Notes under the pieces: model-generated
The model's database searches: none
What the model saw: the letters and a program-made list of their open reading frames with translations, nothing else
What the model was told of the DNA's origin: nothing
Shown here: piece by piece, positions 1 to 64,000 of the stretch
Layout: each line of letters opens with the position of its first letter
How positions within the stretch are numbered: position 1 is the first letter of the stretch
Sequence record: OZ335964.1
Reading direction: 5' to 3' (one strand)
From: a phage
Length of the DNA stretch: 64,000 nucleotides
Position numbers and translations under genes: made by a program

Positions 1-530
1 CCCACATATTCTAGCATCATTTCTCGGATAATGTCAAGTGCTTTTTCATCACCTGATTTTAACTCGAACTCAAGTTCATAATGAGCAGTGTCGCCAATTC
101 CTTCGCCTACTTTGCCATAATAGAAAGTGTCTTTGCACATTTCCACTATACCACAATCCATATCTAGAGTCAATGACTTGCGATATGTCATTACTTGCAT
201 TATTGTAGTGATATAGTCGGAGTTTACCCCTAGACTATCAATAAAATGGACGAACTCATCCCAATTTGAAAATGTAATTTCCTCGCGGTTGAATAGTCCA
301 GATTCATTATCACCAATTTTGACCATGATCTCTGATTTTCTACAGTCAAGTCGTGCATAAATTCCTTTTTGACGTAGAGCATGATCTTCGGTATCATAAT
401 AAAATTCGTGTTTTAGAATGTTATCTCGGTCTAAGAGATTGTACCCGTCATACATTGCCACCCACAAATCACAGATGGTTTCGACGCCAATTTGTGAGTG
501 TGCATAGTATTTTAATTCAAGTTCTTTCAT
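1..530 (-). CDS. CYTH-like (triphosphate tunnel) protein, 5' part only; continues past window start
   Basis: ATG at 528-530 (minus) 10 nt after rnh stop; open frame to position 1 (at least 176 codons); N-terminal MKELELK (ExExK) and later GIGDTAHYELEFELK acidic strand resemble CYTH domains; absent from ORF track because truncated. Confidence 0.4.
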   Translation of the reverse strand, partial: MKELELKYYAHSQIGVETICDLWVAMYDGYNLLDRDNILKHEFYYDTEDHALRQKGIYARLDCRKSEIMVKIGDNESGLFNREEITFSNWDEFVHFIDSLGVNSDYITTIMQVMTYRKSLTLDMDCGIVEMCKDTFYYGKVGEGIGDTAHYELEFELKSGDEKALDIIREMMLEYV

Positions 531-540
531 GTGTCAACCC

Positions 541-1488
541 TTAGAACTCACCAATTTTCTGCAACATTTTAACTAACGCATTTGTTACAAAATAGTTATA
601 AATTTTACCGCGTGGTGCTGGTTTAGATTTTTCCCATGACTCCAGAATCTGGTTCTGAATATCATCTGGGATGTAATCAAAATCAATAAGTTCGCGGTTT
701 TCGTCAAAGCGTCGTGCTTCTTCCTCTGTCATCAAAGACTTTGGATCTTCGGCATCGAAAATTTGCTCTAACCATTTGGTCGCAACTGGTTTAGCTCGCT
801 CCCCTTCCAGTCGAGAGATAATAAAATCACTACGACATTTGACAGAAGCTACACCGTCTTTTGCGTCACCCTTAACACATTTTACCATAAGGTCTTTGTA
901 AGGACTACCATATTTGCATTTCTTCCATGCTTTCTGTACTGGCGCCCACTGTTTCACGTTTTTGTATTTGTGCAACTGTGTGTAGTCACCATCACCGGAG
1001 TTGATCAGCACCTGACGACCTTCTACAGAAAACTTTTTAGTTAACACAGCGATTATATCATCCGCTTCAACTTTGTCAACCTTAATAACGTGATAAGGCA
1101 TGTTCTCTTTAAACTCTTCTGTGATCTTATTGATCGCAGCAAAGATCATCTCCCAATCACGCGGGTCTGCGTCTCGCTTTTCCTTGCGGTTACGCTTGTA
1201 ATAAGGTGCGATATCACGTCGCCAGTAACCTTTGCTTGAATCAAAAGCAAGTACCGTAATCGGGTATTGCTCTTTGAATTTTGTCATATTATAACGCATG
1301 GTGTCAAGAATAAGATGACGGATCATGCCTTCACTAATAGGATCTTCCGGTTTAAAGGTATGCGAGATAGTAGCAATCATAAGCTGCGACATATCAATCA
1401 AATGCACACCTTCCGGCAGTTTATCTTCTGGATCATCGAAGAAATCATTAAGTGTAGCGGTAGTTTTTGTAAACGGGTTATACGTCAT
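541..1488 (-). CDS. rnh: RNase H / 5'-3' flap exonuclease
   Basis: 315-aa ORF with T4 RNase H-like blocks (GYWRRD, VDKVEADD, SGDGDYTQLHKY, PRGKIYNYF C-terminus); divergent from gene 34 as in T4. Confidence 0.85.
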   Translation of the reverse strand: MTYNPFTKTTATLNDFFDDPEDKLPEGVHLIDMSQLMIATISHTFKPEDPISEGMIRHLILDTMRYNMTKFKEQYPITVLAFDSSKGYWRRDIAPYYKRNRKEKRDADPRDWEMIFAAINKITEEFKENMPYHVIKVDKVEADDIIAVLTKKFSVEGRQVLINSGDGDYTQLHKYKNVKQWAPVQKAWKKCKYGSPYKDLMVKCVKGDAKDGVASVKCRSDFIISRLEGERAKPVATKWLEQIFDAEDPKSLMTEEEARRFDENRELIDFDYIPDDIQNQILESWEKSKPAPRGKIYNYFVTNALVKMLQKIGEF

Positions 1489-1490
1489 AA

Positions 1491-1676
1491 TTAAGTTCTC
1501 TCCACTCTCACAACAACAGACTCATCAAACGAGCTAGATACTTCACGATCATACCCGTATTTCTCCATAACTCGCAGAATTGCATTGTTTAATTCGGCAC
1601 GGAAATAATTGTAATCCTTATCTGGGATTCTGTCAACTATCCATTTTGCACCGTCTGACAAATCAACTTTAACCAT
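1491..1676 (-). CDS. hypothetical protein (61 aa)
   Basis: Track ORF immediately upstream of rnh on the same strand; no recognisable motif. Confidence 0.4.
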   Translation of the reverse strand: MVKVDLSDGAKWIVDRIPDKDYNYFRAELNNAILRVMEKYGYDREVSSSFDESVVVRVERT

Positions 1677-1712
1677 AATAACATCCTCTCTTTATTTGTC
1701 AAGCCTTCATTT

Positions 1713-1720
1713 TATAAATA
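1713..1720 (+). promoter_or_regulatory. T4-type late promoter (TATAAATA) for gene 34
   Basis: Exact TATAAATA 29 nt upstream of gene 34 ATG, followed by AGGAG SD. Confidence 0.6.
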
Positions 1721-1748
1721 ATCTCATACTATAACAGGAGATCATATA

Positions 1749-4700
1749 ATGGCAGATTTATTAAATCAACATTTTAAAGCCACATTTGGCTTTGATGCTG
1801 GTAACGAAAAAGTCGTTAATGTAGCACTTGCAGATAAGAACACTCTCACTGATGCCGTTAACGTCGAATTTTTCAATTACCATAACGGTATTACGCAGTA
1901 TGACACAACTCGCGGTTATGATCAATACGGTACTGCAATCTATCAAAACCGTCCTTACTATGCAAAAGAAGATATCGCAAAACCAGCCGGAGAATTTGAT
2001 CCGACTAAATGGCAAGCACTGCGTACTGATCCACGTTGGGATTACATTGCAGCGACGTCCGGCGATACTCCCTTAAAGTCCGGTGATTATATCGCGGCGG
2101 ATTGCCAATTTGCAAACTTGACTTTCTCTATGCCTAACAAACCAGCCGAGGGAGATACTATAACAGTAAAAGATATCGGTGGCAAGTGTGGCGTAAACGA
2201 ATTATCGTTCCTTAGTTCCGGTCATGAGTTCTATCATAACGGAAACGTGTATAATCGCAAGTGGTATTGCACTACCCCTTATTCTATGGTGTATTTCATC
2301 TTTGCTCGTAACCGTTGGCATGTCTATCAGACTGGAACGGAGCCGCGCGGGGTATATGCACAACCAGCGATCGATCCTATCCAGATGCAGAACGGCGATC
2401 AGATATTCCGTCGCAGTGCGTTAGGTGAAATCAGTCTCGTGTTGCCTAAATTCGCTAATAATGGTGATGTGGTTTATACCACGGATCTGGATGGTCTGAC
2501 AGCAACCAACCACGTTACGATCAAGACTCATGAAGGAGCGCCGGATCATTCAATTGGCGCGGCTGGCGTGAAAGAGATTGTTGGTAAACGTAGCGGTCAT
2601 GGTGCATTCATCTTTGATATTGCAGAAAACTTATGGCGTGTCTGGGATGGCGACCAGTCTGTTCGTTTAAATCCGATTGTATCGGATACCCGTTTATCTC
2701 CGAATAGCTATGTTGCTGTATTTGGTGACAAAGATGTTACTCTGACTCTTCCTAGCAATGTAGAAATTGGTGACCGTATTCAGGTATCTATGCAGTATAT
2801 GCACGGAAACCAGAATTGCAAAATCGTAACTGCTGACGCAGATACAAAAATTCTTATGCAAAAGAATATGTTACAATTCCCTAAACGCAGTGAATACCCA
2901 TTCAACGGCGTTAATACATGGGGCGAAGTAACAGAATTATCATTCAATGCAGAGAAAGATTATGTTCCTTATCTGGAGTTCTCTTATACAGAAGGTGATG
3001 ACGGTAAGAAACACTGGTTGATTGCACATGCTCACCCGATGGTTGAACGCGTCGATCCTAAGCGTAAAGCGCGTGTAGGTGTTATTGCACTGGCTACTCA
3101 GGAAGAAACCAATAAAAACCATGAAGATAATCCTAACGATGAAGTAGCAGTTACCCCAAAAATGCTGGCTAACAAAACCGCAACCGAAACACGACGCGGT
3201 ATTGCTCGCATTGCTACTCAGGCGGAAACTCATCAAAATACTGGTTCCAACTTCCTCGATGATGTTATTGTTACGCCTAAAAAGCTGAATAACTGCGTTG
3301 CTACCGAAGAACGACGCGGGGTACTGGAAATCGCTACCCAGAATGAAACTAACGAAGGCTTAGACGATACCCGCGCTATTACTCCTAAGAAATTAGAAGA
3401 ACGTCGCGCTAGCGAAACTCTGGCAGGGATCGCGGAAATTGTAACTAATGGCGGTAAAGCTGCAACCGTTCGCGGTCAAACTGGCACTGGCATTTATGAT
3501 ATTAATGACCATGCTAAGATTGTTACCCCGCATAACCTGAATGAAGTTAAAGCTACCGAAACGTCTCGCGGTGTGGGTTATCTGGCAACTGATGCAGAAG
3601 TGCAAGGAGCAACGGAAACAACGCCACAAGATGCATTATTCATCACTACCCGTACTTTAACTAAGCGCACAGCAACAGAAACACGCACCGGGATCGCGGA
3701 GATTGCAACTCAGGAAGAAACCAACTTAGGGCAAAGTGATAACCATATTGTTACGCCTAAAAAGCTGCATACTCGCCGTGCTACTGAAACACTTCACGGT
3801 TTGGCTGAAATTGCCACACAAGACGAGTTTGACGCAGGACGCGATGATGCTCGCATTTCTACCCCGTTGAAGATTAAAACTTTCTTTGAACGTGCACAAC
3901 GTCTGAAAGTAGATCCGACTCAAGGGCTTAATCTTGAGGGTAATTTGTGGGATGGTATCACGATTCGCGGTTTGGATGCAAATGAAACCACTAAAGGTGT
4001 TGCTAAAGTTGCTACCCAGCAATTAACCGATGAAGGTCAAGATGATACTACCATTATCACGCCGAAAAAGCTACATGCTAAAAAGGCAACAGAAGATAAA
4101 GAAGGTATTATTCGAGTTGCTACAGAAGAAGAGGCTAAAGGTGGTGATTTAGGTAATGTTGCAATCACTCCTAAAACCTTTAAACTGGTTGTTCAGGATG
4201 CAGAAGACTGGAAAGCTACCGAAGGACGACGCGGATTCCTGAAAGTATCAACCAAAGAAAACTGTTTCGTTGGTGACAATTTACAGGGTTCTACTCAAGC
4301 ACTTGAACAATACCAGCATGAAGGGATTGCCGTAACTCCACGCGGTTTAAACTATGCTCTTGATAATTTCTTACCGAAAATGGCAACCGCTCAGAATAGT
4401 TTGAAATTAGGCAACGTAGAGGCCGCTAAATGGGCGCGTAGAGACGTAGATCAGGTTATTGAGTCCAACTATACCTTTAATAAAAAAGTCACTGTAAAAG
4501 GCGAATTAGAGGGATTAAAATCTGGATCGTTTGAAACTCTTTATATAACCAAAAATTCAACAGAAGAGGCGAGTACAGGGAATCTTGTTTTAGGTCTTCG
4601 TGGACAGAATGGTCATACCGGAATTGCACTGCATGGAACAACCGGAGACGTTGAGAACTCATGGGCTATGCTGGTAGGTGGCACTGGAACGAATCAAATC

Positions 4701-5480
4701 ACCAGTCCAACGGCAATTGCTTTTGGTGGAATTAATGATGTTGGTTATATTGACCATTATGCTTTTGCAATTGAACGTAATGGTGATGTTGCAGCATATC
4801 AGGATTTTATCGCAGGTCGTAACCTGATGGCTAAATCAGGTGGTCTTTACATCGGTGATCATGAAAATGCGGCAATGACTTACGCTTCCGGTGTTCTTAA
4901 TATTGGACACGGTAAAGTAAACTTTAAGGCTGGTTATCAGGAATTGACCACAGAGATCGCAGGACAGAAATATCAAATTGTTCATGCAGGAAACGCTGAC
5001 GAAGTTCTTAACCGTCAATTTGTTAAGAATGCTGGTGATACGATGACCGGAAAGCTGATTATGGACAATGCCGCAATTGTTTCTGTTAAACATGAAGCAA
5101 CGGCAGCAACCGCACCAGCCATCGGTAATATCGGCTTCTGGAATATGCGCGTGGCAACACAGAATATTGCAGACACCTACCCAGAAAAGAAAAATGGTAC
5201 ATTGATGCAATGGGGTACTGATGAAAACGGCCTTACCCAAATCTGGTCGCCTGATGGTACTCATAAGCATTATATCCGTTCCGGTACAGATGGTCAATGG
5301 ACCGCATGGGGCGAAATTTACACCAAACAGAACAAGCCTACTGCTCAGGAAATCGGGGCAGTGGTTGCCGAAGGTGGTTTGATGAACTCTATGACGGTGC
5401 GTGACTGGATCAAGGTTGGTAATGTTAAAATCATCGCCAATAATCTGACTCGTACCGTAGATTTTATCTGGGAAGACTAA
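1749..5480 (+). CDS. 34: long tail fibre proximal subunit gp34
   Basis: 1243 aa; N-terminal block and repeated GIAxIATQxETN...TPKKL motifs typical of T4 gp34; late promoter and SD upstream. Confidence 0.85.
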   Translation: MADLLNQHFKATFGFDAGNEKVVNVALADKNTLTDAVNVEFFNYHNGITQYDTTRGYDQYGTAIYQNRPYYAKEDIAKPAGEFDPTKWQALRTDPRWDYIAATSGDTPLKSGDYIAADCQFANLTFSMPNKPAEGDTITVKDIGGKCGVNELSFLSSGHEFYHNGNVYNRKWYCTTPYSMVYFIFARNRWHVYQTGTEPRGVYAQPAIDPIQMQNGDQIFRRSALGEISLVLPKFANNGDVVYTTDLDGLTATNHVTIKTHEGAPDHSIGAAGVKEIVGKRSGHGAFIFDIAENLWRVWDGDQSVRLNPIVSDTRLSPNSYVAVFGDKDVTLTLPSNVEIGDRIQVSMQYMHGNQNCKIVTADADTKILMQKNMLQFPKRSEYPFNGVNTWGEVTELSFNAEKDYVPYLEFSYTEGDDGKKHWLIAHAHPMVERVDPKRKARVGVIALATQEETNKNHEDNPNDEVAVTPKMLANKTATETRRGIARIATQAETHQNTGSNFLDDVIVTPKKLNNCVATEERRGVLEIATQNETNEGLDDTRAITPKKLEERRASETLAGIAEIVTNGGKAATVRGQTGTGIYDINDHAKIVTPHNLNEVKATETSRGVGYLATDAEVQGATETTPQDALFITTRTLTKRTATETRTGIAEIATQEETNLGQSDNHIVTPKKLHTRRATETLHGLAEIATQDEFDAGRDDARISTPLKIKTFFERAQRLKVDPTQGLNLEGNLWDGITIRGLDANETTKGVAKVATQQLTDEGQDDTTIITPKKLHAKKATEDKEGIIRVATEEEAKGGDLGNVAITPKTFKLVVQDAEDWKATEGRRGFLKVSTKENCFVGDNLQGSTQALEQYQHEGIAVTPRGLNYALDNFLPKMATAQNSLKLGNVEAAKWARRDVDQVIESNYTFNKKVTVKGELEGLKSGSFETLYITKNSTEEASTGNLVLGLRGQNGHTGIALHGTTGDVENSWAMLVGGTGTNQITSPTAIAFGGINDVGYIDHYAFAIERNGDVAAYQDFIAGRNLMAKSGGLYIGDHENAAMTYASGVLNIGHGKVNFKAGYQELTTEIAGQKYQIVHAGNADEVLNRQFVKNAGDTMTGKLIMDNAAIVSVKHEATAATAPAIGNIGFWNMRVATQNIADTYPEKKNGTLMQWGTDENGLTQIWSPDGTHKHYIRSGTDGQWTAWGEIYTKQNKPTAQEIGAVVAEGGLMNSMTVRDWIKVGNVKIIANNLTRTVDFIWED

Positions 5481-5486
5481 TTAAAA

Positions 5487-5502
5487 GGGGGCGAAAGCCC
5501 CC
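5487..5502 (+). terminator. GC stem-loop between genes 34 and 35 (possible attenuator)
   Basis: GGGGGCGAAAGCCCCC hairpin; downstream tract only weakly U-rich, gene 35 starts 14 nt later. Confidence 0.35.
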
Positions 5503-5515
5503 CTATGGGGTTATT

Positions 5516-6655
5516 ATGACACAAGAGATAGAATTACGCAATACTGGAATTAAGTTTGCGCATTTCGACGAAGACTCCGCGACATTTACAAGCATTTCAG
5601 AAAACAACTCTGTGATGTATAAGCTGGAAGTGCGCGGATCTAATGCGGATTCTTCCAAACCAGCAAGGATTAGATTTAATGGAGTGGAGATCGTCGGGAC
5701 TGGCTATGAGACTGGCCTAAACTTTAAAGTTCTTACTCCAACTGGACAATTGCACGAAGAAAAGGTATTCTATGGTCGTGGTGCTGTATTGGCAATGCGT
5801 GATTATCTTTCTTTACTGAAAGGGGATTATATTATCGCAATGGCATCACATGGAGAACTATTTGCAGATGTTGTAAGTGATGGCATATTTGCTAAGTTAG
5901 GATCTGTATCATTCCCAAATCACATTTTGTTACAGCAAATGCCTCGTGTGTCCTATGCTGCAATTTATTCTACTAAAATGGGTAAAATTGTGTGCGAAGG
6001 GATGCAAGCAACGCACGGAGAAGGTCAAGATTCGTCTATACAAATTGAGAAAGTTTATGATACTATAGACGATCTTGCAATTACAGGAACACCACAACGA
6101 TTTTTAGATTATCCGGTCGAGTATGTTAGCGAAGATGCCGAACATTTCGAGCTAATACAATGGCCTCATGATGAGATCAGCGCACCACTTGAAGATTTTA
6201 ACATCAAGACAGGTGACAAACTATCAATATCTTTTGAATTGTTCCGTGATAGTGCCGCAGCCGCAGCCAACGTAACAGCGCGATTCTTCCATAACTATTT
6301 TATGGAGGGTCAATATAAAACTGGCGTTCGTTATAATGCCAGCCAGAAAGATCAATGGGAAAAGTTCGAAGCTGTTTATACTGTACCGGAAGGTGTCGAT
6401 AGTGTAGTAACTGGTTGTATCAGATATCCAACCAACTCCAATGAAGGTGTTGTTAAGGTTAGAAACATCCTGATCACTCCTATAAGTGGTGTCGTCAAAA
6501 CTACCGGACCTACTTCCTTTGGTGTTAACGGTATTAGAACAACTCACATTCAGGATAACGGTGATTTTACTAACCCTGTTATGAGTCTTCTTAAACTACC
6601 TAGAGACAATAAACATATCACATCCAACAACTTTAAAGAGTTCGATGTTGATTAA
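5516..6655 (+). CDS. 35: long tail fibre hinge protein gp35 (by synteny and size)
   Basis: 379 aa ORF between 34 and 36; size close to T4 gp35; no motif-level confirmation. Confidence 0.55.
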   Translation: MTQEIELRNTGIKFAHFDEDSATFTSISENNSVMYKLEVRGSNADSSKPARIRFNGVEIVGTGYETGLNFKVLTPTGQLHEEKVFYGRGAVLAMRDYLSLLKGDYIIAMASHGELFADVVSDGIFAKLGSVSFPNHILLQQMPRVSYAAIYSTKMGKIVCEGMQATHGEGQDSSIQIEKVYDTIDDLAITGTPQRFLDYPVEYVSEDAEHFELIQWPHDEISAPLEDFNIKTGDKLSISFELFRDSAAAAANVTARFFHNYFMEGQYKTGVRYNASQKDQWEKFEAVYTVPEGVDSVVTGCIRYPTNSNEGVVKVRNILITPISGVVKTTGPTSFGVNGIRTTHIQDNGDFTNPVMSLLKLPRDNKHITSNNFKEFDVD

Positions 6656-6665
6656 CATTTTTAAC

Positions 6666-6697
6666 AAGCCGATCCTCGTGGTCGGCTTTATTTTTAT
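6666..6697 (+). terminator. rho-independent terminator after gene 35
   Basis: AAGCCGATC..GGTCGGCTT hairpin followed by TTATTTTTATA. Confidence 0.6.
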
Positions 6698-6816
6698 ACA
6701 GTTGGTTAAAACATAACCAAAACGAAGAAAGATCTTTAGAATAATAGAAAATTTGTTTCGGCTAAAAAATAGTCAGTGCCTACGGCACGTCGCGAAGCGA
6801 TATTTTGTTAACATTC

Positions 6817-6824
6817 TATAAATA
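6817..6824 (+). promoter_or_regulatory. T4-type late promoter (TATAAATA) for genes 36-37
   Basis: Exact TATAAATA 34 nt upstream of gene 36 ATG. Confidence 0.55.
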
Positions 6825-6857
6825 CTCGGAACTATAACTAATTTTTGAGGTTACTTT

Positions 6858-8348
6858 ATGGCAGATTTGAAACATGGATCTACTGTAGGTGGATCTCCCA
6901 TTTGGACGCAAGGAAACTTGACGATCCAGCCAGCGGGTGATCAGCTTTTCTACAAAGGTCATAAAATCTATACCGCTTTTGATAAACCTTCGGCTGCCGA
7001 TTTTGATGCTGTTAGTGCATCCGAAGGTGGTACATTTCAGAAACTGGTCCATTTTGAGGAAGGTTTAAGCGTAGGTAGCGCATCGGCGGGTGAAACCAAA
7101 AAGAATGGTATCTTTAAAGGCCAGAGTGATGCTGCTAATTTTGACGGTGTAAGCTGGGGTTTGCATTCATGGAAGTCAATCGGCTTTGTTAATGCCCGTG
7201 ATGGCGTTATCATGGCGTATATTGACACCACAACGGGCGAATTTAAGTCTAAAGGGACTATCGAAGGGACAACCATTAAAGACACAGGTCAACGCGTCTA
7301 TAGCCCTGTTAATAAACCAACGAATAATGATTTAGATTTGGTGTCTCGTCGCGGTGATACCCTCACAGGAACATATAATTTAAACACTGTCACTGTTAAA
7401 CTATCGGTTGATTCGAAATTAATTGCAAGGGAACGTGATTTAATTAATTTTGATGCGACTAAGATCTATTATGGTAACGTTCTTGATACGTTGGTCTTCC
7501 GAAGTAAAGATGAGCCTACCATTTTTGTTAATGGCAAAGAAGGTCGTTTTTATCACACCAACAATAAACCAACTAAAGCCGATGTTGGACTAGGCAATGT
7601 CACCAATGATGCACAGGTTAAACGTGCTGGTGATATTATGGAAGGCAACTTGCAAGCGCCTAGAATGCTGGCGACAAACGATCCTGCTGGTCCTAATGAA
7701 TTGGTTCGTTTGAGCTACTTTGAGAAAAAATCAATGGTAGCAAATCCAACCATCATTGGAAACGTTGATTGGAACACTCTTATTAATCGCGGTATCTATC
7801 GTGTGGAAAATGCTGGATCAGGTACTAATAAACCGTCTGATAGCTATTATAACGGCGTTTTGATGGTATATCGCCCAGAAGATGCGGTCGGTACTCGTCG
7901 AATTGTTCAGGTGTATTATCCTGAATCTATTGACCATCCGATGTGCTGGCGTTCTTGTTCTAATGAATCGTGGACTGCATGGAACTATGTAGATCACCGT
8001 AAATTAGCCGATATTCGCTATGTTAACGTAACTGGCGATACCATGACAGGACCGTTAACTGTTCCGGCTGCAAATGGAGTTAGAACGGCTAAAACTAACT
8101 ATAATGGGGATAATTGCTATGCGGCTTTAAGTGGTGCTGATGGCACTGCTATGATTCACCGTATTAGTGATATTAAAGGGACCGAAAAGCTGGGGATCAC
8201 CCACGACTCAAAGGTCGTGTTTTTCCGTTCTAGAAACAATACTCAAACCGTAGACCGCTATCAGCTTTATCATGAAGGTAATAAACCAACTCCGGCTGAT
8301 GTTGGCGCAGTTCCACTTAATGCGGTGATTGATTTTGGTACTTTCTAA
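6858..8348 (+). CDS. 36: long tail fibre distal hinge subunit gp36
   Basis: 496 aa; N-terminal MADLKHGSTVGGSPIWTQGN block shared by T-even gp36/gp37 N-termini; larger than T4 gp36. Confidence 0.7.
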   Translation: MADLKHGSTVGGSPIWTQGNLTIQPAGDQLFYKGHKIYTAFDKPSAADFDAVSASEGGTFQKLVHFEEGLSVGSASAGETKKNGIFKGQSDAANFDGVSWGLHSWKSIGFVNARDGVIMAYIDTTTGEFKSKGTIEGTTIKDTGQRVYSPVNKPTNNDLDLVSRRGDTLTGTYNLNTVTVKLSVDSKLIARERDLINFDATKIYYGNVLDTLVFRSKDEPTIFVNGKEGRFYHTNNKPTKADVGLGNVTNDAQVKRAGDIMEGNLQAPRMLATNDPAGPNELVRLSYFEKKSMVANPTIIGNVDWNTLINRGIYRVENAGSGTNKPSDSYYNGVLMVYRPEDAVGTRRIVQVYYPESIDHPMCWRSCSNESWTAWNYVDHRKLADIRYVNVTGDTMTGPLTVPAANGVRTAKTNYNGDNCYAALSGADGTAMIHRISDIKGTEKLGITHDSKVVFFRSRNNTQTVDRYQLYHEGNKPTPADVGAVPLNAVIDFGTF

Positions 8349-8352
8349 TTTT

Positions 8353-8380
8353 AGCGGGGATTATCTCCCCGCTTTTCTAA
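8353..8380 (+). terminator. stem-loop / partial terminator after gene 36
   Basis: AGCGGGGATTATCTCCCCGCT hairpin followed by TTTTCT. Confidence 0.5.
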
Positions 8381-8418
8381 ATAATATTATTCTAATAACC
8401 GTTTAAGGATTTTATAAA

Positions 8419-11049
8419 ATGGCAGATTTAAGCAGAATCCAATTTAAACGCACTAGCACTAAAGGCCGTCGACCTGATGCTGGTACGATGAATCCGGGGG
8501 AATTGGCAATCAATCTTGCGGATCAATATCTTCTTACTAAAAATGATTCCGGTGCTATTATCAATTTAAGTTGTCCTCCGGTTTATGACCGTGATGTTAC
8601 AATGGCGGGTAAAGTTAAAGGAAATAATTATATTTTAAGTAAAACCGCTAACTATCTGGAAGATCAGACAGCGCGAGATCTTAACTACTTTGGTGCTTTC
8701 CGTACCAATGGTCTTGATGGTTTTCTCGAACTCACGCTAAACGTTCCTCATTCTTCTGGTGTTCAGCATGGTCGAGGATTTACTTTCCAGTATGGACACA
8801 CAGGAAACCGTGTAGAAACTTATGGTTATAATAAAGAAGGACAAAAAGCATTTAGTTATAAAATGTATCACGAAGGTGATAAACCAACTCCAGGAGAATT
8901 GAACGTCTATAGCAAACAAGAAATTGACCGTATGTTTGTGAAAAACGTTAAAATGTCTGTTCCTTCCGGTGACGCAACTCGTGGTTACTTTAAGATCGCG
9001 ACCGCAATGATTCCGCAGAATGGTCGAATGGCATTTTTACGAATTTACGGCGGAAACGGATATAATGTTAACTCCTACGACCAGGTTGATTTCCTTGAAA
9101 TTGTGATTCGCGGTGGTAATAATAACCCTAAAGGTGTTAGTATTGCTGCATATCGTCGAAATTCTTTGAACGTACATGAGGTATTTGCAATTAATACTTC
9201 CGGTGATAACTATGACATTTATGTTAACTATGGTCGTTACACCGATAACGTTATTGTCGAGTTTGGAAAAACTGTTGATGTTGCATTGACTGTTCATGAT
9301 GTTCCTGAATTTTCTGCGACTAAACCAGCAACCGGAACTAAATTTGATGCTCGTGTTATTACGATGTTCAACACCGAAAACAAAGCCGGAACGTTGATGT
9401 TTGATAATAACTCACAAGCAACCTATGATATTGTGAGCCTTAATAACGTACCAGACAACAATAAAAAATATATGCGTAAATTCCGCAGTCGTGCGGCGGA
9501 AACAATATGGCATGAAACTGTTCAAGGTGATGTGTATCGTTTGGCTACTGGTTCTACCGACCAAAAAGAAGTATTAAAAATTGTTGGTAGTGATGGTTTA
9601 TTTGTCGATAGACTTCATCTGCAAGGCAATAACGCGATTCGTATGTGGCGTCCTACTGGTCGTAGTAACTATTTTGAATATATGGATCAGCGAGATGGTG
9701 CTAATAAGCGTCAAGGTTGGTTTGGCTTTGGTTCTATAGATACTAACGATTTTCAATGGTATAGTGACGAAGGTAAAAACTTTGTTAAGCTAGAAGCAAG
9801 TGGTCAAGTATCTTTAAGTACTGGTGCGACCAAAATTGTATACACTAATGGTCAATATGTAGCTGCCAATTCTGATGCATACCGTATGATCTTTGGTAAT
9901 TACGGTGCATTCTGGCGTAATGACGGCACTAAAGTTTATCTTCTTTCTACGGCTGAAAATGATAAATTTGGTGGCTGGAATACCTACCGACCGTTTATCT
10001 ATAATTTAGTATCTGGAAACGTTGATTTGGGTGGTGATACCACAGCCTCCGCATTGACCTTAGAAGGTGCAAGCAAAACCGCTCGATTTGGTGGTCATGT
10101 TTATACAGGCGGTAACTTACATAATACAGGTCAGTATATAACTATGGAGGCCGGACTTGCTGGTCAATCAATGGATTATATTCGTTTTAACCATTGGGGT
10201 AGTAGCAGCACCGGACGAAATAACATCTTGTATGTTGAAGACAGCAAAGGTCGTCATTTTTCTACCGAACGTTCTTCCACAGGAGCACTTAAAGCTGACT
10301 TTTTAGGTGAACTCGAAGTTGGTGGTAAGCTGACATGGGGTAAGGGTACAGCTAAATCCTCGTTTAACTTACGAGTGTGGGGCAATGATTCCCGTAAACA
10401 AGTGTTTGAATGTGCGGACGAAAGCGGTTGGCATTTCTATACCCAGCGTGCGGGTGGTCCTGGAACTAATGTAATTGAGTTTAACGTAAACGGTAGGATT
10501 ACTGTTCCTGAATTATATGTTGGTACTGCTGCATCAATATCTAAAATCAATGGTGCTTTTGGTGTCGGTACTACTAATGGATTAGGTGGTAGTTCAATTA
10601 CTCTGGGTGATAGTGATACTGGCTTTAAGCAAAATGGCGATGGCAACCTTGATGTTTATGCTAACAACGTTGCAGTAATGCGTTTTACTTCTGGTGCGAT
10701 TACCGCAAACAAACAATTGAACGTATCTGGTCGTGTTAACCCGTCTGATTATGGAAACTTTGATGGTCGTTATATCAAAAAGACCAGAGGATGGACTAGA
10801 ATATGGACGGGTACACTAGGTGGGAATACTCAGACCGGAACATTGCCTCAAGACCTTCGCTACCGTAACGTGTGGATCGTAATGGCTGATGGATTTAAAA
10901 ACTTCTTCCGTTTTGGTGATGACGGTACTTATTATCTGTCTGGTTATGGAGGTTGGATTAAAATGCAACTTCACTCTAGTGGTAAGATCTTTAAAAATAT
11001 TCAAGACCATTATTGCGTTCCTCGCGAAATTTGGGTTGAAAACGAATAA
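8419..11049 (+). CDS. 37: long tail fibre distal subunit gp37 (receptor-binding fibre)
   Basis: 876 aa; conserved N-terminal MADLSRIQFKRTSTKGRRP..GELAINLADQ block; C-terminal ~150 aa divergent, no His-rich T4-type tip. Confidence 0.8.
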   Translation: MADLSRIQFKRTSTKGRRPDAGTMNPGELAINLADQYLLTKNDSGAIINLSCPPVYDRDVTMAGKVKGNNYILSKTANYLEDQTARDLNYFGAFRTNGLDGFLELTLNVPHSSGVQHGRGFTFQYGHTGNRVETYGYNKEGQKAFSYKMYHEGDKPTPGELNVYSKQEIDRMFVKNVKMSVPSGDATRGYFKIATAMIPQNGRMAFLRIYGGNGYNVNSYDQVDFLEIVIRGGNNNPKGVSIAAYRRNSLNVHEVFAINTSGDNYDIYVNYGRYTDNVIVEFGKTVDVALTVHDVPEFSATKPATGTKFDARVITMFNTENKAGTLMFDNNSQATYDIVSLNNVPDNNKKYMRKFRSRAAETIWHETVQGDVYRLATGSTDQKEVLKIVGSDGLFVDRLHLQGNNAIRMWRPTGRSNYFEYMDQRDGANKRQGWFGFGSIDTNDFQWYSDEGKNFVKLEASGQVSLSTGATKIVYTNGQYVAANSDAYRMIFGNYGAFWRNDGTKVYLLSTAENDKFGGWNTYRPFIYNLVSGNVDLGGDTTASALTLEGASKTARFGGHVYTGGNLHNTGQYITMEAGLAGQSMDYIRFNHWGSSSTGRNNILYVEDSKGRHFSTERSSTGALKADFLGELEVGGKLTWGKGTAKSSFNLRVWGNDSRKQVFECADESGWHFYTQRAGGPGTNVIEFNVNGRITVPELYVGTAASISKINGAFGVGTTNGLGGSSITLGDSDTGFKQNGDGNLDVYANNVAVMRFTSGAITANKQLNVSGRVNPSDYGNFDGRYIKKTRGWTRIWTGTLGGNTQTGTLPQDLRYRNVWIVMADGFKNFFRFGDDGTYYLSGYGGWIKMQLHSSGKIFKNIQDHYCVPREIWVENE

Positions 11050-11091
11050 GGAAAACTCCCAGGGAAGGGAAACTACTAAGGAGAAACGGCT

Positions 11092-11331
11092 ATGGTCTAT
11101 AATATCGTCATTGGTGCTTTGTCTAATTTCGGAATGAAATTATTGTCAAAGTTAATTAGTGAAAAGATGCTCACTAAAATTTTCTTCTACTGCGCTCGTC
11201 GTCTTGCGGCGTATACCAATACGCCAATTGATGATCGTTTTGTGGAAGAACTTTATAAGGAGTTTAATAAAGATCAGTCAGAAGATAGCAACGAGCAAAA
11301 TAAAAATAGTGATAGTCAAGTACCTAAATAA
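11092..11331 (+). CDS. hypothetical small protein (79 aa) between gp37 and holin
   Basis: AAGGAG SD 8 nt upstream; hydrophobic/amphipathic N-terminal half, acidic C-terminus; occupies the slot where gp38 sits in T4. Confidence 0.45.
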   Translation: MVYNIVIGALSNFGMKLLSKLISEKMLTKIFFYCARRLAAYTNTPIDDRFVEELYKEFNKDQSEDSNEQNKNSDSQVPK

Positions 11332-11364
11332 GAGTACACTGTCATAGTTATTTTAGGGCATTAT

Positions 11365-12021
11365 ATGCAAGTTTCTGAAAAAGAGAAAGACTTTGCTATC
11401 TCAAATGTCCTGCGCGCTATTTTCACAACTAAAAGCACGGAGTTGCTCGTACTTCGTGTTTTTGCTGCCGTCGTGTTGTCCATATTAGCATTTGTCGTTT
11501 ATAGCAAAAACGAGTTATTTGCCTTGTATAAAGAGACTCGTTATGAGACTTATGCTCACGTTCTCCAGGTAGAGAAAGACCGCAATTTTGATAATGCAGC
11601 ACAGGAGCAGTTACAGATAGTTCATGTGTCGGCTGATGCCGATTTTTCTGCTGTTTTTAGTTTTCGTCCGAAAAACCTAAATTATTTTGTTGATTTGGTG
11701 GCATATGAAGGAAAGCTACCGCATACAATCGATGAAAAAAATTTAGGCGGATTTCCTATCAATAAAACGAGTGAAGAATATCGTAGGCATCTTTTAGGTA
11801 AATCCTATTTTACCGATAAAGATTTCCAGTATATTCCGTCGAGGGAGAAAAAATTAGAGAATATCGATATAGGGTTTATGTATTCTTGTCCTATATTCAA
11901 TCTCGATAATGTCTATTCTGGTAGTATCGCCATTGCATGGAAGAATAAACCGGATATTGACATTGAGAATTTAGATACTCTTTGCAATCAATCTGCCAGA
12001 ATCCTCGGAAGGATTAGATAA
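11365..12021 (+). CDS. t: holin (T4 t-type)
   Basis: 218 aa; single N-proximal TM (LLVLRVFAAVVLSILAFVVY) plus large C-terminal domain; conserved T-holin blocks (LQIVHVSADADFSAVFSFRPKNLNYFVDLVAYEGKLP, ARILGR end). Confidence 0.75.
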   Translation: MQVSEKEKDFAISNVLRAIFTTKSTELLVLRVFAAVVLSILAFVVYSKNELFALYKETRYETYAHVLQVEKDRNFDNAAQEQLQIVHVSADADFSAVFSFRPKNLNYFVDLVAYEGKLPHTIDEKNLGGFPINKTSEEYRRHLLGKSYFTDKDFQYIPSREKKLENIDIGFMYSCPIFNLDNVYSGSIAIAWKNKPDIDIENLDTLCNQSARILGRIR

Positions 12022-12025
12022 CTTA

Positions 12026-12058
12026 AAGGGGAAGCCTTTCGGCCTCCCCTTCTTTTTT
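12026..12058 (+). terminator. rho-independent terminator ending the plus-strand late unit
   Basis: AGGGGAAGCC-TTTC-GGCCTCCCCT hairpin followed by TCTTTTTTAT. Confidence 0.65.
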
Positions 12059-12305
12059 ATTGGCGCATAGAAGCCCCTGAATCACATTTTGACGCTGTAT
12101 GATGAAAACATGTAGCGTACCAGTCATCGGCTTGTTTGTCTTCGTCAGAGAACGCATAGTTTCGTTGTATGCCGTTTTCTACTTTGACCAGTACAATAGC
12201 TGTTTCTGGAAGATCAATCAATCGGACAAAATCACCATCTTCCCACTCTACACGAGCAATATCATAACCCATCTCAAAATAAACAATCGCTTGCTCTAAT
12301 CTCAT
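12057..12305 (-). CDS. hypothetical protein (82 aa), possible DUF2829/Tad2-like fold
   Basis: ATGA overlap with upstream ORF; LEQAIVYFEMGYDIARVEW ... DKQADDWYA pattern loosely resembles DUF2829; unverified. Confidence 0.4.
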   Translation of the reverse strand: MRLEQAIVYFEMGYDIARVEWEDGDFVRLIDLPETAIVLVKVENGIQRNYAFSDEDKQADDWYATCFHHTASKCDSGASMRQ

Positions 12306-12613
12306 TCTGGAAACTTCCCGTAAATGTTTTCTGCCAACATACGCGCATCGCTAATGATATCTTTCATGCTATGACCGTAGTGTTCAGCCATTGAGTTGAC
12401 ACAATCAACAAAGAAATTATAACGTCGACGGTTTAAGATTTCTTCTCTGTTATAGTTTTCATATTTGACGGTCGAGTGTGCTTTCTCTATTGCCTTGATC
12501 GCTATATTGACTTCATTGATAATGGTTTTAGCATTGTATGCGCCACGACGGATCAGGATATTTGTCAATTCTCTTGCAATATCTTGCAATTCTTCATATT
12601 CATGTTCAAACAT
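12302..12613 (-). CDS. hypothetical protein (103 aa)
   Basis: Track ORF 12302..12634 begins at a TTG; first ATG (M8) has GAGAGG SD. Confidence 0.45.
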   Translation of the reverse strand: MFEHEYEELQDIARELTNILIRRGAYNAKTIINEVNIAIKAIEKAHSTVKYENYNREEILNRRRYNFFVDCVNSMAEHYGHSMKDIISDARMLAENIYGKFPE

Positions 12614-12637
12614 AATCAACCTCTCAAAATACAATCC

Positions 12638-12970
12638 TTACAGATGAAAACCTGTTACAATTACCGCATCGATCATACCGCTAGGGATAAACGGTTCACC
12701 CTCTTTTATCTCAACTTTGAATTGATGCCATTTCGCTAATACTTCTTCCGGTACACCCAGAGATTCGGCATCTGCTTTAGTTTCATCCATAATCCAACTA
12801 GGCTGCATGAGAGCATAGTTTACATAGTCCATTTCTGGGGTCATGTCATCAATGTTAATATATTTGCAGTTGACGCGTTTCAGAATTTCAAATTCTTTAT
12901 TGTCAACCTGTACCATGTATAATTCAGTAGTTTCTGGAATCAGTTCCCACACAATCAGTACATTTTTCAT
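12638..12970 (-). CDS. hypothetical protein (110 aa)
   Basis: ATG with GAGGTGA SD; tightly packed in early cluster. Confidence 0.5.
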   Translation of the reverse strand: MKNVLIVWELIPETTELYMVQVDNKEFEILKRVNCKYINIDDMTPEMDYVNYALMQPSWIMDETKADAESLGVPEEVLAKWHQFKVEIKEGEPFIPSGMIDAVIVTGFHL

Positions 12971-12978
12971 AGTTCACC

Positions 12979-13347
12979 TCACTTAACAAAGATTTTCTTT
13001 AATGCTTTCAGGATCGTTGCTTCCGGCGCTTCTTCCGGTGGAGGAAGCAATTCTACCACTTCCTCTTCCAACTCGATATAGTCTACCAGATATTCTACAT
13101 AGAATGCAAGTGCTTCCATGAAATTAAATGCTACATCCGATTCACCACAAGCGCCTACATGCATTGTATAAACATCACTGCGATCAAGTTTGTGGATGCT
13201 CCCCAGATAGTTCCGGTTATACCAGACTTCCCACACTTTCAGCTTTCCAGTTTTGGTTGCTGTTTTATAATCGGTTTCGTAGTGGTGCAATTGACGTTGC
13301 AGATCATTGATAATAACACATTTTTCGTAATTGTTTTGAATTTCCAT
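12979..13347 (-). CDS. hypothetical protein (122 aa), acidic C-terminus
   Basis: ATG with GAGGATT SD. Confidence 0.5.
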   Translation of the reverse strand: MEIQNNYEKCVIINDLQRQLHHYETDYKTATKTGKLKVWEVWYNRNYLGSIHKLDRSDVYTMHVGACGESDVAFNFMEALAFYVEYLVDYIELEEEVVELLPPPEEAPEATILKALKKIFVK

Positions 13348-13357
13348 GATGTAATCC

Positions 13358-13549
13358 TCACTTATCGTTAAGAAGTTCTAAAACTTTCTGTCGTACTTTG
13401 TCAATATTAGTTGATTCAAAAACTGTACGGTATCCCCAGCTTTGACCGTATGAGCGCGAGCAATCCCCATATCCCCATTGTTCAACCTGATAGTATTCAA
13501 GGAATGGATGTTGCCGAACTATGATACCATCACGATTAAAAATTACCAT
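13358..13549 (-). CDS. hypothetical protein (63 aa)
   Basis: ATG with GAGGATT SD. Confidence 0.45.
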   Translation of the reverse strand: MVIFNRDGIIVRQHPFLEYYQVEQWGYGDCSRSYGQSWGYRTVFESTNIDKVRQKVLELLNDK

Positions 13550-13572
13550 AATATAATCCTCAAGTCAACAAC

Positions 13573-13854
13573 TTATTTTCGGTTGTACTTCTGCCACTTT
13601 CGGTAATACTGCTTGTAAACCTGTTTTGCGTTTTCACCATCTTTACTATACATGTTATCTACCATCAAGTCAATAAGACCTTCCGGTGTCTGGTAGTTCC
13701 CCGCTCGAATAAGTTCTTTAATTAAAGTGTCCTGATGATCTTTGTATACTACGTTAATGATGGTCTTTTCTGCTTTCTTCGTCCCGATCATCCGGTGATT
13801 AGCTTTCATCGCATCCCACCAATCTTTTGTGATCTTCATGTTATTGAATTGCAT
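13573..13854 (-). CDS. hypothetical protein (93 aa)
   Basis: ATG with AGAGGT SD. Confidence 0.5.
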   Translation of the reverse strand: MQFNNMKITKDWWDAMKANHRMIGTKKAEKTIINVVYKDHQDTLIKELIRAGNYQTPEGLIDLMVDNMYSKDGENAKQVYKQYYRKWQKYNRK

Positions 13855-13865
13855 AATTTAACCTC

Positions 13866-14624
13866 TTACTTGCACACGTATTGATCTACATCAATTGCGC
13901 CACCGAATGTAGGATGACGTTTTTCAAATCGAATAGTTCCGTCGTTTGGTTCGAAAACGGAGTATTCATATAGATCTTTCTTGCCAACATTCTTATAAAA
14001 CCCGCCTTTAGTCATAACGGTTTCTTGTACGTTTGCTTTGTGTACGTTGTATTCGTCAATGTATACAAAATCAACCATCTTCCCATTTTTAATGGTTACT
14101 TTAAGATCTCCTGGTTGGTTTCCATATTTTGCATACAGTGGAGCTTCTTTAATTTTGGTGGAAATTCCATCTTTCATACTCCACTCATAACGAACGGTGC
14201 ATTGATAGGTAAAAGTTTCGACCTTCGGTTCTTCCACCACTTTTTCTTCCTGTTTCGGTTGTTCTTCGTCAACCTTCACGGAAGTCTCTGAATCGCTTTC
14301 TGACGCGGTTTCTTCTTTAGGTAATACATTCATCAAGTTTTGGATTTGAGCGTTGTATACAGCCTCCAGTGGCTGAATCTGCCCGATATTGATCATTGTA
14401 TCACGAACAGTTTTATTCCAGTTGCGTTGCTCTTGTTTCAGAGACGGATCAATCTTAACAGCCTTAACATATACTTCATGAAGTTTCGAATCCAGTGCGG
14501 AGATTGACTCATTAGCACAAATAAACTTCTCTGATTTGGTAGTGGCTTTAGCGCAATCAAAGGACGCAGCATTAGCACCGAAAGCAGTAGCAGAAAGAAC
14601 GATAGCAGCGATAATGTTTTTCAT
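13866..14624 (-). CDS. secreted LprI-like protein (signal peptide + DUF1311-like domain + Cys-bracketed C-terminal domain)
   Basis: Track ORF 13866..14687 trimmed to M22 with GAGGA SD; MKNIIAAIVLSATAFGANA signal peptide; FDCAKATTKSEKFICANESISALDSKLHEVY..QRNWNK matches DUF1311 pattern; C-terminal domain bracketed by YQC and YVCK cysteines. Confidence 0.6.
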   Translation of the reverse strand: MKNIIAAIVLSATAFGANAASFDCAKATTKSEKFICANESISALDSKLHEVYVKAVKIDPSLKQEQRNWNKTVRDTMINIGQIQPLEAVYNAQIQNLMNVLPKEETASESDSETSVKVDEEQPKQEEKVVEEPKVETFTYQCTVRYEWSMKDGISTKIKEAPLYAKYGNQPGDLKVTIKNGKMVDFVYIDEYNVHKANVQETVMTKGGFYKNVGKKDLYEYSVFEPNDGTIRFEKRHPTFGGAIDVDQYVCK

Positions 14625-14652
14625 AATATATTCCTCAGTGTTTTGTCTTGAT

Positions 14653-14687
14653 GGGAGTATCTTACTACTCCCCTGTTCTGGTGTCAA
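14653..14687 (-). promoter_or_regulatory. early promoter/stem-loop cassette (PeSL-like)
   Basis: Minus strand reads TTGACA-N9-GGGAGTAGTAAGATACTCCC; -10-like TAAGAT inside a 7-bp inverted repeat; upstream of LprI-like gene. Confidence 0.55.
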
Positions 14688-14694
14688 CTACTTT

Positions 14695-14850
14695 TTAAAT
14701 TTCTTCTACAGTAAAGTCTTCAATGTTGTTGTGCTCGGCGAACGTTGCCAGACCAGCATCCCATGCATCATCCTCAGAGAAGAATACACCGTAACGTTCA
14801 TATCCTTTAGCGCCTTCAAATTTAACCATTAATTTATGAGTATGTTTCAT
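14695..14850 (-). CDS. hypothetical small protein (51 aa)
   Basis: Not in ORF track (under 60 aa); ATG with AAGGAG SD; translated by hand as MKHTHKLMVKFEGAKGYERYGVFFSEDDAWDAGLATFAEHNNIEDFTVEEI. Confidence 0.4.
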   Translation of the reverse strand: MKHTHKLMVKFEGAKGYERYGVFFSEDDAWDAGLATFAEHNNIEDFTVEEI

Positions 14851-14882
14851 TTTTGATTCTCCTTCGTTGTCTTGATGAGTTT

Positions 14883-14911
14883 AGTATAGGGGATCGCCGA
14901 TCCCCTGTCAA
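14883..14911 (-). promoter_or_regulatory. early promoter/stem-loop cassette (variant)
   Basis: Minus strand reads TTGACA + 17-nt palindrome GGGGATCGGCGATCCCC + TATACT. Confidence 0.5.
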
Positions 14912-14920
14912 CCGCTATTT

Positions 14921-15133
14921 TTAATTTTTACCCGCTCGTGCATTAATACGCATTTTCTGCATAGCCATGATCTGGGTTATTGCTTCTTCTTTACGTTCTT
15001 GTGTGATAACGTGACCAGATTCCGCAAACTCTCCAGCGACTTCTTCCACGATCTCGCGAATTTGAGAACGTCCAAAGATGCGGTTTCCTTCGTAGCTCAT
15101 AAACTCGGTTACTACTTGCTCGATAGATTTCAT
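14921..15133 (-). CDS. hypothetical protein (70 aa)
   Basis: Track ORF 14921..15178 trimmed to M16, which has AAGGAG SD; the promoter cassette lies inside the track's N-terminal extension. Confidence 0.45.
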   Translation of the reverse strand: MKSIEQVVTEFMSYEGNRIFGRSQIREIVEEVAGEFAESGHVITQERKEEAITQIMAMQKMRINARAGKN

Positions 15134-15156
15134 GTGATTCTCCTTTCGTTTGGTAT

Positions 15157-15191
15157 GGGAGTATGTTACTACTCCCATTTCTTTACGTCAA
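15157..15191 (-). promoter_or_regulatory. early promoter/stem-loop cassette (PeSL-like)
   Basis: TTGACG-N9-GGGAGTAGTAACATACTCCC on minus strand. Confidence 0.55.
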
Positions 15192-15194
15192 CAA

Positions 15195-15356
15195 CTATTT
15201 TAAATTATTTTCGACCTTCATCCATTCCGCGTATTCTTGCGCGGCTACTTTCGGATTTAGTCCGTCTTCGTACATTGCTTCAAGTAATTCTTCGTCGGTG
15301 GGCTTATACCCTAGATAAGCCTCCACCTGATTTTTCCAAATTTTATACCAGTTCAT
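15195..15356 (-). CDS. hypothetical small protein (53 aa)
   Basis: Track ORF trimmed to M24 (MNWYKIWKNQ...) so it does not overlap the upstream gene. Confidence 0.4.
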   Translation of the reverse strand: MNWYKIWKNQVEAYLGYKPTDEELLEAMYEDGLNPKVAAQEYAEWMKVENNLK

Positions 15357-15360
15357 ATTA

Positions 15361-15633
15361 TCACCAGTCAAGAGCGCGTGTCTCTGCGTCTTCCCATGCT
15401 TGGTCCATAACAGCCTTGAAAACATATTCTAAAGTATCATCTTTAGAGAATCCGAAGACCTTAGACGGAATATCTTCAATTGCTACTCCCGCAACTTCTG
15501 CATTACGCGCTTGGCAATAATGCAACTCTAAGTTATCGAGATAGCGACCGCCTAATTTCTCCATATCATCCCAGCATTTCCAGTAACCTACTTTATCTGC
15601 AATTGCCAACACTTTGCTGTTTTTGTTGCTCAT
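15361..15633 (-). CDS. hypothetical protein (90 aa)
   Basis: Track ORF trimmed to M21 with AGGAG SD. Confidence 0.5.
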   Translation of the reverse strand: MSNKNSKVLAIADKVGYWKCWDDMEKLGGRYLDNLELHYCQARNAEVAGVAIEDIPSKVFGFSKDDTLEYVFKAVMDQAWEDAETRALDW

Positions 15634-15658
15634 CTTTGATTCTCCTTTTGTTTGATAT

Positions 15659-15693
15659 GGGAGTATATTACTACTCCCATTATTCACTGTCAA
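15659..15693 (-). promoter_or_regulatory. early promoter/stem-loop cassette (PeSL-like)
   Basis: TTGACA-N9-GGGAGTAGTAATATACTCCC on minus strand. Confidence 0.55.
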
Positions 15694-15699
15694 TAGATT

Positions 15700-15906
15700 T
15701 TATTCGATTATTTCAAATTTTGCTACCGGATCACCGTTTCGTTTGGTTGCAGTAAGTTTCTGTTTGTCAAAGTAAAACCAAATATAGTCACCATGAACTA
15801 CATCAAATGTGTTTCCGCTATTGTCCGTGAATACATCAACATCATAATCACACCCAACACTAAAGCTATAATTGATGTGATCGGTTTCAATGCAACGTAC
15901 TTTCAT
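15700..15906 (-). CDS. hypothetical protein (68 aa)
   Basis: Track ORF trimmed to M25 with AAGGAG SD. Confidence 0.45.
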   Translation of the reverse strand: MKVRCIETDHINYSFSVGCDYDVDVFTDNSGNTFDVVHGDYIWFYFDKQKLTATKRNGDPVAKFEIIE

Positions 15907-15977
15907 TTTTGAATCTCCTTTTTGTTTCACTGTGTGTATTATGCAATGCTGGATTATGGAAGTCAAACAACTTTTCA

Positions 15978-16007
15978 AATAAAAAAGCCGACCACAAGGA
16001 TCGGCTT
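15978..16007 (-). terminator. rho-independent terminator (minus strand)
   Basis: Minus-strand hairpin GCCGATCC-TTGT-GGTCGGC followed by TTTTTTATTTG. Confidence 0.5.
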
Positions 16008-16016
16008 AATAGTCAG

Positions 16017-16412
16017 TTACTTACTAAATTTCTTTTTGGCTTCGTCTACTGCATGAGATGCCAGCACCGCTGCCGCATGTGCACTTTTATCTGTGTTGCA
16101 TAGAACACCCAGATAAACATCACGCCAAAGTTTAATCATCTCGTAGATCATATCAATATCATTTTCTTGTTTGTTGGCGATGCTATTCGTCGTTATCTGG
16201 TAAGGCAACGGTTTGATCTGTACTGGTTCCGCCATCGGGCTAATCGGTTTCGGATCGGTCATAATAGGTGCTGTTGTTGGTGATGTTTTCCATACGTCAT
16301 TATTCCACGGTTTAACGGTTGTACCGTATATTTTATAAGGATTTTTGTCTGGATCAACCATCCATGTATGATGGATACCTAAACCATTTGAAGTGATGCG
16401 TCGTTCAGTCAT
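16017..16412 (-). CDS. hypothetical protein (131 aa)
   Basis: ATG with GAGGGGG SD. Confidence 0.5.
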   Translation of the reverse strand: MTERRITSNGLGIHHTWMVDPDKNPYKIYGTTVKPWNNDVWKTSPTTAPIMTDPKPISPMAEPVQIKPLPYQITTNSIANKQENDIDMIYEMIKLWRDVYLGVLCNTDKSAHAAAVLASHAVDEAKKKFSK

Positions 16413-16611
16413 GTTTTACCCCCTCTGATAATTCTTTCATCAAGCTGTCGATCTTTGCTCTGTGTTCTGGCGTGTTTGTCATCTCTGCTAATTTGCTCAG
16501 AGATTCACCGGTGATCCGGTTGGATTCTTCCAGTGTTTCAACGACAATTGGCACAATCTTTTTATTGTTGTACAGAAATGCAATATAACCGCCTTCTGGA
16601 TATTCTTTCAT
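16405..16611 (-). CDS. hypothetical protein (68 aa)
   Basis: Track ORF starts at TTG; ATG (M3) lies 2 nt after the gp52 stop. Confidence 0.45.
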   Translation of the reverse strand: MKEYPEGGYIAFLYNNKKIVPIVVETLEESNRITGESLSKLAEMTNTPEHRAKIDSLMKELSEGVKHD

Positions 16612-16613
16612 AA

Positions 16614-17978
16614 TCAACCCTTCTTAAGTTCTTTAAGATCTTTCTTATATTCCTTCATTGCGGTCGTCTTTGTCCAATACTCATATTCACTATGATGTTT
16701 ATCGGCATCTTTGACCAGTCGATCATACTCTTCTTGAGTAACGCTATACAATGGCATAGAAACGAGCTTATCGGCATATGGACGCAGTTTTTCATGTTCA
16801 TTGATGGATTGCATTACCTCGGCCTTTTTCTTGCCCTGTAGCTCGATTTCGCCCTTAATTACGCGGTCGATAAATTCGGCTTTAGCCATTGCATAATTGT
16901 ATGCTTCCAGTGTTTCGGCTTGCATCAATTCAATGCGTTTATCGACATACCCTAAGCGGATTTCGACGAATCGACGAATCAGGTCGCTAGCTTTCTCGAA
17001 TACTTCAACTAAACCACGTTCATTAACCACTACGATATTCTGGGCTACTAACTGCGTTAGTTTAAAATCCTTCATGATTTGCTCATGTCGAGCGGATTCA
17101 TCTTCGCTTTTGAAATAATCTCGTTTCAGTGTTACTTCAAATCTGAAACCATCCTTAGAGCAACGGTCATTATACGATACAATCAGATCTTTTTCTTCCA
17201 GTGCATCCAGCACCGCTACATATTCTTCACGGTCGAACTTATAAGGAACTTCCGTTATTGTCAGCTTAGTCTTGCCATTTAATTCATATGTACCCTCAAG
17301 AATCACGCCATCGCGATCATCTCGCGGGATAACTTTACCCGTGAATTTCGGGAATTGAACACTAGGTTCTTTATCCAGTTTTCCGGCAAGTGCTAGCTCT
17401 GTGCATTCAATGAGGCTTTCCAGTGAATGCGGTAAAATGTCAGTTTTATACCCTGTAGCAATACCACTAATACCATTAGCCAATACCATTGGCACAACTG
17501 GCAAGTAGAAGGCTGGCGGGATGTGTTCCAGATCTTCGTGCTTAGGTGCGCAATTCATATCTTTATAGATTTTAAAGAAGTTTTCATGCACACGAGCAAA
17601 GATATAACGTGCCGCACCTGCTTTCTGGACTAAACGCGATCCGAAGTTACCTTGACCGTCAAGCAGTGGAGTATTATTGCTCCATGTATTCGCCATGAGT
17701 GATCCGGCTTCTACGGCATTAGTTTCCCCGTGGTGATAACCCAACTCAGCAACACCAGATCCAATATCTGCCATCTTACGGAATTTCTTACGGTCGCCTT
17801 TACTCTTTTGAAGTGCACATTCCATAACAAAGCGTTGCACTGGTTTAAGCCCATCTACCAATTGAGGAATCCCGCGTTCCTCGGCAGAATAGATCGCATA
17901 TTCCTTAGCTTCATTATGTACAATGCTTTCAAGGCTGCGGTAAGTAAATGTGTTTACAATTTGACTAATTTTATCCAT
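16614..17978 (-). CDS. 52: DNA topoisomerase II medium subunit gp52 (GyrA-like)
   Basis: Conserved blocks KPVQRF, GYHHGE, LLDGQGNFGS, HIPPAFYLP, GIATGY; start set to M6 ATG with GAGGTGA SD (track start is GTG). Confidence 0.85.
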   Translation of the reverse strand: MDKISQIVNTFTYRSLESIVHNEAKEYAIYSAEERGIPQLVDGLKPVQRFVMECALQKSKGDRKKFRKMADIGSGVAELGYHHGETNAVEAGSLMANTWSNNTPLLDGQGNFGSRLVQKAGAARYIFARVHENFFKIYKDMNCAPKHEDLEHIPPAFYLPVVPMVLANGISGIATGYKTDILPHSLESLIECTELALAGKLDKEPSVQFPKFTGKVIPRDDRDGVILEGTYELNGKTKLTITEVPYKFDREEYVAVLDALEEKDLIVSYNDRCSKDGFRFEVTLKRDYFKSEDESARHEQIMKDFKLTQLVAQNIVVVNERGLVEVFEKASDLIRRFVEIRLGYVDKRIELMQAETLEAYNYAMAKAEFIDRVIKGEIELQGKKKAEVMQSINEHEKLRPYADKLVSMPLYSVTQEEYDRLVKDADKHHSEYEYWTKTTAMKEYKKDLKELKKG

Positions 17979-17985
17979 CTTCACC

Positions 17986-18348
17986 TCATACACGCTTACA
18001 AATCACATTCTTTACTTTATCAGATTTATCAGCCCAATCCAATAGCCATTTTAACGGAAGGATTGAAACAATAAACGGGGCAGCAATCAAAGCAAACATG
18101 ATACACCGGATAATCAGGAAAACGCAAGTGACAAAACTAGCGATAGTGATCCCGACAAAACAAAATACCATAGAAAACAGAGTAATGATATAGAAAGGCC
18201 AGAATACCCACTCCCGCATCTTAACGCCTTTGTATTCTCTGAATTGCTTAAAATCTACAAACAACTCTCGGATAGACGCGTACAGGACCGAAAAATCATC
18301 TTTCATTGCTCTGAATGAGCAATCTTCTATTTTAGAATGACCTAACAT
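17986..18348 (-). CDS. hypothetical membrane protein (120 aa, at least 2 TM)
   Basis: Long hydrophobic segments (WVFWPFYIITLFSMVFCFVGITIASFVTCVFLII...). Confidence 0.5.
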   Translation of the reverse strand: MLGHSKIEDCSFRAMKDDFSVLYASIRELFVDFKQFREYKGVKMREWVFWPFYIITLFSMVFCFVGITIASFVTCVFLIIRCIMFALIAAPFIVSILPLKWLLDWADKSDKVKNVICKRV

Positions 18349-18350
18349 TA

Positions 18351-18644
18351 TTAACCGCCTTTCATCATTGATACTGGAATTGTTTTCTGATTTGTGTATA
18401 ATTGGCCTACTTCAATTTTTTCTTGAATCACCACAACGTTACAATATCCACTGTCTTTAAGTTTTCTGATAATGACTCGCTTTTGTTCGTCGGTGATAGG
18501 ATTGACTGTTCTCACCAATTCACCGCAAATAATAGCACCATCTTTACAATTACCAGTAACTTTCATGCTACGACCGTGAACAACAACCACATCACCGTAA
18601 ATCACATTTTCGTCGTCGTATTTGGTAATAACCGTGACCGTCAT
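18351..18644 (-). CDS. hypothetical protein (97 aa)
   Basis: ATG with AGAGGGA SD. Confidence 0.5.
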   Translation of the reverse strand: MTVTVITKYDDENVIYGDVVVVHGRSMKVTGNCKDGAIICGELVRTVNPITDEQKRVIIRKLKDSGYCNVVVIQEKIEVGQLYTNQKTIPVSMMKGG

Positions 18645-18659
18645 AATGTATTCCCTCTA

Positions 18660-18682
18660 AGAAAGGCCGCGCAAAGCGGCCT
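18660..18682 (-). terminator. stem-loop / terminator (minus strand)
   Basis: GGCCGC-TTTGC-GCGGCC hairpin followed by TTTCTTAG on minus strand. Confidence 0.45.
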
Positions 18683-18689
18683 ATGTTGA

Positions 18690-19016
18690 TTATTGTTCTA
18701 CAGTATAACCGTTGTTTTCAAGCCATGCAATAACAATCTTTTCACCAATTTCATCGAGCATTTCATCAGAACCATATTCTTTGATGAAAGTCGATGGATC
18801 ATTATTGCTTACTACGTGCTGGATCACAACATGTTCAGGAATTGCGTCTAGCAGTTCGCTATGATCATACTCATTAACGATATCTTCAACACTAACATTA
18901 TTAACCAAATCAACATCATCCATAGTCACAGTAACGCGACCGGACGGACGCAGTGAATATTGGCTACTTTCAACTTCAACATGTGCACTTTCGCAAGTAA
19001 CTTTCATATCAACCAT
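18690..19016 (-). CDS. hypothetical acidic protein (108 aa)
   Basis: ATG with AGAGGA SD. Confidence 0.5.
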   Translation of the reverse strand: MVDMKVTCESAHVEVESSQYSLRPSGRVTVTMDDVDLVNNVSVEDIVNEYDHSELLDAIPEHVVIQHVVSNNDPSTFIKEYGSDEMLDEIGEKIVIAWLENNGYTVEQ

Positions 19017-19030
19017 AATTAATTCCTCTG

Positions 19031-20023
19031 TTAGTAATGGCTAAAACCTTCGGTTACATCTTCAACCACATAGTAACGATGACAGCGCATTTTGGCATTC
19101 GCATAATCTTTCGGGATACTTACAACGTGACGCGGATCAACTTTACATTTAATGATTCTGCCTCGTCCACCGCCATAGTGCGGAATATAGTGTTTCGCTG
19201 CAACATGGAGGCCATTAGAGCAAGTACGGTCATCATCTGGGTCCACGTCTTTACGCTTCATTTTAACCGTGCGCCCTGGGCTATTATCAAACGTATGCGT
19301 AAAGAAATCTTTATAATCAACATCAACACGTTTCCATGCATAGAAACAACCATCTTCCCCGATCTCAATGTCGTTGTGCTCTAAGAAGTCAAACAGACGA
19401 TCTACGGCCTTACGGCTAGGGTTTTTCTTGCACTTCTCAAAGAAGTTCAGATAGTGCGTATATGGCTTATTCTCTTTAATCGACTCCACAACTCGACGAG
19501 TCAGATTATTATCAAGAACAATATTATGATAATACACAATACCATTTTCGATACGGAAAGCGCCGTGATAATATACTTCAACCGCTTTCTTAATGTCAAT
19601 CAGCGTAATTGCTTTAATGAAATCATTCTGCTTAACTGCTTCCAGTGCTTCATTAAAGTTAACATGTGATGGATCAGCAGTATAAACAATGTCACCACAT
19701 GTAATAGTAATAAACTTAGTTGAGGCTATGGCTACGATTTTTGAGGAAGTAGTCACGGGCTTTTTTGCGCGTTCACCGCCTTTTCCTTTACTGGTTTTAC
19801 GGCGTGCTTTACGTTTTTCTAGTGCCTTGCGACCTTCCGCTACTGCGTCTTTCTGAATCAGTAATACACGGGAGGCAGTGCGACGAGATACACCAAATGC
19901 TGCCGCAAGTGCTTCGCGGGTAGTAAACTTACCTTCGCCCCACTGTTTAGCCAGTTTGATTTGTTTTGCAGAGTCCAGACATTGAACGTTACGGTCAGAG
20001 ACGGTGATTTTTGCTTTAGTCAT
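19031..20023 (-). CDS. rIIB: rIIB protein
   Basis: N-terminal HTH plus conserved C-terminal blocks (NPSRKAVDRLFDFL, FYAWK, FDNSPG, DDDRTCSNGLHV, HVVSIPKDYANAKMR, YVVEDVTE); directly downstream of rIIA; start set to M4 (AGAGGA SD abuts M1). Confidence 0.75.
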   Translation of the reverse strand: MTKAKITVSDRNVQCLDSAKQIKLAKQWGEGKFTTREALAAAFGVSRRTASRVLLIQKDAVAEGRKALEKRKARRKTSKGKGGERAKKPVTTSSKIVAIASTKFITITCGDIVYTADPSHVNFNEALEAVKQNDFIKAITLIDIKKAVEVYYHGAFRIENGIVYYHNIVLDNNLTRRVVESIKENKPYTHYLNFFEKCKKNPSRKAVDRLFDFLEHNDIEIGEDGCFYAWKRVDVDYKDFFTHTFDNSPGRTVKMKRKDVDPDDDRTCSNGLHVAAKHYIPHYGGGRGRIIKCKVDPRHVVSIPKDYANAKMRCHRYYVVEDVTEGFSHY

Positions 20024-20039
20024 AGTATTCATTCCTCTA

Positions 20040-20084
20040 TTAGTGGGCGACTCTCGCCGCCCGATTCACATCATTATACCAGAA
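20040..20084 (-). promoter_or_regulatory. candidate rIIB promoter (extended -10 TGgTATAAT) with stem-loop in the leader
   Basis: Minus strand reads TGGTATAAT just after the mini-ORF stop, then GGGCGGCGAGAGTCGCCC hairpin, then AGAGGA SD. Confidence 0.4.
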
Positions 20085-20216
20085 TTATTTTGCTTCTACA
20101 ACCTTGCGGATTGTGCGGTCTGATACATTATAGATTCGTGCCAGTTCGCCTTTAGTCAAGCCGCGAGCGTATTGTTTACGGATGGTTTCTTTCTGGATAG
20201 CGGTCAGTTTAGTCAT
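20085..20216 (-). CDS. small HTH protein (43 aa) between rIIA and rIIB
   Basis: Not in ORF track; ATG with GAGGTGA SD directly after rIIA stop; MTKLTAIQKETIRKQYARGLTKGELARIYNVSDRTIRKVVEAK is a classic HTH resembling the rIIB N-terminal module. Confidence 0.5.
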   Translation of the reverse strand: MTKLTAIQKETIRKQYARGLTKGELARIYNVSDRTIRKVVEAK

Positions 20217-20227
20217 AATATCACCTC

Positions 20228-22336
20228 TTAAAATTTAACATTCTTAACCAGTTTCATAAAGTCTTGTGCTCGTTTGTCGTTGTGCAGAATACGATACCAG
20301 TTATCTACAATATCATACAGTAACGGGCTATTCTCTTTAAACTTCGCACAAACTGCTTTAATTCGTTCGTTTGCTGCCGTGAATTTTTCATCACAAATCT
20401 TTTTAGTTTCTTCGTCCATAATCCAACGGGTGTGAAGGAGTAACTTGGAAACCACTTTATTATAATGACGACCGTACAGTCTGTCAATAAATTCTGGAAC
20501 ACAGCGTTCTAATTCATCGTCATGATACAACATAGTGATCACACCCAGATATTCGCCATACCCCAGATGATTGGTCTTAACCTTCTTAGCCAGACCAGCC
20601 AGCTTACCGCGAACAAATTCTAGCGCACATTCCAGTTGTTCGTCAACGAGATATTTTTGTGTCTCATTACGGGTAATAATATACTTTGTTACCCCGAAGT
20701 AGTCAAGCGCCGTGTGTAATGTATTTTCATTATAGATCGATTGACGGCTACGGCTTTCGAATGCATCACCCACGCGGAACATGTGCAAGCCTGATAACTC
20801 GCGAATCTCTGCCGCTTTCATGTGATGGCTGGTTTTATGCCAACTGTCACCGATCTTTTCCACAATATACACGTTAGGCAGCTTAGGAGTCGCTTCACGC
20901 TGTACACGTTCTGTCTTCTCCGGCTTAACTGCTTTAGCACGCAGGTCGTCGGCCTCGGATACCTTAATCACGGTCATTTCAGATTCATCATAATACTGTT
21001 TGATGTACTCGAAAGTCTCCATATGTTTTTCGTTGTTCTGACGGAACACCAGTACCTTTTTATTGATGCCGTATTCCTGGACCATGCCGTTAAGAGTCAG
21101 TGCACGCAGTTTCGGTTTATCGGTATCATCAATAAGACATGTAATATCTTCTTTATGCATCCATACAAAATGCGTAATGTTGTATTGACTGCTAACGAAA
21201 GCAGGGCGCAATTTACTGATTGTATGTCGAGTACGATACAGAGTATACACTTGACCTTCTACGTCATTAGGCGAATCTTTACCAGCATTAACAAACTTAT
21301 TATAGATTTCTACCGGATCATCCCATTGTCCGATCTTACCCATCTTGCTAATAATATTGCGTTGAGTCGATGAATACTCGCTCATAAATTGCGCAAGTTT
21401 GCGCTCTGTTTTAATGTTGGCGATCTTTTCTTTAACCTTTTCCAACATCATTTCATTGATTTCTGCAATGCGTTTTTCGATGTTCGCTTTAGTCTCAATT
21501 GACAAGTGAACTTCTTCACGCGATGGCATCAGGTCCAGATCACCCAACTCAAAATTAATGTAAATGGTCTGGTGCTGGCGGTTTACAGCTTCTAACCATG
21601 TTCCGCGAACATATTCATACGGGATCGGATACTGGATCTTACCCATGATTGCATATACCACATAGGAATCGTTATCACGTCCATTACACACATAATAATT
21701 ATCAAAGCTAGGGAAATAATTAATTTCGATGGCATTGATATTAGGTTTGTGTTCCCCAAAATGACGCAGTACAAATTGTGCTTCTCGATGCCATGTCTGA
21801 ATATCTTTTTCCTTCACCGGAATAGTGATTTTCAGACCGTTGTCTTCATAGGTCGGTTCGTCGAAAATCTGCACCATTTTCGGCATAGAGTTTTGCACGA
21901 ATGCAGTAAAGCCATAAGCACGACCATTGTAGTAGTTTACGATTGTAAAGGTGTCGGTGTAGCTATAAGCAGATTTCGCACCTAAACCAAAAGATCCGAT
22001 ATAATCATTAGTCTGGTCTTTGGTTGATTCAAAGTAAACAGTAAACAGTTGTTCTAATTCTTTCTTAGACGGAATACCAGTACCATAATCACGCACAGAA
22101 AAATACGGTTCGATTGCAGTCGGTAAATGAATATCAAACGGACGATCTAAGGTTCCGGCTTCTTTGTGAGTGTCGGTAGCATTACATGAATACTCACGGA
22201 CGCAAGCACGCTCACAATATTGATAAGTGTTCTTAGAAAGCACCATAAAAGCCTTGCTACTTGCTTTCAGTGAAAAATCAACCGCACCGCTCAAGTCACT
22301 GCCAAATACTTCTTCATTATCAATATGCATTTTCAT
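20228..22336 (-). CDS. rIIA: rIIA protein (GHKL ATPase-like N-terminal domain)
   Basis: 702 aa; N-box VREYSCNATD and G1-box VRDYGTGIP of a GHKL fold; GAGGATT SD; adjacent to rIIB. Confidence 0.8.
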   Translation of the reverse strand: MKMHIDNEEVFGSDLSGAVDFSLKASSKAFMVLSKNTYQYCERACVREYSCNATDTHKEAGTLDRPFDIHLPTAIEPYFSVRDYGTGIPSKKELEQLFTVYFESTKDQTNDYIGSFGLGAKSAYSYTDTFTIVNYYNGRAYGFTAFVQNSMPKMVQIFDEPTYEDNGLKITIPVKEKDIQTWHREAQFVLRHFGEHKPNINAIEINYFPSFDNYYVCNGRDNDSYVVYAIMGKIQYPIPYEYVRGTWLEAVNRQHQTIYINFELGDLDLMPSREEVHLSIETKANIEKRIAEINEMMLEKVKEKIANIKTERKLAQFMSEYSSTQRNIISKMGKIGQWDDPVEIYNKFVNAGKDSPNDVEGQVYTLYRTRHTISKLRPAFVSSQYNITHFVWMHKEDITCLIDDTDKPKLRALTLNGMVQEYGINKKVLVFRQNNEKHMETFEYIKQYYDESEMTVIKVSEADDLRAKAVKPEKTERVQREATPKLPNVYIVEKIGDSWHKTSHHMKAAEIRELSGLHMFRVGDAFESRSRQSIYNENTLHTALDYFGVTKYIITRNETQKYLVDEQLECALEFVRGKLAGLAKKVKTNHLGYGEYLGVITMLYHDDELERCVPEFIDRLYGRHYNKVVSKLLLHTRWIMDEETKKICDEKFTAANERIKAVCAKFKENSPLLYDIVDNWYRILHNDKRAQDFMKLVKNVKF

Positions 22337-22350
22337 AATATAATCCTCAC

Positions 22351-22608
22351 TTAATTAAAATCTTCTTTGTCCATCTCTGCGTAGATTGCATCCCACGCCC
22401 ATAAATCAATAAACGCATTATATGTCACGGTGCAATCGTTGTCAATCACTTCTTTCGCATATTTCTTGATGTTTTCGTAGGAAACTTGCGGATTAATTTT
22501 GTTCTTCCGAAGGTGCGCATATTCATACCTCAAACATTTCATAAACAGGTCCATCGATTTCTTTTCTCGATGACACTTGGCGATCATAAAATCAAAACTT
22601 CGACTCAT
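22351..22608 (-). CDS. hypothetical protein (85 aa)
   Basis: ATG with AAGGAG SD. Confidence 0.5.
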   Translation of the reverse strand: MSRSFDFMIAKCHREKKSMDLFMKCLRYEYAHLRKNKINPQVSYENIKKYAKEVIDNDCTVTYNAFIDLWAWDAIYAEMDKEDFN

Positions 22609-22619
22609 TTTTCTACTCC

Positions 22620-22814
22620 TTACACATTTTCAATCACCCATTGCAGATGGGCTTCTTCGGCAACCAGTTCAGCGCGGCTTTTCTCTAAGCACTTGCTGTA
22701 TTCTTTACGTTCCCACTCGGCAATTTCGTTTTTCAGGACTTCTTCATAGTAAGCAATTACTCCTTTCAGGTCTGAAACTTTACGGTTTGCCAATTCGATG
22801 TAATGGTTACGCAT
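22620..22814 (-). CDS. hypothetical protein (64 aa)
   Basis: ATG with AAGGAG SD. Confidence 0.45.
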   Translation of the reverse strand: MRNHYIELANRKVSDLKGVIAYYEEVLKNEIAEWERKEYSKCLEKSRAELVAEEAHLQWVIENV

Positions 22815-23001
22815 TTTGATTCTCCTTTGTTACTAGATAACGAATTTGGTCTTGCATTGCGATCAGTTCCCAGCGTGCTACTTTCATCATGGAAACTGAC
22901 TCTTTGAACATAATATTAGCTTTTTCCTTCTCCCCTGTCAAGTAGATTTCTGCAATTTTTTCACAAAATTTTTGAGTTTCTTCATTCTTAAACGGTTTCA
23001 T
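22807..23001 (-). CDS. hypothetical protein (64 aa)
   Basis: Track ORF starts at TTG; first ATG is M4. Confidence 0.45.
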   Translation of the reverse strand: MKPFKNEETQKFCEKIAEIYLTGEKEKANIMFKESVSMMKVARWELIAMQDQIRYLVTKENQNA

Positions 23002-23025
23002 ATAAGTCAACCTTTTGTTTTCGAT

Positions 23026-23060
23026 GGGGACATTATGATATATCCCCGATCCAGTGACAA
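23026..23060 (-). promoter_or_regulatory. early promoter/stem-loop cassette (variant)
   Basis: Minus strand reads TTGTCA-N7-GGGGATATATCATAATGTCCCC, with CATAAT as -10 inside the palindrome. Confidence 0.4.
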
Positions 23061-23067
23061 CAGATTT

Positions 23068-23367
23068 TTAATCTTTTTTCAGTGCATCCATTACTCGCTC
23101 TGCGATCAGTTCTCGTAAGCACTGATAACCATGATATTTGATGGCAATGTCACGCAGATCATTAACCAGTTCCCGTACTTCATGGTCTTTCAGATCGTCT
23201 CTGTATTTCGATTTAATCGTATCTTTAGGTGGATTGCGGATAACCTGAAAACCTTGTTCTGCAATCACTGCGGCTTCTCGCTGGCGTTCATGCTGTACTG
23301 TATTTTTGATCAGGTCTGCTTCCATGAACTTTGCCATACTCATCATCATGTTATTCTTTTTGCTCAT
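23068..23367 (-). CDS. hypothetical protein (99 aa)
   Basis: Track ORF trimmed to M13 with GAGGA SD. Confidence 0.5.
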   Translation of the reverse strand: MSKKNNMMMSMAKFMEADLIKNTVQHERQREAAVIAEQGFQVIRNPPKDTIKSKYRDDLKDHEVRELVNDLRDIAIKYHGYQCLRELIAERVMDALKKD

Positions 23368-23390
23368 TATTAAATCCTCATAAAAGAAAA

Positions 23391-23429
23391 GGGAGACTCC
23401 CATTATAGAGAATCTCCCTTGTATGTCAA
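23391..23429 (-). promoter_or_regulatory. early promoter/stem-loop cassette (variant)
   Basis: Minus strand reads TTGACA-tacaa-GGGAGATTCTC-TATAAT-GGGAGTCTCCC. Confidence 0.5.
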
Positions 23430-23989
23430 CTAAAATTTAAAGATGCAAACTCCCCGTGATGAATTTTTGCATATTCATCATATGCTCTAGCGGCTTCCTC
23501 CTGAGTAGCAAACGATCCTATGTATTTTCTGTATCCGTTTATCCTTATTTGTGCTTGCCACGGTCTTTTGCTAGATCCTTTGCGATGAGTAACACCATTA
23601 TATATGCTCGTGCACCCGTCCATTTTCTTTTTATTGTACATGTTTTGTTGTTGTGTTGCCTCCCGTAAATTTGGTGGATTGTTGTTTTCTGGATTCCCGT
23701 CTATGTGGTCTATTACCTTAACCTGTGTTCCATATTCAAGAAACCAGACAATTCTATGTACAAGATATGTAGATGTTCTCTTTTTAACCTTATTGTAAAC
23801 ATCTATTGCCAAATGACCGTAATTTAACTTTTTTGTTTTTACTTTATCACCGACTCGGTAGAAATATCCCTCTGGTAGACCATTAAAAGACGGACTATTT
23901 GTTTTGTGATATAGAACACCTTCCGTGTGTTCAAATCTGCGTTTTAATTCCTCTTGAATTTCAGTATTCCAAAATTTCGCACTTTTCAT
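23426..23989 (-). CDS. HNH homing endonuclease (HNH_3 + AP2 domain)
   Basis: IDHIDGNPENNNPPNLREATQQQN HNH motif; C-terminal AP2-like GVTHRKGSSKRPWQAQIRINGYRKYIGSFATQEEAARAYDEYA; ATG 1 nt after the topo II large-subunit stop. Confidence 0.8.
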   Translation of the reverse strand: MKSAKFWNTEIQEELKRRFEHTEGVLYHKTNSPSFNGLPEGYFYRVGDKVKTKKLNYGHLAIDVYNKVKKRTSTYLVHRIVWFLEYGTQVKVIDHIDGNPENNNPPNLREATQQQNMYNKKKMDGCTSIYNGVTHRKGSSKRPWQAQIRINGYRKYIGSFATQEEAARAYDEYAKIHHGEFASLNFS

Positions 23990-23990
23990 A

Positions 23991-25814
23991 TTATGACGCC
24001 ATCCATGCCTTCCTCATGTCTGAATCTTCACTATAGAGCAAATCGAATAGCTCTTTATAGTTTTCCGGTAACGTGATGATTTCCATTACAGGATCGTTGA
24101 TCACGCGATGATAATCTGATTCTGTAAGCGATGCTAACCCTTTGATATATCGAATGTTGTAACCTTTGATATTATCGCGATCGTTCTCGAAATCTTCTAG
24201 GTCATAATACCATCGAACATCATCACCTTTCTTTGGTTCCGCAATGATAATAGGTGTTTTGATAAACCGGATTCGTCCATCTTCGAACAATTCAGGCCAA
24301 CGAGCAAAGAAAGAGATCAGACTAGGTTTAATAGACCCGATGCCGTCAGTATCAGCGTCAGTCATAATCGCAATATTTTTGTATTGCATAACTTCCAGCG
24401 CATCAACACCAAATTGCAAACCAGTGATCGCCATGATGTTAAAAATTTCGGCGTTCTTAACGATCTTTGCCTCCGGTTGTTCCCACGTTGTAAGAGTTTT
24501 GCCTCGCAACGGGAAACCGCCATGTAAATCTTGATCACGTACAGAGATCAGATAGTTGATCGCGGAATCACCTTCCGTCAAAAACAGGGTAGTTTCTGCG
24601 TCAGTTCCAATAAGGTTAGCTTTAACGTGTTTTGCTACCTTAGCCCGTTTTGCTGCCTTTGCTGCCTTAGTCGCTGCCGCTTTATCTGCTGCCTCTTTGC
24701 GTGCCAAAACTACAGCAATAATAGGCATGATAATGTTTTCTTTCTTCGCAATGACTTTAGCCAGTTTTTTAAAATCCAGATCAATGTGTCGCTTGATATC
24801 ACCAGTTGGATTAGTCAAGCGTTCTTTTGTCTGTGAATCAAAACGAAGGTTAGGCAATTCACGAACAATAAGAATACAGGTCAATCCAGACTTAACCGCA
24901 GCTTTAGTAACATCAACCTTATATTCTTTCTTGATTCGTTTTACAATCTCTTCACAAAGATCATCTGTCACGTAGTCTACGTGTGTTCCCCCGTTTTTGG
25001 TAAACAGACCATTAGCAAATGATACTGATTTAAAACCTTCACCTTCAACCGCAGGAACTAGGGCAAGTGAAAAGTTTTTATCTTCAATGACAAACGGATC
25101 ATCATTGTATAGTTTAGCATAATCCTTGAACTTACTAACAATACGTTTACCATTAAACTTAAACGTGATCTTAGGAAAGATTACGCTCAATGATTGCAGA
25201 CGATCATGAACAATATCTAAAACAGAGTTGTCCATCATATAACCTTCGAAGTGGTCGAAGTCTGGGCAAAATGTAACCTTTGTTCCCTTCAATTTTGATG
25301 GTTTTGATGACCATGTGATATTTTCAGCACCGTTTGTGCACTGTACGGTCATTTCTGTTTCGCCGTCACAGGTCACACCAGTAAACCAATCGCTAAAGAA
25401 ATTTGACAACGACGATCCTACGCCGTTCATCCCTTGCGTGAGTCGATTTGTATCATCAAAGTTAGACCCTGCTTTTGTTCGTGTCCAAGCGGCTACAGGT
25501 TGCGGAATCTGCGTGCCCTCTGGGGTAGTAACCATATGTTGAGGAATACCGCGACCATTGTCTGTTACCGTAACAATATTGTTTTGGATATCGACGCTAA
25601 TCACATTGGCAAATTCAAAGTTAGTGCGGATCGCCTCGTCTACAGAGTTGTCGATGATCTCATCAATGATTTTAACCAGTCCAGGAACGTATGAAATTTT
25701 TGTCCACTTACCGAACAGGAAACGTTGATGTTCTTCGTATGTAGTTGACCCTATGTACATCCCAGCACGCTTAAGGACATGTTCACGATCAGATAAAATG
25801 CGGAACTCACTCAT
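23991..25814 (-). CDS. 39: DNA topoisomerase II large subunit (GyrB-like; gp39 and gp60 fused)
   Basis: 607 aa; GHKL N-box IIDNSVDEA, G1 DNGRGIP, C-terminal TOPRIM (LFLTEGDSA, IMTDADTDG); contiguous frame, so no gene-60-type split or bypass. Confidence 0.85.
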   Translation of the reverse strand: MSEFRILSDREHVLKRAGMYIGSTTYEEHQRFLFGKWTKISYVPGLVKIIDEIIDNSVDEAIRTNFEFANVISVDIQNNIVTVTDNGRGIPQHMVTTPEGTQIPQPVAAWTRTKAGSNFDDTNRLTQGMNGVGSSLSNFFSDWFTGVTCDGETEMTVQCTNGAENITWSSKPSKLKGTKVTFCPDFDHFEGYMMDNSVLDIVHDRLQSLSVIFPKITFKFNGKRIVSKFKDYAKLYNDDPFVIEDKNFSLALVPAVEGEGFKSVSFANGLFTKNGGTHVDYVTDDLCEEIVKRIKKEYKVDVTKAAVKSGLTCILIVRELPNLRFDSQTKERLTNPTGDIKRHIDLDFKKLAKVIAKKENIIMPIIAVVLARKEAADKAAATKAAKAAKRAKVAKHVKANLIGTDAETTLFLTEGDSAINYLISVRDQDLHGGFPLRGKTLTTWEQPEAKIVKNAEIFNIMAITGLQFGVDALEVMQYKNIAIMTDADTDGIGSIKPSLISFFARWPELFEDGRIRFIKTPIIIAEPKKGDDVRWYYDLEDFENDRDNIKGYNIRYIKGLASLTESDYHRVINDPVMEIITLPENYKELFDLLYSEDSDMRKAWMAS

Positions 25815-25913
25815 TATTAAACCTCTTCATAACATAACCATAACTTACTGCAACCGCCACAAAGACGGCTGCAACAATCATATTAAAAATTGAGTGATTG
25901 TCAAGTATATGAC

Positions 25914-26087
25914 TCATGACACGCGCACATTTTTATCGTAATACCCGCCATTAATCCCGCGCGGGGCAGTCAATCCCTGTTTGCATTCTTTACCGCATTC
26001 AGGGCATTCTGCCTTTTCACGCTCGGAAATTTTGCGGATTTTCTGAAATTGACCGTGTTCTTCACAAGAATAATCGTATAATGGCAT
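25914..26087 (-). CDS. small zinc-ribbon protein (FmdB-like, 57 aa)
   Basis: Track ORF trimmed to M28; YSCEEHGQF...CPECGK pairs of cysteines. Confidence 0.5.
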   Translation of the reverse strand: MPLYDYSCEEHGQFQKIRKISEREKAECPECGKECKQGLTAPRGINGGYYDKNVRVS

Positions 26088-26088
26088 A

Positions 26089-26757
26089 TTATCCCCTTTG
26101 TTTCTTAACTGAATTTGGATCTGGATTTTCTGGTAGGTCTTCCAGACCCATAGCATAACGTTGTGCATAGATTAGCATAAGAATATCGCGAGCGCAATCA
26201 TGAATTGCATCATGTGCGATAAAACCATCTAGCGTACCCATTGGTAACGGACACTCACACATCCCGCGATGCATCAATGTACGCTCAATGGCGGTGCGAA
26301 CATCTCGGATGTTCCAGAATCGCACAGGTTCAAGATTGAACGTCTCTCGTGTATTGTGTGCATCGCGGATCATATCAACTAGTAACGGAATATCAAACGC
26401 ATTACCGCGTGACCACATTACGGATTTAACCGGATCTATTCCTACGGATTCACAGAATGCGTTAAAACGCGCTAAACCTTCTTTAGTTGATACTTCCGTA
26501 CCATTTGTGATTAATTGCTTTCTCATGCCTTCTGAGGCGGTATTCTTCCACCATTCAACCACACCATGATCAAACACCCTTACACCTTTCTGGGAAGGAA
26601 TATCAAATTTTACCAGAAAGGAGTTGTCAACCAGTTCTTTAAATGTAGGTGGATTGTGCGGATCTTCTTTAAATCCGATTGCCGCCATATTGATCACCGC
26701 CCCATCAGGTGGATAACCTAAACTTTCAAAGTCAATCATTAAATCCACTGGAAGCAT
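26089..26757 (-). CDS. dexA: exonuclease A (DexA, DEDD-type)
   Basis: Track ORF trimmed to M25 (MLPVDLMIDFESLG); DEDD-type exonuclease blocks (IDFE, WWKN, TLDGFIAHDAIHDCARD). Confidence 0.8.
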   Translation of the reverse strand: MLPVDLMIDFESLGYPPDGAVINMAAIGFKEDPHNPPTFKELVDNSFLVKFDIPSQKGVRVFDHGVVEWWKNTASEGMRKQLITNGTEVSTKEGLARFNAFCESVGIDPVKSVMWSRGNAFDIPLLVDMIRDAHNTRETFNLEPVRFWNIRDVRTAIERTLMHRGMCECPLPMGTLDGFIAHDAIHDCARDILMLIYAQRYAMGLEDLPENPDPNSVKKQRG

Positions 26758-26758
26758 T

Positions 26759-27001
26759 TTAAATATCCTCCGCGATGTGCCGGAATAACTCCAGATCATT
26801 TTTATCAAGAATGAAACCGCTACAATCAATAATTCCTTTACCGTAATTATCGGTTAATAGTCGGTCCGTTGCCATGTATGCGCGTACTTTGTTGTTAAAA
26901 TTCATTACATGTTGTGCATAGTCACAATGAATCTTTTGACGGTTCCACGCGACAATTGATTCAAGATGAATTACCTTAGAGATATCGTTAATAACAACCA
27001 T
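26759..27001 (-). CDS. hypothetical protein (80 aa)
   Basis: ATG with GAGGT SD. Confidence 0.5.
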   Translation of the reverse strand: MVVINDISKVIHLESIVAWNRQKIHCDYAQHVMNFNNKVRAYMATDRLLTDNYGKGIIDCSGFILDKNDLELFRHIAEDI

Positions 27002-27002
27002 A

Positions 27003-27170
27003 TCAAAAACCTCGCTTAGTGAAATGTTCGATCATTTTATTGATACATGCAGCTTCACTATCGCCGGACACATTCCAGCCATATAGACCCCATCTAAAAC
27101 ACATGGTAACAGTTCCATTGTGACGGCTTACCGTCACATCATTAAATTCTGGGATACTTCGCATAATCAT
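27003..27170 (-). CDS. hypothetical small protein (55 aa)
   Basis: Not in ORF track; ATG with GAGGAA SD overlapping the dda stop; MIMRSIPEFNDVTVSRHNGTVTMCFRWGLYGWNVSGDSEAACINKMIEHFTKRGF. Confidence 0.4.
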   Translation of the reverse strand: MIMRSIPEFNDVTVSRHNGTVTMCFRWGLYGWNVSGDSEAACINKMIEHFTKRGF

Positions 27171-27180
27171 AATAATTTCC

Positions 27181-28572
27181 TCAAATATAGTCTACTCGAT
27201 ACCGCGCACGGGTAACACCCACATATAATAACTGCATTGCCAATTCAAAGTCAACATTGTCTGTACACATGCAAGGAGTATACAGGAACACGCGGTCTAC
27301 GCTTATCCCTTGTGACTTATGAATGGTGCAAGCTGGTAATGCTTTTACATTCAAGAACATACGTTTCATCGTCCAGAAGGAATCCCAATCTGGTTTAAAT
27401 TTTGGATTCTCTTTCTTCATTTCGCGATATTGTCCGGCGACCGTATTCAGATAGATAGAGAAAATGTTCTTCTGACGTTGTTCTGTCAGAATGTTGATTT
27501 CTACTAAATCCGGTTTATCTGTAGTGATTCCGACTGCATCTAAACCGACTTTCTGATTTAGGATTTCTTTGTCTTCGTCATCATCGACGCTTTCCACTTT
27601 CAGAGTATAGCCTAAAACTGGTTGCGGATCTACCCCTGTGCAACGTAATGTAAATTCGCGCGGGATAACCTCTTTAACTCGGATCATCTCACCATTGTTA
27701 AAAATAACATTGGGAATCTTCTTCCCGCGTTCATCTCGCAGATATTCGATCAACGGTTCCTGAGTAACCAGAATTTCATCTACAATCACTGGTTCATCGG
27801 TGTTATAAACGCGCTTACGCACAATTTCATTGAGTTTTTCGACGCTCTTGTTAGTGTAGGCCAGAATACGGTTTTCCAACAAGTCTTCCGGCGTTTTAAC
27901 AGCTTCAAAATAATGTTTCATGAACTCTGGCAGCGTTGAGCTATGGAATACACCCTCGTTGTCGCACTGCTTTTCGAATACCCATTTACCGTTACGGACA
28001 GCAGTCGCCACATCAATTATTGGCGCATTAGATCGTTTAATCTCTGTAAGTTCTACATTCTGGAACCTTTCATCTGTGAAGAAAGGAGAGATCGACGTTG
28101 CACCGCTCGGATCAACTGGTCGTAACTGGTACAGATCACCCACGGCAATAATAACAATTCGACCGTTGATACTCTTCATGAGAATATCAAATAGTTTCTT
28201 ATCGACCATACTCGCTTCATCAACAATGATGATCTGAACATCATCTAGCTTAGGAGTATCTTTTTGTTCAAATACTTGAGTATCTTCATAGTTGGTTGGA
28301 TTTAGTCGCAGTAGTGCATGTAAAGTAAATGCTTGACGACCTACCGCCTTACTCAAAACTTTTTTAGCCTGGTGGGTAGGCGTTGCCAAAACCACACCAG
28401 TTACACCACGGCGGACCATTTCCTGGACAATGAATTTCATCATTGCGGTTTTACCAGTACCCGCCGCACCACGGACAGTTGTATGCTTCTTTTGTTCAAT
28501 GCGTTTCATTAGAACATCAAAAGCATGTTTTTGTCCGTCTGTCAACATATCGAAAGTTAATACTCTGCTCAT
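27181..28572 (-). CDS. dda: Dda DNA helicase (SF1)
   Basis: Walker A GAAGTGKT, Walker B IIIVDEASM, and C-terminal block LYVGVTRAR. Confidence 0.85.
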   Translation of the reverse strand: MSRVLTFDMLTDGQKHAFDVLMKRIEQKKHTTVRGAAGTGKTAMMKFIVQEMVRRGVTGVVLATPTHQAKKVLSKAVGRQAFTLHALLRLNPTNYEDTQVFEQKDTPKLDDVQIIIVDEASMVDKKLFDILMKSINGRIVIIAVGDLYQLRPVDPSGATSISPFFTDERFQNVELTEIKRSNAPIIDVATAVRNGKWVFEKQCDNEGVFHSSTLPEFMKHYFEAVKTPEDLLENRILAYTNKSVEKLNEIVRKRVYNTDEPVIVDEILVTQEPLIEYLRDERGKKIPNVIFNNGEMIRVKEVIPREFTLRCTGVDPQPVLGYTLKVESVDDDEDKEILNQKVGLDAVGITTDKPDLVEINILTEQRQKNIFSIYLNTVAGQYREMKKENPKFKPDWDSFWTMKRMFLNVKALPACTIHKSQGISVDRVFLYTPCMCTDNVDFELAMQLLYVGVTRARYRVDYI

Positions 28573-28886
28573 TATCCTAAAATCCTCACCTTGCGAACAC
28601 AGATAGTATTGAGTTCTCGCCGTACCCGTTCTTTTTCATATTCAGGAATTTTGTATTCTATACCATCCCGAACAATTTCAGAAGACCGGATTATACCAAA
28701 TTTTCGTTTAGGCACAACCTTGTATTTCGGTTCACCTGCCAATAGACTCTCACAATAATCTATCTGATCACACATTGACGCTAAAGCTGCATCATGTGTT
28801 TCGCAAGTTAGGACGCGACCTTTCGCGTCCACTGAGTATTGAAAGAATCCGTCTTTATCACGATAACATACAGCAAATACATGCAT
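28572..28886 (-). CDS. hypothetical protein (104 aa)
   Basis: TAATG overlap with dda start (translational coupling). Confidence 0.5.
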   Translation of the reverse strand: MHVFAVCYRDKDGFFQYSVDAKGRVLTCETHDAALASMCDQIDYCESLLAGEPKYKVVPKRKFGIIRSSEIVRDGIEYKIPEYEKERVRRELNTICVRKVRILG

Positions 28887-29641
28887 TATAAACCTACCTT
28901 CGCTTTCATCAATTCAATCCACGACGCATCAATCGGAAGCCCGTATTTCACGCGTTCTTTTTGTGCTGGCGTTAAGTTCTCATACTTAGAAAGAGATTCA
29001 ATCAAAACGCTGGTATATTTTAGCACGATTTCGGTATTGTTTGCAATAGCCTTAAGTTTTTCCTCTTTCTTGTTGATTTCGCTAAGGGCTTGCTTGAGAT
29101 CTGCAATTTTCTGATAACGTTCTTCCATACGGAAGAGAGTATTTTTAATCGCTCGCTCGGCTGCCTCTGCTTTCTCCGGTTCGTTGTGCTTTTTGTGGCG
29201 CTCGATTGCTAATTTCTTTTCTTCGATTGCCATTTCCTGATTTTTGATGCGATTCTCGTTAAGTTCGATCCACTCTATGTACTTCGCACGTAGGGCAATT
29301 TCATCATCAGAAAGTTTACCGTTAGTTCCTAGTTCTTGGATCTCTTTAAGAGATTCGATAGTGTGATTACCACGGAAAGAATTGTATTTCAGTTTAACCG
29401 GAATCACATTTCCATCAACATAGCCCAGATTGCAATCAATGCGCTCTAAGGAGAGTCCATCATCACCTTCACCAAACTCCTCACCTGAATATGCGCAATG
29501 AGTCTGGCGATAGATGTTACGCACAGTGACTAAGCTCATAGAGAAGTCTTTGTTACGACGAGAAGCGCCAGCCATGATAGAGTTCAAACGGAAAACAACC
29601 AGCGCCAATTCTTCGTTAGATTTAAAAGCAAACAGTTTCAT
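28886..29641 (-). CDS. hypothetical protein (251 aa) with long coiled-coil and degenerate HNH-like motif
   Basis: AAGGAG SD; CAYSGEEFG...LERIDCNLGYVDGNVIPV..NSFRGN resembles an HNH core lacking the catalytic His; E/K-rich helical C-terminal half. Confidence 0.5.
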   Translation of the reverse strand: MKLFAFKSNEELALVVFRLNSIMAGASRRNKDFSMSLVTVRNIYRQTHCAYSGEEFGEGDDGLSLERIDCNLGYVDGNVIPVKLKYNSFRGNHTIESLKEIQELGTNGKLSDDEIALRAKYIEWIELNENRIKNQEMAIEEKKLAIERHKKHNEPEKAEAAERAIKNTLFRMEERYQKIADLKQALSEINKKEEKLKAIANNTEIVLKYTSVLIESLSKYENLTPAQKERVKYGLPIDASWIELMKAKVGL

Positions 29642-29702
29642 AATTGATTCTCCTTAGTTGGTATGTGTGTATTATTGTCTATCTGGTTTGTGCTGTCAAC
29701 AC

Positions 29703-30206
29703 TTAAATTAAAGAAAATTTGTAAATCTCTATCAGGTCGCCATTGCACGCGTAAACTTCCTCGATCTCATCAAGGATCATGGTCGTCCCTGTCTTGTATA
29801 TGCACTCGCGCTCATCCGCCAACATAGCATACAAAGACAGTCGAGTAGTCGGATTGTCATACTCTTTAGACACCACTCGGTCTATAGCATGTTCGTAATA
29901 ATTCATGCAAGGCTTGGTAGGTTTTATTGCAATAATCTTTCCTGTTGCATAAACATCGGTTGCAAAGTCCTCTGCTGTTGATTGTAGTGGCGTAAAGCTC
30001 ATAGGACGCTCTACAACGAAAGAATCACCTACAATTAAGGTATCCAGCTTACGGCCTTCTCTTTTGCTCACACCGCGATACAAGGCTTCGTGATGCACTA
30101 ACCGTTCAGTCTTTTCAATCAATCCATTAAGGATCGACATATCGATATTTTCTTTAGAGTTCATCACTTCATCAATGATGTTAAGTTCTTCTGGTGTGAA
30201 TTGCAT
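29703..30206 (-). CDS. hypothetical protein; possible ADP-ribosyltransferase (ModA/ModB-like)
   Basis: Y-R-G (R44), S-T near 70-77, E-R-E (132-134) spaced like an R-S-ExE ART triad; sits where modA/modB lie in T4 (upstream of dda); unverified. Confidence 0.35.
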   Translation of the reverse strand: MQFTPEELNIIDEVMNSKENIDMSILNGLIEKTERLVHHEALYRGVSKREGRKLDTLIVGDSFVVERPMSFTPLQSTAEDFATDVYATGKIIAIKPTKPCMNYYEHAIDRVVSKEYDNPTTRLSLYAMLADERECIYKTGTTMILDEIEEVYACNGDLIEIYKFSLI

Positions 30207-30239
30207 AATAAAAAAGCCTCCAATCTTTCGACGGGAGGC
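30207..30239 (-). terminator. rho-independent terminator whose stem supplies the SD of the next gene
   Basis: Minus-strand hairpin GCCTCC..GGAGGC followed by TTTTTTATT then ATG. Confidence 0.45.
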
Positions 30240-30324
30240 ATAATAAAACCATTATAGAGTAGTGTCAATCACAAAGTGTATGTGATCTATAAATAAGTTT
30301 GCTAGAACTAAAGGAGACCACAAA

Positions 30325-31254
30325 ATGAACTATAAACGTATTTATGATAACCTGATTGAACGTGCTAAGACTAGAACTATCGACGGATATACAGAAAAGC
30401 ATCACATCATACCACGTTGTATGAATGGAAGCGATGATGATAGCAATCTAGTTAGACTCACCCCAGAGGAACATTACATTGCTCACCTTCTGTTAGTTAA
30501 GATTTACCCAGATAACAGTAAATTGGTTTATGCTGCAAATATGATGTGCGTTTCTTCTGATTCACATAATGGAGAAAGACAGTCAAATAAACGTCATGGT
30601 TGGTTGCGTAGAAAAATGGCAGAGGCACATAGTAAAAGAATCCGCGATAGAATGGAGAACGATCCTGAATATAGAGCTAAGGTTTCGGAATGGGCTAGAA
30701 AAATGGGTAAAGCCATGAAAGGAGTTAAGCGAGGACCGGAATTTAGCAGAAAGTTGGCAGAAAGAAACAGAAATACCGTGATGAAAGAAGAAACTAAACG
30801 TAAAATCGGGGAAGCCAACAAAGGAAGGAAACGTACAGAAGAATATAAAAGAAAACATAGTGAGCGGTATAAGGGTGAAGGTAATCCGATGTATGGTAAA
30901 CGAGGAAAGGAACATCCGGCATATGGTACTAAACCGTGGAACAACCAAACATCATTTGTTGAGCAGAAAGCATGGTGGCGGTTCGCTGGCATGTTCTATG
31001 ACTGGTATCAGATGGATATTGACCGTGGGAAACATAAACGCCACGGTCATAAAAGAATGCTTGATGAATTGGGTTTTGTTGGTTGGCGAGAAAAAGAGCC
31101 AGCCGCAGCAAGACGATCAATTGAAATGTTTGCTAAAGGCTGGAATCCTTATGAAGACCAAGAATGGTTAGATTATATTAATACCCGCTTTCCAAACGAC
31201 GATAGTTTTCCGCGTTCTTCAACATATACAAAACAAACAAATCCTTTGCAGTAA
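30325..31254 (+). CDS. HNH homing endonuclease with NUMOD3-like repeats (opposite strand)
   Basis: EKHHIIPRCMNGSDDDSNLVRLTPEEHYIAH HNH motif; repeated GxxNxxYGK motifs; AAGGAG SD; only plus-strand gene in the early region. Confidence 0.8.
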   Translation: MNYKRIYDNLIERAKTRTIDGYTEKHHIIPRCMNGSDDDSNLVRLTPEEHYIAHLLLVKIYPDNSKLVYAANMMCVSSDSHNGERQSNKRHGWLRRKMAEAHSKRIRDRMENDPEYRAKVSEWARKMGKAMKGVKRGPEFSRKLAERNRNTVMKEETKRKIGEANKGRKRTEEYKRKHSERYKGEGNPMYGKRGKEHPAYGTKPWNNQTSFVEQKAWWRFAGMFYDWYQMDIDRGKHKRHGHKRMLDELGFVGWREKEPAAARRSIEMFAKGWNPYEDQEWLDYINTRFPNDDSFPRSSTYTKQTNPLQ

Positions 31255-31696
31255 GACCTAATGCTAGGAATTTACACATAATAAAATGGAGTTGGTCCAC
31301 CGCCTCTAGGTATGTTTCGAGACGATCCGCCTCTGGCAAATCACTAAAGAGGCGGTTTCGTGCTTCCATGTGATTTGCTTTCCAGTGTTTCCATACCGCG
31401 CTCGCGTCCTTCCCGTTAGACATTCCACCTAATGCAGTATACAATTCTCGTGTTTCGTCGTCAAGAGCATTATCATTCGCTCGAATAAAATCTAAAATTT
31501 CTCCACACGTTTTCAATTCGTCAATTTTTGCTACCCACGGACGGTCCTTAGACACCTGATCCTGTAACGCTTTTTGCATATTCATCATGTGTTGGAACGG
31601 GTTATCACCGTTGGCGATGATTTCTTTATATTTTTCTTCTGCAAAATTCAGAGTTTCCGCATTTACTAAGTGTGCACAAGAATTAAATTCTGACAT
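31178..31696 (-). CDS. 56: dCTP/dUTP pyrophosphatase gp56 (MazG-type all-alpha NTP-PPase)
   Basis: Track ORF trimmed to M3 with GAGGTGA SD; conserved blocks CAHL, ASAVWKHWKA, YMLKNAENY...GY. Confidence 0.7.
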   Translation of the reverse strand: MSEFNSCAHLVNAETLNFAEEKYKEIIANGDNPFQHMMNMQKALQDQVSKDRPWVAKIDELKTCGEILDFIRANDNALDDETRELYTALGGMSNGKDASAVWKHWKANHMEARNRLFSDLPEADRLETYLEAVDQLHFIMCKFLALGLTAKDLFVLYMLKNAENYRRLESGY

Positions 31697-31710
31697 ATTC
31701 ACCTCATTAA

Positions 31711-32739
31711 TTAAAATTTACAATATTTCATAAACCGCATTTTAGCCATCAGACCTTGTACGGTGTTCTCTTTGATATATTCCATGATCTGGTCGCGTGT
31801 AGCGCCCTCGTCCTGAATCATGGCGTTAACGTCTTTAGAATGCCACGGGCAACGGTCCCACAATACAATCTTTTCCCCTGCATTGATAAACTTTTCCAGT
31901 CGGTGCATTGTATCGGCTGACCGTGGTTCCGCATCAAGTACAAACACTCGCTGGTCTGGGAAAGGTATTTCATCTAATCCCAAAGTACCGCCAGTAATTG
32001 CACACCCGTTATCAATAAACAATGAATCGATCGGACCTTCTAAGAAATACACTGGTTTGCTCGGATCGGCGCGTTCAAGACCATAGACCTTACTCGCTAA
32101 CTCATGAGTTTTAATCGTCATATATTTGGTCTTTCCGTAATCCTTTCTCAATGCTCGCCCCTGAATGGATTCTATCTTGTTCTCACGGTTAAAGATAGGA
32201 ATCACTAAACGCGGTTCAGGTTGTGGATTCTTGAAAGTATCAGCTTTAATGTGATTTGCTACCTTTTGCCATTCTCTCGTGAAATACAGAAGATCCCATT
32301 TATCGTGAGGAATACAGCGATCACTAACATACTTTACTATAGGATGATTAGCCGGAAGAGTATCTAATCTCTCGCAGAAAGGCAATGTTTGCACTTTCTT
32401 AATCTCCGGCTTTTCTACCTTTTTCAGTGGCTTGAACGTGGTGTTCTTGTGGTCGCCTTGTTCCTTCCGTCTCTCCATAAGCCATTCCCTGAATAGGTCC
32501 GGCTTATACTGTTTGAGAAATTCACCTAACGGCTGATTGTAGTTACAGTTGAAACAACCACAACGCAAACTATCCTTATAGGTATAGATACGGAATCGCG
32601 CCATTGTGCTATTCTTTTTGGAATCTCCGCAGATCGGACAACTTGCTACTAACGTAAATGAGTTAGTATGTAACCGCTTGAAATTTCGTTCGCCGTATAA
32701 TGCTTTTTCGGCTATTTCATAATCTGCGTAGTAAATCAT
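31711..32739 (-). CDS. 61: DNA primase gp61
   Basis: Zinc ribbon CPICGDS...CFNCNY; TOPRIM blocks (EGPIDSLF, VLDAEPR); GAGGAT SD. Confidence 0.85.
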   Translation of the reverse strand: MIYYADYEIAEKALYGERNFKRLHTNSFTLVASCPICGDSKKNSTMARFRIYTYKDSLRCGCFNCNYNQPLGEFLKQYKPDLFREWLMERRKEQGDHKNTTFKPLKKVEKPEIKKVQTLPFCERLDTLPANHPIVKYVSDRCIPHDKWDLLYFTREWQKVANHIKADTFKNPQPEPRLVIPIFNRENKIESIQGRALRKDYGKTKYMTIKTHELASKVYGLERADPSKPVYFLEGPIDSLFIDNGCAITGGTLGLDEIPFPDQRVFVLDAEPRSADTMHRLEKFINAGEKIVLWDRCPWHSKDVNAMIQDEGATRDQIMEYIKENTVQGLMAKMRFMKYCKF

Positions 32740-32746
32740 AAGATCC

Positions 32747-33310
32747 TCACTGTATATTTTTACTTCTTTGCTTTCCTATCCAGATCCGTCTAACTGTTTC
32801 CGCATTAACATCATATATTTTTGCGATCTTTGCCGCAGATCCGGTTCCTTTTAGAGTTTTGATTTCTTCAATCTGATCTTTGGTTAATTTAGCCCAATGG
32901 TGTGCATCACCATAACACGAACTCAGACCGTGTGTCAATGCATGAATCTGATTTTCTGATTGTGTAACCCATTCAAGATTATATAGGTCATGGTTTCTTT
33001 TGTTTCCATCGATATGATTAACAAACGGCAAATTGTTTACGTTTGGTATAAACGCTTCTGCTTTTGCTCTGTGTATGTATATCGATAGAGATTTAACCCT
33101 AGACCCTGAACTAGTTTTATTACCGTAAGGATCTCTGATTCTTGCTACGGCGTATCCACCGCTTCTTCCGGCTACAGATTCTCTATAAATCTTTCCTGTT
33201 TTCTTGTTTCTAATGCGTCCATATGAGCTAACCTCGTAGCCTGGCATTTCGACGCCCATATAAACAAGGTCTTTCCATTCTTCTGGATGTTCGTCACAAT
33301 ACCGTTTCAT
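32747..33310 (-). CDS. HNH homing endonuclease (NUMOD4 + HNH_3 + C-terminal HTH)
   Basis: GYEVSSYGRIRN NUMOD4 motif; VNHIDGNKRNHDLYNLEWVTQSEN HNH; C-terminal HTH AAKIAKIYDVNAETVRRI. Confidence 0.8.
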   Translation of the reverse strand: MKRYCDEHPEEWKDLVYMGVEMPGYEVSSYGRIRNKKTGKIYRESVAGRSGGYAVARIRDPYGNKTSSGSRVKSLSIYIHRAKAEAFIPNVNNLPFVNHIDGNKRNHDLYNLEWVTQSENQIHALTHGLSSCYGDAHHWAKLTKDQIEEIKTLKGTGSAAKIAKIYDVNAETVRRIWIGKQRSKNIQ

Positions 33311-33325
33311 GATGTTATTAACCTC

Positions 33326-33529
33326 TTATAGCTCAAATTTCATGAAAGTTCCTACACTTTCATTTTCATTCTCTCCGTTCTCATCTAAGCCAAATTTGTA
33401 GACACTACCATCTGGCGATGTGTAAGAGAATACACGAAAACGGCCTACCGGATCAAGTTCCATGAACTCATATTCTTTTCCGGCTTCAAACAGTGCATAT
33501 GTGCTCTTAAGACATTTCATCGTAATCAT
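33326..33529 (-). CDS. hypothetical protein (67 aa)
   Basis: ATGA overlap with the upstream ORF stop. Confidence 0.45.
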   Translation of the reverse strand: MITMKCLKSTYALFEAGKEYEFMELDPVGRFRVFSYTSPDGSVYKFGLDENGENENESVGTFMKFEL

Positions 33530-33717
33530 TTAAGTGCCACCGACAACAGAATGAGAACTACACCAACATACATTGTGATCTCGGATAACTTTTCTGTTTT
33601 TGTTTTGTGTCCAGATAATCCGAAAACAACAACACCGATAATAGCGGACAGCAAGCCAACGATAAACATGATGATACTAAGCACCGTCTTTCTCCTTCTT
33701 GCGTTTTTCTTTACCAA
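33526..33717 (-). CDS. small membrane protein (63 aa, 2 predicted TM)
   Basis: Basic N-terminus then two hydrophobic helices (LSIIMFIVGLLSAIIGVVVFGL, ITMYVGVVLILLSVAL). Confidence 0.45.
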   Translation of the reverse strand: MVKKNARRRKTVLSIIMFIVGLLSAIIGVVVFGLSGHKTKTEKLSEITMYVGVVLILLSVALK

Positions 33718-33853
33718 CTACACTAGGTCCACGATTGGTAATAGATCCGCTCGTTTCCCCCGCTGCGATCTTCTCAGGATTGCCGCCAGCATCGCCAGCG
33801 GTCATATCTTCTTTGAGTTTATTTTCTTCAACAAACTGTTTAAAGCCAATCAT
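33677..33853 (-). CDS. possible small protein (58 aa); overlaps the membrane-protein ORF
   Basis: Not in ORF track; ATGA overlap with upstream stop; Gly/Lys-rich, low complexity; could be a shadow frame. Confidence 0.25.
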   Translation of the reverse strand: MIGFKQFVEENKLKEDMTAGDAGGNPEKIAAGETSGSITNRGPSVVGKEKRKKEKDGA

Positions 33854-34224
33854 AGAATAATCTCTTTCAGTAAGTCAACAATCTGGTCTTTCGTCAGTTT
33901 ATCCTGATTCTCTACAATCTTGATGACACAAGCGTTAACATCTTTGCGAGTCACGCGGGAGATCGTTTTAATACGATGAAACGGTTCGTAGAAATATACT
34001 GCTTCATTATAGAGCGCAGCAATTTTTCGACGCATTTGATCTTTATCAGCCAGAAAAACAATTGCAGTTTTCGGATCTACGCCAGCCACATCATAAAGTT
34101 CGGCGACTCCCCAGCGTCCTTCCGGTTCAATCATTCCGGCGTGTTTACCGTCGATAAAAATAAGAATATCTCCGTTGAATGCGGTTTTGAATGCTACATC
34201 TTCCGGCGTAATCATATTTTTCAT
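33850..34224 (-). CDS. hypothetical protein (124 aa)
   Basis: ATG with AAGGAG SD. Confidence 0.5.
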   Translation of the reverse strand: MKNMITPEDVAFKTAFNGDILIFIDGKHAGMIEPEGRWGVAELYDVAGVDPKTAIVFLADKDQMRRKIAALYNEAVYFYEPFHRIKTISRVTRKDVNACVIKIVENQDKLTKDQIVDLLKEIIL

Positions 34225-34254
34225 AATATAGTCTCCTTAGAGTTTCATTATAGA

Positions 34255-34890
34255 TCAAGCGAATGTAGAAAGCAAATGTTTTGTTTCTTTCAGTTGTCGT
34301 TCAAGATCTTTGCGTTTCTCTTTAAGTTGCATTTTAGCATTGTTTCGCTGTTTTTCAACATCTTTATCGATGTGCTTAGTCCAATTATCAATATCAGAAT
34401 AAGTTGGCATACCCAATTCTAAGCCTAATGCGGTTGGATACAGGGTAACAGTCCATAAACCGCTAATCTTCTTAAATAGGTCGGGATGTAGTGTACTACC
34501 TACATCTTCCGGTGTCAACTCTTTTTCTTCTTTCAGTGGTGGGATCTCGTCATATGGTTCCAGCGCATTTACTTTAATATCAGATACCTCATCAAAGAAT
34601 CCGCGTACATCCGCAGGAAATACACAGGCAATTTCCCAACCGTGATCACGCAGAGAAGTAATATTTTTCACTCCCCCACCATGCGTGATGATTGATGTGA
34701 CATTGCCATCAAGGTCCACCGAATTTACGAGAAATGGCTTATCGTCTGTCAGATCATTATAAAACTGTGCTTCGGCTGTAGTCATCTCCAGAAACAGATC
34801 TCGGATCGGACGACCATCAGGTGCGTTACCTTCCTTGAGAGTATAAAAGCGACTTACGATCCATTTTGGCGGTAAAGCATTAGCGATCAT
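34255..34890 (-). CDS. hypothetical protein (211 aa)
   Basis: ATG with AGGAG SD; no recognised motif. Confidence 0.55.
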   Translation of the reverse strand: MIANALPPKWIVSRFYTLKEGNAPDGRPIRDLFLEMTTAEAQFYNDLTDDKPFLVNSVDLDGNVTSIITHGGGVKNITSLRDHGWEIACVFPADVRGFFDEVSDIKVNALEPYDEIPPLKEEKELTPEDVGSTLHPDLFKKISGLWTVTLYPTALGLELGMPTYSDIDNWTKHIDKDVEKQRNNAKMQLKEKRKDLERQLKETKHLLSTFA

Positions 34891-34918
34891 GTTATATCTC
34901 CTATCAAATCATTCACCA

Positions 34919-34934
34919 GCGCCCCGTAGGGCGC
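34919..34934 (-). other. intercistronic GC stem-loop downstream of gene 41
   Basis: GCGCCC-CGTA-GGGCGC hairpin between gp41 stop and the next SD. Confidence 0.35.
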
Positions 34935-34940
34935 ATTTTA

Positions 34941-36353
34941 TTAGAAAGTCATGTTATTTGCTAGCTCGTCGAGTTTTTCTCGTTTCTCGGCTTGCTGTGC
35001 GCTTTGTGGTTTAACTTGTGCATTCTCCTGATCTGCGATCTGGTTTGGAACTTCATACCAACGCTGATTTCCTTTTTTCACACCAACGTTAAACCGTGAA
35101 TAGTAGTTCTTATCGCCGTAACGAGACTTGATCTGCTTCATGAGTTGAACGCCCATTTTAGCAAGGTCTTCGGTTTCGATAACACCCAACATAAAATCGG
35201 CTGTAGCCGGAAGACCTGCTGATTCAGCGGTATCACTCATGTTAAGGTCTGACGCATCCCAACCCGCGCGGGTAGTCTGTGCCGCAGTCCAACCAACAAC
35301 ATCCCACTTAACAAAAAAACCTCGCAGTTCTTCCGCAATCGCCTTAACTAGTGTGTAACTATTTTCAGAGTATACACGCAAGCGAGACGATGCGCAAATC
35401 CCCAGATAGTCAACAATCACAACATCAGGTTTAAACTGTTTCTTGAGTCGCAATTCATTCATTAACGCCTCAAAGTGATTGGAGTTCGCGCCACCAGTCG
35501 GATACTGCTTGATCATCAATTTTCCAACCGGACGATCTCCGATCTTCTTATTCTTAACACGCTTCATACGTGCGGAATATTCCGCAAAAGAAACATTACC
35601 ATTATCCAATTCATCTAATGTAATGTCAAGCAAGTTTGCGTCAATACGTTTGGCTACGACATGCTCTGCCATCTCCATTGAGATATACAATACATCATAA
35701 CCACATTCCATATAATCCGCAGCAAGAGAACACAATCCAAGCGATTTACCAACATTTACACCAGCAAGCAACACATTTAGCGTTTTTCTTTCCGCCCCTC
35801 CTTTCGTGATTTTATTCAACATCGGCAGCTTAAACGGGATCTTATTCGCTTTAGTCTGATATAGCAAGAATCGTTTTTCAAAGTCATTAAACCAGTCATG
35901 ACCTACATCAGAATCAAACGTAATGGATAGTGCTTCCTGCATGATCTCAGGAATAGCTCCCTCACCCGGCAATTTCTTATTCTGTTTCTCTTTTGGTAGT
36001 TGTGCGTTCGCTTGAATCTCTAGCGCCCGTGACATTGCATTGTACATAGCGCGGTCGCGGATAAATTTTTCGGTTTCCTTCATTAACCAATCAAGGTCTT
36101 CCGGTGTATTCTCCAGCGAATCGAGAAGAGTTTTAGCCCCTTCATATGTTGTCTGATTGCCTCTCTCCTTGTCTAAAGCAATCTGTAATGCAGTTGGCGT
36201 AGGAATGTTGGAATATTCGTCTACGTGCTTTTTAATCAGCTTATAAATCAGTTTTTCTTCGTCTTCGGTGAAGTAGTCCGCTTTAAGATGAGGCCATACA
36301 TTCGTAAAGAATGCGCCATTGTAAATCAACTGTGAAAAGATAGTTTTAATCAT
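34941..36353 (-). CDS. 41: replicative DNA helicase gp41 (DnaB family)
   Basis: 470 aa; Walker A GVNVGKS and DnaB-like blocks; located between uvsX and primase as in T4. Confidence 0.9.
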   Translation of the reverse strand: MIKTIFSQLIYNGAFFTNVWPHLKADYFTEDEEKLIYKLIKKHVDEYSNIPTPTALQIALDKERGNQTTYEGAKTLLDSLENTPEDLDWLMKETEKFIRDRAMYNAMSRALEIQANAQLPKEKQNKKLPGEGAIPEIMQEALSITFDSDVGHDWFNDFEKRFLLYQTKANKIPFKLPMLNKITKGGAERKTLNVLLAGVNVGKSLGLCSLAADYMECGYDVLYISMEMAEHVVAKRIDANLLDITLDELDNGNVSFAEYSARMKRVKNKKIGDRPVGKLMIKQYPTGGANSNHFEALMNELRLKKQFKPDVVIVDYLGICASSRLRVYSENSYTLVKAIAEELRGFFVKWDVVGWTAAQTTRAGWDASDLNMSDTAESAGLPATADFMLGVIETEDLAKMGVQLMKQIKSRYGDKNYYSRFNVGVKKGNQRWYEVPNQIADQENAQVKPQSAQQAEKREKLDELANNMTF

Positions 36354-36667
36354 ACATAGCCCCCAACTACACGCATAACAAAGGTCTTGAGTTTATACCA
36401 GAAAGTTTCTTTTTTCAACTTTTCTTCTGCTTCTTTGATTTGCGCTGTTAACGCCTTAATGACGTGAGGATATACCACATCACGATCTGACGGCGTGGAG
36501 TAGTCGACCACAATACCTTTAGTGTCTGGATCGTATTCAACATTATGAATATAGACAATATGATGTTCTCCCTCTTCATCAACAATTATCAATTCCTGAA
36601 TAACTGTCTTCATTGCTTCTTGAATCAAGCCGTGTGCTTCTTCTAAACTGGTTGGTTTCTTATCCAT
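36350..36667 (-). CDS. hypothetical protein (105 aa) at the gene-40 position
   Basis: ATGA overlap with gene 41 start; GAGAGG SD; identity with gp40 not verified. Confidence 0.5.
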   Translation of the reverse strand: MDKKPTSLEEAHGLIQEAMKTVIQELIIVDEEGEHHIVYIHNVEYDPDTKGIVVDYSTPSDRDVVYPHVIKALTAQIKEAEEKLKKETFWYKLKTFVMRVVGGYV

Positions 36668-36688
36668 AATATAATCCTCTCTAGATAT

Positions 36689-36710
36689 GAAAAAGGGGCA
36701 CGTAGCCCCT
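36689..36710 (-). terminator. rho-independent terminator after uvsX
   Basis: Minus-strand hairpin AGGGGC-TACGT-GCCCCT followed by TTTTTC. Confidence 0.55.
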
Positions 36711-36722
36711 TTACTACCATTG

Positions 36723-37793
36723 TTATGCTAACATATCTTCGATTTCTTTGTCAACTGCTTCGTCGCTGATCACTTGCCCCAGCTTATAATGATCGTTGAT
36801 TGCTTCGTTAAACTTATCGTTTGTCAGAAGTGGTTTCCAGAACTCAATGCTATTGGTTTCTTTAGCACGGAACTTGCGTTCTTCGGTTTCCATCTCTCCG
36901 GTCTCCGTATTCAGGATTGAACGAGAATACCAGCCGTTTGACGGTTTCACTACCCAACCTAACTCTACAGCCAACTCCAGCAAACCGGAATAAGGATCGA
37001 TGCCACCGCTAAACGTTACGCTAATCGGGAACTTAGATTTTTCTTTAACGGTTCGTGATTTTTCCGCATTCAGGATAAAATCATAGCCAGTAATTTCGGT
37101 TCCTTCTTTCTGCTGACGACGACCAATAATGAAAACTTCATTGGCTGAATACATCGCGCCCGTACCGCCGGACATAACGGTCTTACTAAACATTTCTTGC
37201 GTTTCGTAAGTGTGGTTAATAGCGATGCACGGGATATCATTCATAGTCAGATATGGCGTCACCATACGGAACAAGCCTTTAAGTGCTTTAGCTCGCGTCA
37301 TATCCTGTGCGGATTTCTCATTAATCGCGTCTTCAACTTCTTTTTTACTTGCTAAGTTACCGATTGAGTCAATAAAGATGATCACTTTATCTTCACGGGT
37401 AATTTGCTCAAGCTGGTTCATGATTTCAAATTTAAGTTCTTCGATGTTCTTGATTGGAACATGCACCACGCGATCAGGATCTACACCCATAGATTCAAGA
37501 TAAGCGGATGTAATACCGAACTCAGAATCAAAGAACAAACACGCCGCATCAGGATTCTGTTTCATGTATGCACTAACGCAAGTTAATCCCATGTTTGATT
37601 TAAAGTGCTTAGACGGACCAGCAAAGAAAATCAGACCAGATTGAAAGCCTTTTTTAAGATCACCGGAAAACGCAATATTCAGCATCGGGATCTTAGTGCG
37701 AGTATTTGTTTTTTCGTTAAAGAAGCTGGATTTAGACAGTACCGCAGTAGTTTTCAGGGTAGAGTTCTTTTTCAGTTTTTCCAGTACAGACAT
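36723..37793 (-). CDS. uvsX: UvsX recombinase (RecA-like)
   Basis: 356 aa; Walker A GPSKHFKS and RecA-fold blocks; AGAGGT SD. Confidence 0.9.
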   Translation of the reverse strand: MSVLEKLKKNSTLKTTAVLSKSSFFNEKTNTRTKIPMLNIAFSGDLKKGFQSGLIFFAGPSKHFKSNMGLTCVSAYMKQNPDAACLFFDSEFGITSAYLESMGVDPDRVVHVPIKNIEELKFEIMNQLEQITREDKVIIFIDSIGNLASKKEVEDAINEKSAQDMTRAKALKGLFRMVTPYLTMNDIPCIAINHTYETQEMFSKTVMSGGTGAMYSANEVFIIGRRQQKEGTEITGYDFILNAEKSRTVKEKSKFPISVTFSGGIDPYSGLLELAVELGWVVKPSNGWYSRSILNTETGEMETEERKFRAKETNSIEFWKPLLTNDKFNEAINDHYKLGQVISDEAVDKEIEDMLA

Positions 37794-37804
37794 TATTAAT
37801 ACCT

Positions 37805-37993
37805 CTATTCAGTTAATCCGTAATACTTTAATTGCTTCATTGTTATTCGATCTTTGTAGTGCTCTTGAATTAACTTTTTCATCGCATCAACATCGATCGT
37901 CACAAATACTTCGTTGCTGTGATTTCCGTGAACTTTCTTGAAATGCTCTATGCCTTCCTCACGTTCACGTTTAATCTTTTCAATGTCTCTCAT
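37805..37993 (-). CDS. hypothetical protein (62 aa)
   Basis: Track ORF starts at GTG; first ATG is M14; only gene in the uvsX-43 gap. Confidence 0.4.
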   Translation of the reverse strand: MRDIEKIKREREEGIEHFKKVHGNHSNEVFVTIDVDAMKKLIQEHYKDRITMKQLKYYGLTE

Positions 37994-38054
37994 AGTATAT
38001 TTCTCACGTTGGCGGGTATCGTCACCCAACACCCGCCATTATACACACTTTATC

Positions 38055-39239
38055 TTAAATGTCAAACAGGTCAGTCAGAGAAGCAACTTTTTCATATTGC
38101 AGCTTTGCAGCCGTGGTAATGTTCTCCAGTGGTTTGACGAAAGTCTTATTAAACAACAAAGGCCAGTCTAACCACTTTAACACCTCGCTTTCAATTTCTG
38201 GAGGAATACGAGTACCGGACAACCAACCAAAACAGATTTCTCCAAACGGATTTCGATCTTTAAGCGGTACGATCATAACCTTCTCGCCTTCACGAATCGG
38301 ATCTAGTCCGAATTTTCGAGCATTACGATTATAACACAATACACTCTTAACCGCATACGGACAACCCTTAATCGGATACCCGTTTGAATCGCTGTATTTC
38401 TGTAGGTTGTTTGCAGATGATACCGCAGCAACCTCAAGATAGTCAAGTTTTCTAAACTCTTGCTCAAAAATACCGTAGTATTCCTGTAGCGATTCTTCCC
38501 CTTCCTGCAACATACGGCGAATACATTCTTTCAGTGATTTCTGACATGCTTTAGGGGTGGAGCTACGTTGCGTTTCCAAGCCCATGATTTTTAGCTTAGG
38601 TTCAGCAAAGCGCGTTCCTTCCATATCCCAAACATTAAGAGCATAACGCTTTTTGCCAGTCCAGAATCCACCGATACCCGCAGATTTCAACGGAGGACCA
38701 GCAATTGCCTCACGGTCCATAAACATCAAGTGCTCATAGTTATTCATGTACTCGCATAACTCGCGATATCCCTTGTCGATAATAGGTTCCATCCGATGTT
38801 TACCGAAATTATCAAGGAAGTCAACAAGTTTTTCGGTATCGTCGAAACGGTCTTCCCCGCCAACCTTATCAACAACATTGTTAACCAGCACATAAACGGA
38901 GTCAGTATCACAATAACGAACATATGCAAAATCAGTTGTTCCGCAAAGCTCGTTTAAGTATTCGTTAATCTTACGCTCAATCCATCTAATAGCGACCTGT
39001 CCAAATAGCGTAATCGCACTAGCATTACGCAGATCGTATAGGCGGAAACGTGGATTCCCAAGCGCGCCATAAAGGCTATTAATCAATACCTTACGAGAAA
39101 GCTGGTTTGTATTACATAAAACCGATTCGTTTTGACAATAGGTTAATAACTGCTTTAACTCATCTACAGACATTGACTCGAATTGTTCTAGCTGTTCGTC
39201 GGTGAAGTCTGAACGAACATCAATATTTTTAATATCCAA
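38055..39239 (-). CDS. 43: DNA polymerase gp43, C-terminal fragment (palm motifs B and C, thumb)
   Basis: Contains KILINSLYGALG (motif B) and YCDTDSVYV (motif C); begins at a TTG preceded by strong GGGGGTGA SD; no in-frame ATG nearby. Confidence 0.85.
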   Translation of the reverse strand: MDIKNIDVRSDFTDEQLEQFESMSVDELKQLLTYCQNESVLCNTNQLSRKVLINSLYGALGNPRFRLYDLRNASAITLFGQVAIRWIERKINEYLNELCGTTDFAYVRYCDTDSVYVLVNNVVDKVGGEDRFDDTEKLVDFLDNFGKHRMEPIIDKGYRELCEYMNNYEHLMFMDREAIAGPPLKSAGIGGFWTGKKRYALNVWDMEGTRFAEPKLKIMGLETQRSSTPKACQKSLKECIRRMLQEGEESLQEYYGIFEQEFRKLDYLEVAAVSSANNLQKYSDSNGYPIKGCPYAVKSVLCYNRNARKFGLDPIREGEKVMIVPLKDRNPFGEICFGWLSGTRIPPEIESEVLKWLDWPLLFNKTFVKPLENITTAAKLQYEKVASLTDLFDI

Positions 39240-39816
39240 TATTTCACCCCCATCAACGATTAATGTATAATTGCATATTCGCCATGATATTGTACTATAT
39301 GCCTATTATACGCGTCAATAGCTTCTTCTTCCGAATCAAAGTATCCTATATGATGCGTCTCGTGGTTTACTGTTATTCGAACACGCCATTTATCATAACC
39401 TCTCACCTTTGAGATTCCTTTGTATTTTGAAGTCCTTCCCTCAATAGAAATTGATCCATTGCTATTAATCTGATTTTCGTTATGAGAAGCCGCCCTTAAA
39501 TTTTCAATTCTATTATTGGTTCGAACTCTATCAACATGATCTATTTGAGTTTTTCCATTAATAGGTCTTTCCTTGCTAGGACAATGACCATGAAACATAT
39601 GGTATATCACACGATGAATTTTTCTAGCTTTGCCATCTATCCAAACTTTGCAATATCCTTGCTTGTCAGGAAACCTCCCGATCACCTGACCTTTTTGTGC
39701 TTGACTGCTGGTAGATATCTTTCTAATCAATATTCCATCGTCATATTGAAATAATCTGTGATAGAGTTCATAAAGTCTCTTATCTTCGTCATTGTAATGA
39801 ATAACTTGATACATCA
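39240..39816 (-). mobile_element. HNH endonuclease cassette interrupting gene 43
   Basis: Free-standing HNH ORF lies exactly between the two halves of an otherwise collinear B-family polymerase. Confidence 0.7.
39260..39814 (-). CDS. HNH homing endonuclease (HNH_3 + AP2 domain) inside gene 43
   Basis: QIDHVDRVRTNNRIENLRAASHNEN HNH motif; AP2-like KYKGISKVRGYDKWRVRI; ATG overlaps the stop of the polymerase N-fragment (TGATG). Confidence 0.85.
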   Translation of the reverse strand: MYQVIHYNDEDKRLYELYHRLFQYDDGILIRKISTSSQAQKGQVIGRFPDKQGYCKVWIDGKARKIHRVIYHMFHGHCPSKERPINGKTQIDHVDRVRTNNRIENLRAASHNENQINSNGSISIEGRTSKYKGISKVRGYDKWRVRITVNHETHHIGYFDSEEEAIDAYNRHIVQYHGEYAIIH

Positions 39817-41301
39817 CAACTCACCTCGCTTCTTCAATATTTCTTTTATTCGTTCAGCATTACGGTCACACGCCAACATCATGTTTTTGTACTGCTTACG
39901 CTGATCGAATACTTTCTTGATCTCAATCGGTATAATTCCATGAATATCTTTACGATACATCCAACCGTTAGGAGAACACGAGTATTCATCGCTAGGTCGT
40001 GGTGCTGTCTTATTAACATAATCATCAATTGGCGCGGCTTCAAACGATCCAGCGATTGTTTCCGGCGAAATGTTAACCTGTCGAATAATAGATGGGTACA
40101 GACTTGTTAAGTCAAAGCTCATCATCCAACGGTAAGCATTAGGTACTGGCTCTTTTACGAATGCGCCCGGATAAGTCTGCTTAGGCTGTATCTTATTTTC
40201 CGGTACTACTTTACCCTCAGCTTTCAGAGATCCGAAGATAATAGCATCCCATACTTTCATCGGGTTATAAACATGGTTAAATTTAATCTTTGCATAGAAA
40301 CATAGACTATACACAAGATCGATAAATCCACGCTTTTTATCAATCGCCAGCACACGATCAACGTCGCCGATGTTATAATCGATGTAAAGTTGATGGTTAT
40401 CATCACGCAATTTCTTTAACGGACCATCATAATCAACCTTACCGATTCCTGTCTCATATTCAGCAACATAATCTAATGCATATGTTGGTTGAGTCGTAAA
40501 GCTAAATTTCTTGTATAAGTCAATGTAGTCAAGGCTTTCGATCCCCATGATCGTAAATGCTTCACGCTCGTTGCCAAAATCATCCTGTGAGATTCGGGAT
40601 TTAATCTTACCGCACGGGCTTAGACGGTTAGCGGTTCTACTTCCGAACTTATTACTGATACGTTTAATGATATATGGAATATCGAATGTTTCTGTGTTCC
40701 AGCCAGTGAAACCAACGGGTCGGTTTTCCTCAAAGAATCGGATGTATTCTAACAGCAATTCATCTTCTGTATCATAGACGTTATAAACAACGCGCTCTAC
40801 AATATCAGGTCGAAGAATAGACTTTCTTGCTTCCCAGATTTCACCGTTTTTTCCTTTCAAATCAAACACAAAGAAACGATCATGTACGGAATCATAATGC
40901 GTAATTGCATCGATAGGATATTTCGCTTCTTCTGGTTTAGGAAATTCCGGTGCAGTGACCTCGATATCAACCCATGCTACACGGATTTTATTTCGGTCAT
41001 ATCGAATCTCGCCTTTATATGTATCGGACAGATAGGAGATGATAAAATCATCCATCCCTAGCGCCTCTTGCCCCATTTCCCCCATCTTTTTACGCCATTT
41101 GTTGGCCTCGTTCATAGATGGGAATTTTTTAGCAATGCAAGGCTTGCCATAGATATCTTTATAATTTGTAACCATACCAGGCGCGGCATGATGAAATAAA
41201 GTTGGCGTATATTCAACGTAACGCTCTTGTTCTTGTCCAGCATCATCAATATAACGCTCGTAGATCTTATCACCTACTCGCTCACATGACAGAAAATACA
41301 T
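39814..41301 (-). CDS. 43: DNA polymerase gp43, N-terminal fragment (3'-5' exonuclease + motif A)
   Basis: Exo I AWVDIEVT and polymerase motif A DLTSLYPSII; start set to M11 with GAAGGAG SD (track start is GTG). Confidence 0.85.
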   Translation of the reverse strand: MYFLSCERVGDKIYERYIDDAGQEQERYVEYTPTLFHHAAPGMVTNYKDIYGKPCIAKKFPSMNEANKWRKKMGEMGQEALGMDDFIISYLSDTYKGEIRYDRNKIRVAWVDIEVTAPEFPKPEEAKYPIDAITHYDSVHDRFFVFDLKGKNGEIWEARKSILRPDIVERVVYNVYDTEDELLLEYIRFFEENRPVGFTGWNTETFDIPYIIKRISNKFGSRTANRLSPCGKIKSRISQDDFGNEREAFTIMGIESLDYIDLYKKFSFTTQPTYALDYVAEYETGIGKVDYDGPLKKLRDDNHQLYIDYNIGDVDRVLAIDKKRGFIDLVYSLCFYAKIKFNHVYNPMKVWDAIIFGSLKAEGKVVPENKIQPKQTYPGAFVKEPVPNAYRWMMSFDLTSLYPSIIRQVNISPETIAGSFEAAPIDDYVNKTAPRPSDEYSCSPNGWMYRKDIHGIIPIEIKKVFDQRKQYKNMMLACDRNAERIKEILKKRGEL

Positions 41302-41383
41302 AATATAAACTCCTTCACTTACGAAAGACACTCATTATAGGGGAATCGACTTAGTTTGTCAATACCCCTATCCCATCAGTATC

Positions 41384-41746
41384 TTATCGCCCGATCTGAT
41401 ATTTCTCGATCAGCGTCCACTCTTCTTTCTGTTTAAAAGACAGTACACGGAAATTATTAACTTCTGTAGTTTCAAAATCACTATCAATCAGGGTGCATAG
41501 ATTCCACTGCGCAAGAAGTTTTGCAATATTATTACGGCGCAATTCATCTTCCCACGTCATCTTAACACTACGACCATCTAATTTCAACAACTCCTTGAAA
41601 TGAACGATGTAATAGCGCCCCTTCTTCTGGAGAATATGACAAGACTGATACAGTGTCTTGTCTCGATTGTTGGCAATGCCGCAGCGGGTTAAAGTCTCCT
41701 TAATTTTAAGGAAGTTTTCAGGATTAATCAAATTAATTTCAATCAT
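41384..41746 (-). CDS. regA: RegA translational repressor
   Basis: 120 aa; near-identical blocks to T4 RegA (CHILQKKG, YYIVHFKE, NNFRVISFKQK); AAGGTGG SD. Confidence 0.85.
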   Translation of the reverse strand: MIEINLINPENFLKIKETLTRCGIANNRDKTLYQSCHILQKKGRYYIVHFKELLKLDGRSVKMTWEDELRRNNIAKLLAQWNLCTLIDSDFETTEVNNFRVLSFKQKEEWTLIEKYQIGR

Positions 41747-41747
41747 T

Positions 41748-42326
41748 TTACCACCTTTCTATAATCTTTTTAAGTCGTTTCCTTTCTGTCTGATTCTTAG
41801 TAACACCCGCCAAAAGTTCATCGGTCGCATACGGTTTAATGTGCTTCAATAACTTGTCCATATATCCCTTTTCATTAGCCAAATCGAGATAAAATCGGGC
41901 GTCATCCATATTTACACAATATGCTTTCGCCACTGCCATTAAAACCAATTTTTGGTCTAATTCTTCTGTTAGTTTAGCCCATTTACCGTATCGTTTCCCC
42001 TTAGAAATACTCTGTAAGAGATAATCAAAATGCATTTGATCTGGGAGGCCATGACCGATTAAATTCATCACATACGCGCTATATAGGCAATCTGCGTGCT
42101 GGGAAAGAGCGGTATTAATCCATCTCTGATTGTATGCAGAATTATTCCCAACATTAACGCGCTGTTTATCTAAGGTGATATGATCCATCAGAGCAAATAA
42201 TGCATTGTCGGTTTTCTCGGTGAATGTGTCCGCTAGTTCAGACACTTTTTCCCAATCACGAGAGCGCCATGCAATTTCATGCTCGTTTAATTGTGTATCA
42301 TCTTCACCGAAAAATTGACCTAACAT
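41748..42326 (-). CDS. 62: clamp loader small subunit gp62 (by synteny and size)
   Basis: 192 aa between gp44 and regA; TAATG overlap with the gp44 stop. Confidence 0.65.
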   Translation of the reverse strand: MLGQFFGEDDTQLNEHEIAWRSRDWEKVSELADTFTEKTDNALFALMDHITLDKQRVNVGNNSAYNQRWINTALSQHADCLYSAYVMNLIGHGLPDQMHFDYLLQSISKGKRYGKWAKLTEELDQKLVLMAVAKAYCVNMDDARFYLDLANEKGYMDKLLKHIKPYATDELLAGVTKNQTERKRLKKIIERW

Positions 42327-43300
42327 TATACGAACTCCAATTCAACCATTAATTGCATTAACAAAAAGACAATGTGAATCTCTTTATCAGCCGCGTGCGC
42401 AAACATCTGATTATTTTCACCGATAATCTCGGTCAGTCGGATAATCGACGCTGGCTTAACTTGAGTATACAACTCATTATAAAGTTTCTTGACAAATTGA
42501 GCGTATGTGTTGGTATATCGCGGTGCTAGTTTACGCACATTAGCAAACTGTTTAGTTTTAAGTGCTTCCACCACATCGGTTACTTCGGTATTGCTACTTT
42601 CGATAACCATGCTCAATACGCCAGCATCAATTTTACCATGTTTAGCGTAGCGGTCCAAAAGTTTCATTACGCGCCGGAAGTCTGGGAAGTTCTGCTTAAC
42701 CAGTTCCGCCAATACGCGCATTTCTTCTACTGGCACACCTTCTTTATCAAGAATTGCTTTACACCGGACGATCATTTCTTTCATCATGCGAAGCTGATCA
42801 TCTTTGGTCGGAGATCCAAACGTGATTGGGTCAAATCGAGATCGCAACGCTGGGATAATACCTTCTAGATCATTTGCTGTAATGATGAATGTCACATTGT
42901 TTGAGTATGCCTCAGAGAAACTACGCAAGTGTCTTTGAGCATCAGCCAGCCCCGCTCGGTCATACTCATCGATAATAACAACTTTGCCTTTTTCTCGTTT
43001 TTCTTCATCGAGTGATACACTCTGCGCAAAGCGTGTAATCTCATCGCGGATAAAATCAATCTTACAATCTGCGCCGTTAACAAACAGATAATCAACACCC
43101 ACATCTTCGCAAAGCGCCTTAGCAACGGTTGTTTTACCAGTACCCGGCGATGGGCTATGCAGAATCATTGAAGGGATTCGGCCTTGCTTAACAATCTGCG
43201 CGAAGATCTTTTTATCTGCTTCCGGCAGAATACATTCAGAAATTGATTTCGGACGGTATTTCTGTTCCCACTGAAACTCATTTTCATTAACACTCAGCAT
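42326..43300 (-). CDS. 44: clamp loader large subunit gp44 (AAA+)
   Basis: Walker A SPGTGKTT, Walker B IIDEYD; start set to M6 with GAGAGGTGA SD (324 aa). Confidence 0.85.
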   Translation of the reverse strand: MLSVNENEFQWEQKYRPKSISECILPEADKKIFAQIVKQGRIPSMILHSPSPGTGKTTVAKALCEDVGVDYLFVNGADCKIDFIRDEITRFAQSVSLDEEKREKGKVVIIDEYDRAGLADAQRHLRSFSEAYSNNVTFIITANDLEGIIPALRSRFDPITFGSPTKDDQLRMMKEMIVRCKAILDKEGVPVEEMRVLAELVKQNFPDFRRVMKLLDRYAKHGKIDAGVLSMVIESSNTEVTDVVEALKTKQFANVRKLAPRYTNTYAQFVKKLYNELYTQVKPASIIRLTEIIGENNQMFAHAADKEIHIVFLLMQLMVELEFV

Positions 43301-43333
43301 ATAATCACCTCTCACAAATTACATCATTAAAAC

Positions 43334-43353
43334 GGGGAGTATTTACACTCCCC
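43334..43353 (-). other. intercistronic stem-loop between genes 45 and 44
   Basis: GGGGAGT-GTAAAT-ACTCCCC hairpin just after the gp45 stop; same stem sequence family as the promoter cassettes. Confidence 0.4.
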
Positions 43354-43365
43354 ACAAACATTATA

Positions 43366-44052
43366 TTAGTCGGTGTAGCTGGAGTCAAGGTCACACGCGA
43401 TCATATAAGATACGGTTTCACTTGCCAGCCATACAGCCTTACGGCGAGTGAAGCTCAGTTTGTAATCGCCGAAGTCAGTAGCAACCAGTTTCATGTTATC
43501 TTTACGAATAAAGAAATGGAAGTCTGCGGTTCCGGCATATTCGCCCATATCAAGACAAAACATCTCATTAGGATTATTTTTGTCAATCTCTTCCCAACCT
43601 TTGATCATCAGACGACCATCAATCGGTAGAAACTCAAGTCGATCCACTTTAAGCTGATTGCTCATTTTCATAAGCTGTTTCAGATCGTCGTTGCTCAGTT
43701 CGTAATCTACATCGCTTGCAGGTGGAGTAACTCTGCCTTTCGGTGATACGATAGCGGCAGCACTAGCACCAGGATAATTAATTTTCAGACGATCGTTAGA
43801 CACACGAATGTTACCAGTGCGGTTATCAACCGTAATATCTGCTTCATCACCTACCAGATTCAGAATACCCAGGAAAGAGTTAAGATCATAGATCCCGATT
43901 TCGTGTTCCAGTTCTTGATTCAGAGTCGCTTCACCATATACAACGTTTGTCATGTTTTTGGTGATCAGGACGTTTCCTTTTTTCAGGATGATACCTGGGT
44001 TAATAGCGGAAAAGTTTTTCAGGGTAGCAATGGTTTCTTTAGTCAGTTTCAT
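43366..44052 (-). CDS. 45: sliding clamp gp45
   Basis: 228 aa from the first ATG with AAGGTGA SD (track start is TTG); size and position match T4 gp45. Confidence 0.75.
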   Translation of the reverse strand: MKLTKETIATLKNFSAINPGIILKKGNVLITKNMTNVVYGEATLNQELEHEIGIYDLNSFLGILNLVGDEADITVDNRTGNIRVSNDRLKINYPGASAAAIVSPKGRVTPPASDVDYELSNDDLKQLMKMSNQLKVDRLEFLPIDGRLMIKGWEEIDKNNPNEMFCLDMGEYAGTADFHFFIRKDNMKLVATDFGDYKLSFTRRKAVWLASETVSYMIACDLDSSYTD

Positions 44053-44082
44053 CAAATCACCTTTATCATGTTAATCAATTAA

Positions 44083-44460
44083 TTACGGGTTTACTTCGTG
44101 CTCGTTTTGAATCTTTAGCATTCTTTCGATAAATTTTTTCTCGGCTTCCTTGTCGGAAGAGTGAGTATACTTCAATCCAATGTAAGCTGTCAAGTATTGT
44201 TGCAGAGCATAGACAGTAACAGGATTCTTTGCGGTCTTTTTGCCGTCGAGATATACCAGATCACCACGAACATCAAACGCAAGTTTACGACGAATTACAT
44301 CATCAACAAATTTATCTAGGACAAAATACCACTCAATACATTCTATCCCGTGACGGTAGTTCATTACATCATTATCTTTGATATAGTCAAACGGAATATG
44401 ACATAATTTACGATTTTGTAGGATGAATAGCATTTGTTCTTTTAAGCCCATACGTTTCAT
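44083..44460 (-). CDS. hypothetical protein at the rpbA position (possible RNA polymerase-binding protein)
   Basis: Immediately upstream of gene 45; start placed at M8 after the upstream stop; identity by synteny only. Confidence 0.4.
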   Translation of the reverse strand: MKRMGLKEQMLFILQNRKLCHIPFDYIKDNDVMNYRHGIECIEWYFVLDKFVDDVIRRKLAFDVRGDLVYLDGKKTAKNPVTVYALQQYLTAYIGLKYTHSSDKEAEKKFIERMLKIQNEHEVNP

Positions 44461-44464
44461 TCTA

Positions 44465-44842
44465 TCACTTCCCATCAGCAATTGCGATCAGACGAGTTAC
44501 TACTACGCTAGCGGCTTCAATCAGCAGTTCATCGGTGTCAATCTGATAACCCTTTTCGAGAATATCTTTACCACGAATAGTTTTAGCGCCTTTAGCAATT
44601 GAATCATCGTAATACTTGCGCATTGCCGCGATCCATTCTTTTTGCACCATATCATCAATATGCGCATACAGTTCAAAGCGTGCTTGCTGCGGGATAACCT
44701 TCATTTTAGCTTTCTCACTTTCCGGCATTTGCAGTACCCACGCTTTACGGATCTTGTTCATTGCTCGGTCAAATTCGAGGCTGGTTTTCTTGTTCTGAAT
44801 GTCTGCTACAGTAATTTTAGCCAGGTTTGCGGAAGTAGTCAT
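44465..44842 (-). CDS. hypothetical protein (125 aa)
   Basis: Track ORF starts at TTG; M6 ATG has GGAGA SD. Confidence 0.45.
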   Translation of the reverse strand: MTTSANLAKITVADIQNKKTSLEFDRAMNKIRKAWVLQMPESEKAKMKVIPQQARFELYAHIDDMVQKEWIAAMRKYYDDSIAKGAKTIRGKDILEKGYQIDTDELLIEAASVVVTRLIAIADGK

Positions 44843-44872
44843 AATATTAATCTCCAAAATAAAATCAGTATA

Positions 44873-45103
44873 TCACGTTCTAAAGTTTGTTGCAACCCCA
44901 GCATCAGGGTAATCAAGTTTATCAAAGTTGGGGACCAGCATAAACTCATGATGACGACAAGACAACATTTTTGTTATGTCTTCATCGCTGTATATGCTGT
45001 TTTTCATATCCCCCATACTAACTACATATTCTTCACCGGAATATAGATTGATTAATGTATACAATTCTAACTCCGGCTGCGTTACTCTGTCAAATGTTAA
45101 CAT
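44873..45103 (-). CDS. hypothetical protein (76 aa)
   Basis: Track ORF; weak SD; overlaps the gp46 3' end by 14 nt. Confidence 0.4.
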   Translation of the reverse strand: MLTFDRVTQPELELYTLINLYSGEEYVVSMGDMKNSIYSDEDITKMLSCRHHEFMLVPNFDKLDYPDAGVATNFRT

Positions 45104-46772
45104 TCATTTCAGTGAATCGCCCACGTTTAACCATCTTGAGATGACGGCTAAAATCATCAGGGTTATGGTCACGATGGCTGATAATATACACGTTATCATC
45201 TAACTTGTCAATGATGGAATCAAGTGCTTTTACGCCTTGAACGTCGGTCGCTCCATCATAAATTTCGTCGAGTACCAACAAAGAAATATTAGTACCAGAT
45301 ACCTTACCAGCAACATCACGCCATGTAAAGAGCATCGCAAGATCAATACGTGCTTTTTCGCCTTGACTGAATGATGTATACGAAAACGATTCACGCCCCC
45401 GTGATTTGATTGTTTCGTTAAACTCTTCATCTAGCGTAAAGATATAATCTGCTTCCATGATATCAAGATAATACGCAATCCGATCATTGAAATATGGAAT
45501 ATATTTCTTGACGATAGACGCCTTAACACCGGAATCCTTCAACATTTCTGTTACAAATCCACGATGATATTTTTCAAGAACTAGCTTTGATTTTTCATTA
45601 GTAATCTCTACCAGTTCGTGTTCCAGTTTAGCAAGTTCTTCGGAATTGTCAACCCTTTCTTTTTGTAATTCCTGAATTGCTTTCTGGATCTGTTTAGCAC
45701 GACCTACAGATGCCGTTAAATTCGCTCTCTGTGACTCTATAGCGCGTTTAATTTCCAAGACCTTAGTTTGTGCTGTCTGGAAAGAATTGGCTTTCTCTGC
45801 GTATTCTACGCGTTTCTCGTCAATAAGAGACAGTTTATGTTCCGCTTGTGCTTTTTGTTCGCGTACAGCCTGATCATTACCCTGAATGATCGGTTGTGTG
45901 CACGTCGGGCAGACCCCGCCTTTCTCGTGCATATGGATAACACGATCAAAGTTCTGGATCTGTGCACCAATCTGTGCGATAGCCGTATTAATTTTAGCCA
46001 ATGCCGCGCTAGGATCTTCCGGCATAACAACAGCCAATAGCTCATCGGTCAAGCGCGTTTCTTCGGCTTTGAATGCTTTAGCCGATTCTACCTCTTTATC
46101 ATACATATTCTGCAAACGCTGTAGATTCTCGGCACTCGCCTTGCTAGCGTCTTCTATGTACTTTTTATGAGTGTTGATTTGTTGCTGAACGTGATTAGCT
46201 TTCATTTCCTGCATTTGGATATTCTGGGTAATCTCGCGCACATACGCTTTATTCAGTTTATCCATTTCGCCTAGCGTAGCAATATCAAGCAAATCCTCGA
46301 CCAGTTTACGGCGACCCGCTGCCGGAAGACTCATAAACGGAACATAACCAGCAGTACCTAAAACAACGATCTGTTTAAAGCTGGCTAGGTTCATGCCTAT
46401 GATACCTTCAAAATATTCCTGAAAGTCTTTGGTGCTTGCGCTCTCGTCGATCTTTTGACCGTCGCGATGCACTTCGAATACTTCCGGTTTTTGACCACGT
46501 TTGATATAAAACTCTTTCCCGTCCAGTTCAAACCAGACTTCGACTAACAGTTTCTTTTTGTTGACGCTGTTAATCAATTGGCCTTTCTTGATACTACGAA
46601 ACGGTTTACCGAACAACACAAAGCAAAGAGCCTCGATCATGGTCGATTTACCAGCACCGTTAACACCAGTGATTAGTGTCTTTTTGAATCCGTCTAGCTG
46701 AATCTCAACAGGTTCAGCACCCACGCTCATTATATTTTGATAGCGCAAGGTTTTAAAATTTAACTTTGCCAT
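45090..46772 (-). CDS. 46: recombination endonuclease subunit gp46 (SbcC/Rad50-like ATPase)
   Basis: Walker A GVNGAGKST, long coiled-coil middle, C-terminal Walker B LLVLDE; start set to M6 with GGAGTGG SD (560 aa). Confidence 0.85.
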   Translation of the reverse strand: MAKLNFKTLRYQNIMSVGAEPVEIQLDGFKKTLITGVNGAGKSTMIEALCFVLFGKPFRSIKKGQLINSVNKKKLLVEVWFELDGKEFYIKRGQKPEVFEVHRDGQKIDESASTKDFQEYFEGIIGMNLASFKQIVVLGTAGYVPFMSLPAAGRRKLVEDLLDIATLGEMDKLNKAYVREITQNIQMQEMKANHVQQQINTHKKYIEDASKASAENLQRLQNMYDKEVESAKAFKAEETRLTDELLAVVMPEDPSAALAKINTAIAQIGAQIQNFDRVIHMHEKGGVCPTCTQPIIQGNDQAVREQKAQAEHKLSLIDEKRVEYAEKANSFQTAQTKVLEIKRAIESQRANLTASVGRAKQIQKAIQELQKERVDNSEELAKLEHELVEITNEKSKLVLEKYHRGFVTEMLKDSGVKASIVKKYIPYFNDRIAYYLDIMEADYIFTLDEEFNETIKSRGRESFSYTSFSQGEKARIDLAMLFTWRDVAGKVSGTNISLLVLDEIYDGATDVQGVKALDSIIDKLDDNVYIISHRDHNPDDFSRHLKMVKRGRFTEMNVNI

Positions 46773-47016
46773 TAATCCACTCCGCAATCACACATTCCAT
46801 AATATTAAATGCTAACACATCTTCATCAATGTTGTAAACACTTGCTGCCTTCACTTTAACTAATGTGTCTCTGCGATCTGGCAGCATGATCACATAATCC
46901 AGTGTCGCCGGATCATATGTCATAAAGGGATCAATGTAAATCCCTTTATTCAATGCCAGATATTCGCGAAGACCTTCTATAACCCTGTGTCTAAGGTAGG
47001 TCATCGATAGAATCAT
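46753..47016 (-). CDS. hypothetical protein (87 aa)
   Basis: ATGA overlap with upstream ORF; lies between genes 47 and 46. Confidence 0.45.
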   Translation of the reverse strand: MILSMTYLRHRVIEGLREYLALNKGIYIDPFMTYDPATLDYVIMLPDRRDTLVKVKAASVYNIDEDVLAFNIMECVIAEWINGKVKF

Positions 47017-47609
47017 TTTAGTTTATGTTCCTCTAAAAATTCTTCAATTTCACCTTGCAGGTCTTCCGCTTGTTGTTCCAGAATATCGCGAAATTCACCT
47101 ACAGTCAAGCGATAATCACACTTCACCAGTCGATGTGGGAGAATATACCCTTTATACATCGTCTCTGACGCTTCCAGGAATACCCCACTATGCATGACAG
47201 AGATCCAACCTGTTAGCGTCAATGGAGTATTCGGAAAATAATACTTGCTGGATTGTTTCCACTGGACGAAAGCACCATATACAATCGGATTATATTCACC
47301 AACCACACTCTTAATAATGGCTTCTACTTTGTCTTTTACAAATACGCCAATGTCCATAGTTACCATCAAATCCTGTGGATGAATCACTTTAAGGTAACGA
47401 CGATAACCGTCATCATACCACATCTTAACCACTGGCTGACCCCACATTTTAGCAATACGCGCTTTCAGATAGCCATAGATCGGATTCTTGCAATGTGATT
47501 GTTTTAGTGTGTATGTGTGCACCAATTCAATAAAATGTTCCATTACCAGCGAATCAGAATCAGCCGCGACCATAGTCGTATTCATAATATGTTCCTCGTT
47601 CAATTTCAT
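47013..47609 (-). CDS. hypothetical protein (198 aa)
   Basis: Track ORF; no recognised motif. Confidence 0.5.
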   Translation of the reverse strand: MKLNEEHIMNTTMVAADSDSLVMEHFIELVHTYTLKQSHCKNPIYGYLKARIAKMWGQPVVKMWYDDGYRRYLKVIHPQDLMVTMDIGVFVKDKVEAIIKSVVGEYNPIVYGAFVQWKQSSKYYFPNTPLTLTGWISVMHSGVFLEASETMYKGYILPHRLVKCDYRLTVGEFRDILEQQAEDLQGEIEEFLEEHKLK

Positions 47610-47877
47610 ATTGTTTCAGGTCTTCTAAAAGCTCATCCATTGCTTGTTTCAGCGTATGACGTAGCGTAAAGTAATAGCTTTCATCAAATTCTATTTCTGC
47701 GCGAGGGATAGAGCGAAACTTACACTTAACGGTAGTATCAGTGAGTCGCTTTTCGACCATCATCCGAACTTCTTCATGCTCTTTGGAATACCATACATCA
47801 ACGGAGATCCCCTTACGTCGAGCAAACATAGGCAAAGCTGCATTAAATTCTACTACTTTTTGTGCAAGTGTTTTCAT
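47560..47877 (-). CDS. hypothetical protein (105 aa)
   Basis: Track ORF trimmed to M10. Confidence 0.45.
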   Translation of the reverse strand: MKTLAQKVVEFNAALPMFARRKGISVDVWYSKEHEEVRMMVEKRLTDTTVKCKFRSIPRAEIEFDESYYFTLRHTLKQAMDELLEDLKQYEIERGTYYEYDYGRG

Positions 47878-47878
47878 T

Positions 47879-48124
47879 TTACATACTCCACGATTCACGG
47901 GCAATCACATTCTGGGTAATATCAGCAATCTTACGGGATACGATGTTTGTTAGCCCCTCTTTGGTGATATTTTCACGATCAAATGGGATTTCGTCATGAG
48001 TCCATAACCCAGAGTTAGACCGAAATGATAGCATATACTGACCATCTCGCACAACCTCAAATACATGGATCTTTGTGAACTTCGCTAAACCTTCGTTGAT
48101 TTCTTTCAGTGCATTAGTAATCAT
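47879..48124 (-). CDS. hypothetical protein (81 aa)
   Basis: Track ORF starts at TTG; M5 ATG has GGAGG SD. Confidence 0.45.
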   Translation of the reverse strand: MITNALKEINEGLAKFTKIHVFEVVRDGQYMLSFRSNSGLWTHDEIPFDRENITKEGLTNIVSRKIADITQNVIARESWSM

Positions 48125-48150
48125 AACAACCTCCAATCAATTTTTTAGAG

Positions 48151-48179
48151 AGTATAACGGGGATTTCTCCCCGCGTCAA
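48151..48179 (-). promoter_or_regulatory. early promoter/stem-loop cassette (variant)
   Basis: Minus strand reads TTGACG + CGGGGAGAAATCCCCG hairpin + TATACT, directly after the gp47 stop. Confidence 0.5.
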
Positions 48180-49205
48180 CTAACTTTTTGCGCTATTTAC
48201 TTCGGCTAAAAGTTCATCAGAAATACGCTTGACCGCCGCAAGTTCTTCTGGTTCTAGGTTTTGTTCTTCCAGATATTCATAGACCATCTGAATAGTGCTT
48301 TTAACTTCAATAACACCTGTTTCCTGTGATGCGCTACTCTCCAGCTTATGGACCACTTTTAGCTTGTGCACAACGGCCTCTAACGCGCTTTCTAACTTAG
48401 TTAACCCATTATCAGCGACCGTTGCGATAAGACGCACACTAAGCCCCTTAAAGCGTTCTACATCGATTTTATCATCTGACGGGTAAGTAATACGCACATG
48501 ATAAGTTTTGTCATTCTGAATAAACTCTTTTTTGTGTGTATCGGTATCGAATACCCAAAAACCACGCGGATCGTTTTCGTCACCCGCCGTTAGTGTGTAT
48601 GGTGTACCAATATATGTTACGTTACCGCCATCGCTGATAGTATGAAAGTGACCGGAAAACACTTCACGGTATTTCTTGAGGAAGTCCGCGCTATAACCTT
48701 CGGATTTTAGCCCTTTATAGAAATAGTAACCGGACAATTCCCAATGGCCTACACAATATTCGCTGAATGAGTTTTGAATAAACTCTAAAATCTCTGATTT
48801 ATTGTCATCACAAAACCACGGGAACAGATCAAATGATACACCATCAAAGGTAACTGTTTCCGGCTTATCAATGACCTTAATGCAATCATACTGGCTTAAC
48901 ACTTCACGCGGTGCGTTAGGCTGGATCTTATTGCGCTTAAACATATCATGATTCCCGACCGTGATATAACAAGTAATACCAGCCTCTTCCAGTAACGGGA
49001 TGACCTTAGTACGGTTAAATTTCATGGTTTCATGAGTAATTGCTTTTCGGCAATCAAACCAATCCCCTGTTTGAATCCATGTCTTAATATTATGCTCTTT
49101 GGAGTATTCAACCGCTTTCTTGATGGTATCAAGAATATACTCATGCACCCACGGATCATCGCCACCGATACCAGTATGCAGATCACCTAAAAGCAAAATT
49201 TTCAT
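48180..49205 (-). CDS. 47: recombination endonuclease subunit gp47 (Mre11-like phosphoesterase)
   Basis: Calcineurin-like phosphoesterase motifs LLLGDLH, GNHD, GHWE, GHFH; strong collinearity with T4 gp47. Confidence 0.85.
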   Translation of the reverse strand: MKILLLGDLHTGIGGDDPWVHEYILDTIKKAVEYSKEHNIKTWIQTGDWFDCRKAITHETMKFNRTKVIPLLEEAGITCYITVGNHDMFKRNKIQPNAPREVLSQYDCIKVIDKPETVTFDGVSFDLFPWFCDDNKSEILEFIQNSFSEYCVGHWELSGYYFYKGLKSEGYSADFLKKYREVFSGHFHTISDGGNVTYIGTPYTLTAGDENDPRGFWVFDTDTHKKEFIQNDKTYHVRITYPSDDKIDVERFKGLSVRLIATVADNGLTKLESALEAVVHKLKVVHKLESSASQETGVIEVKSTIQMVYEYLEEQNLEPEELAAVKRISDELLAEVNSAKS

Positions 49206-49255
49206 AGTCTCTTCCTCTCTTCGTTTTCGATGCTCTCACTATATCACAGAAAAAT

Positions 49256-49290
49256 AAAAAGGGAAACCCCTTTCGGAGTCTCCCTTATAA
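49256..49290 (-). terminator. possible terminator (weak stem, strong U-tract)
   Basis: Minus-strand short GC stems followed by TTTTTATTTTT. Confidence 0.35.
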
Positions 49291-49295
49291 AGCCA

Positions 49296-49583
49296 TTACA
49301 GCATACTTAATACCGTTTGCCGTGTACTGACCCACATAGCAGAAAGCAGTTCTGGCGTGTGTGGCTGTTTGTAGATATCACGTAACTTTCCGATAGCGTA
49401 GATATACGCATCACGGTTATCATCGATGATAGCTTGTTCAGCCCACCGCTTAAGGCGTGCAATCTCTCGCGAGTTCTTACGCAAGATCTTTTCCGCTTTC
49501 TTAGCGGCTTTCGCCTCTAGTTCTGCTTGAACTTTGTCTACTTCATTCACTACAATCTGGTCATGTTGTTCATCGTAAGTCAT
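49296..49583 (-). CDS. hypothetical protein (95 aa)
   Basis: ATG with AAGGAA SD. Confidence 0.45.
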   Translation of the reverse strand: MTYDEQHDQIVVNEVDKVQAELEAKAAKKAEKILRKNSREIARLKRWAEQAIIDDNRDAYIYAIGKLRDIYKQPHTPELLSAMWVSTRQTVLSML

Positions 49584-49584
49584 A

Positions 49585-49818
49585 TTATTTTCCTTCTGGG
49601 ATATAGTCGATGATTAAAGAAAATTCATCTTCTGATACATTATAGCTATGTGAGATTGTACCCGTAAAGACCTCAAGATCCGGTGACTTGATATTACACG
49701 GATCGATAATCACCGGAACGCCGCAATCTCTCAAAAATAATTTGGCGAAATACGGCACAAGGTCAGTTTCAAACTCTGCTTCTTCCAGCAAACGGGAAAT
49801 GTTAATTTTCAATCTCAT
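49585..49818 (-). CDS. hypothetical protein (77 aa)
   Basis: Track ORF; overlaps the gp55 3' end by 17 nt. Confidence 0.45.
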
Positions 49819-50335
49819 AAAATTGGTCCAGGCTAGGCAATTCCTCGGTCAATACATCTTCAACCTTTGGCGCTTTCGGTTTATTGACCGATTCCTCGTA
49901 GTTGTTGATTTTATCGTAAATGTCCTGTATGAATGCCTCATCCGCAATCTGGCACATATCAGCGTCGCGTTCGTCATATACATGATGCACAAAATATTTG
50001 TATTTTGCGGCTGTCGCTGTTCTTTCTTTTTTAATGCGCTGCACAAAAGCATTAAAGCACGCTTGCGTAATGTAAGCATGAGGATTTTTATACTTTGTCT
50101 CGTCAAAATTAATCAAACCCTTGACCGCCGCTTCGATTCCGTCGTCGATCATTTCTTCGCGCCATGTTTGACTATAGCCAGAAAAGTTAAAACGCCGTGA
50201 TAGATTTTTAGAGATTTGCATAATTGCTAGACCGATTTGGTCGCTCATTGGCACTTGCCGACCTTCTGCTGCAATTCGTTGTTTCCAACGGCAAATTTCT
50301 TCGTAAAGCTCTTTATTGTTTACATAATCAGACAC
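49802..50335 (-). CDS. 55: late-transcription sigma factor gp55
   Basis: Conserved blocks [50 protein letters not shown]; initiates at GTG with GAGGGTG SD, no in-frame ATG upstream. Confidence 0.8.
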
Positions 50336-50346
50336 TTCGCACCCTC

Positions 50347-50370
50347 GCTATTATTTAGGAAATAACCCTT
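50347..50370 (-). other. stem-loop with GAAA tetraloop in the gene 55 leader
   Basis: Minus-strand AAUAGCCC-GAAA-GGGUUAUU just upstream of the gp55 SD. Confidence 0.3.
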
Positions 50371-50375
50371 TCGGG

Positions 50376-51845
50376 CTATTCCCCATTACCATTATACTTT
50401 CTTTGCTTAGTTATCCACACTCTAACCATTTCTACTGATTCGCCGTCAGACGGATCAAGAGTTTTTCCTTTTTTCTTCATGCGGTACTTAAATCCGTTAA
50501 ATCTTGCATTCTCTTGCTCGTTAAAGTCGAACATCTTTTTAAATGATTTTCGCCCTTTACGCTCACCACATTCTAGCGGAATCATTCGGTCTGTTATTAC
50601 ATTGGCATTAGGTAGAAACGTTTTTAGATAATCCACCAACGCCCAATCAGGAACATATAGATTAACATTCTCCTTGCTCTCGTTGTCTCTCAGGTTACAA
50701 CGCAAACATAATTGAAATGCTGGTTCCAGATAATCAGACACATGACGCGCTTTCAAAAACTCGTTTGTCGGGAGATCACAACTATTAGCAAGACCTTTTA
50801 AAATATCAATCTCCCATCGTTGAGGGTTAAAGCTGAACATCACAGCAACATTTTTATGATGAATGTAAGAGTTAAGACCATAAGATCCGTAAGGTATCCG
50901 CTCACCAATACCATTTGTGCACGCTTCTCGGTCCCGATTCACGGTATAAATGAAGTCATCACCACATTCATTTTTAACCATATCAACAAGACGTTCAAAG
51001 GTATTGTTTGTTTCTGACTGGTGACGCGACCATCGTTCAGAGTCCGTCATAAGGATGATGTTAACTCTATCTGTATTTTTATACTCTTTGAAATATAGTC
51101 TGGATTCTAGCGCACTCGGAACAAAATCGCAATTTGCATAGTATCGTAGATACTTCCCACTATATGTATCAAAGAGATTTGCACATGCTATCGTAACCTT
51201 TTTAAAGTCTCCCCACGTACCGTGTTTGTTATCGTTCAAGAAAACAATTTTCGACCCATTCTTCCGGTGTCCTTCGTTATGTTTTACCATAACGTTGATT
51301 TTCTTCTCTAATAACGCCTCATAAAGCCCTCTAAGCGAAGAATCGATCATATCAGTACCATCCTTCGCACTTTCTATCTTTTCTTTGATAGCGGACTTCT
51401 CAGAGTCTTTTAGAACTAAGTTCTGTAGGCATTCCGATTCGTCGGCGATTGGTTCGCAATGCTTCGTGATAAGTTCAAGATTAGACTTAAACGGATACTC
51501 ATTAAATTCAACCAGTTGAGGAACTTCATCAATGTAAAGAGCATAATCACCAAACATTTTTGAACGTTCCATATTAGATAACGCTGTATGTGTAATGAAT
51601 ATCACATCAGCACCGTCTTTAACTGATTGCATTATCGACGCTTGCACTGTCTTAAGGCTTCTTAGTCGTGTGCTATCAATCAAGACAGCACGACCGCCCA
51701 TTCTTTTAAACTTATTGTAAGATTGTTCACTTAAAACACGAGATGGCGAAGCAATAACCGCTTTTTCTTTTGTCTCTAGGACGTGGGAAAGTATAGCATC
51801 AGTTTTCCCCGCCGCTGGCAATGCGATTAATGTTTCAATCTTCAT
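50376..51845 (-). CDS. P-loop NTPase of unknown function (489 aa)
   Basis: N-terminal Walker A ALPAAGKTDA (residues 9-18) and Walker B ALYIDEV (~110); Cys-rich C-terminal half; no T4 counterpart recognised at this position. Confidence 0.6.
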   Translation of the reverse strand: MKIETLIALPAAGKTDAILSHVLETKEKAVIASPSRVLSEQSYNKFKRMGGRAVLIDSTRLRSLKTVQASIMQSVKDGADVIFITHTALSNMERSKMFGDYALYIDEVPQLVEFNEYPFKSNLELITKHCEPIADESECLQNLVLKDSEKSAIKEKIESAKDGTDMIDSSLRGLYEALLEKKINVMVKHNEGHRKNGSKIVFLNDNKHGTWGDFKKVTIACANLFDTYSGKYLRYYANCDFVPSALESRLYFKEYKNTDRVNIILMTDSERWSRHQSETNNTFERLVDMVKNECGDDFIYTVNRDREACTNGIGERIPYGSYGLNSYIHHKNVAVMFSFNPQRWEIDILKGLANSCDLPTNEFLKARHVSDYLEPAFQLCLRCNLRDNESKENVNLYVPDWALVDYLKTFLPNANVITDRMIPLECGERKGRKSFKKMFDFNEQENARFNGFKYRMKKKGKTLDPSDGESVEMVRVWITKQRKYNGNGE

Positions 51846-52132
51846 TAGAAACCCTTACGTCGTGCTTTCTGGCATTTCTTGATCATTTTATCAGAAATTT
51901 CGCGCTTAGGTGCAATCTCTTTCACACCGAAAGCACTAATGCCAAATTCAGAGAGAATATATTCAACCAACAATTCACGCACACGCGCTTTACCGATATT
52001 CACGCCGTTATTTTTCAGATATGTCTGGCCTTCGACTTGCATCAGATCTAAATCTGCGTCGGTAATATTGATTTCTTCCATGCGCCCAAATCGAGAATAA
52101 ACCATGTGTGCGATTGCATTGTGTACTAACAT
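51845..52132 (-). CDS. hypothetical protein (95 aa)
   Basis: Track ORF starts at TTG; M7 ATG has GAGGAA SD. Confidence 0.45.
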   Translation of the reverse strand: MLVHNAIAHMVYSRFGRMEEINITDADLDLMQVEGQTYLKNNGVNIGKARVRELLVEYILSEFGISAFGVKEIAPKREISDKMIKKCQKARRKGF

Positions 52133-52153
52133 AATATATTCCTCACTCAAGAA

Positions 52154-52312
52154 TTACTTAATGATACTTACTTTACCAGATCCATGACAATGAGCGCAAC
52201 ACCCATCACCACGCAATCCTGTTCCGTTACAGTGTTTACACTTCTTCAACGGTAAAGCCATTATAGCAAATAAAGCAATAATGAATACCGAAACTAAATT
52301 CTCAATAATCAT
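52154..52312 (-). CDS. small membrane-anchored zinc-finger protein (52 aa, 2x CxxCxGxG)
   Basis: Not in ORF track; GAGGG SD; MIIENLVSVFIIALFAIMALPLKKCKHCNGTGLRGDGCCAHCHGSGKVSIIK = TM helix + two DnaJ-type CxxCxGxG repeats. Confidence 0.4.
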   Translation of the reverse strand: MIIENLVSVFIIALFAIMALPLKKCKHCNGTGLRGDGCCAHCHGSGKVSIIK

Positions 52313-52571
52313 AAATCGCCCTCAGTTCTTTATAGCCTCCAATGTGCTCGTTGTCAATGAATATCTGGGGGTATACAAACCGGAGGCTCTTTGAGTTCAG
52401 CCTCCCCGCCAGTTCTTCAATCATATCACGGTCGGGAATAATGTCAACCCCGACCTGCTTGAATACTGGTTTAAGTGTATACGGAATACCCAGATCATCC
52501 AGTAGCTTCATTGCACTAATACAACCATAACAATGATAAGCCTCTTTCGGTATACCGTATATCTCGATCAT
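52302..52571 (-). CDS. nrdH: glutaredoxin-like protein (NrdH-like)
   Basis: 89 aa; CYGC active site and glutaredoxin C-terminal block PQIFIDNEHIGGY. Confidence 0.7.
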   Translation of the reverse strand: MIEIYGIPKEAYHCYGCISAMKLLDDLGIPYTLKPVFKQVGVDIIPDRDMIEELAGRLNSKSLRFVYPQIFIDNEHIGGYKELRAIYDY

Positions 52572-53044
52572 TTCTCAGCCTTTAATCTTTCTAGTTCTTC
52601 TTCCAGTTCCTTGATCCGTTGGTCACGTTCAAAGTCACGCTGTAACTTAGTGGCGAATACTCGTTTAAACTGATTGTAATCATCGATTTTAAACACTTCT
52701 TCTTCGCCATAGCGACGCACAGAAACTTCGTAGTTATTGAAGAATTGTTGCATCATTGCTTCGGATGATAGCTCTGCTGATACCACTTTAAAATATTGAT
52801 CTTCTGTAGGCGAAAACCAATTACAAGCATAAAGATAAACCTTTTCATTGTCTGGACACTGGTAAGCCTTACCATCGATTTCAATCACAGAAACATATTC
52901 AGGTATACTAGATGAATCAATAGCTAAGACTTTAAACGCACGGTCCCCGATAAACTCGGAGATCACACGATTCGCATCACTGGTTGCAAATGCTTTACGC
53001 GCTTGTTCGTTTTTCCACTGATAGGTCATACCAACAACAAACAT
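52568..53044 (-). CDS. paralogous family protein (158 aa), N-terminal beta-domain + helical tail
   Basis: Track ORF trimmed to M9 with GAGGATGG SD; GMTYQWKNEQARKAF...IEIDGKAY domain shared with neighbours. Confidence 0.5.
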   Translation of the reverse strand: MFVVGMTYQWKNEQARKAFATSDANRVISEFIGDRAFKVLAIDSSSIPEYVSVIEIDGKAYQCPDNEKVYLYACNWFSPTEDQYFKVVSAELSSEAMMQQFFNNYEVSVRRYGEEEVFKIDDYNQFKRVFATKLQRDFERDQRIKELEEELERLKAEK

Positions 53045-53045
53045 A

Positions 53046-53870
53046 TTACCATCCTCGCTCTTTACCAATCAAAAATTCAACTTCACGACGTTTAATGTCT
53101 TCTTGAAGGTCTTTAATCTTCTGGCGATCTTGCATGATTTCATCCATCTTGTCAAGTGCCGCAATGAAATCATCGAAACGTTCAAAGGTTTTACCTTCAT
53201 TTGCTTCGCCAAATTTAACCATTGTCAGTCCGTAACGACTACTAAACAGACGTTTCAACTGTCCAACGATCTTAGAATCAGTGGTTATAACTTCCAATTC
53301 TTCTACTTCACGAAAGAATTTTCTATCAGAATCAATAAACCAGCTAGTTCCTTTATGGTCTCTATCTTCGGTTGCGCTCATTAGAGTATGGTCTTTACCA
53401 TCAATTTCAATTACATCAATTTGCCCACATGGACTAACATTTTTAACAGTAAAAGGTCTATAATTTATTGCTCGTGCAATAACATAATTAAGGTTAGATA
53501 CGTTTTCAGCATAATGGCAGAAGTCGGTCATAGCATTCGCATCTTTCCAAGTATAAGTTTTACCAACTTCCCATTTCTGGGGAACTTCTTCAACTTCACG
53601 AAAGAATTTTCGATCGAATGGACTAAAGAAATATGTTGCAGTCCAAATGTCTTTTCCTGTAGCAGTTTTCGCCGTATGATAAACACCGTCTAGCTCTATT
53701 GCATTAATCCAACCGTTACCCTCGATCTCGATGATGGTAAATGGCTTGTCACCAATAGCTGCACTAATATCGCTGTTAAGTGGAGAAAGAACACCTTCTC
53801 CGTTAGTAATAAACTCAGTTTTAGCGTTTTCATCTTTCCAAGTGTAAGTTTTACCAATTTCCCATTTCAT
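53046..53870 (-). CDS. paralogous family protein (274 aa), two tandem domain repeats
   Basis: Two copies of KWE(I/V)GKTYTWKD...IE(L/I)DG...DRKFFREVEE within one ORF; AAGGGGA SD. Confidence 0.55.
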   Translation of the reverse strand: MKWEIGKTYTWKDENAKTEFITNGEGVLSPLNSDISAAIGDKPFTIIEIEGNGWINAIELDGVYHTAKTATGKDIWTATYFFSPFDRKFFREVEEVPQKWEVGKTYTWKDANAMTDFCHYAENVSNLNYVIARAINYRPFTVKNVSPCGQIDVIEIDGKDHTLMSATEDRDHKGTSWFIDSDRKFFREVEELEVITTDSKIVGQLKRLFSSRYGLTMVKFGEANEGKTFERFDDFIAALDKMDEIMQDRQKIKDLQEDIKRREVEFLIGKERGW

Positions 53871-53882
53871 AATATATTCCCC

Positions 53883-54347
53883 TTAACCGATTTTATCAAG
53901 TTCGTTTAATGCTTTCTCTGCTTCCTGTATAGCTTGCACCCTTTCCGGCATTTTGTCAAGAAAATCTTTCAACTCTTCAAAACTGGAGATATGACGCAAG
54001 GCGTTAGCACCGATAGCCGCATGTGATTTGCATTCAAAGCGAATTTTATAATTATCCATCGCCAACTTGAGAAGATCAATTAGTTTAGATTCTTCTGGAA
54101 TACTAATTTCTTCAAATCTGCTACGGTCGTGATCCAGAAACCAACAAGATAGACCTACATCGGTTGAACTCATATAAGTTCCATCATGAAGATATACAGA
54201 TCGCACGTATCCTTTTTTCGCATCAACCGACGCAACTTTAAACGGTAATCGCAGATATTTCAAATAATCAACATCATACCATTTAAAAAATTGGTTTGCA
54301 TCTTTTACATCTTTCCACGCATAGGTCTTACCAACTTCCCATTTCAT
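53883..54347 (-). CDS. paralogous family protein (154 aa)
   Basis: Track ORF trimmed to M6 (MKWEVGKTYAWKD...). Confidence 0.5.
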   Translation of the reverse strand: MKWEVGKTYAWKDVKDANQFFKWYDVDYLKYLRLPFKVASVDAKKGYVRSVYLHDGTYMSSTDVGLSCWFLDHDRSRFEEISIPEESKLIDLLKLAMDNYKIRFECKSHAAIGANALRHISSFEELKDFLDKMPERVQAIQEAEKALNELDKIG

Positions 54348-54351
54348 AATA

Positions 54352-54876
54352 TCATCTCTCATTTTTGATACGTGATTCTAATTGGATCATACGGTCTCGC
54401 GTTTGCTTGTATTCACGGATATTGCCGATCCGGCTAGGCATACCATCAAGCACGCTCTTAATCCCTTCTAGGGTAGTGATTTTAGCAATGCTATTATGTA
54501 ACCCCATCTTATCGATCAACTGAATGTCGTAGGCTTCCATAAGCAGACCCAGACGTTCTAAAGTTAGGTCTTCTTTTTCTTCCGATTCTGGAATCTTAGG
54601 TTCAATAGTAACTTCGGTAAAGAAACGACGCTCACCAGCCCAAAACCACACACCGGAAAAGCCAATAGGGGATTCTTTTAACGTCATAGAGTCGTAACCA
54701 CTGCCGATAATAGTAATTTCTCTAACATCACCATCATCGTCAATGTCTTCTACCCTAAACGGGCGACCAGCCAACAAGTCCACAATACGTCTGTTAATAG
54801 ACGACGAAAATTTAGTCAGTTCGGCTTTCGACGCTTCGCATTCAATCTTGTAAGTTTTACCAACTTCCCATTCCAT
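54352..54876 (-). CDS. paralogous family protein (174 aa)
   Basis: Track ORF starts at GTG; M4 (MEWEVGKTY...) has GAGGTGA SD. Confidence 0.5.
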   Translation of the reverse strand: MEWEVGKTYKIECEASKAELTKFSSSINRRIVDLLAGRPFRVEDIDDDGDVREITIIGSGYDSMTLKESPIGFSGVWFWAGERRFFTEVTIEPKIPESEEKEDLTLERLGLLMEAYDIQLIDKMGLHNSIAKITTLEGIKSVLDGMPSRIGNIREYKQTRDRMIQLESRIKNER

Positions 54877-54886
54877 AATAATCACC

Positions 54887-55390
54887 TCAAATAATTTTCA
54901 CTGGAATACTATTAACAATCTTGTATTGTACTTGATTGTCAGACCCCCGCCACGGCTTCTTCGTTGGCATATCTTTAATATAACGCCCATCGATGAACAT
55001 GTCAACTGATTCTACAATTTTTCTTTGCTCATCATTCAATTGGTCAAGGGTATAACCGGACCATAGCCAAATATCTTTATTTGGCATCCATGATTTTACC
55101 TCATCGATGATCCGCTGTACACCCTTTAAATTGCGTTTATACAGTGGATCACCACCTAAGAATGTTAGCCCCTGAATAAAATCAGGTCTAAGCAGATCCA
55201 GAATCAATCCCATTGTATCATCGGTGAATGGTTCCCCGTTCTTAGGATTGAGTAGGCTAGCATTAAAGCAACCATCACATGCGTGTGAACATCCGGTAAC
55301 GTAAAGGGAGACTCTCACTCCCTCACCGTTAACCATATCACAATCTTTAATATCGGCATAGCGTAGTTTGCCGTATGTATCAGAACTCAT
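54887..55390 (-). CDS. nrdG: anaerobic ribonucleotide reductase activating protein NrdG (radical SAM)
   Basis: CxxxCxxC cluster (GCSHACDGCFN) and glycine-rich SAM region; start set to M3. Confidence 0.85.
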   Translation of the reverse strand: MSSDTYGKLRYADIKDCDMVNGEGVRVSLYVTGCSHACDGCFNASLLNPKNGEPFTDDTMGLILDLLRPDFIQGLTFLGGDPLYKRNLKGVQRIIDEVKSWMPNKDIWLWSGYTLDQLNDEQRKIVESVDMFIDGRYIKDMPTKKPWRGSDNQVQYKIVNSIPVKII

Positions 55391-55532
55391 ATTCAATTAC
55401 CCCGAACTCGTTTACAATCTGCGCTTTATAGTAACCACCGCGAGATGCCAATAGATAAGCTGGGCTTAGGTATTCGCATTCACGGATTTCTACTTGTGCG
55501 TTTTCAGTTTCCCAAATCAGTAAAGTCCACAT
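55380..55532 (-). CDS. hypothetical small protein (50 aa)
   Basis: Track ORF trimmed to M26 with AGGAG SD; lies between the promoter cassette and nrdG. Confidence 0.4.
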   Translation of the reverse strand: MWTLLIWETENAQVEIRECEYLSPAYLLASRGGYYKAQIVNEFGVIEYEF

Positions 55533-55574
55533 ATTTGATTCTCCTGTAAAGTTGTATCTCGTCTTGATGAATAT

Positions 55575-55603
55575 AGTATAGGGGATCTCGCGATCCCCGT
55601 CAA
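55575..55603 (-). promoter_or_regulatory. early promoter/stem-loop cassette (variant)
   Basis: Minus strand reads TTGACG + GGGGATCGCGAGATCCCC palindrome + TATACT. Confidence 0.5.
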
Positions 55604-55607
55604 GCAT

Positions 55608-56135
55608 TTATTTTAAATTTTTTCGAATGTATTCAGACCATTCTCTGCCAGTAAGTTCGGTCCCATTCTGGAAACTGAAATACTCATACGGCATCGAGTC
55701 AAGATAAAACAGGATCATACATCGCGCCATATAATACCAATCACGATTAAAGTAAACTACGTTATCACCAGTACCATCAACCCCTTTATCATAACCATCG
55801 CGGGTACGGGCGACCCATTGAATAGTATCATTTTTCTCACGGATCGTAACAGGTTCCCAATATCCAGCACATCCAGCATGACCACACGAACAAGTAAGGA
55901 AATATTGACCTTTTGCTTTGTTGTCATCCCATTCACGATGGATTGGTTCGATCTCGTGAAACAGTGCTAAGCAATCATGATTATGCAACACTGGCTTACC
56001 ATCAATCAATGCATGGAATGTATACAAACGACCAGTAGACAAATAGCTATCCTCACGCTCAACCAGTTCAATAGCAATCTTTTTAGCTCGTTCTTTGTGT
56101 CGTTGTGCTTTACGCTTACGGTTTAATGATTTCAT
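55608..56135 (-). CDS. hypothetical Cys/His-rich protein (175 aa)
   Basis: Track ORF trimmed to M8 with GAGGTGA SD; HNHDC...CSCGHAGCAGYW cluster. Confidence 0.5.
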   Translation of the reverse strand: MKSLNRKRKAQRHKERAKKIAIELVEREDSYLSTGRLYTFHALIDGKPVLHNHDCLALFHEIEPIHREWDDNKAKGQYFLTCSCGHAGCAGYWEPVTIREKNDTIQWVARTRDGYDKGVDGTGDNVVYFNRDWYYMARCMILFYLDSMPYEYFSFQNGTELTGREWSEYIRKNLK

Positions 56136-56152
56136 ATTCACCTCACACATTA

Positions 56153-56695
56153 TCAAAGGTCGCGATATAGTACATTATGAAAATGAGAACTTGCATTACC
56201 AATATTGTAGATAATAAATTCTTCATCCGGCGCTTGCGCTACAAATTGAGTATGAGCAACCGCCACAACCTTAAAAATACGATCCGTGATCTTGTGTTTA
56301 ATTTCGGCTCCTACTTCCATAGGAACATATTCATGTGTTTCTGTTTCAGTCGCAAAACAGCCATCTTCTTCATAAGCACGAACAAATCGATCGCAATCAG
56401 TACGCTTAACAAATTCAAGAGTATACAATTCTCGTGAATTGTCGGTATAGACCAATACAGAATTATTATGATAGCGAATCACATACAGGTTATTATCATC
56501 GTCAATTACGCAAAAGCTACGGATTCCTTCGCCTATACTCCAGCAGATATTAACCACCGTTCCTCTAATAAAAAAACTTTCCTTTAAATTAAAACTAGTC
56601 AATGTGCTAGCGTGCATTTTAACAACAACACCATCGCCAATTTCCAGTTTACGAAGTTTAACTTCTTTGCTCAGTACACAAAACATCATCATCAT
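56153..56695 (-). CDS. hypothetical protein (180 aa)
   Basis: AGAGGA SD; begins with four ATG codons. Confidence 0.5.
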   Translation of the reverse strand: MMMMFCVLSKEVKLRKLEIGDGVVVKMHASTLTSFNLKESFFIRGTVVNICWSIGEGIRSFCVIDDDNNLYVIRYHNNSVLVYTDNSRELYTLEFVKRTDCDRFVRAYEEDGCFATETETHEYVPMEVGAEIKHKITDRIFKVVAVAHTQFVAQAPDEEFIIYNIGNASSHFHNVLYRDL

Positions 56696-56724
56696 GTTGT
56701 CCTCTCGTTGTTTTCGATGTGAGC

Positions 56725-56752
56725 ATTATACATTAGCTAATCATGTTGTCAA
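56725..56752 (-). promoter_or_regulatory. sigma70-type early promoter (TTGACA-N16-TATAAT)
   Basis: Consensus hexamers on minus strand, just after the nrdD terminator. Confidence 0.5.
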
Positions 56753-56764
56753 CACCCCAAAACG

Positions 56765-56790
56765 AAAAAGCCGACCCTTTCGGATCGGCT
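56765..56790 (-). terminator. rho-independent terminator after nrdD
   Basis: Minus-strand hairpin AGCCGAUCC-GAAA-GGGUCGGCU followed by UUUUUCGUUUU. Confidence 0.6.
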
Positions 56791-56795
56791 AAAAA

Positions 56796-58658
56796 TTACA
56801 TGTGCTTAACGCGGTTTACCATCTCGGAGTGTTTCCCGTGGTTAAATGGACGCAGATCAACAGATCCAAGATATCCACTAACGCGCCGGATAACATTCAT
56901 CTTTTCCAGATTGTCATTGCCGCAATCAGGACAAACAAAACCAGACTCGGTCGCTCTCATTTCCTTAGTAGATCCGCATACATGACATACATCAGAAGGA
57001 GTATTAACACCGAAGTAATGCAATTTATCCATTGCATAGTCTACTACAGTTTCAAGACCTTTCAGGTTGTTTTTCATGTCTGGGAACTCAACATAAGAGA
57101 TCATGCCACCGGACGCCAGCCAGTGATAATCTTTCTCAAAGTCGATTTTCTCAAACGGTGTGACTTTCCGGTCTACGTCAAGATGGAATGAGTTGGTGTA
57201 CCAGTCTTTATCGGTAGCACCCTTAACAATACCAAATTGCTCTCGATCCAGTCGATTAAATCGATAGCAAAGGCTCTCGGCTGGCGTACCGTAAAGACTA
57301 AACCCAAGTCCGGTTTCGTCCTTCCATTTTTCAGTATAATGACGCAAGATCTTAAGAATATGTTTACCGTATCGCTGCGCATCTTCCGAATCAAACGGAT
57401 GAACACCAAACAGGACGCTCAATACCTCATGTAAACCAATATATCCAAGAGAGATACTAGCGCGACCATCTTTCAACACTTCCAAAATTTCATCGTTTTG
57501 ATGAATACGGAAAAATGCACCTTCTGTATACAGCACAGGAGCAACATTGGCTTTAGCCCCTTTTAAAGCGTCTACGCGACTCATCAGCGCATCAAAGCAA
57601 ATAGGCATACGATTAGCTAGCTCTTGTTCGAATAGCTCAATTCTGCGCATTACAGACGCTTTACCAGCACGACGCGCGGCAATAAGAGCAATACGCGGAA
57701 GATTCAGAGTCACAACACCTAAGTTATTACGTCCGTCTAATACTTCTTCGCCTTTCTCATTATGCCACACACCCAGGAAGCTACGACAACCCATCGGGCT
57801 AACCGGAACACTAGATCCAGTGATACTACGGTTATTCTTCGCAGAGATATAATCAGGGTAAAGACGCTTACTAGAACATTCCAATGCAAGTTGCTTAATG
57901 TCGTAGTTCGGATCTTCCGGTTTAAGGTTTAATCCTTCTTCTAAGAACATCACCAGCTTAGGAAACACCGGAGTGATACCATCTTTACCTAAACCTTTAG
58001 TTCGAACGTTCAGGATCGCTTTCTGAATCAGTTTTTCTTCCCAGCTAGTACCCATACCAAAGGTTAAAGTCACAAAAGGCGTTTGACCGTTGGTAGAGAA
58101 CAAAGTGTTGATCTCATATTCCAACGCCTGATATCCGTCTAACGTTTCTTTTTCTGTCTTCTCTTGTGCATAGAGAGTATCAGCTTTGATTCCGTAGGTT
58201 TCGGCATCAGCAAGGTGTTTATGATATGTTTTCTCAACATACGGTGCTAACACCTGATCGATGTTTGCAATTGTGGTCCCGCCATATTGATGACTTGCCA
58301 CCTGTGCGATAATTTGAGCGGTTACAGCACAAGCAACGCCGATTGATTTCGGACTTTCGATTTGTGCACTACCCAATTTAAAACCATTCTCTAACATGTC
58401 TTTGAGATTAACAAGACAGCAGTTAGTAAACGGCATAGCGGGTGCATAATCCATATCATGATAATGAATATCACCGTCTACATGCGCTTTATAGATGTGC
58501 TCAGGTAACACGGTTTTAGCAATCTGTTTAGACACAGCACCAGCAATCAGATCTCGACGTGTCGGGAATGTTCGCGCGTCTTTGTTCGCGTTCTCTTTGC
58601 TTACTTCGTTTTCTTTACCCGTTGCGATCTCTGTAATGTCTTTGATTAGTTTTTCCAT
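56796..58658 (-). CDS. nrdD: anaerobic ribonucleoside-triphosphate reductase NrdD
   Basis: 620 aa; C-terminal glycyl-radical motif RRVSGYLGS and zinc ribbon CHVCGS..CPDCG; contiguous frame, no intron. Confidence 0.9.
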   Translation of the reverse strand: MEKLIKDITEIATGKENEVSKENANKDARTFPTRRDLIAGAVSKQIAKTVLPEHIYKAHVDGDIHYHDMDYAPAMPFTNCCLVNLKDMLENGFKLGSAQIESPKSIGVACAVTAQIIAQVASHQYGGTTIANIDQVLAPYVEKTYHKHLADAETYGIKADTLYAQEKTEKETLDGYQALEYEINTLFSTNGQTPFVTLTFGMGTSWEEKLIQKAILNVRTKGLGKDGITPVFPKLVMFLEEGLNLKPEDPNYDIKQLALECSSKRLYPDYISAKNNRSITGSSVPVSPMGCRSFLGVWHNEKGEEVLDGRNNLGVVTLNLPRIALIAARRAGKASVMRRIELFEQELANRMPICFDALMSRVDALKGAKANVAPVLYTEGAFFRIHQNDEILEVLKDGRASISLGYIGLHEVLSVLFGVHPFDSEDAQRYGKHILKILRHYTEKWKDETGLGFSLYGTPAESLCYRFNRLDREQFGIVKGATDKDWYTNSFHLDVDRKVTPFEKIDFEKDYHWLASGGMISYVEFPDMKNNLKGLETVVDYAMDKLHYFGVNTPSDVCHVCGSTKEMRATESGFVCPDCGNDNLEKMNVIRRVSGYLGSVDLRPFNHGKHSEMVNRVKHM

Positions 58659-58671
58659 TGTATCACCTATG

Positions 58672-58693
58672 AAAAAGCGGGATTTCTCCCGCT
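58672..58693 (-). terminator. stem-loop / terminator just upstream of nrdD
   Basis: Minus-strand hairpin AGCGGGA-GAAA-TCCCGCT followed by TTTTTC, then the nrdD SD. Confidence 0.5.
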
Positions 58694-58702
58694 CGTTGAT
58701 AG

Positions 58703-59197
58703 TTATTTTACCAGTTCTGCTAATTCTTTTTCCGCCGCTTCCAGTTCAGCTTTCAGTTGTTTGATCTCTTGTCGCTTCTTATTAGCGGCTTCCTGCTTAC
58801 TATTTCGGATAACCTGATCTAGATACAACTCCCAATCCTGAATATTTTTGATAATGTAGCCGTCAACGTTCAGAGCTTTAATATTAAGAACTTCTTCCAG
58901 CTTACTTAAAGAACGTTGTGTTTCTGGGAAGAAATAGTCATATTCACCTCGGTCAAACCAGTAGCTTATGCCAGCTTTATCTAAACGACGATGCAATTCA
59001 TAAAAATCTCTACCATCTTCGACGATGAGTTTGTCTACATCGCCATTACAGTTAACAGAGACTTTGAATCTAATATTATCAACCCCACCAAAAACATCAA
59101 TAAGGATAGTTCCGATCGTGTTATCCGCGCTTCCAGTATCCATAAAAGATTCTAGTTTTTCTTGATTAGTAACGTACCAAACATCTTGTTTCCACAT
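58703..59197 (-). CDS. hypothetical protein (164 aa) with coiled-coil C-terminus
   Basis: GAGAGGATTATATT-ATG leader identical to neighbouring paralogs; E/K-rich helical tail. Confidence 0.5.
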   Translation of the reverse strand: MWKQDVWYVTNQEKLESFMDTGSADNTIGTILIDVFGGVDNIRFKVSVNCNGDVDKLIVEDGRDFYELHRRLDKAGISYWFDRGEYDYFFPETQRSLSKLEEVLNIKALNVDGYIIKNIQDWELYLDQVIRNSKQEAANKKRQEIKQLKAELEAAEKELAELVK

Positions 59198-59221
59198 AAT
59201 ATAATCCTCTCGTTGTTAAGT

Positions 59222-59255
59222 GGGAGTATTATAGCATACTCCCTTCGCATGTCAA
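59222..59255 (-). promoter_or_regulatory. early promoter/stem-loop cassette (PeSL-like)
   Basis: Minus strand reads TTGACA-N6-GGGAGTATGCTATAATACTCCC; the -35 overlaps the upstream gene stop. Confidence 0.55.
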
Positions 59256-60430
59256 GCACTAACTTTTTTCTTTACTGCTTTCACCTTCTGGCGAATTGCT
59301 CGAATCTCTTCGATCTCTTTTTCAGTCTCTTTAACAATTTCTTTGCGATTCTGAATATCTGTATCGAGATTATCATCAAGTTTAGGCAGCATGTCAATCA
59401 AGAACTTTTTAAAGTCTTTCAGGTTTCTGATAACAGCACCTTCACCCATTACCGCCACCCCTACACCATCCGGCAGATCGCCAAACAGTTTAACCAGTTC
59501 AGACAGATGATCATGATCTTCTAGTGCTTCTTCCGGTTCAGATGGCAGTTCAACAAAGTTATAACGTTCATCATTGCTGATGATGTGATACCAGCAAAGC
59601 CCGAATGATTTCGGTGTATATTCTACACCATCAATTTCAACCGAGTCAACACTTCCATAATCATCTACTTTAGTTACCTTAAATCCTTGTCCCAGCTTTT
59701 GAACAATTTCAACAACATGACTTGATACAGTTTCAGCGGTAAACCAATATGGCAAATTATGCTGATTTGGCTTGTAGCGTTCACCTACTTTAAATCTCTG
59801 ACCAGCCGCTTGCATAGCATGAAATTGTTGTTTCGTGATTTCCGCGAAGTATTCAAATTCGCTACCATCAAACAAGCAATTCCATTGATCACAAAAACGA
59901 TCCGCCTTGACGGTTTCACCTTTCGCGGTGATCACGGTAGCTGATCCGTGCAATTCTTCTTCAACTAAAAAGCCATATTCGACAAAATCGACAAGTTTCA
60001 TGGCTTCTTTGTGCTCTGGATCATTCTCTCCCCAGAATCGCTTAAATTCTTGCAAACCTTCCGGGGTAAACGAATAACATTTACCTTTTTCAAAGTAAGT
60101 CGGCATTGCATCCTCTTTCTTGTTCATAGCTTCGTATGCCTCTTTTGAGATACGTTTAAAGTATTTGCGCTCATTGTGCATAATCATAGTAGCCCAATAA
60201 TAAACGATATCCTCAGCGGAATAAACTACATCTCCAGCTTCAATAGTAATAACATGACCGTGGTCATCTTTTTCTAATACTTTAAAGCCCTTTTCTACGA
60301 TTTCAGCAACCCGAATATGACCACGGCGCGAAGCATCGGTCAGAATAATTGAATAGCGAGAAAAGTCTAGAAACTCATCTTTACCGCCTTCACGGAATGC
60401 ATAGTAATGACCTTCAAAGAATTTAGCCAT
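59252..60430 (-). CDS. paralogous family protein (392 aa), three tandem domain repeats
   Basis: Three copies of the G..Y.F...GF.V...D..G.V domain, with NERKYFKRIS shared with the next paralog; helical tail. Confidence 0.55.
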   Translation of the reverse strand: MAKFFEGHYYAFREGGKDEFLDFSRYSIILTDASRRGHIRVAEIVEKGFKVLEKDDHGHVITIEAGDVVYSAEDIVYYWATMIMHNERKYFKRISKEAYEAMNKKEDAMPTYFEKGKCYSFTPEGLQEFKRFWGENDPEHKEAMKLVDFVEYGFLVEEELHGSATVITAKGETVKADRFCDQWNCLFDGSEFEYFAEITKQQFHAMQAAGQRFKVGERYKPNQHNLPYWFTAETVSSHVVEIVQKLGQGFKVTKVDDYGSVDSVEIDGVEYTPKSFGLCWYHIISNDERYNFVELPSEPEEALEDHDHLSELVKLFGDLPDGVGVAVMGEGAVIRNLKDFKKFLIDMLPKLDDNLDTDIQNRKEIVKETEKEIEEIRAIRQKVKAVKKKVSA

Positions 60431-60454
60431 AATATAATCCTCTCGTTGTTTAGA

Positions 60455-60490
60455 CGGGAGTATCTTACTACTCCCGTTTCATCATGTCAA
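60455..60490 (-). promoter_or_regulatory. early promoter/stem-loop cassette (PeSL-like)
   Basis: Minus strand reads TTGACA-N9-(C)GGGAGTAGTAAGATACTCCC(G). Confidence 0.55.
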
Positions 60491-61053
60491 GCGTTAAATG
60501 ACTTTTGGATCTCTTTCAGTTCAGCTACTTTATCGGCGCTGAATTTAGCGTAGGTATCATGTCGAATAATTTCACTTTCAAGAAAGGTTTCCAGCCGAGA
60601 TCTATTTTCAATAAGGAACTCTTTCAGGTCTTCCGCGTTCTTGATAAAGATTTTATTGTCGGTAATGTCATCTTCAATCGCAAAGGAGATAGAGCGAACT
60701 TTACCAAACAAGTTAATCAGATCTTCCAGAGATTCTTCTTTCTTAACTGGTTTCATTTCTTCAAACTGCTTTTTAGTGATGCGTTTAAAGTATTTGCGCT
60801 CGTTTGCAGCAATCAGAACAGATGCACCTTCATACTCATGAGTTTCTACCAGATACACACGACCCATCGCATCAACAGTGAGAACTTTAAAGCCGTTACA
60901 AAGCACGTCATACAAGAACTTATTATGTTGCGGACATCGTTTGATAAATTCCTCTGCGGACTCAGCATTACGGAAAGTGTAATAACGACCTCGTTCAAAA
61001 ACAGCATCAGTTGAAGACTTAGCCGGATACAATTTATACGTTTTCTGTACCAT
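60487..61053 (-). CDS. paralogous family protein (188 aa)
   Basis: Track ORF trimmed to M7 with GAGGATT SD; NERKYFKRITK block shared with the three-repeat paralog. Confidence 0.5.
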   Translation of the reverse strand: MVQKTYKLYPAKSSTDAVFERGRYYTFRNAESAEEFIKRCPQHNKFLYDVLCNGFKVLTVDAMGRVYLVETHEYEGASVLIAANERKYFKRITKKQFEEMKPVKKEESLEDLINLFGKVRSISFAIEDDITDNKIFIKNAEDLKEFLIENRSRLETFLESEIIRHDTYAKFSADKVAELKEIQKSFNA

Positions 61054-61067
61054 AATATAATCCTCTA

Positions 61068-61340
61068 TCATTTCACTAATTGAACAGCACGAAACAGAAT
61101 GCGGTCACACGGAAGAAGCATAAATTCCCAACGCGGATCAAAGTCTTTAGCGGTATATGTTTTCCCATCAACCGAGATTTCACTTACATAACCAATAGGT
61201 GACACTTTAAGAATAGTAAATCCATTCTTGATGACTTCGTAGGTATCTTTCAATCCTTCGTAGTCATCCTCTAGGAAGTCTTTACGTGCTTGCTCAGATT
61301 TAAAAACATAGGCCACACCGGATTTAAACATCTTACGCAT
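61068..61340 (-). CDS. paralogous family protein (90 aa), single domain
   Basis: EQARKDF ... FTILKV..YVSEISVDGKTY matches the family core; AAGGAG SD. Confidence 0.5.
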   Translation of the reverse strand: MRKMFKSGVAYVFKSEQARKDFLEDDYEGLKDTYEVIKNGFTILKVSPIGYVSEISVDGKTYTAKDFDPRWEFMLLPCDRILFRAVQLVK

Positions 61341-61365
61341 TGTTGATTCTCCTTCTTGATTAGAT

Positions 61366-61400
61366 GGGAGTATTTTACTACTCCCATTTCATGCTGTCAA
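61366..61400 (-). promoter_or_regulatory. early promoter/stem-loop cassette (PeSL-like)
   Basis: Minus strand reads TTGACA-N9-GGGAGTAGTAAAATACTCCC. Confidence 0.55.
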
Positions 61401-61403
61401 CTA

Positions 61404-61877
61404 CTATCTTAATCTTTGTATAAATTGTTTCTTATACTTCTTCGTGATCTCTTCTCTTGTATCCGCGTCACAATAATCGAAACCTTCTGCGTCCATAATA
61501 GCAACCATCTCCGCGCGTGTCAAGCGTGAAAATCGTTTTACTTTATCAACAGCATATTGAGGATGTAAATGATTGTTGGTGTAGTCTCCTTTGATGTAAT
61601 TAACATAGTTTGTAGCCCAAACAACGAAATCAGCACCTAAAGCACCAACACCAAACCGTTTAAAGTCTCCGGTCAACGATCCTTCTAGGCGGTTGCAACA
61701 CGAATGAAGCAATCCCCTTACGCGGCCTTGCCCTTTCCCATCTAGATCGTGGTCGTGGTCAAGATGGTTTTTGCTCATATCCTCAAAAAGTGGCAATTGA
61801 CAAAGGGGGCAAATGCCCCCCTGTTTTTCGAATAGTTCTTGTTTGTACTCTTTAGCACTCTTAGCAGTCAGTAACAT
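61404..61877 (-). CDS. 49: endonuclease VII (Holliday junction resolvase, gp49-like)
   Basis: Track ORF trimmed to M6 with GGAGGGTGA SD; zinc-binding CPLCQ and HLDHDHDLDG..GRVRGLLH core. Confidence 0.75.
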   Translation of the reverse strand: MLLTAKSAKEYKQELFEKQGGICPLCQLPLFEDMSKNHLDHDHDLDGKGQGRVRGLLHSCCNRLEGSLTGDFKRFGVGALGADFVVWATNYVNYIKGDYTNNHLHPQYAVDKVKRFSRLTRAEMVAIMDAEGFDYCDADTREEITKKYKKQFIQRLR

Positions 61878-61901
61878 AAATTCACCCTCCAAAGAAGGTA
61901 T

Positions 61902-62183
61902 TTAACCATTAATCTTGTTTTTGACTACAAAGGATCGGAACTCATCAAAGCCACCAATATAATCACCATTATAGAAAATCTGCGGCATGGTGGCAATAAC
62001 TTCTACCCCTGCGCGATCCTGAATATCGGCAATGATAGAATCAATCTTTACAGGGCGACCGTTTTCGTCAACACCATCATTAACCGGAATGTAGATGTAA
62101 GGGATCTTACGCGATTCACAAAGGCGCTTTGCATTCTGGCAATACTTACAGTTGTAACCTTCAAAACCAAAAATTTCTACCAT
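61902..62183 (-). CDS. nrdC: glutaredoxin/thioredoxin NrdC
   Basis: Track ORF trimmed to M5; CKYC active site and MPQIFYNGDYIGGFDEF C-terminal block. Confidence 0.7.
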   Translation of the reverse strand: MVEIFGFEGYNCKYCQNAKRLCESRKIPYIYIPVNDGVDENGRPVKIDSIIADIQDRAGVEVIATMPQIFYNGDYIGGFDEFRSFVVKNKING

Positions 62184-62191
62184 ATTATACC

Positions 62192-63004
62192 TCAATCTAC
62201 GTTAGTTACATAAACTTCTTGTGTATCAGAAGACTTGCCTCCTGAACGATCTAGGCAATAGGTCTTATTCAACAGGACGCAGTTTAGATCATTCCTCTTG
62301 ATAAAGTCAAGAAGATGATCATTTACCTTTCCCTTATGATGCGTGACATTACTGATACCAAACTGAAAACCACGCACCATAATAGATTCCACCCACTGAT
62401 AGAATTTAATCTCTTCCTCGTCACTCCAGAACTTATTATATTCCGCAGAAGTGATAAGGTACGGCGGGTCCAAATAAACGAAATCGCCTGGCAAGATCTC
62501 GATCTCGTCATATCGTCCAGAAGTAAAATTGATTCGACCGTCTTTGTTTTCTTCTTTAAAATTCAGGACACGCTCTACCGCGTTTTCGTTAAAAGTCCGG
62601 CGACCAAAATTAGCATTAAATTCGCCCTTCCGGTTATGTCGGTTAATGTTGCTAAAACTATGCTGAATCAACACAAACAGCGATAGCGGATCTGGATTCT
62701 CGTTATACTTCTTACGGAATGTCATGTAAGCGTCTTTATCTTCGCGAGACAAACCATTCTCGGCAATAATCCGCTTGATCGTAGAAACCGGATCAGGACA
62801 CTCGTCAATGGCCTTGTAAGCGTCAATTAAACGATGGTCGTAGTCATTAGCCAGCACATCACCTTCGACGTACAGAGACACGCTCAAGCCACCACAAAAG
62901 GCATCGACAAAGCGGTTATAGTGCTTAGGGAAATACTTACTAACACCAGGCAATAACTTTTCCTTATTGCCCGTATAGGGAATTAAACCTAATGCTTTCT
63001 TCAT
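62192..63004 (-). CDS. dam: DNA adenine methyltransferase (Dam-like, N6-A MTase)
   Basis: SAM motif FVDAFCGGLSV and catalytic DPPY (VYLDPPYL); 270 aa. Confidence 0.85.
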   Translation of the reverse strand: MKKALGLIPYTGNKEKLLPGVSKYFPKHYNRFVDAFCGGLSVSLYVEGDVLANDYDHRLIDAYKAIDECPDPVSTIKRIIAENGLSREDKDAYMTFRKKYNENPDPLSLFVLIQHSFSNINRHNRKGEFNANFGRRTFNENAVERVLNFKEENKDGRINFTSGRYDEIEILPGDFVYLDPPYLITSAEYNKFWSDEEEIKFYQWVESIMVRGFQFGISNVTHHKGKVNDHLLDFIKRNDLNCVLLNKTYCLDRSGGKSSDTQEVYVTNVD

Positions 63005-63435
63005 TATCCCTTCCTCAAATACGTTCGCTCAATCTCTACCAGTTCGAAAAATTCTTGCCAACCGCAAGGAAAATTGCAGTTTCCAAAATGATCCTCTTTG
63101 TAAAGTTCTTTACCGGATGGCAGCTTAATATCTGTTACGCTGTAGTATCCGCAACAATCGCAATCACCCTCTGTATATTCTGTTTTAGTCGGAATATCCA
63201 TCATTGCCAGATACAAAGGTACATCGTCTTGCTCAAAGTTCATGTAACCTTCATGGTCAAACGAAACAAAATTGTCATCACCGCCGAAAGGGATATAATG
63301 GTCATAATCGGTTACAGGTTGACCGTGTAATTCCCATTCTACAATTTTAACATTACCGCTAAAATTGATACCCATAATTTCAACAAGAAAATGAGTATCG
63401 TCAATGTAAATCTTACTAGGAGTTGGATAAACCAT
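63004..63435 (-). CDS. hypothetical Cys-rich protein (143 aa)
   Basis: GAGGATT SD; EGDCDCCGYY ... GNCNFPCGW cysteine clusters. Confidence 0.5.
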   Translation of the reverse strand: MVYPTPSKIYIDDTHFLVEIMGINFSGNVKIVEWELHGQPVTDYDHYIPFGGDDNFVSFDHEGYMNFEQDDVPLYLAMMDIPTKTEYTEGDCDCCGYYSVTDIKLPSGKELYKEDHFGNCNFPCGWQEFFELVEIERTYLRKG

Positions 63436-63445
63436 TATATAATCC

Positions 63446-63739
63446 TCATATCTCAGAGAATAGAATCTCTGTTAATCGCACTGACTGCTCTCTGAATGTT
63501 AGCGTATACTCGAAAGGAAAGTCAACACCTAATTTCAGAAGAGAATAGCCTACCGCCTCTTTATGCTTATCTGTTAGGGCAATCCTAACCAATTCCCGTT
63601 GAATCTCTTTAGGCGGTGAATGGATAGTAACACGGGTATCATGTAATGTCCAGTCACCATTTCGAATTAAGATTAACGGTTTATCATCATTGAAGATCAC
63701 CGACCCCTTTCCGGTCGGTGAGTGTTTTATACTAATCAT
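63446..63739 (-). CDS. hypothetical protein (97 aa)
   Basis: Track ORF starts at TTG; ATG is M2. Confidence 0.45.
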   Translation of the reverse strand: MISIKHSPTGKGSVIFNDDKPLILIRNGDWTLHDTRVTIHSPPKEIQRELVRIALTDKHKEAVGYSLLKLGVDFPFEYTLTFREQSVRLTEILFSEI

Positions 63740-63953
63740 CAAATTCTAAGAAATATTCTGGAACGATATAACCGTTAAAGTCATTGCACTTATAAAAATG
63801 TGGTGCATTTAATGCTGGATGAGCATTAGTAAAGAGTTTACCCTCTAGAAACAGAATGTAATTAATAGGTCTAATACCGACAGAATCAGGATCTAATCCC
63901 TTTTCTCTCAGTTCAGCCAGCGTTAAAACTCGTCCAGATCGTAACTTAGCCAT
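63732..63953 (-). CDS. hypothetical protein (73 aa)
   Basis: Track ORF; the stop of a further upstream minus-strand gene lies at about 63957, suggesting continued tight packing to the window end. Confidence 0.45.
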   Translation of the reverse strand: MAKLRSGRVLTLAELREKGLDPDSVGIRPINYILFLEGKLFTNAHPALNAPHFYKCNDFNGYIVPEYFLEFDD

Positions 63954-64000
63954 GATTTACCCCAAATTCATCAAGATTGTGTCGCAGCATTTCAGAGTAT

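What the first reader, a model, noticed from the sequence alone, without database searches (positions are those of the whole stretch)
20033..20227. Mini-ORF encoding a free-standing HTH between rIIA and rIIB
A 43-codon ORF (20085-20216) starts at an ATG with a GAGGTGA SD directly after the rIIA stop. It encodes MTKLTAIQKETIRKQYARGLTKGELARIYNVSDRTIRKVVEAK, which looks like a duplicated copy of the HTH at the N-terminus of rIIB. It is followed by a TGgTATAAT element and a GC hairpin ahead of rIIB. The classic rIIA-rIIB junction is a short gap in T4 as I recall it, so an extra DNA-binding module here may regulate rIIB or act with it.
Basis: seen in the sequence. Interest (0 to 1): 0.55.

Follow-up and report, generated by a model that had tools for sequence, protein, structure and literature searches.

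The report
Stand-alone HTH gene between rIIA and rIIB
RB49-like (Krischvirus) phages carry a real, strongly conserved 43-codon gene for a tiny DNA-binding-type (helix-turn-helix) protein between rIIA and rIIB; it resembles the module normally fused to the front of rIIB, is already annotated as a hypothetical protein, and its function is untested.

Summary
The 43-codon ORF (20216..20085) has an 8-nt Shine-Dalgarno match 11 nt after the rIIA stop. An extended -10 promoter and a GC hairpin follow it, ahead of rIIB. The window is a Krischvirus. The ORF is RB49p274 / phrog_15481, present in 59/59 Krischvirus records and in four deeper metagenomic lineages, always 43 codons and always between rIIA and rIIB. 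It is under purifying selection (dN/dS 0.00-0.33) and is the best-conserved gene at the locus (71-77 % identity; rIIA 39-42 %). AlphaFold gives a confident three-helix HTH; the protein is 5 kDa, pI 10.4. A profile of rIIB N-terminal HTHs containing no mini-ORF sequences hits it at 41-45 bits, above the neighbouring rIIB's own HTH. It starts where rIIB starts in T4. An exhaustive search shows the module belongs to a broad HTH family (tandem arrays, HNH homing endonucleases), so descent from rIIB is favoured by position and profile rank but not proven. The promoter-hairpin is a known PeSL cassette. Function is inferred only. Verdict: real gene, modest novelty, a three-cistron variant of the rII locus.

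The parts
20228..22336 (-). rIIA (702 aa). Its stop codon lies 11 nt upstream of the mini-ORF ATG.
   Evidence: ORF list. Annotated as RIIA in all related records. Weak GHKL ATPase Pfam hits.
20459..20487 (-). Perfect-consensus sigma-70 promoter (TTGACA-17-TATAAT) inside the 3' end of rIIA, about 243 nt upstream of the mini-ORF ATG. It could give a short transcript covering the mini-ORF.
   Evidence: 12/12 match. Near-consensus promoters sit at analogous positions in L005 (4080-4109) and L006 (2338-2367). Function not shown.
20221..20227 (-). Shine-Dalgarno GAGGTGA of the mini-ORF, directly after the rIIA stop.
   Evidence: Sequence. GAGGTGA or GGTGAT is retained in all five lineages, with 4-11 nt between the rIIA stop and the ATG.
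20085..20216 (-). Mini-ORF: 43 codons encoding a 5-kDa basic tri-helical HTH protein (RB49p274 / phrog_15481).
20096..20101 (-). Weak -35 element (TTGTAG, 3/6) of the rIIB promoter. It lies inside the last codons of the mini-ORF, 17 nt upstream of the -10.
   Evidence: Annotated as minus_35_signal in GEC-3S. Sequence. GGTTGTAGAAGC is also conserved in L005 and L006, though it is coding sequence there.
20073..20081 (-). Extended -10 element TGgTATAAT, the promoter part of the PeSL.
   Evidence: Annotated -10 in GEC-3S. Extended -10 elements are present in L005, L006 and L021, and degenerate in L023.
20045..20062 (-). GC-rich stem-loop GGGCGGC-GAGA-GTCGCCC, the stem-loop part of the PeSL. It is the likely attenuator of read-through from rIIA/mini-ORF and would sit near the 5' end of the rIIB transcript.
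   Evidence: Fold. A hairpin is present in all five lineages with unrelated sequences and a shifting position relative to the -10. Terminator activity was shown experimentally only for another PeSL stem-loop (PMC2839356). No T-run follows it, and no Rfam family matches.
20033..20038 (-). Shine-Dalgarno AGAGGA of rIIB, 9 nt upstream of the ATG at 20023.
   Evidence: Sequence. The same arrangement occurs in L006, L021 and L023.
19031..20023 (-). rIIB (330 aa from the second ATG; the alternative ATG is at 20032).
   Evidence: phrog_609 E = 4e-106.
19850..19990 (-). rIIB's own N-terminal HTH module (aa 12-58), a diverged copy of the same module family.
   Evidence: rIIB-N profile 29-35 bits. Iterated profile aa 12-58.
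22417..22445 (-). Perfect-consensus sigma-70 promoter upstream of rIIA, with a stem-loop 24 nt downstream (PeSL-like). Probable start of the rIIA/mini-ORF transcription unit.

Best explanation
The mini-ORF is a genuine early gene encoding a 43-residue, strongly basic, three-helix HTH protein.

**Expression.** It is expressed as the distal cistron of the rIIA unit, with a strong ribosome-binding site 4-11 nt after the rIIA stop. A PeSL cassette (sigma-70 promoter plus stem-loop attenuator) separates it transcriptionally from rIIB and gives rIIB its own promoter. RB49-type phages lack MotA and middle promoters.

**Relationship.** The protein belongs to the same HTH module family as the N-terminal domain of rIIB. 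It occupies exactly the position where that domain begins in T4.

**Origin (inferred).** The rIIB N-terminal HTH module duplicates in tandem, as seen in other lineages. In the Krischvirus ancestor the first copy became a separate cistron when a stop codon and a PeSL came to lie between the copies. The free copy kept the canonical sequence, while the copy still attached to rIIB diverged.

**Function (inferred).** It binds nucleic acid through helix 3 (SDRTIRKVV, invariant in all lineages) and acts as a detachable DNA-binding accessory of the rIIA/rIIB module. It is unlikely to be a dedicated repressor of the adjacent hairpin.

**Shown versus inferred.** Shown: gene reality, selection, fold class, synteny, family relationship, PeSL anatomy. 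Inferred: origin by split, DNA binding, and any functional link with rIIA or rIIB.
For: **Real gene**
- Present in 59/59 Krischvirus records, 54 with identical protein.
- Five further homologues, all exactly 43 aa, 98-69 % identical.
- The order rIIA, mini-ORF, rIIB is kept in L005, L006, L021/22 and L023.
- dN/dS is 0.00-0.33 over ten lineage pairs with dS about 0.7 to saturated, and it is the only frame open in all five lineages.
- It is more conserved than its neighbours: 71-77 % identity, against rIIA 39-42 %, rIIB 54-62 % and topoisomerase gp52 67 %.

**Fold and charge**
- Pfam CENP-B_N scores above its cut-off.
- AlphaFold pLDDT 90.7, helices at 6-18, 22-28 and 33-41.
- Best structural neighbours are DNA-bound HTHs of IstA, gamma-delta resolvase, CENP-B and NarL (TM about 0.7-0.8).
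- pI 10.4, net charge +6 to +7 in all lineages.

**Link to rIIB**
- T4 rIIB aa 7-45 share 41 % identity with it.
- A profile of six rIIB N-termini, with no mini-ORF sequences in it, scores the mini-ORFs 41-45 bits (E about 1e-12). The window's own rIIB N-terminus scores 29-35 bits. No shuffled decoy falls below E = 0.1 and no unrelated window ORF below E = 0.04.
- That score ranks in the top 1 % of 285 generic modules that were themselves the best matches in 1.84 billion proteins.
- The 11-nt spacer after the rIIA stop is the same length as the T4 rIIA-rIIB spacer.
- Six-frame scans of 16 rII loci find the module only at rIIB N-termini (1-3 copies) or as this stand-alone ORF.
- Tandem amplification of the module within rIIB is seen directly: three copies in L005 and two in IME250.

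**PeSL**
- The anatomy matches the cassettes of Arbiol et al. (PMC2839356).
- About 15 similar elements lie on the same strand of the window.
- PeSL-like sequences were reported between the two cistrons of split gene 43 in Aeromonas phages, a precedent for a PeSL sitting inside a split gene.
- RB49 has no MotA or middle promoters (PMC1524935).
Against: - There is no transcript, ribosome-profiling or proteomic evidence for the 5-kDa product. No paper held in the library deals with this ORF.
- Sequence does not single out rIIB as the source. The nearest neighbours by identity (50-57 %) are HTHs of HNH_3 homing endonucleases (P0024, P0042) and small free-standing HTH proteins. The best rIIB module (Jiaodavirus, 50 %) ranks only 6th-15th of about 200.
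- Only 1 of the 149 best database-wide relatives has an rIIB core, while 22 carry HNH_3.
- Distant rIIB HTHs score no better than generic modules on the rIIB-N profile.
- The mini-ORF's own profile scores T4 rIIB only 12.7 bits and the neighbouring rIIB not significantly.
- A 43-residue HTH has no obvious dimerisation surface, so specific DNA binding by the protein alone is uncertain.
- No conserved candidate operator was found.
- From classical genetics (my recollection of the r1589 deletion and the Crick et al. 1961 frameshift work), the N-terminal segment of T4 rIIB is dispensable for growth on lambda lysogens. The module's role, even within rIIB, is therefore unknown.
Confidence: 0.6

Rival explanations
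1. Independent acquisition: the mini-ORF is a generic HTH module captured from elsewhere. The most likely source would be the C-terminal DNA-binding HTH left behind by a homing endonuclease that once sat between rIIA and rIIB. Its likeness to rIIB N-termini would then reflect only shared membership of a broad HTH family.
For: - The closest non-family relatives by identity include HNH_3 endonuclease C-terminal HTHs (P0024 21/37, P0042 20-21/38).
- 22 of the 149 best relatives carry HNH_3.
- The window itself encodes an HNH endonuclease with such a C-terminal HTH at 33310-32747.
- Homing endonuclease genes commonly insert between genes in T4-like phages (established knowledge).
Against: - No trace of a nuclease domain flanks the ORF. 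Only 11 nt separate it from rIIA, and a PeSL follows it.
- Strong purifying selection and a fixed 43-codon length across deep lineages are not the behaviour of a decaying relic.
- The window's own HNH-associated HTH scores only 11 bits on the rIIB-N profile, whereas the mini-ORFs score 41-45.
- The ORF starts where rIIB starts in T4.
- The module is demonstrably prone to tandem duplication within rIIB.
Confidence: 0.2
2. Local transcription factor: the mini-protein binds the inverted repeat or promoter immediately downstream (the PeSL). It would thereby repress or activate rIIB, or autoregulate read-through.
For: - The HTH gene lies next to a promoter that carries an inverted repeat.
- In L006 and L021 the inverted repeat encloses the -10 hexamer, as a repressor operator would.
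- Iyer et al. regard rIIB itself as a transcription factor (PMC7824862).
Against: - Helix 3 is invariant (SDRTIRKVV) in all lineages. The hairpin sequences are nevertheless unrelated (GGGCGGC, GCGCCTC, ACGTCCTGA, GCGTCCC, GCGTCCTA) and their position relative to the -10 shifts. Structure is conserved, not sequence.
- The same kind of promoter-plus-hairpin occurs about 15 times in this window and about 50 times per genome, with varied stems (PMC2839356). The element is generic, not a private operator.
Confidence: 0.12
3. Not a functional protein: a chance ORF, or a short upstream ORF whose translation matters (for example for coupling or mRNA stability) while its peptide does not.
For: It is very short (43 codons), and no expression data exist.
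Against: - dN/dS is 0.00-0.33 with near-saturated synonymous sites.
- 28 of the 43 residues are invariant.
- AlphaFold gives a confident three-helix model.
- It scores above the Pfam cut-off for an HTH family.
- It is better conserved than rIIA, rIIB and gp52.
Confidence: 0.03

Closest known systems
N-terminal HTH domain of rIIB (e.g. T4 rIIB residues 3-47)
   Same: Same tri-helical module, with the motif LT..Q...I...Y..G.T..ELA...GVS..TIRRV. An rIIB-N profile scores the mini-ORF 41-45 bits. It starts 11 nt after the rIIA stop, exactly as T4 rIIB does. In the rII loci surveyed, the module occurs only in connection with rIIB.
   Different: It is not fused to the rIIB core. It lies on a separate cistron, in a different frame from rIIB, with a promoter and stem-loop in between. 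It is more basic (net +7, against +1 for the T4 module). It is much more conserved than the rIIB-attached copy in the same genomes. Monophyly with rIIB modules is not established.
Generic simple tri-helical HTH modules (Pfam CENP-B_N, HTH_7, HTH_23, HTH_28, HTH_38, Sigma70_r4 group), including the C-terminal HTH of HNH_3 homing endonucleases and tandem HTH arrays
   Same: Same fold and motif, 50-57 % identity to the best examples. Small free-standing versions of 49-60 aa exist elsewhere (P0077, P0081, P0087).
   Different: Those relatives occur in other contexts (endonucleases, 2-6-copy arrays) and are not syntenic with rII. The mini-ORF family itself (phrog_15481) is confined to the Krischvirus clade.
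PeSL (promoter-early stem-loop) cassettes of RB49/phi1 (Arbiol et al. 2010, PMC2839356)
   Same: The spacer between the mini-ORF and rIIB has the PeSL layout: upstream stop codon, sigma-70-type promoter, G+C-rich stem-loop, Shine-Dalgarno, ATG. The variants in different lineages reproduce the published subclasses (stem-loop downstream of the -10, or overlapping it).
   Different: The -35 is weak (3/6) and lies inside the coding sequence. The promoter relies on an extended -10. This particular PeSL flanks a conserved known gene (rIIB) and not an ORFan in a hyperplastic region. The paper's main text does not mention rIIA or rIIB; its figures and supplement were not examined.
Split gene 43 (g43A/g43B) of Aeromonas T4-like phages
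   Same: A gene that is a single cistron in T4 is two cistrons elsewhere, and PeSL-like sequences were reported between the cistrons. This is the same architecture proposed here for the HTH module and rIIB.
   Different: For gene 43 both halves are parts of one enzyme. Here the downstream rIIB keeps its own HTH, so the split followed, or amounts to, a duplication.

Membership tests
rIIB N-terminal HTH module | Significant match to a profile built from rIIB N-termini only | tested here: met
   41-45 bits, E about 1e-12 in a 929-sequence database containing 280 shuffled decoys and 631 window ORFs. Ranks in the top 1 % of 285 generic modules.
rIIB N-terminal HTH module | Physically part of an rIIB polypeptide (fused to the rIIB core) | tested here: not met
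   It is a separate ORF in a different frame from rIIB (193 nt between the two ATGs), with stop codons and a promoter in between.
rIIB N-terminal HTH module | Encoded immediately downstream of rIIA | tested here: met
   The gap after the rIIA stop is 4-11 nt in five lineages. T4 rIIB has an 11-nt gap.
rIIB N-terminal HTH module | Closer to rIIB modules than to any other HTH (monophyly) | tested here: inconclusive
   Nearest neighbours by identity are generic or HNH-associated modules at 50-57 %. The best rIIB module is 50 % identical and ranks 6-15 of about 200. Forty columns are too few for a supported tree.
Pfam HTH clan (CENP-B_N, PF04218) | Score at or above the curated gathering threshold | tested here: met
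   26.0 bits against a 21.2 cut-off. All other HTH families score below their cut-offs.
Pfam HTH clan (CENP-B_N, PF04218) | Three-helix bundle with helix 2, a turn and helix 3 | tested here: met
   AlphaFold pLDDT 90.7, helices 6-18, 22-28 and 33-41. TM 0.72-0.79 to the DNA-bound HTHs of IstA, CENP-B and NarL, 0.71-0.74 to gamma-delta resolvase.
Pfam HTH clan (CENP-B_N, PF04218) | Binds DNA | not testable with these tools
   Only indirect support: pI 10.4, net charge +7, invariant helix 3.
phrog_15481 | Full-length match to the family profile | tested here: met
   E = 3e-34, residues 1-43 of 43. The family is annotated as 'unknown function'.
PeSL cassette | Sigma-70-type early promoter in the intergenic spacer | tested here: met
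   TTGTAG-17-TGgTATAAT. The -35 is weak (3/6), so the consensus scan missed it. Stronger versions occur in L006 and L021 (TTGACA-17/18-TAcAAT/TATAAT).
PeSL cassette | Adjacent G+C-rich stem-loop, followed by a Shine-Dalgarno and the ATG of the downstream gene | tested here: met
   7-bp stem with 6 G-C pairs at 20062-20045, then AGAGGA and the ATG. Present in all five lineages.
PeSL cassette | AT-rich tract upstream of the -35 | tested here: not met
   The -35 lies within the mini-ORF coding sequence. [quoted passage not shown]
PeSL cassette | Demonstrated promoter and terminator activity | not testable with these tools
   Shown by Arbiol et al. for other PeSLs only (PeSL206/205 promoter, PeSL211/210 stem-loop).
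Homing-endonuclease remnant | Residual HNH or GIY-YIG catalytic sequence next to the HTH | tested here: not met
   The flanks are the rIIA stop (11 nt away) and the PeSL. No nuclease family hits the ORF.
Sigma-70 region 4 | Pfam Sigma70_r4 score at or above the gathering threshold | tested here: not met
   21.1 bits against a 24.1 cut-off.

The most novel reading that the evidence does not exclude
The stand-alone HTH is a dedicated third subunit of the rII counter-defence module in Krischvirus-type phages. One possibility is that it tethers the membrane-associated rIIA/rIIB complex to phage DNA. Another is that it is the sequence- or structure-specific DNA-binding factor for PeSL stem-loops that Arbiol et al. 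speculated about, linking the rII locus to PeSL-mediated regulation or recombination. Either would explain why it is the most conserved gene of the locus. It would also give the first functional handle on the rIIB N-terminal HTH, a domain conserved across Straboviridae, Ackermannviridae and Felixounavirus that, as I recall the classical genetics, is dispensable in T4.
Probability: 0.1. Interest if true: 0.6.

Novelty: new variant of a known kind. Interest (0 to 1): 0.35.

Why it matters
rIIA and rIIB are historically central genes whose mechanism is still unknown. Recent work shows that they counter RexAB and that rIIB itself triggers gasdermin and Tmn defences. None of the papers read here, nor the full-text search for rIIB together with helix-turn-helix, addresses the conserved N-terminal HTH of rIIB.

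Krischvirus-type phages express that kind of module as a separate 5-kDa protein that is under stronger constraint than rIIA or rIIB. The module can therefore be deleted, tagged or synthesised there without touching the rIIB core. That makes its role directly testable: DNA binding, regulation, or interaction with rIIA or rIIB.

The locus also gives a clean example of HTH-module copy-number variation within rIIB (1-3 copies) and of a PeSL cassette sitting at a probable gene-split point. If the protein proves to be an ordinary small regulator, the finding is routine annotation of one hypothetical gene.

Tried and rejected
- **BLASTP of the mini-ORF against the adjacent rIIB:** no similarity (E = 26). 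The 'copy of its own rIIB HTH' idea was dropped.
- **tblastn of the mini-ORF against 50,697 phage records:** only Krischvirus was found.
- **Pattern scan of viral contigs:** two Krischvirus contigs, plus one unrelated HTH protein in a high-GC replication module (L010). Not informative.
- **Single rIIB record in the '60-80 %' identity band:** it was only a short T4 fragment. The nearest cultured outgroup is Citrobacter phage Miller at 53 %.
- **Read-through or frameshift fusion:** the mini-ORF is out of frame with both rIIA (2120 nt between the ATGs) and rIIB (193 nt), and stop codons intervene.
- **Split from the rIIA C-terminus:** no HTH module occurs in any rIIA C-terminus across 16 loci.
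- **Known RNA family in the spacer:** none at E <= 1.
- **Intrinsic terminator:** the hairpin has no T-run, and the terminator scan finds nothing there.
- **Solved structures by sequence:** no rIIB and no close HTH.
- **Acinetobacter phage 35-aa ORF between rIIA and rIIB:** it contains no HTH module, overlaps the rIIB start, and looks like a gene-caller artefact.
- **Literature on expression in Krischvirus or on the rIIB HTH:** nothing specific found. Desplats et al. 2002 is not held in the library.
- **Weak resemblance of T4 'KVTISGD' (after its HTH) to Krischvirus rIIB 'KITVSDR' (before its HTH):** considered as a trace of a former linker, but too short to count as evidence.
Full report
**1. 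What is in the sequence.**
The genes of this region lie on the minus strand.
- rIIA runs 22336..20228.
- Eleven nucleotides after its TAA stop (GAGGTGATATT, of which GAGGTGAT is complementary to the 16S rRNA 3' end), a 43-codon ORF begins at 20216 and stops at 20085. It encodes MTKLTAIQKETIRKQYARGLTKGELARIYNVSDRTIRKVVEAK.
- The 61-nt spacer to rIIB contains an extended -10 element, TGgTATAAT (20081-20073). A weak -35 (TTGTAG, 20101-20096) lies 17 nt upstream, inside the ORF.
- A 7-bp GC stem with a GAGA loop follows (20062-20045), then AGAGGA and two ATGs.
- The second ATG (20023) has proper spacing from the Shine-Dalgarno and is the start annotated in related genomes, giving a 330-aa rIIB.

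**2. Where the window comes from, and whether the ORF is known.**
The locus is 96-97 % identical to 59 Krischvirus genomes such as RB49, phi1, JSE and GEC-3S. All 59 encode the ORF, and 54 encode the identical protein. It is annotated as RB49p274 'hypothetical protein' in the reference genome, and once as 'DNA binding HTH domain protein'. It forms its own PHROG, phrog_15481, of unknown function. The ORF as such is therefore not new.

**3. Is it a real gene?**
A search of 5.8 billion proteins found five more homologues, all exactly 43 aa, down to 69 % identity. Their contigs keep the order rIIA, 43-codon ORF, rIIB.
- Across ten lineage pairs dN/dS is 0.00-0.33, while synonymous sites run from about 0.7 to saturated. 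The annotated frame is the only one open in all five lineages.
- Between the window and the two most distant lineages the mini-protein is 71-77 % identical. By comparison rIIA is 39-42 %, rIIB 54-62 % and the topoisomerase subunit gp52 67 %.

This is a gene under strong purifying selection, and the chance-ORF reading is essentially excluded. No expression data exist in the literature I could search.

**4. What the protein is.**
- Pfam places it in the HTH clan. CENP-B_N scores 26.0 bits against a cut-off of 21.2, and Sigma70_r4, HTH_28, HTH_7 and Mor score below their thresholds.
- AlphaFold2 gives a confident model (pLDDT 90.7) with three helices at 6-18, 22-28 and 33-41.
- Its best structural neighbours are DNA-bound HTH domains of the IS21 IstA transposase, gamma-delta resolvase, CENP-B and NarL/LuxR regulators (TM about 0.7-0.8). 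The Foldseek E-values are weak only because the domain is tiny.
- It is 5 kDa, with pI 10.4 and net charge +6 to +7 in every lineage.
- Helices 2 and 3 (TKGELAR-YNVSDRTIR-VVE) are invariant.

**5. Relation to rIIB.**
The adjacent rIIB shows no BLASTP similarity to the mini-protein (E = 26). T4 rIIB residues 7-45 do (16/39 identical).

I built a profile from the first 55 residues of six single-HTH rIIB proteins (T4, Dhakavirus, Jiaodavirus, Karamvirus, Pseudotevenvirus, Bragavirus), with no mini-ORF sequences in it.
- It scores the mini-ORFs 41-45 bits (E about 1e-12 in a 929-sequence database).
- It scores the Krischvirus rIIB's own N-terminus 29-35 bits.
- It scores three separate modules in the 459-aa rIIB of lineage L005 at 35-54 bits.
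- No shuffled decoy came below E = 0.1, and no unrelated window ORF below E = 0.04.

The mini-ORF also starts 11 nt after the rIIA stop, the same spacing as rIIB in T4: TAA-TAAGGAAAATT-ATG in T4, TAA-GAGGTGATATT-ATG here.

Six-frame scans of 16 rII loci from ten other genera or families, plus the metagenomic lineages, found the module in only two settings: at rIIB N-termini in one to three copies, and as the stand-alone ORF of the Krischvirus clade. It never occurs in rIIA. None of the other genera has a credible ORF between rIIA and rIIB.

**6. How specific is that relationship?**
An exhaustive HMMER search of 1.84 billion representative proteins with the mini-ORF profile returned 304 hits at E <= 0.001. 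Most of the best 149 are not rIIB.
- Most are proteins with two to six tandem copies of the same module.
- 22 of the 149 carry an HNH_3 homing-endonuclease domain.
- A few are free-standing proteins of 49-60 aa.
- One (P0066) has an rIIB core.

By identity, the mini-ORF's nearest neighbours are such generic modules (50-57 %). The best rIIB module (Jiaodavirus, 50 %) ranks 6th-15th of about 200. Conversely, on the rIIB-N profile the mini-ORFs rank in the top 1 % of 285 generic modules (median 22.7 bits, maximum 44.2), while distant rIIB HTHs fall in the generic range.

My reading is that the module belongs to a broad tri-helical HTH family of which the rIIB N-domain is one branch. Position, locus-restricted occurrence, the demonstrated tendency of the module to duplicate in tandem within rIIB, and profile rank together favour descent from the rIIB module. 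Forty alignment columns cannot prove it. Capture from a homing endonuclease remains a live alternative.

**7. The promoter and hairpin.**
Arbiol et al. (PMC2839356) described about 50 'PeSL' cassettes per RB49 or phi1 genome. Each is a strong sigma-70 promoter plus a G+C-rich stem-loop lying between an upstream stop codon and the downstream Shine-Dalgarno and ATG. They defined five subclasses by the position of the stem-loop relative to the promoter. They showed promoter activity for one PeSL and terminator-like activity for one stem-loop.
- The spacer here fits the subclass with the stem-loop downstream of the -10.
- L005 has the same layout with an unrelated stem. In L006 and L021 the stem-loop encloses the -10. 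In L023 the promoter is degenerate but the hairpin remains.
- About 15 similar elements lie on the same strand of this window.
- No Rfam family matches, and there is no T-run.

The hairpin therefore most likely attenuates read-through from the rIIA/mini-ORF unit. Because transcription from TGgTATAAT should start near 20066, the hairpin would also sit at the 5' end of the rIIB mRNA. Both points are inferences.

RB49 has no MotA and no middle promoters (PMC1524935). As I recall, T4 rIIB is served by MotA-dependent middle promoters, so here a sigma-70 cassette would give rIIB its independent promoter. A perfect TTGACA-17-TATAAT also lies inside the rIIA 3' end (20487-20459) and another upstream of rIIA (22445-22417).

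**8. Mechanism, with its limits.**
*Shown:* a conserved, selected gene for a basic tri-helical HTH; tight linkage to the end of rIIA; separation from rIIB by a PeSL; membership of the HTH family that includes the rIIB N-domain.

*Inferred:*
- The protein binds nucleic acid through the invariant helix 3.
- It arose when a duplicated rIIB N-terminal module was cut off as its own cistron at a PeSL. Arbiol et al. reported PeSL-like sequences between the cistrons of split gene 43, which is a precedent.
- It serves as a detachable accessory of the rII system.

The local-repressor idea is weakened because the recognition helix is invariant while the hairpin sequences differ completely between lineages.

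What the module does, even within rIIB, is unknown. Recent rII papers deal with RexAB, gasdermin and Tmn, and map effects to the rIIB core (residue 219), not the HTH. Iyer et al. simply class rIIB as a transcription factor. As I recall, classical genetics (the r1589 deletion and the Crick et al. 1961 frameshift work) indicate that the N-terminal segment of T4 rIIB is dispensable on lambda lysogens.

**9. Verdict.**
The ORF is an already annotated but uncharacterised gene. What is new here is:
- its assignment to the rIIB-type HTH module family;
- its position at the ancestral rIIB start;
- its exceptional conservation;
- the copy-number variation of the module in rIIB;
- the identification of the downstream element as a PeSL.

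This is a variant architecture of a known system with an untested function. Interest is moderate to low (0.35). The value could rise if the protein proves to be a third working part of the rII module.

Noticed in passing
L005:4685-6064 (metagenomic relative); also L020:619-2202 (Serratia phage IME250) and L014:772-2070 (Aeromonas phage phiAS5): rIIB proteins differ in the number of N-terminal HTH modules. There are three tandem copies in the 459-aa rIIB of L005 (aa 3-45, 57-101, 143-186) and two in IME250. phiAS5 has one profile-detected copy, plus two further HTH-like repeats visible by eye at its N-terminus. rIIB length ranges from 299 to 527 aa across the genera surveyed.
   Followed up: partly
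window 20459-20487 (-): A perfect-consensus sigma-70 promoter (TTGACA-17-TATAAT) lies inside the rIIA coding sequence, about 243 nt upstream of the mini-ORF. Near-consensus promoters sit at similar positions in L005 and L006. It may drive a short transcript covering the mini-ORF.
   Followed up: partly
window, minus strand: -10 hexamers at 61377, 59233, 58710, 55580, 49243, 48156, 43365, 38043, 25882, 23407, 22422, 14888 and others: About 15 promoter-plus-GC-stem-loop (PeSL-like) elements lie on the early-gene strand. One subgroup shares near-palindromic stems, GGGAGTA...TACTCCC (stems starting at 61387, 59243 and 43355). Another shares GGGGATC...GATCCCC (55598, 14906).
   Followed up: partly
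window 32747-33310 (-): A 187-aa HNH-type homing-endonuclease-like ORF whose C-terminus (LTKDQIEEIKTLKGTGSAAKIAKIYDVNAETVRRI) is a weak member of the same HTH module family (mini-ORF profile E = 0.002-0.005). The HNH assignment is read from the sequence and was not confirmed with Pfam.
   Followed up: partly
window 23426-23989 (-): A 187-aa ORF directly downstream of the topoisomerase large-subunit gene (23991-25814). By eye it looks like an HNH plus AP2-type homing endonuclease (HIDGNPENN...; C-terminal YIGSFATQEEAARAYD). Not run against any library.
   Followed up: no
window 22337-22352 (-); L005:2315-2330; L021:413-428: The 16 nt before the rIIA start codon plus the ATG (TGAGGATTATATTATG) are identical in the window, L005 and L021, although their rIIA proteins are only about 40 % identical. 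This suggests a nucleotide-level constraint on the rIIA translation-initiation region.
   Followed up: no
window 20073-20150 (-) compared with L005:4549-4630: The 3' half of the mini-ORF and the following TTCTGGTATAATG are 77-86 % identical at the nucleotide level between the window and L005 (pS only 0.48, against 0.65-0.78 for the other lineages). Either the embedded -35 adds constraint, or this segment was exchanged by recombination.
   Followed up: no
P0006-P0023 (database proteins): Many uncharacterised proteins consist of 4-7 tandem copies of this HTH module. Examples are P0006 (5 copies plus a C-terminal hydrophobic helix) and P0017 (7 copies). Others fuse arrays to GIY-YIG or HNH endonuclease domains (P0015, P0016).
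   Followed up: partly
L017:791-898 (Acinetobacter phage vB_AbaM_AB-Navy-v2): A 35-aa ORF is annotated between rIIA and rIIB. It has no HTH module, overlaps the rIIB start, and looks like a gene-caller artefact.
   Followed up: yes
window 20021-20032 (-): rIIB has two in-frame ATGs 9 nt apart. The first directly abuts the Shine-Dalgarno with no spacer, so the second (20023) is the likely start. The mini-ORF and rIIB both begin with ATGACTAAA (MTK), which is not conserved in other lineages and is probably coincidence.
   Followed up: yes

What the first reader, a model, noticed from the sequence alone, without database searches (positions are those of the whole stretch)
23426..39814. Four HNH homing endonuclease genes in one 16-kb stretch
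HNH ORFs lie at 23426-23989 (abutting the 3' end of the fused topo II large-subunit gene), 30325-31254 (the only plus-strand gene in the early block, converging on and overlapping gp56 by 77 nt), 32747-33310 (between gp61 and the gp41 side), and 39260-39814 (inside gene 43). The topo II large subunit is contiguous here, with the HNH gene after it rather than splitting it as in T4 genes 39/60. This marks a region of active mobile-element traffic.
Basis: partly seen in the sequence, partly recalled or inferred. Interest (0 to 1): 0.45.

Follow-up and report, generated by a model that had tools for sequence, protein, structure and literature searches.

The report
Four homing endonucleases; split phage polymerase
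This RB49-like T4-type coliphage carries four selfish HNH endonuclease genes beside its replication genes; one cuts the DNA polymerase gene into two separately translated halves, a known kind of event not seen before in this phage genus.

Summary
All four ORFs exist at the stated coordinates and match HNH profiles. They belong to three architectures: HNH-AP2 (#1, #4), HNH+NUMOD3 (#2) and NUMOD4-HNH-HTH (#3).

The window is a Krischvirus, about 96-97% identical to 59 phage records. RB49 lacks all four genes. Near-identical DNA for #1 is in 9 records, #2 in 3, #3 in 7 and #4 in none.

Each HNH sits beside a locally diverged patch of an essential replication gene:
- the last 27 nt of gene 39;
- the whole of gene 56 (58% nt identity against a 97% background);
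- nt 30-138 of gene 61;
- the fingers tip of gene 43.

This is the signature of intronless homing with co-conversion.

HNH #4 is not in an intron or intein. It splits gene 43 into 43A (495 aa) and 43B (394 aa). The 43A stop and HNH start overlap (TGATG), and 43B has its own ribosome-binding site. All three cistrons are under strong purifying selection.

The split point matches the characterised split in Aeromonas phage 25. It also recurs in Gaprivervirus, Hadassahvirus and Ishigurovirus with different cargo.

Verdict: a real, well-understood phenomenon and a new member of a known kind. Interest is modest.

The parts
23426..23989 (-). HNH #1: free-standing HNH_3-AP2 homing endonuclease gene (187 aa). 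It is inserted between the gene 39 stop codon and the downstream TTGACATAC...TATAAT promoter/terminator.
   Evidence: Pfam/PHROG; junction alignment; 99-100% identical copies in 9 phage records, absent from RB49 and ECD7.
23991..25814 (-). Gene 39 (fused 60+39 topoisomerase II large subunit, 607 aa). Its last 27 nt (23991-24017) are recoded in all HNH #1-bearing alleles, making this the probable target/immunity patch.
   Evidence: Annotation of relatives. All 11 positions that separate HNH+ from HNH- alleles lie at 23988-24017; alignment.
30269..31673 (.). Cassette #2: a 1405-nt segment that replaces 503 nt of RB49. It contains the late promoter, HNH #2 and almost the whole of a diverged gene 56 allele.
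   Evidence: Window versus RB49 blastn.
30288..30295 (+). TATAAATA, a T4-type late promoter consensus 37 nt upstream of the HNH #2 ATG and followed by an AAAGGAG ribosome-binding site. It is the only such motif on either strand in 22-42 kb.
30325..31254 (+). HNH #2: N-terminal HNH plus NUMOD3 homing endonuclease gene (309 aa, phrog_655). It converges on gene 56 and overlaps it by 77 nt.
   Evidence: dN/dS 0.09-0.14 versus JSE and G37-3. 43%-identical homologues in Slopekvirus are also convergent with gene 56.
31178..31696 (-). Gene 56 (dCTPase), the allele linked to HNH #2. It is 58% nt and 56% aa identical to the RB49/ECD7 allele, and is shared only with JSE and G37-3.
32747..33310 (-). HNH #3: NUMOD4-HNH_3-HTH (I-HmuI-like) homing endonuclease gene (187 aa). 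It is a 567-nt insert between the old Shine-Dalgarno and the ATG of gene 61, and the cassette supplies a new Shine-Dalgarno for gene 61.
   Evidence: PDB 1U3E E=7e-5.
32602..32710 (-). Diverged patch in the 5' part of gene 61 (gene 61 = 31711-32739), with 25 substitutions linked to HNH #3. The same patch is present in HNH-less JK32, where it is a footprint.
39814..41301 (-). Gene 43A: N-terminal 495 aa of the DNA polymerase. It corresponds to RB49 gp43 residues 1-489 plus the tail KKRGEL. The stop TGA overlaps the HNH #4 ATG (TGATG), and the HNH Shine-Dalgarno GAGGTGA lies in the tail codons.
   Evidence: Aligns to RB69 gp43 residues 4-504. dN/dS 0.03.
39260..39814 (-). HNH #4: HNH_3-AP2 homing endonuclease gene (184 aa) lying between 43A and 43B.
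   Evidence: The AP2 domain is confirmed by PDB hits 7wq5 and 7et4. No DNA match and at most 46% aa identity in 50,697 phage records. 89% and 82% relatives occur in metagenomic contigs with the same architecture. dN/dS 0.04-0.05.
38055..39239 (-). Gene 43B: C-terminal 394 aa of the DNA polymerase (RB49 residues 503-892). It has its own Shine-Dalgarno GGGGGTGA and a TTG start; the ATG used in L006 and L008 reads ATA here.
   Evidence: dN/dS 0.04-0.08.
39138..39851 (-). A 714-nt segment with no DNA-level match to RB49. It comprises HNH #4 plus about 156 nt of diverged fingers-tip coding sequence, and replaces 146 nt of RB49 gene 43.
   Evidence: No phage record carries this fingers-tip sequence.

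Best explanation
The four ORFs are independent free-standing homing endonuclease genes (HEGs) from three HNH architectures. They have invaded the DNA-replication gene block of a Krischvirus (RB49-like T4-type coliphage).

Inferred mechanism, by analogy with T4 SegF, SegG and MobE: in a mixed infection, each enzyme cuts the HEG-less allele of the adjacent essential gene. The likely targets are the 3' end of gene 39, gene 56, the 5' end of gene 61 and the fingers-tip region of gene 43. The phage's own recombination-dependent repair then copies the HEG, together with the flanking cleavage-resistant sequence, into the cut genome.

What the sequence shows directly:
- presence/absence polymorphism of each HEG at a fixed site;
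- a tightly localised diverged patch in the neighbouring gene that co-segregates with each HEG;
- expression signals built into each cassette.

HNH #1 and #4 are promoter-less and start 1 nt after, or overlapping, the upstream stop codon. HNH #3 takes over the ribosome-binding site of gene 61 and donates a new one. HNH #2 is antisense to the early genes and sits behind its own late promoter.

HNH #4 has converted gene 43 into two cistrons, 43A and 43B, at the distal tip of the fingers domain. The two polypeptides presumably reassemble into an active split polymerase, as was shown biochemically for the same split point in Aeromonas phages 25 and 44RR.
For: Domain identity.

Genome identity and polymorphism.

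Precise junctions.

Co-segregating patches. All 11 partitioning positions at site 1 lie at 23988-24017. All 25 at site 3 lie at 32602-32710. Gene 56 is replaced by an allele of 58% nt identity, found only in the three HNH #2 carriers. 146 nt of gene 43 are replaced.

Footprint of HEG loss: JK32 has the gene 61 patch without the HEG.

Selection: dN/dS is 0.04-0.05 for HNH #4, 0.09-0.14 for HNH #2 and 0.03-0.08 for 43A and 43B.

The split is not an assembly artefact: contigs from three metagenomic samples show the same 43A-HNH-43B structure (two of them, L006 and L007, are identical in sequence).

No intron RNA in the window, whereas the ECD7-type insert at motif A does hit the group I intron model.

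The late promoter is inside cassette #2.

Split point: it equals RB69 residue about 504, the fingers tip, and coincides with the phage 25 43A/43B split.

Literature. T4 segF sits at soc/56 and targets 56; mobA sits at 60.1/39 and targets 39. The split 43A and 43B of phage 25 co-purify and have polymerase activity (PMC2988022). Variable HEG content of RB49, Phi1 and JSE is tabulated in PMC2993671.
Against: No cleavage or homing has been demonstrated for any of the four enzymes, so target sites are inferred only from patch positions.

The gene 61 patch also occurs without the HEG (JK32), so patch and HEG are separable.

HNH #4 is far more diverged between carriers (dS 1.3-2.7) than the flanking polymerase gene (dS about 0.2). 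Simple recent homing does not by itself explain this.

The window's 43B lacks the ATG used by its relatives and would start at TTG, so efficient 43B expression in this particular genome is unproven.

No regulatory RNA hairpins were found at the junctions.
Confidence: 0.85

Rival explanations
1. The HNH genes are no longer mobile. They are domesticated or retained because they benefit the phage. For example, they might exclude competing Krischvirus genomes in co-infection, or HNH #4 might be needed for coupled expression or assembly of the split polymerase.
For: Strong purifying selection on HNH #4 and #2. HNH #4 alleles are much older than the flanking gene 43 sequence. The 43A stop and HNH start overlap, which ties HNH translation to polymerase translation. 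HEG-mediated exclusion of T2 by T4 is described in PMC2993671.
Against: Purifying selection is equally expected for an actively homing element. All four are rare or absent in most sequenced relatives, which replicate without them. Phage 44RR is reported to have the same kind of gene 43 split without any HEG (PMC2988022), so a HEG is not required for a split polymerase.
Confidence: 0.1
2. The gene 43 interruption is a self-splicing group I intron or an intein carrying the HNH, so a contiguous polymerase is restored after splicing.
For: Other Krischviruses (JSE, ECD7, G5211, JK32) do have a group I intron in gene 43 (PMC2993671). The depositors of AB-Navy71 annotated the equivalent interruption as an intron.
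Against: No Rfam hit anywhere in 22-42 kb at E<=1. Outside the 555-nt HNH ORF the insert has 0 nt upstream and about 20 nt downstream, leaving no room for an intron core. 43A ends in an in-frame stop, and 43B has its own Shine-Dalgarno and start codon, an ATG in L006 and L008. The HNH is in a different frame, so it is not an in-frame intein. AB-Navy71 also has a stop plus a Shine-Dalgarno and ATG at the junction.
Confidence: 0.03
3. The cluster is an assembly chimera or decaying HEG remnants (pseudogenes), not a functional arrangement in a viable phage.
For: The window's 43B lacks the ATG of its relatives. No single sequenced phage carries all four HNH genes.
Against: All four ORFs are full length with intact HNH motifs. 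#1 and #3 are 99-100% identical to genes in isolated phages. The 43A-HNH-43B structure is reproduced in other contigs. dN/dS is far below 1. The combination is what recombination among co-circulating Krischviruses would produce.
Confidence: 0.02

Closest known systems
Aeromonas phage 25 gene 43A - seg43(25) - 43B (Petrov, Ratnayaka & Karam 2010, as summarised in PMC2988022)
   Same: A PolB gene 43 of a T4-like phage split into two cistrons with a free-standing HEG between them. The split point coincides within about 2-4 residues: 43A is 498 aa versus 495 aa, and both 43B start just before '(R)DF(T/N)D'. The halves were reported to co-purify and be active.
   Different: The HEG there is a 267-aa GIY-YIG seg-like enzyme preceded by a 44-nt spacer with a stable hairpin. 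Here it is a 184-aa HNH-AP2 enzyme whose start overlaps the 43A stop. Phage 25 also has a group I intron in 43B. The hosts and genera differ (Tulanevirus, Aeromonas).
T4 segF / gene 56 intronless homing (Belle, Landthaler & Shub 2002; Table 1 of PMC2988022)
   Same: A free-standing HEG inserted next to gene 56 (dCTPase), with gene 56 as target. The gene 56 allele is inherited together with the HEG. In the window, HNH #2 is physically interlocked with a diverged gene 56 allele.
   Different: SegF is listed as GIY-YIG, and as a hybrid in the review's figure; it is promoter-less and co-oriented with its neighbours. HNH #2 is an HNH+NUMOD3 enzyme, convergent with gene 56 and behind its own late promoter. 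Cleavage is untested here.
T4 mobA at genes 60/39 and Aeh1 mobE in nrdA
   Same: HNH-family free-standing HEGs associated with the topoisomerase large-subunit gene (mobA) or splitting an essential gene into two functional cistrons (mobE in nrdA) (PMC2988022).
   Different: In the window gene 39 is not split. HNH #1 sits after its stop codon, and only the last 9 codons are recoded.
Other fingers-tip split gene 43 loci: Gaprivervirus TH15, Hadassahvirus AB-Navy71, Ishigurovirus Aswh_1
   Same: The same split point in gene 43, with a stop after '...E.IK..L..' and a new Shine-Dalgarno plus ATG before '..DF/DY T(D/E)'.
   Different: The cargo differs: a 237-aa GIY-YIG ORF in TH15, five small ORFs in AB-Navy71 and an 81-aa ORF in Aswh_1. 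None is an HNH-AP2.
JSE/ECD7 gene 43 group I intron
   Same: The same genus, the same gene, a mobile insertion.
   Different: It is inserted in catalytic motif A (DLTSL|YPS, about codon 402), matches Rfam RF00028 (E=9e-6, below the gathering score), and carries a NUMOD3 ORF or its remnant. The window lacks it. Contig L008 has both insertions.

Membership tests
Free-standing homing endonuclease genes of T4-like phages (intronless homing) | Encodes a nuclease domain of a HEG family (HNH or GIY-YIG) fused to a DNA-binding module | tested here: met
   HNH_3+AP2 (#1, #4), HNH+NUMOD3 (#2) and NUMOD4+HNH_3+HTH (#3).
Free-standing homing endonuclease genes of T4-like phages (intronless homing) | Sporadic presence/absence at a fixed site among closely related genomes | tested here: met
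   Present in 9, 3, 7 and 0 of about 59 Krischvirus records, always at the same site. RB49 is empty at all four sites.
Free-standing homing endonuclease genes of T4-like phages (intronless homing) | Localised diverged (co-converted or cleavage-resistant) tract in the adjacent target gene, linked to the HEG | tested here: met
   Gene 39 last 27 nt; whole of gene 56; gene 61 nt 30-138; gene 43 fingers tip.
Free-standing homing endonuclease genes of T4-like phages (intronless homing) | Site-specific cleavage of the HEG-less allele, and super-Mendelian inheritance in mixed infection | not testable with these tools
   Requires enzyme assays and phage crosses.
HEG-split essential gene (Aeh1 nrdA/mobE; phage 25 43A/seg/43B) | The gene is contiguous in close relatives but here forms two cistrons, with a stop codon and a new ribosome-binding site and start, and a HEG between them | tested here: met
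   RB49 gp43 is 892 aa and contiguous. The window has 43A of 495 aa, HNH of 184 aa and 43B of 394 aa, with a TGATG overlap and a Shine-Dalgarno for 43B.
HEG-split essential gene (Aeh1 nrdA/mobE; phage 25 43A/seg/43B) | Both halves are maintained by purifying selection | tested here: met
   dN/dS 0.03-0.08 for 43A and 43B versus L006 and RB49.
HEG-split essential gene (Aeh1 nrdA/mobE; phage 25 43A/seg/43B) | The halves assemble into an active enzyme | not testable with these tools
   Inferred from phage 25/44RR biochemistry (PMC2988022) and from the split lying at the solvent-exposed fingers tip.
Group I intron-encoded HEG | The HEG is embedded in a self-splicing group I intron RNA core that interrupts the host gene | tested here: not met
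   No Rfam match at E<=1 in 22-42 kb. Only about 20 nt of non-ORF insert. Positive control: the ECD7 insert hits RF00028.
Intein | In-frame insertion translated as one polypeptide with the host protein | tested here: not met
   43A ends in TGA, and the HNH and 43B are in different frames with their own starts.
HNH-AP2 endonucleases (category in Table 5 of PMC2993671) | HNH_3 nuclease domain followed by an AP2-type DNA-binding domain | tested here: met
   #1: HNH_3 51.8 bits; AP2 E=1.4e-5, 25.7 bits, below Pfam's 33.3-bit cut-off. #4: HNH_3 49.6 bits; residues 122-182 match plant AP2/ERF structures 7wq5 (E=5e-4) and 7et4. #1 and #4 align over their full length at 30% identity.
I-HmuI-like HNH endonucleases | Sequence similarity to I-HmuI across the NUMOD4/HNH region | tested here: met
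   HNH #3 residues 11-131 match 1U3E residues 2-107 at E=7e-5; NUMOD4 and HNH_3 in Pfam. Nicking versus double-strand cutting was not tested.

The most novel reading that the evidence does not exclude
The fingers tip of T4-type PolB may be more than a tolerant loop. It may be a long-lived 'docking bay' that moves between genera as a module (split junction plus flanking exon patch), with interchangeable cargo: GIY-YIG, HNH-AP2, small ORFs or nothing. The Krischvirus HNH-AP2 lineage would then be an old resident, maintained by selection rather than a transient parasite. Pointers in this direction are the saturated synonymous divergence between HNH #4 alleles inside a nearly uniform polymerase gene, and the fact that the window's fingers-tip patch resembles split-type polymerases of other genera (41-54% identity) at least as much as it resembles RB49 (34%).
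Probability: 0.15. Interest if true: 0.55.

Novelty: new member of a known kind. Interest (0 to 1): 0.32.

Why it matters
The finding adds a well-documented natural example of how homing endonucleases remodel essential phage replication genes.

- **Four elements in one genome.** Four independent elements each carry a clear target-gene footprint, which makes specific cleavage sites directly testable.
- **A new split polymerase.** This is a split PolB in a coliphage genus that was known only for an intron in that gene. The split is at the same structural point used in at least four other genera, which marks the fingers tip as a general site for splitting PolB enzymes.
- **A caution for annotators.** At least one deposited genome calls the same interruption an intron.

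Nothing here changes the current understanding of homing.

Tried and rejected
**Intron hypothesis for the gene 43 interruption.** An Rfam E-value scan of 22-42 kb found nothing, and there is no room for an intron core. Rejected.

**Intein.** Rejected on reading frames and stop codons.

**Regulatory hairpins.** I looked for hairpins sequestering the HNH ribosome-binding sites, as in I-TevI and mobE. Folds of four junctions were no better than shuffles, with z-scores from -0.2 to +0.6.

**More HNH #4 carriers.**
- The exact protein is not on record.
- IMG/VR scans found nothing.
- The metagenome scan found only a 47%- and a 31%-identical relative.

**Donor of the fingers-tip patch.**
- A protein search with the 43B head returned only short fragments and did not recover L006, so it was uninformative.
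- tblastn of the patch found no donor closer than 43-50%.
- The patch identity matrix rests on too few columns to support common ancestry of the split-type junctions.

**Donor of the gene 56 allele.** It is equidistant (54-56% aa) from the RB49 and Slopekvirus gp56, so the donor is unknown.

**Literature.** Petrov 2010 JMB and Belle 2002 are not held in the library. Their content is cited only through the reviews PMC2988022 and PMC2993671. No paper was found on a Krischvirus split polymerase.
Full report
**1. The observation**

The four ORFs exist as described. All four match HNH profiles well beyond chance (Pfam; PHROGs, E=1e-37 to 5e-78).
- HNH #1 (23426-23989, minus strand) and HNH #4 (39260-39814, minus strand) are HNH_3 enzymes with a C-terminal AP2-type DNA-binding domain. 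They are 30% identical over their full length. HNH #4 residues 122-182 match plant AP2/ERF structures.
- HNH #2 (30325-31254, plus strand) has an N-terminal HNH followed by NUMOD3 repeats.
- HNH #3 (32747-33310, minus strand) is NUMOD4-HNH_3-HTH and matches I-HmuI, PDB 1U3E.

So these are four separate acquisitions, not duplications. No other HNH-like ORF occurs in the 64-kb window. GC and AT skew reverse sign exactly over HNH #2, as expected for a real plus-strand gene.

**2. Genomic context**

The window belongs to a Krischvirus, the RB49/Phi1/JSE group of T4-like coliphages. It is 96-97% identical to 59 phage records. The flanking genes are rIIA, 39 (fused 60+39), dexA, dda, srd, modB, 56, 61, 41, 40, uvsX, 43, regA, 62 and 44.

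A whole-window comparison with RB49 shows that the four HNH-associated segments are the only large insertions in the early-gene block. They measure 589, 1405, 567 and 714 nt. The window in turn lacks RB49's own HNH-AP2 gene beside gene 47.

**3. Polymorphism**

| Element | Records with near-identical DNA |
|---|---|
| HNH #1 | 9 |
| HNH #2 | 3 (G37-3; JSE twice) |
| HNH #3 | 7, plus a 56%-identical variant at the same site in FL20 |
| HNH #4 | none |

The best tblastn identity for HNH #4 in 50,697 phage records is 46%. No record listed carries both #1 and #3, so the window is a recombinant mosaic.

Across the genus this ~20-kb block has at least eight HEG or intron sites:
- the gene 39 3' end;
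- the gene 39 5' side (G5211, JK32);
- modB/56;
- the gene 61 5' end;
- uvsX/40;
- gene 43 motif A (intron);
- the gene 43 fingers tip;
- regA/43.

Variable HEG content in this group was already tabulated by Petrov et al.: RB49 2, Phi1 2, JSE 7 (PMC2993671).

**4. Junction anatomy**

*Site 1.* The cassette lies between the gene 39 stop codon and the downstream TTGACATAC...TATAAT promoter/terminator, with no target-site duplication. The HNH ATG is 1 nt after the stop. All 11 positions that separate HNH-bearing from HNH-less alleles lie at 23988-24017, in and immediately next to the last 27 nt of gene 39.

*Site 2.* The inserted segment (30269-31673) carries three things.
- It holds a TATAAATA late promoter, the only one on either strand in 22-42 kb.
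- It holds the HNH gene.
- It holds almost all of gene 56, in an allele only 58% nt (56% aa) identical to the RB49/ECD7 allele.

That allele occurs only in the HNH #2 carriers. Homologues of HNH #2 at 43-44% identity in Slopekvirus phages are also convergent with gene 56. This lineage therefore looks specialised on gene 56. It parallels T4 segF, which is inserted at soc/56 and targets 56 (PMC2988022).

*Site 3.* A 567-nt insert sits between the Shine-Dalgarno and the ATG of gene 61. The HNH uses the old ribosome-binding site, and the cassette supplies a new one. Twenty-five linked substitutions cluster in gene 61 nt 30-138. JK32 has this patch without the HNH, which is a footprint of loss or of co-conversion without HEG transfer.

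*Site 4.* See section 5.

**5. The split polymerase gene**

RB49 gp43 is a contiguous 892 aa. In the window:
- 43A (39814-41301) corresponds to residues 1-489 plus the tail KKRGEL;
- 43B (38055-39239) corresponds to residues 503-892 after four new residues;
- about 146 nt around the break cannot be aligned to RB49 at the DNA level.

The 43A stop overlaps the HNH ATG (TGATG). The HNH Shine-Dalgarno lies in the tail codons, and 43B has its own Shine-Dalgarno. There is no intron: Rfam finds nothing, and only about 20 nt of the insert lies outside the HNH ORF. The ECD7/JSE interruption is different. It lies in motif A (DLTSL|YPS) and matches the group I intron model.

Contigs from three metagenomic samples carry the same 43A-HNH-43B structure (two of them identical in sequence), with HNH proteins 89% and 82% identical to HNH #4. 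One of them also has the motif A insert.

dN/dS is 0.04-0.05 for the HNH and 0.03-0.08 for 43A and 43B, so all three cistrons are functional.

The break aligns to RB69 gp43 residue about 504. From my knowledge of the RB69 structure, where the fingers span roughly residues 469-572, that is the tip of the fingers domain.

**6. Comparison with known systems**

The split point coincides with that of Aeromonas phage 25, which has 43A of 498 aa, a GIY-YIG HEG and then 43B. The halves of that enzyme are reported to co-purify and to be active (PMC2988022).

I found the same split point in three further genera:
- Gaprivervirus TH15, with GIY-YIG cargo;
- Hadassahvirus AB-Navy71, with five small ORFs. 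It is annotated as an intron but has a stop plus a Shine-Dalgarno and ATG;
- Ishigurovirus Aswh_1.

The window is therefore the first HNH-AP2 occupant of this site, and the first Krischvirus example, in the collections searched. It is a new member of a known kind.

**7. Open points**

- HNH #4 alleles are saturated at synonymous sites (dS 1.3-2.7), while the flanking gene 43 has dS of about 0.2.
- The window's 43B lacks the ATG of its relatives: ATG TTA has become ATA TTG.
- The fingers-tip patch has no identifiable donor. Its slightly greater similarity to other split-type polymerases rests on about 29 columns.
- No enzyme activity has been tested.

Noticed in passing
window 39236-39245 (minus strand): The 43B start codon ATG seen in relatives L006 and L008 reads ATA in the window, and the next codon is TTG instead of TTA. 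43B would therefore have to start at a weak TTG, unless this is a base-calling error.
   Followed up: partly
window 49202-49206: The window lacks RB49ORF040c, the HNH-AP2 gene that RB49 carries beside gene 47. The flanks join cleanly, giving a fifth HEG presence/absence polymorphism, this time in the opposite direction.
   Followed up: partly
L008 (ENA ERZ27235451 k119_3354), 400-945: A 1.9-kb metagenomic contig has gene 43 interrupted twice: by an intron-like insert directly after DLTSL (motif A), and by the HNH-AP2 split further downstream.
   Followed up: partly
L006 11144-11893; L007 9252-10001: Metagenomic Krischvirus contigs carry a 249-aa ORF with an I-TevI-type DNA-binding domain between uvsX and gene 40. 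This is another HEG site, analogous to T4 segA at uvsX.
   Followed up: no
L009-L012 (for example L009 8001-8531): A 46%-identical relative of HNH #4 (P0003) sits free-standing between regA and an intact gene 43 in other Krischvirus contigs. Related HNH-AP2 enzymes therefore occupy two different sites around the same gene.
   Followed up: partly
L022 (Acinetobacter phage AB-Navy71) about 1230-3000: The polymerase interruption annotated as an 'intron' is really a split gene. It has a stop codon after ...IKKLIK and a GGAG Shine-Dalgarno plus ATG before MNLDFSRDF, with five small ORFs in between. This is probably a mis-annotation in the public record.
   Followed up: partly
L021 (phage 25) 9417-9460; L022 about 2945-2975: Hairpins with a shared ATGATAAAAT loop sequence occur in the gene 43 intercistronic regions of phage 25 and AB-Navy71. 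They may be a common intercistronic element.
   Followed up: no
L018 (JK32) 8989-10017: JK32 has no HNH at the gene 61 site but carries the HNH #3-linked gene 61 patch. This is a likely footprint of HEG loss or of co-conversion without HEG transfer.
   Followed up: yes
L005 (G5211) 5021-5749; L018 (JK32) 3263-3991: A 729-nt 'endonuclease' ORF lies immediately upstream of gene 39 in some Krischviruses but is absent from the window and from RB49.
   Followed up: no
window 9580-11038, 12428-12635, 15667-15902: Segments in the tail-fibre gene 37 region and in two short early-region stretches have no, or only 71% identical, match to RB49. These are ordinary host-range and accessory variation.
   Followed up: no

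Follow-up and report, generated by a model that had tools for sequence, protein, structure and literature searches.

A short Mod-family ADP-ribosyltransferase gene adjoining srd in a Krischvirus coliphage

Our analysis of a stretch of phage DNA of 64,000 nucleotides (sequence record OZ335964.1; hereafter the window) indicates that a 167-aa open reading frame (ORF) located upstream of srd and dda very probably specifies a small member of the phage Mod family, a mono-ADP-ribosyltransferase that depends on NAD+ and is catalytically competent. The Mod family is part of the R-S-E clade of ADP-ribosyltransferases (ARTs), which also holds the C3, VIP2, Vis and iota toxins. The protein, called window Mod in what follows, is a member of the Mod family by sequence, has the predicted fold of an ART and retains the complete R-S-ExE triad, and its gene (mod) is syntenic with the mod genes of T4 and related phages. 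An earlier note on this DNA had proposed a possible ADP-ribosyltransferase from motifs, and the useful outcome of the present work is one of quality control, since homology, the conservation of residues and the fold now stand behind that guess. As a discovery it carries little weight: the chemistry of the family is well established from T4, and RefSeq, like dozens of Krischvirus genomes in GenBank, already labels the protein ADP-ribosylase/ModB. What is mildly new is confined to two points: window Mod belongs to a distinct clade of short proteins, and the ModB label commonly attached to it is unsupported.

The window comes from a Krischvirus, that is, an RB49/JSE-like coliphage. The 6.5 kb around mod are 95.6-98.1% identical to the best 20 of 59 Krischvirus records (JSE, G37-3, ECD7, etc.), all 59 falling at 95-99%. 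The protein itself, searched by tblastn, is at least 99% identical in 57 phage records of Krischvirus and 100% identical in ECD7, W115, Skers and UPWr_E1, where it is in every case annotated as ADP-ribosylase or ModB. In the RefSeq genome of JSE (NC_012740), the syntenic 504-nt gene bears the name modB and the product name 'RNA polymerase ADP-ribosylase', and in Shigella phage JK32 mod is annotated as 'ADP-ribosylase / ModB ADP-ribosylase'. With identical proteins annotated in both GenBank and RefSeq, the ADP-ribosyltransferase identity of window Mod is already known. The names given to this same protein in Krischvirus entries of the two databases are nonetheless diverse: modB, modA, 'ModA or ModB', 'ADP ribosylate ribosomal protein', 'RNA polymerase ADP-ribosylase' and hypothetical.

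The list of ORFs and the reading of codons place mod on the minus strand with an ATG start (Table 1), and no in-frame start occurs between the preceding stop codon and this ATG. The extent and length that the earlier note had given for the ORF were exact, its strand having been left unstated, and reading of the codons also found the YRG with R44 and the ERE at residues 132-134 precisely where they had been reported. The S-T segment that it had marked at residues 70-77 holds for its first part, S70-x-T72 being the conserved S-x-[ST] motif, and fails for S76 and T77, which are variable within an alignment of 11 sequences. We also searched with a permissive regular expression for the triad ([YFW]RG..S.[ST]..E.E, with the observed spacing ranges). 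Of the 205 ORFs in the window with 60 aa or more, the mod ORF is the only match; about 0.2% of shuffled window ORFs are matched as well, as are 27 of 20,000 shuffles of the mod ORF itself, so the caution originally voiced that motif evidence is weak was well placed. The bare motif being weak, it is because of the homology and fold evidence that the assignment of mod as an ADP-ribosyltransferase is solid.

Table 1. Position of mod, its motif codons, upstream signals and neighbouring genes in the window
Feature	Position	Strand	Remarks
mod CDS	29703..30206	-	167-aa Mod-family ADP-ribosyltransferase; ORF, PHROG 832, BLASTP, ART fold
Y43-R44-G45 codons	30072-30080	-	read from sequence
R44 codon (L-Y-R-G; R of R-S-ExE triad)	30075..30077	-	aligns with ModB R73, ModA R72, Vis YRG
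S70 codon (S-F-T = S70-F71-T72; S-x-S/T motif)	29997..29999	-	aligns with ModB S99, ModA S96, Vis STS
E132-R133-E134 codons (ExE)	29805..29813	-	align with ModB E171/E173, ModA E163/E165, Vis E-A-E, XopAI E-Q-E
Hairpin + U6	30210..30239	-	GCCUCC(C)-loop-GGAGGC (30239-30216), then U6 (30215-30210)
Sigma-70-type promoter-like site	30240..30268	-	TTGACA (30268-30263), 17 nt, TATTAT (30245-30240); 11/12 consensus
srd	28886-29641	-	PHROG 1400, E=7e-74
dda.1 homologue	28572-28886	-	Pfam Phage_Y01A, E=7e-21
dda	27181-28572	-	Dda SH3 domain + AAA_30
HNH/NUMOD3 homing endonuclease, 309 aa	30325-31254	+	PHROG 655, E=4.5e-78; Pfam NUMOD3
Gene 56	31178-31702	-	3' end overlapped over 77 nt by the 3' end of the homing endonuclease gene
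Primase gene 61	31711-32739	-	187-aa homing-endonuclease-like ORF just upstream
Second, different homing-endonuclease-like ORF, 187 aa	32747-33310	-	Pfam HNH_3 + NUMOD4 + HTH

Several sequence comparisons place window Mod in the family. Against the PHROGs, the mod ORF matches phrog_832, 'RNA polymerase ADP-ribosylase' (E=1e-20), the protein covering positions 1268-1423 of a profile that is 1480 positions long. BLASTP aligns it with T4 ModB (33% identity over 113 aa, E=8e-11) and with T4 ModA (23% over 159 aa, E=2e-6, covering both the R and the ExE motifs), two proteins whose mutual identity is just 30%. When the whole alignment is considered, identity is 28% to T4 ModB versus 24% to T4 ModA. 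A tblastn search with window Mod reached 491 phage records, and the features under the matches are named ADP-ribosylase, ModA or ModB. A word-indexed homologue search with the single sequence recovered only 3 close relatives, and a diverse seed alignment combined with an exhaustive search was needed to go further. When 1.84 billion cluster representatives were searched exhaustively with the profile, 222 proteins came out at E<=1e-3, mostly small and standalone and some long and multidomain; the Mod-family profile retrieves the T4 ModB and ModA-type clusters along with the window Mod cluster. Three clusters likewise share the precomputed Pfam tag PF26816: that of window Mod, that of T4 ModB (P0006) and a ModA-type one of 200 aa (P0010).

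The connection with canonical ARTs is more distant at this level. Five of the 10 distant multidomain profile matches that were scanned carry Pfam ADPrib_exo_Tox (PF03496). For window Mod, T4 ModA and T4 ModB alike, neither PF03496 nor ART (PF01129) gives a match at E up to 1, a limit of sensitivity that window Mod shares with the two T4 enzymes, so that the missing match is not evidence against an ART fold. It is through profiles and the fold that window Mod is tied to canonical ARTs, its link to PF03496 being transitive only. T4 ModA and ModB also remain without a match in the local Pfam scan, and the absence of a local match for the mod ORF is accordingly due to the content of the library. 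NCBIfam holds no family for the mod ORF, T4 ModA or T4 ModB, PADLOC gave no result, and a single-sequence phmmer search of PDB sequences with window Mod produced no match at E up to 10. One candidate domain for the mod ORF, DUF5507, appeared in the local Pfam scan below threshold (E=0.13) and was treated as noise.

The residues expected of an R-S-E enzyme are conserved far beyond Krischvirus. Across 8 phage genera, 11 sequences with 24-32% identity to window Mod all keep R44, G45, S70, E132 and E134, and among 46 representatives of the wider family G45, E132 and E134 are present in all 46, R44 and S70 in 45, with a T or S at position 72 likewise in 45. All triad residues are also kept in members of the short clade (see below) at 62-74% identity. 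In the alignment, the five invariant residues correspond to R73/G74/S99/E171/E173 of T4 ModB and to R72/G73/S96/E163/E165 of T4 ModA. When the 46-sequence profile was compared with PDB sequences, the best match was the Vis toxin (4xzj, E=0.0017), which is an NAD+:arginine ART; its YRG, TSTS and EAE stand in register with the YRG, TSFS and ExE of the family, and the EQE of XopAI is aligned too. The suggestion that the motifs are spaced as in an R-S-ExE triad therefore agrees with both the ModB/ModA alignment and the Vis register, and the test of conservation in orthologues that had been proposed along with it gave a clear positive answer. The arginine of the triad is an experimentally validated catalytic residue in ModB, in which R73A inactivates the enzyme; in ModB R73A(G74A), ADP-ribosylation and RNAylation are both lost, and the burst of the mutant phage is reduced (PMC10468400). 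As far as can be judged from its sequence, the catalytic site of window Mod is intact.

The predicted structure agrees with this assignment. AlphaFold2, supplied with a 13-sequence alignment, models window Mod with a mean pLDDT of 91 and a pTM of 0.83. When this model was compared with the PDB using Foldseek, the top 50 matches were all R-S-E-clade ARTs (probability 1.00, best E=4.9e-7), including Certhrax, CDTa, C3, VIP2, iota Ia, ExoS/T and Plx2a, so that structure prediction, the other check that had been recommended, also ended in an ART fold. Among BFVD models, Foldseek gives TMq values of 0.93 for a PM2 ADP-ribosylase, 0.91 for Serratia CBH8 ModB and 0.85 for a T4-type ModA from Sf22, nearly the whole chain being superposed. 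Bacterial R-S-E toxins (VIP2, iota/CDTa/CPILE-a, C3, Certhrax and Vis) are 8-20% identical to window Mod; they are exotoxins, whereas window Mod, devoid of any secretion, translocation or binding domain, would be a cytoplasmic early protein of the phage.

Taken with the conservation data, the fold makes it extremely improbable that window Mod is a relic or pseudoenzyme devoid of catalytic activity, or an unrelated small protein with a chance match to the motifs. The protein is shorter than T4 ModA and ModB, it has no direct match in Pfam or NCBIfam, and the motif by itself turns up in the small fraction of shuffled ORFs given above; yet the triad is kept both in the short clade and across the family, the fold is confidently that of an ART, and the gene is maintained nearly unchanged in the 57 Krischvirus genomes mentioned above. 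Coincidence of motifs, in particular, is effectively refuted by homology, conservation and fold.

The reading that we favour, an active mono-ADP-ribosyltransferase of the Mod family, can be phrased as a mechanism by analogy with R-S-E enzymes. R44 and S70-x-T72 would hold NAD+, with R44 on the phosphates of the dinucleotide and the S-x-S/T motif scaffolding the pocket. E134, the putative catalytic glutamate, would stabilise the oxocarbenium-like transition state after departure of nicotinamide, and E132, the first Glu of ExE, would direct ADP-ribose onto the arginine guanidinium of a host protein. We infer from these comparisons and from the location of the gene that window Mod has enzymatic activity, is specific for arginine and acts early. 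The gene belongs to an early host-takeover block (mod, srd, dda.1, dda) and is preceded by a strong sigma-70-like candidate promoter of its own, and the protein is therefore most likely made in the first minutes of infection. Its substrates would belong to the transcription and/or translation machinery of the host, which would be modified in favour of the phage. The T4 Mod enzymes provide precedents for such early, arginine-directed mono-ADP-ribosylation (PMC2988021, PMC3014915, PMC10468400); T4 ModB acts on S1, EF-Tu and trigger factor and can use NAD-capped RNA as a substrate (PMC10468400, PMC3014915).

It seems quite improbable that window Mod is an ART aimed elsewhere, at a host defence or toxin protein or, in the manner of Scabin and pierisin, at nucleic acid. 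What speaks for this is that specificity is not readable from sequence, that the short clade is distinct and without the N-terminal helices of ModB described below, and that anti-defence phage ARTs exist, an example being AcrIF11 (PMC12421852).

If the Mod-family assignment of the protein is well founded, its place within the family is less so. We constructed a neighbour-joining tree of 54 family members with 200 bootstraps, in which window Mod is placed in a clade whose proteins are all short (161-176 aa: P0002, P0003, P0018, P0022, P0029), with 93.5% support. This short clade stands apart both from T4 ModB and from the clade of T4 ModA, where ModA groups with P0010 and P0011 at 100%, and all deeper nodes have less than 20% support. 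P0018, P0022 and P0029 are uncultured-phage relatives of window Mod; for P0018 and P0029, the nearest relative among cultured phages is Krischvirus, at 40-47% identity.

The models also show structural differences from ModB. In the T4 ModB-type model (pLDDT 89.7), the helices at residues 5-14 and 18-31 have no counterpart in window Mod, and a low-confidence loop of ~15 residues (~142-158) is also absent from it; from the ModB helix 34-45 on, the two models run through their helices and strands in the same order. The full ModB architecture is thus not found in window Mod, whose two N-terminal helices are missing and whose ORF has no upstream extension. The missing N-terminal helices and loop could, to judge from these models, alter or lower substrate binding.

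The genomic context bears on the same question. On the minus strand, the window has the order mod, srd, dda.1, dda, to be compared with modB, modA, srd, dda.1, dda in T4. In the same slot, two mod genes are found in JS98 and a single full-length one in each of STP4-a, F48 and Cronus; phiE142 has one mod plus a short 44-aa ORF annotated 'ADP-ribosylase'. The position upstream of dda that the earlier note had given as that of modA/modB in T4 is borne out by T4 itself and by JSE, JS98, STP4-a, phiE142, F48 and Cronus.

That window Mod is an orthologue of ModB is possible, and we hold it as a tentative reading. It would imply that the translation factors S1, EF-Tu and trigger factor are substrates for ADP-ribosylation by the protein, which could also perform RNAylation, the linking of NAD-capped RNAs to ribosomal proteins. 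T4 ModB (207 aa) shares with window Mod the family, PHROG 832, PF26816, the R-S-ExE residues and the slot near srd, dda.1 and dda; similarity to it is somewhat above that to ModA in both the local and the full alignments given above; the S-F-T of window Mod is identical to S99-F-T101 of ModB, where ModA has S-A-S; and the name modB is used in JSE and many other records. Against these stand an overall identity of only ~28%, the loss of the first two helices of ModB (residues ~5-31) and of the loop ~142-158, and the tree, in which window Mod does not fall together with T4 ModB and sits in its own well-supported clade, the nodes joining it to ModA or ModB having less than 20% support. Other records, moreover, name the same protein modA or 'ModA or ModB', and lineages with a single mod are common, so that the ModA/ModB split may post-date the short clade or be independent of it. 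The name 'modB' and the targets that it implies are, in this case, a transferred label and not demonstrated orthology.

A ModA-like function appears doubtful, if conceivable. The target of T4 ModA is Arg265 of RNA polymerase alpha, the subunit that the earlier note had suggested as substrate for an assay, and a window Mod acting in the same way would ADP-ribosylate this residue in both alpha subunits, shutting down host and early transcription. T4 ModA (200 aa) is of the same family with the same triad, its alignment with window Mod is full-length and includes both the R and the ExE motifs, modA directly adjoins srd in T4 as mod does here, and related records carry the product name 'RNA polymerase ADP-ribosylase'. 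This name is, however, a generic RefSeq label that is also given to ModB, and the ~24% identity to ModA is the lowest of all comparisons; ModA further differs by its S-A-S motif and a longer N-terminus, and window Mod does not cluster with the ModA clade. In addition, the Alt protein of Krischvirus and an extra Alt-like ART (see below) could cover the function on alpha Arg265. Neither the name ModB nor RNA polymerase alpha as a target is justified for window Mod by the data, and our literature search found no biochemical test of window Mod or of any member of the short clade.

The other ARTs of the lineage were located in JSE, outside the window. They are Alt itself (683 aa, L010 8967-11018, minus strand) and, adjoining alt, a 274-aa ART (L010 8064-8888, minus strand) that is 31% identical to T4 Alt 413-593 (E=5e-23) and is a paralogue of the catalytic domain of Alt, not a Mod. 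T4 Alt is also a phage R-S-E ART found in PHROG 832; it differs from window Mod in being a 682-aa, head-packaged protein with a large N-terminal part that is injected with the DNA, and the Mod profile barely detects it (hhalign probability 5%). A hmmsearch of all 205 ORFs of the window revealed no second Mod-type ART. The ART set of Krischvirus accordingly comprises Alt, a short Alt-like protein and one Mod, to be compared with Alt, ModA and ModB in T4. A rather unlikely reading of this difference is that the short clade is a third functional type of Mod, having lost the N-terminal helices and acquired a target spectrum unlike those of ModA and ModB, with the work on RNA polymerase alpha passing in Krischvirus to Alt and the Alt-like 274-aa ART. 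Whichever its targets, the minimal 167-aa Mod could, as a compact enzyme, help to find the parts of ModA and ModB that set the choice of substrate, in ADP-ribosylation as well as in RNAylation.

Upstream of mod, the sequence carries two putative expression signals (Table 1). TTGACA-17-TATTAT is a candidate early promoter for the gene. RB49 early promoters reportedly prefer a G at -33 (PMC1524935), a preference that the TTGAC of this site fits. Both hexamers of this site, and the whole stretch from the hairpin to the ATG, are identical in JSE and JK32. Promoter-like sites as such are no more frequent in the region than in shuffled sequences (10 found vs 8.1 +/- 2.3 expected). The hairpin that follows contains within its 3' arm a Shine-Dalgarno sequence, GGAGG (30221-30217), 10 nt before the ATG of mod. 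It folds with -15 kcal/mol (z=-2.8), and only 2 of 200 shuffles fold as well. The built-in terminator scan did not report this hairpin, probably because its outer loop exceeds the scanner limit of 8 nt, and direct folding was used instead. Judging by its layout, the hairpin followed by U6 looks like a combined terminator and element masking the ribosome-binding site (RBS), of a kind known for some T4 genes. Were transcription to start ~7 nt past the -10 hexamer, the first nucleotide would lie within the 5' arm and the RBS would stay free, whereas read-through transcripts arriving from upstream would form the hairpin, with possible termination or masking of the RBS.

Beyond these signals, an HNH/NUMOD3 homing endonuclease gene on the opposite strand is inserted between mod and gene 56; JSE has it as well, and JK32 lacks it. 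In the latter phage, mod and gene 56 are 70 bp apart, and homology with the window breaks just upstream of the -35 hexamer of mod. At the place of the second homing-endonuclease-like ORF of the window, the one of 187 aa, JSE has small hypothetical ORFs. In Klebsiella phage F48, a small ORF beside mod, in a position of the T4 modA.2 type, is mislabelled as molybdenum ABC transporter ModA.

The profile searches also brought up proteins of unusual size or origin. P0036, P0038, P0043, P0049 and P0079 are 2000-7000 aa long, each matching the Mod profile in 5-8 separate stretches, and could represent polyvalent or toxin proteins in which ART-like segments are repeated. Family members are also filed under Escherichia coli (P0012, 157 aa) and Enterococcus faecalis (P0014, partial), and these may be prophage or contaminant sequences.
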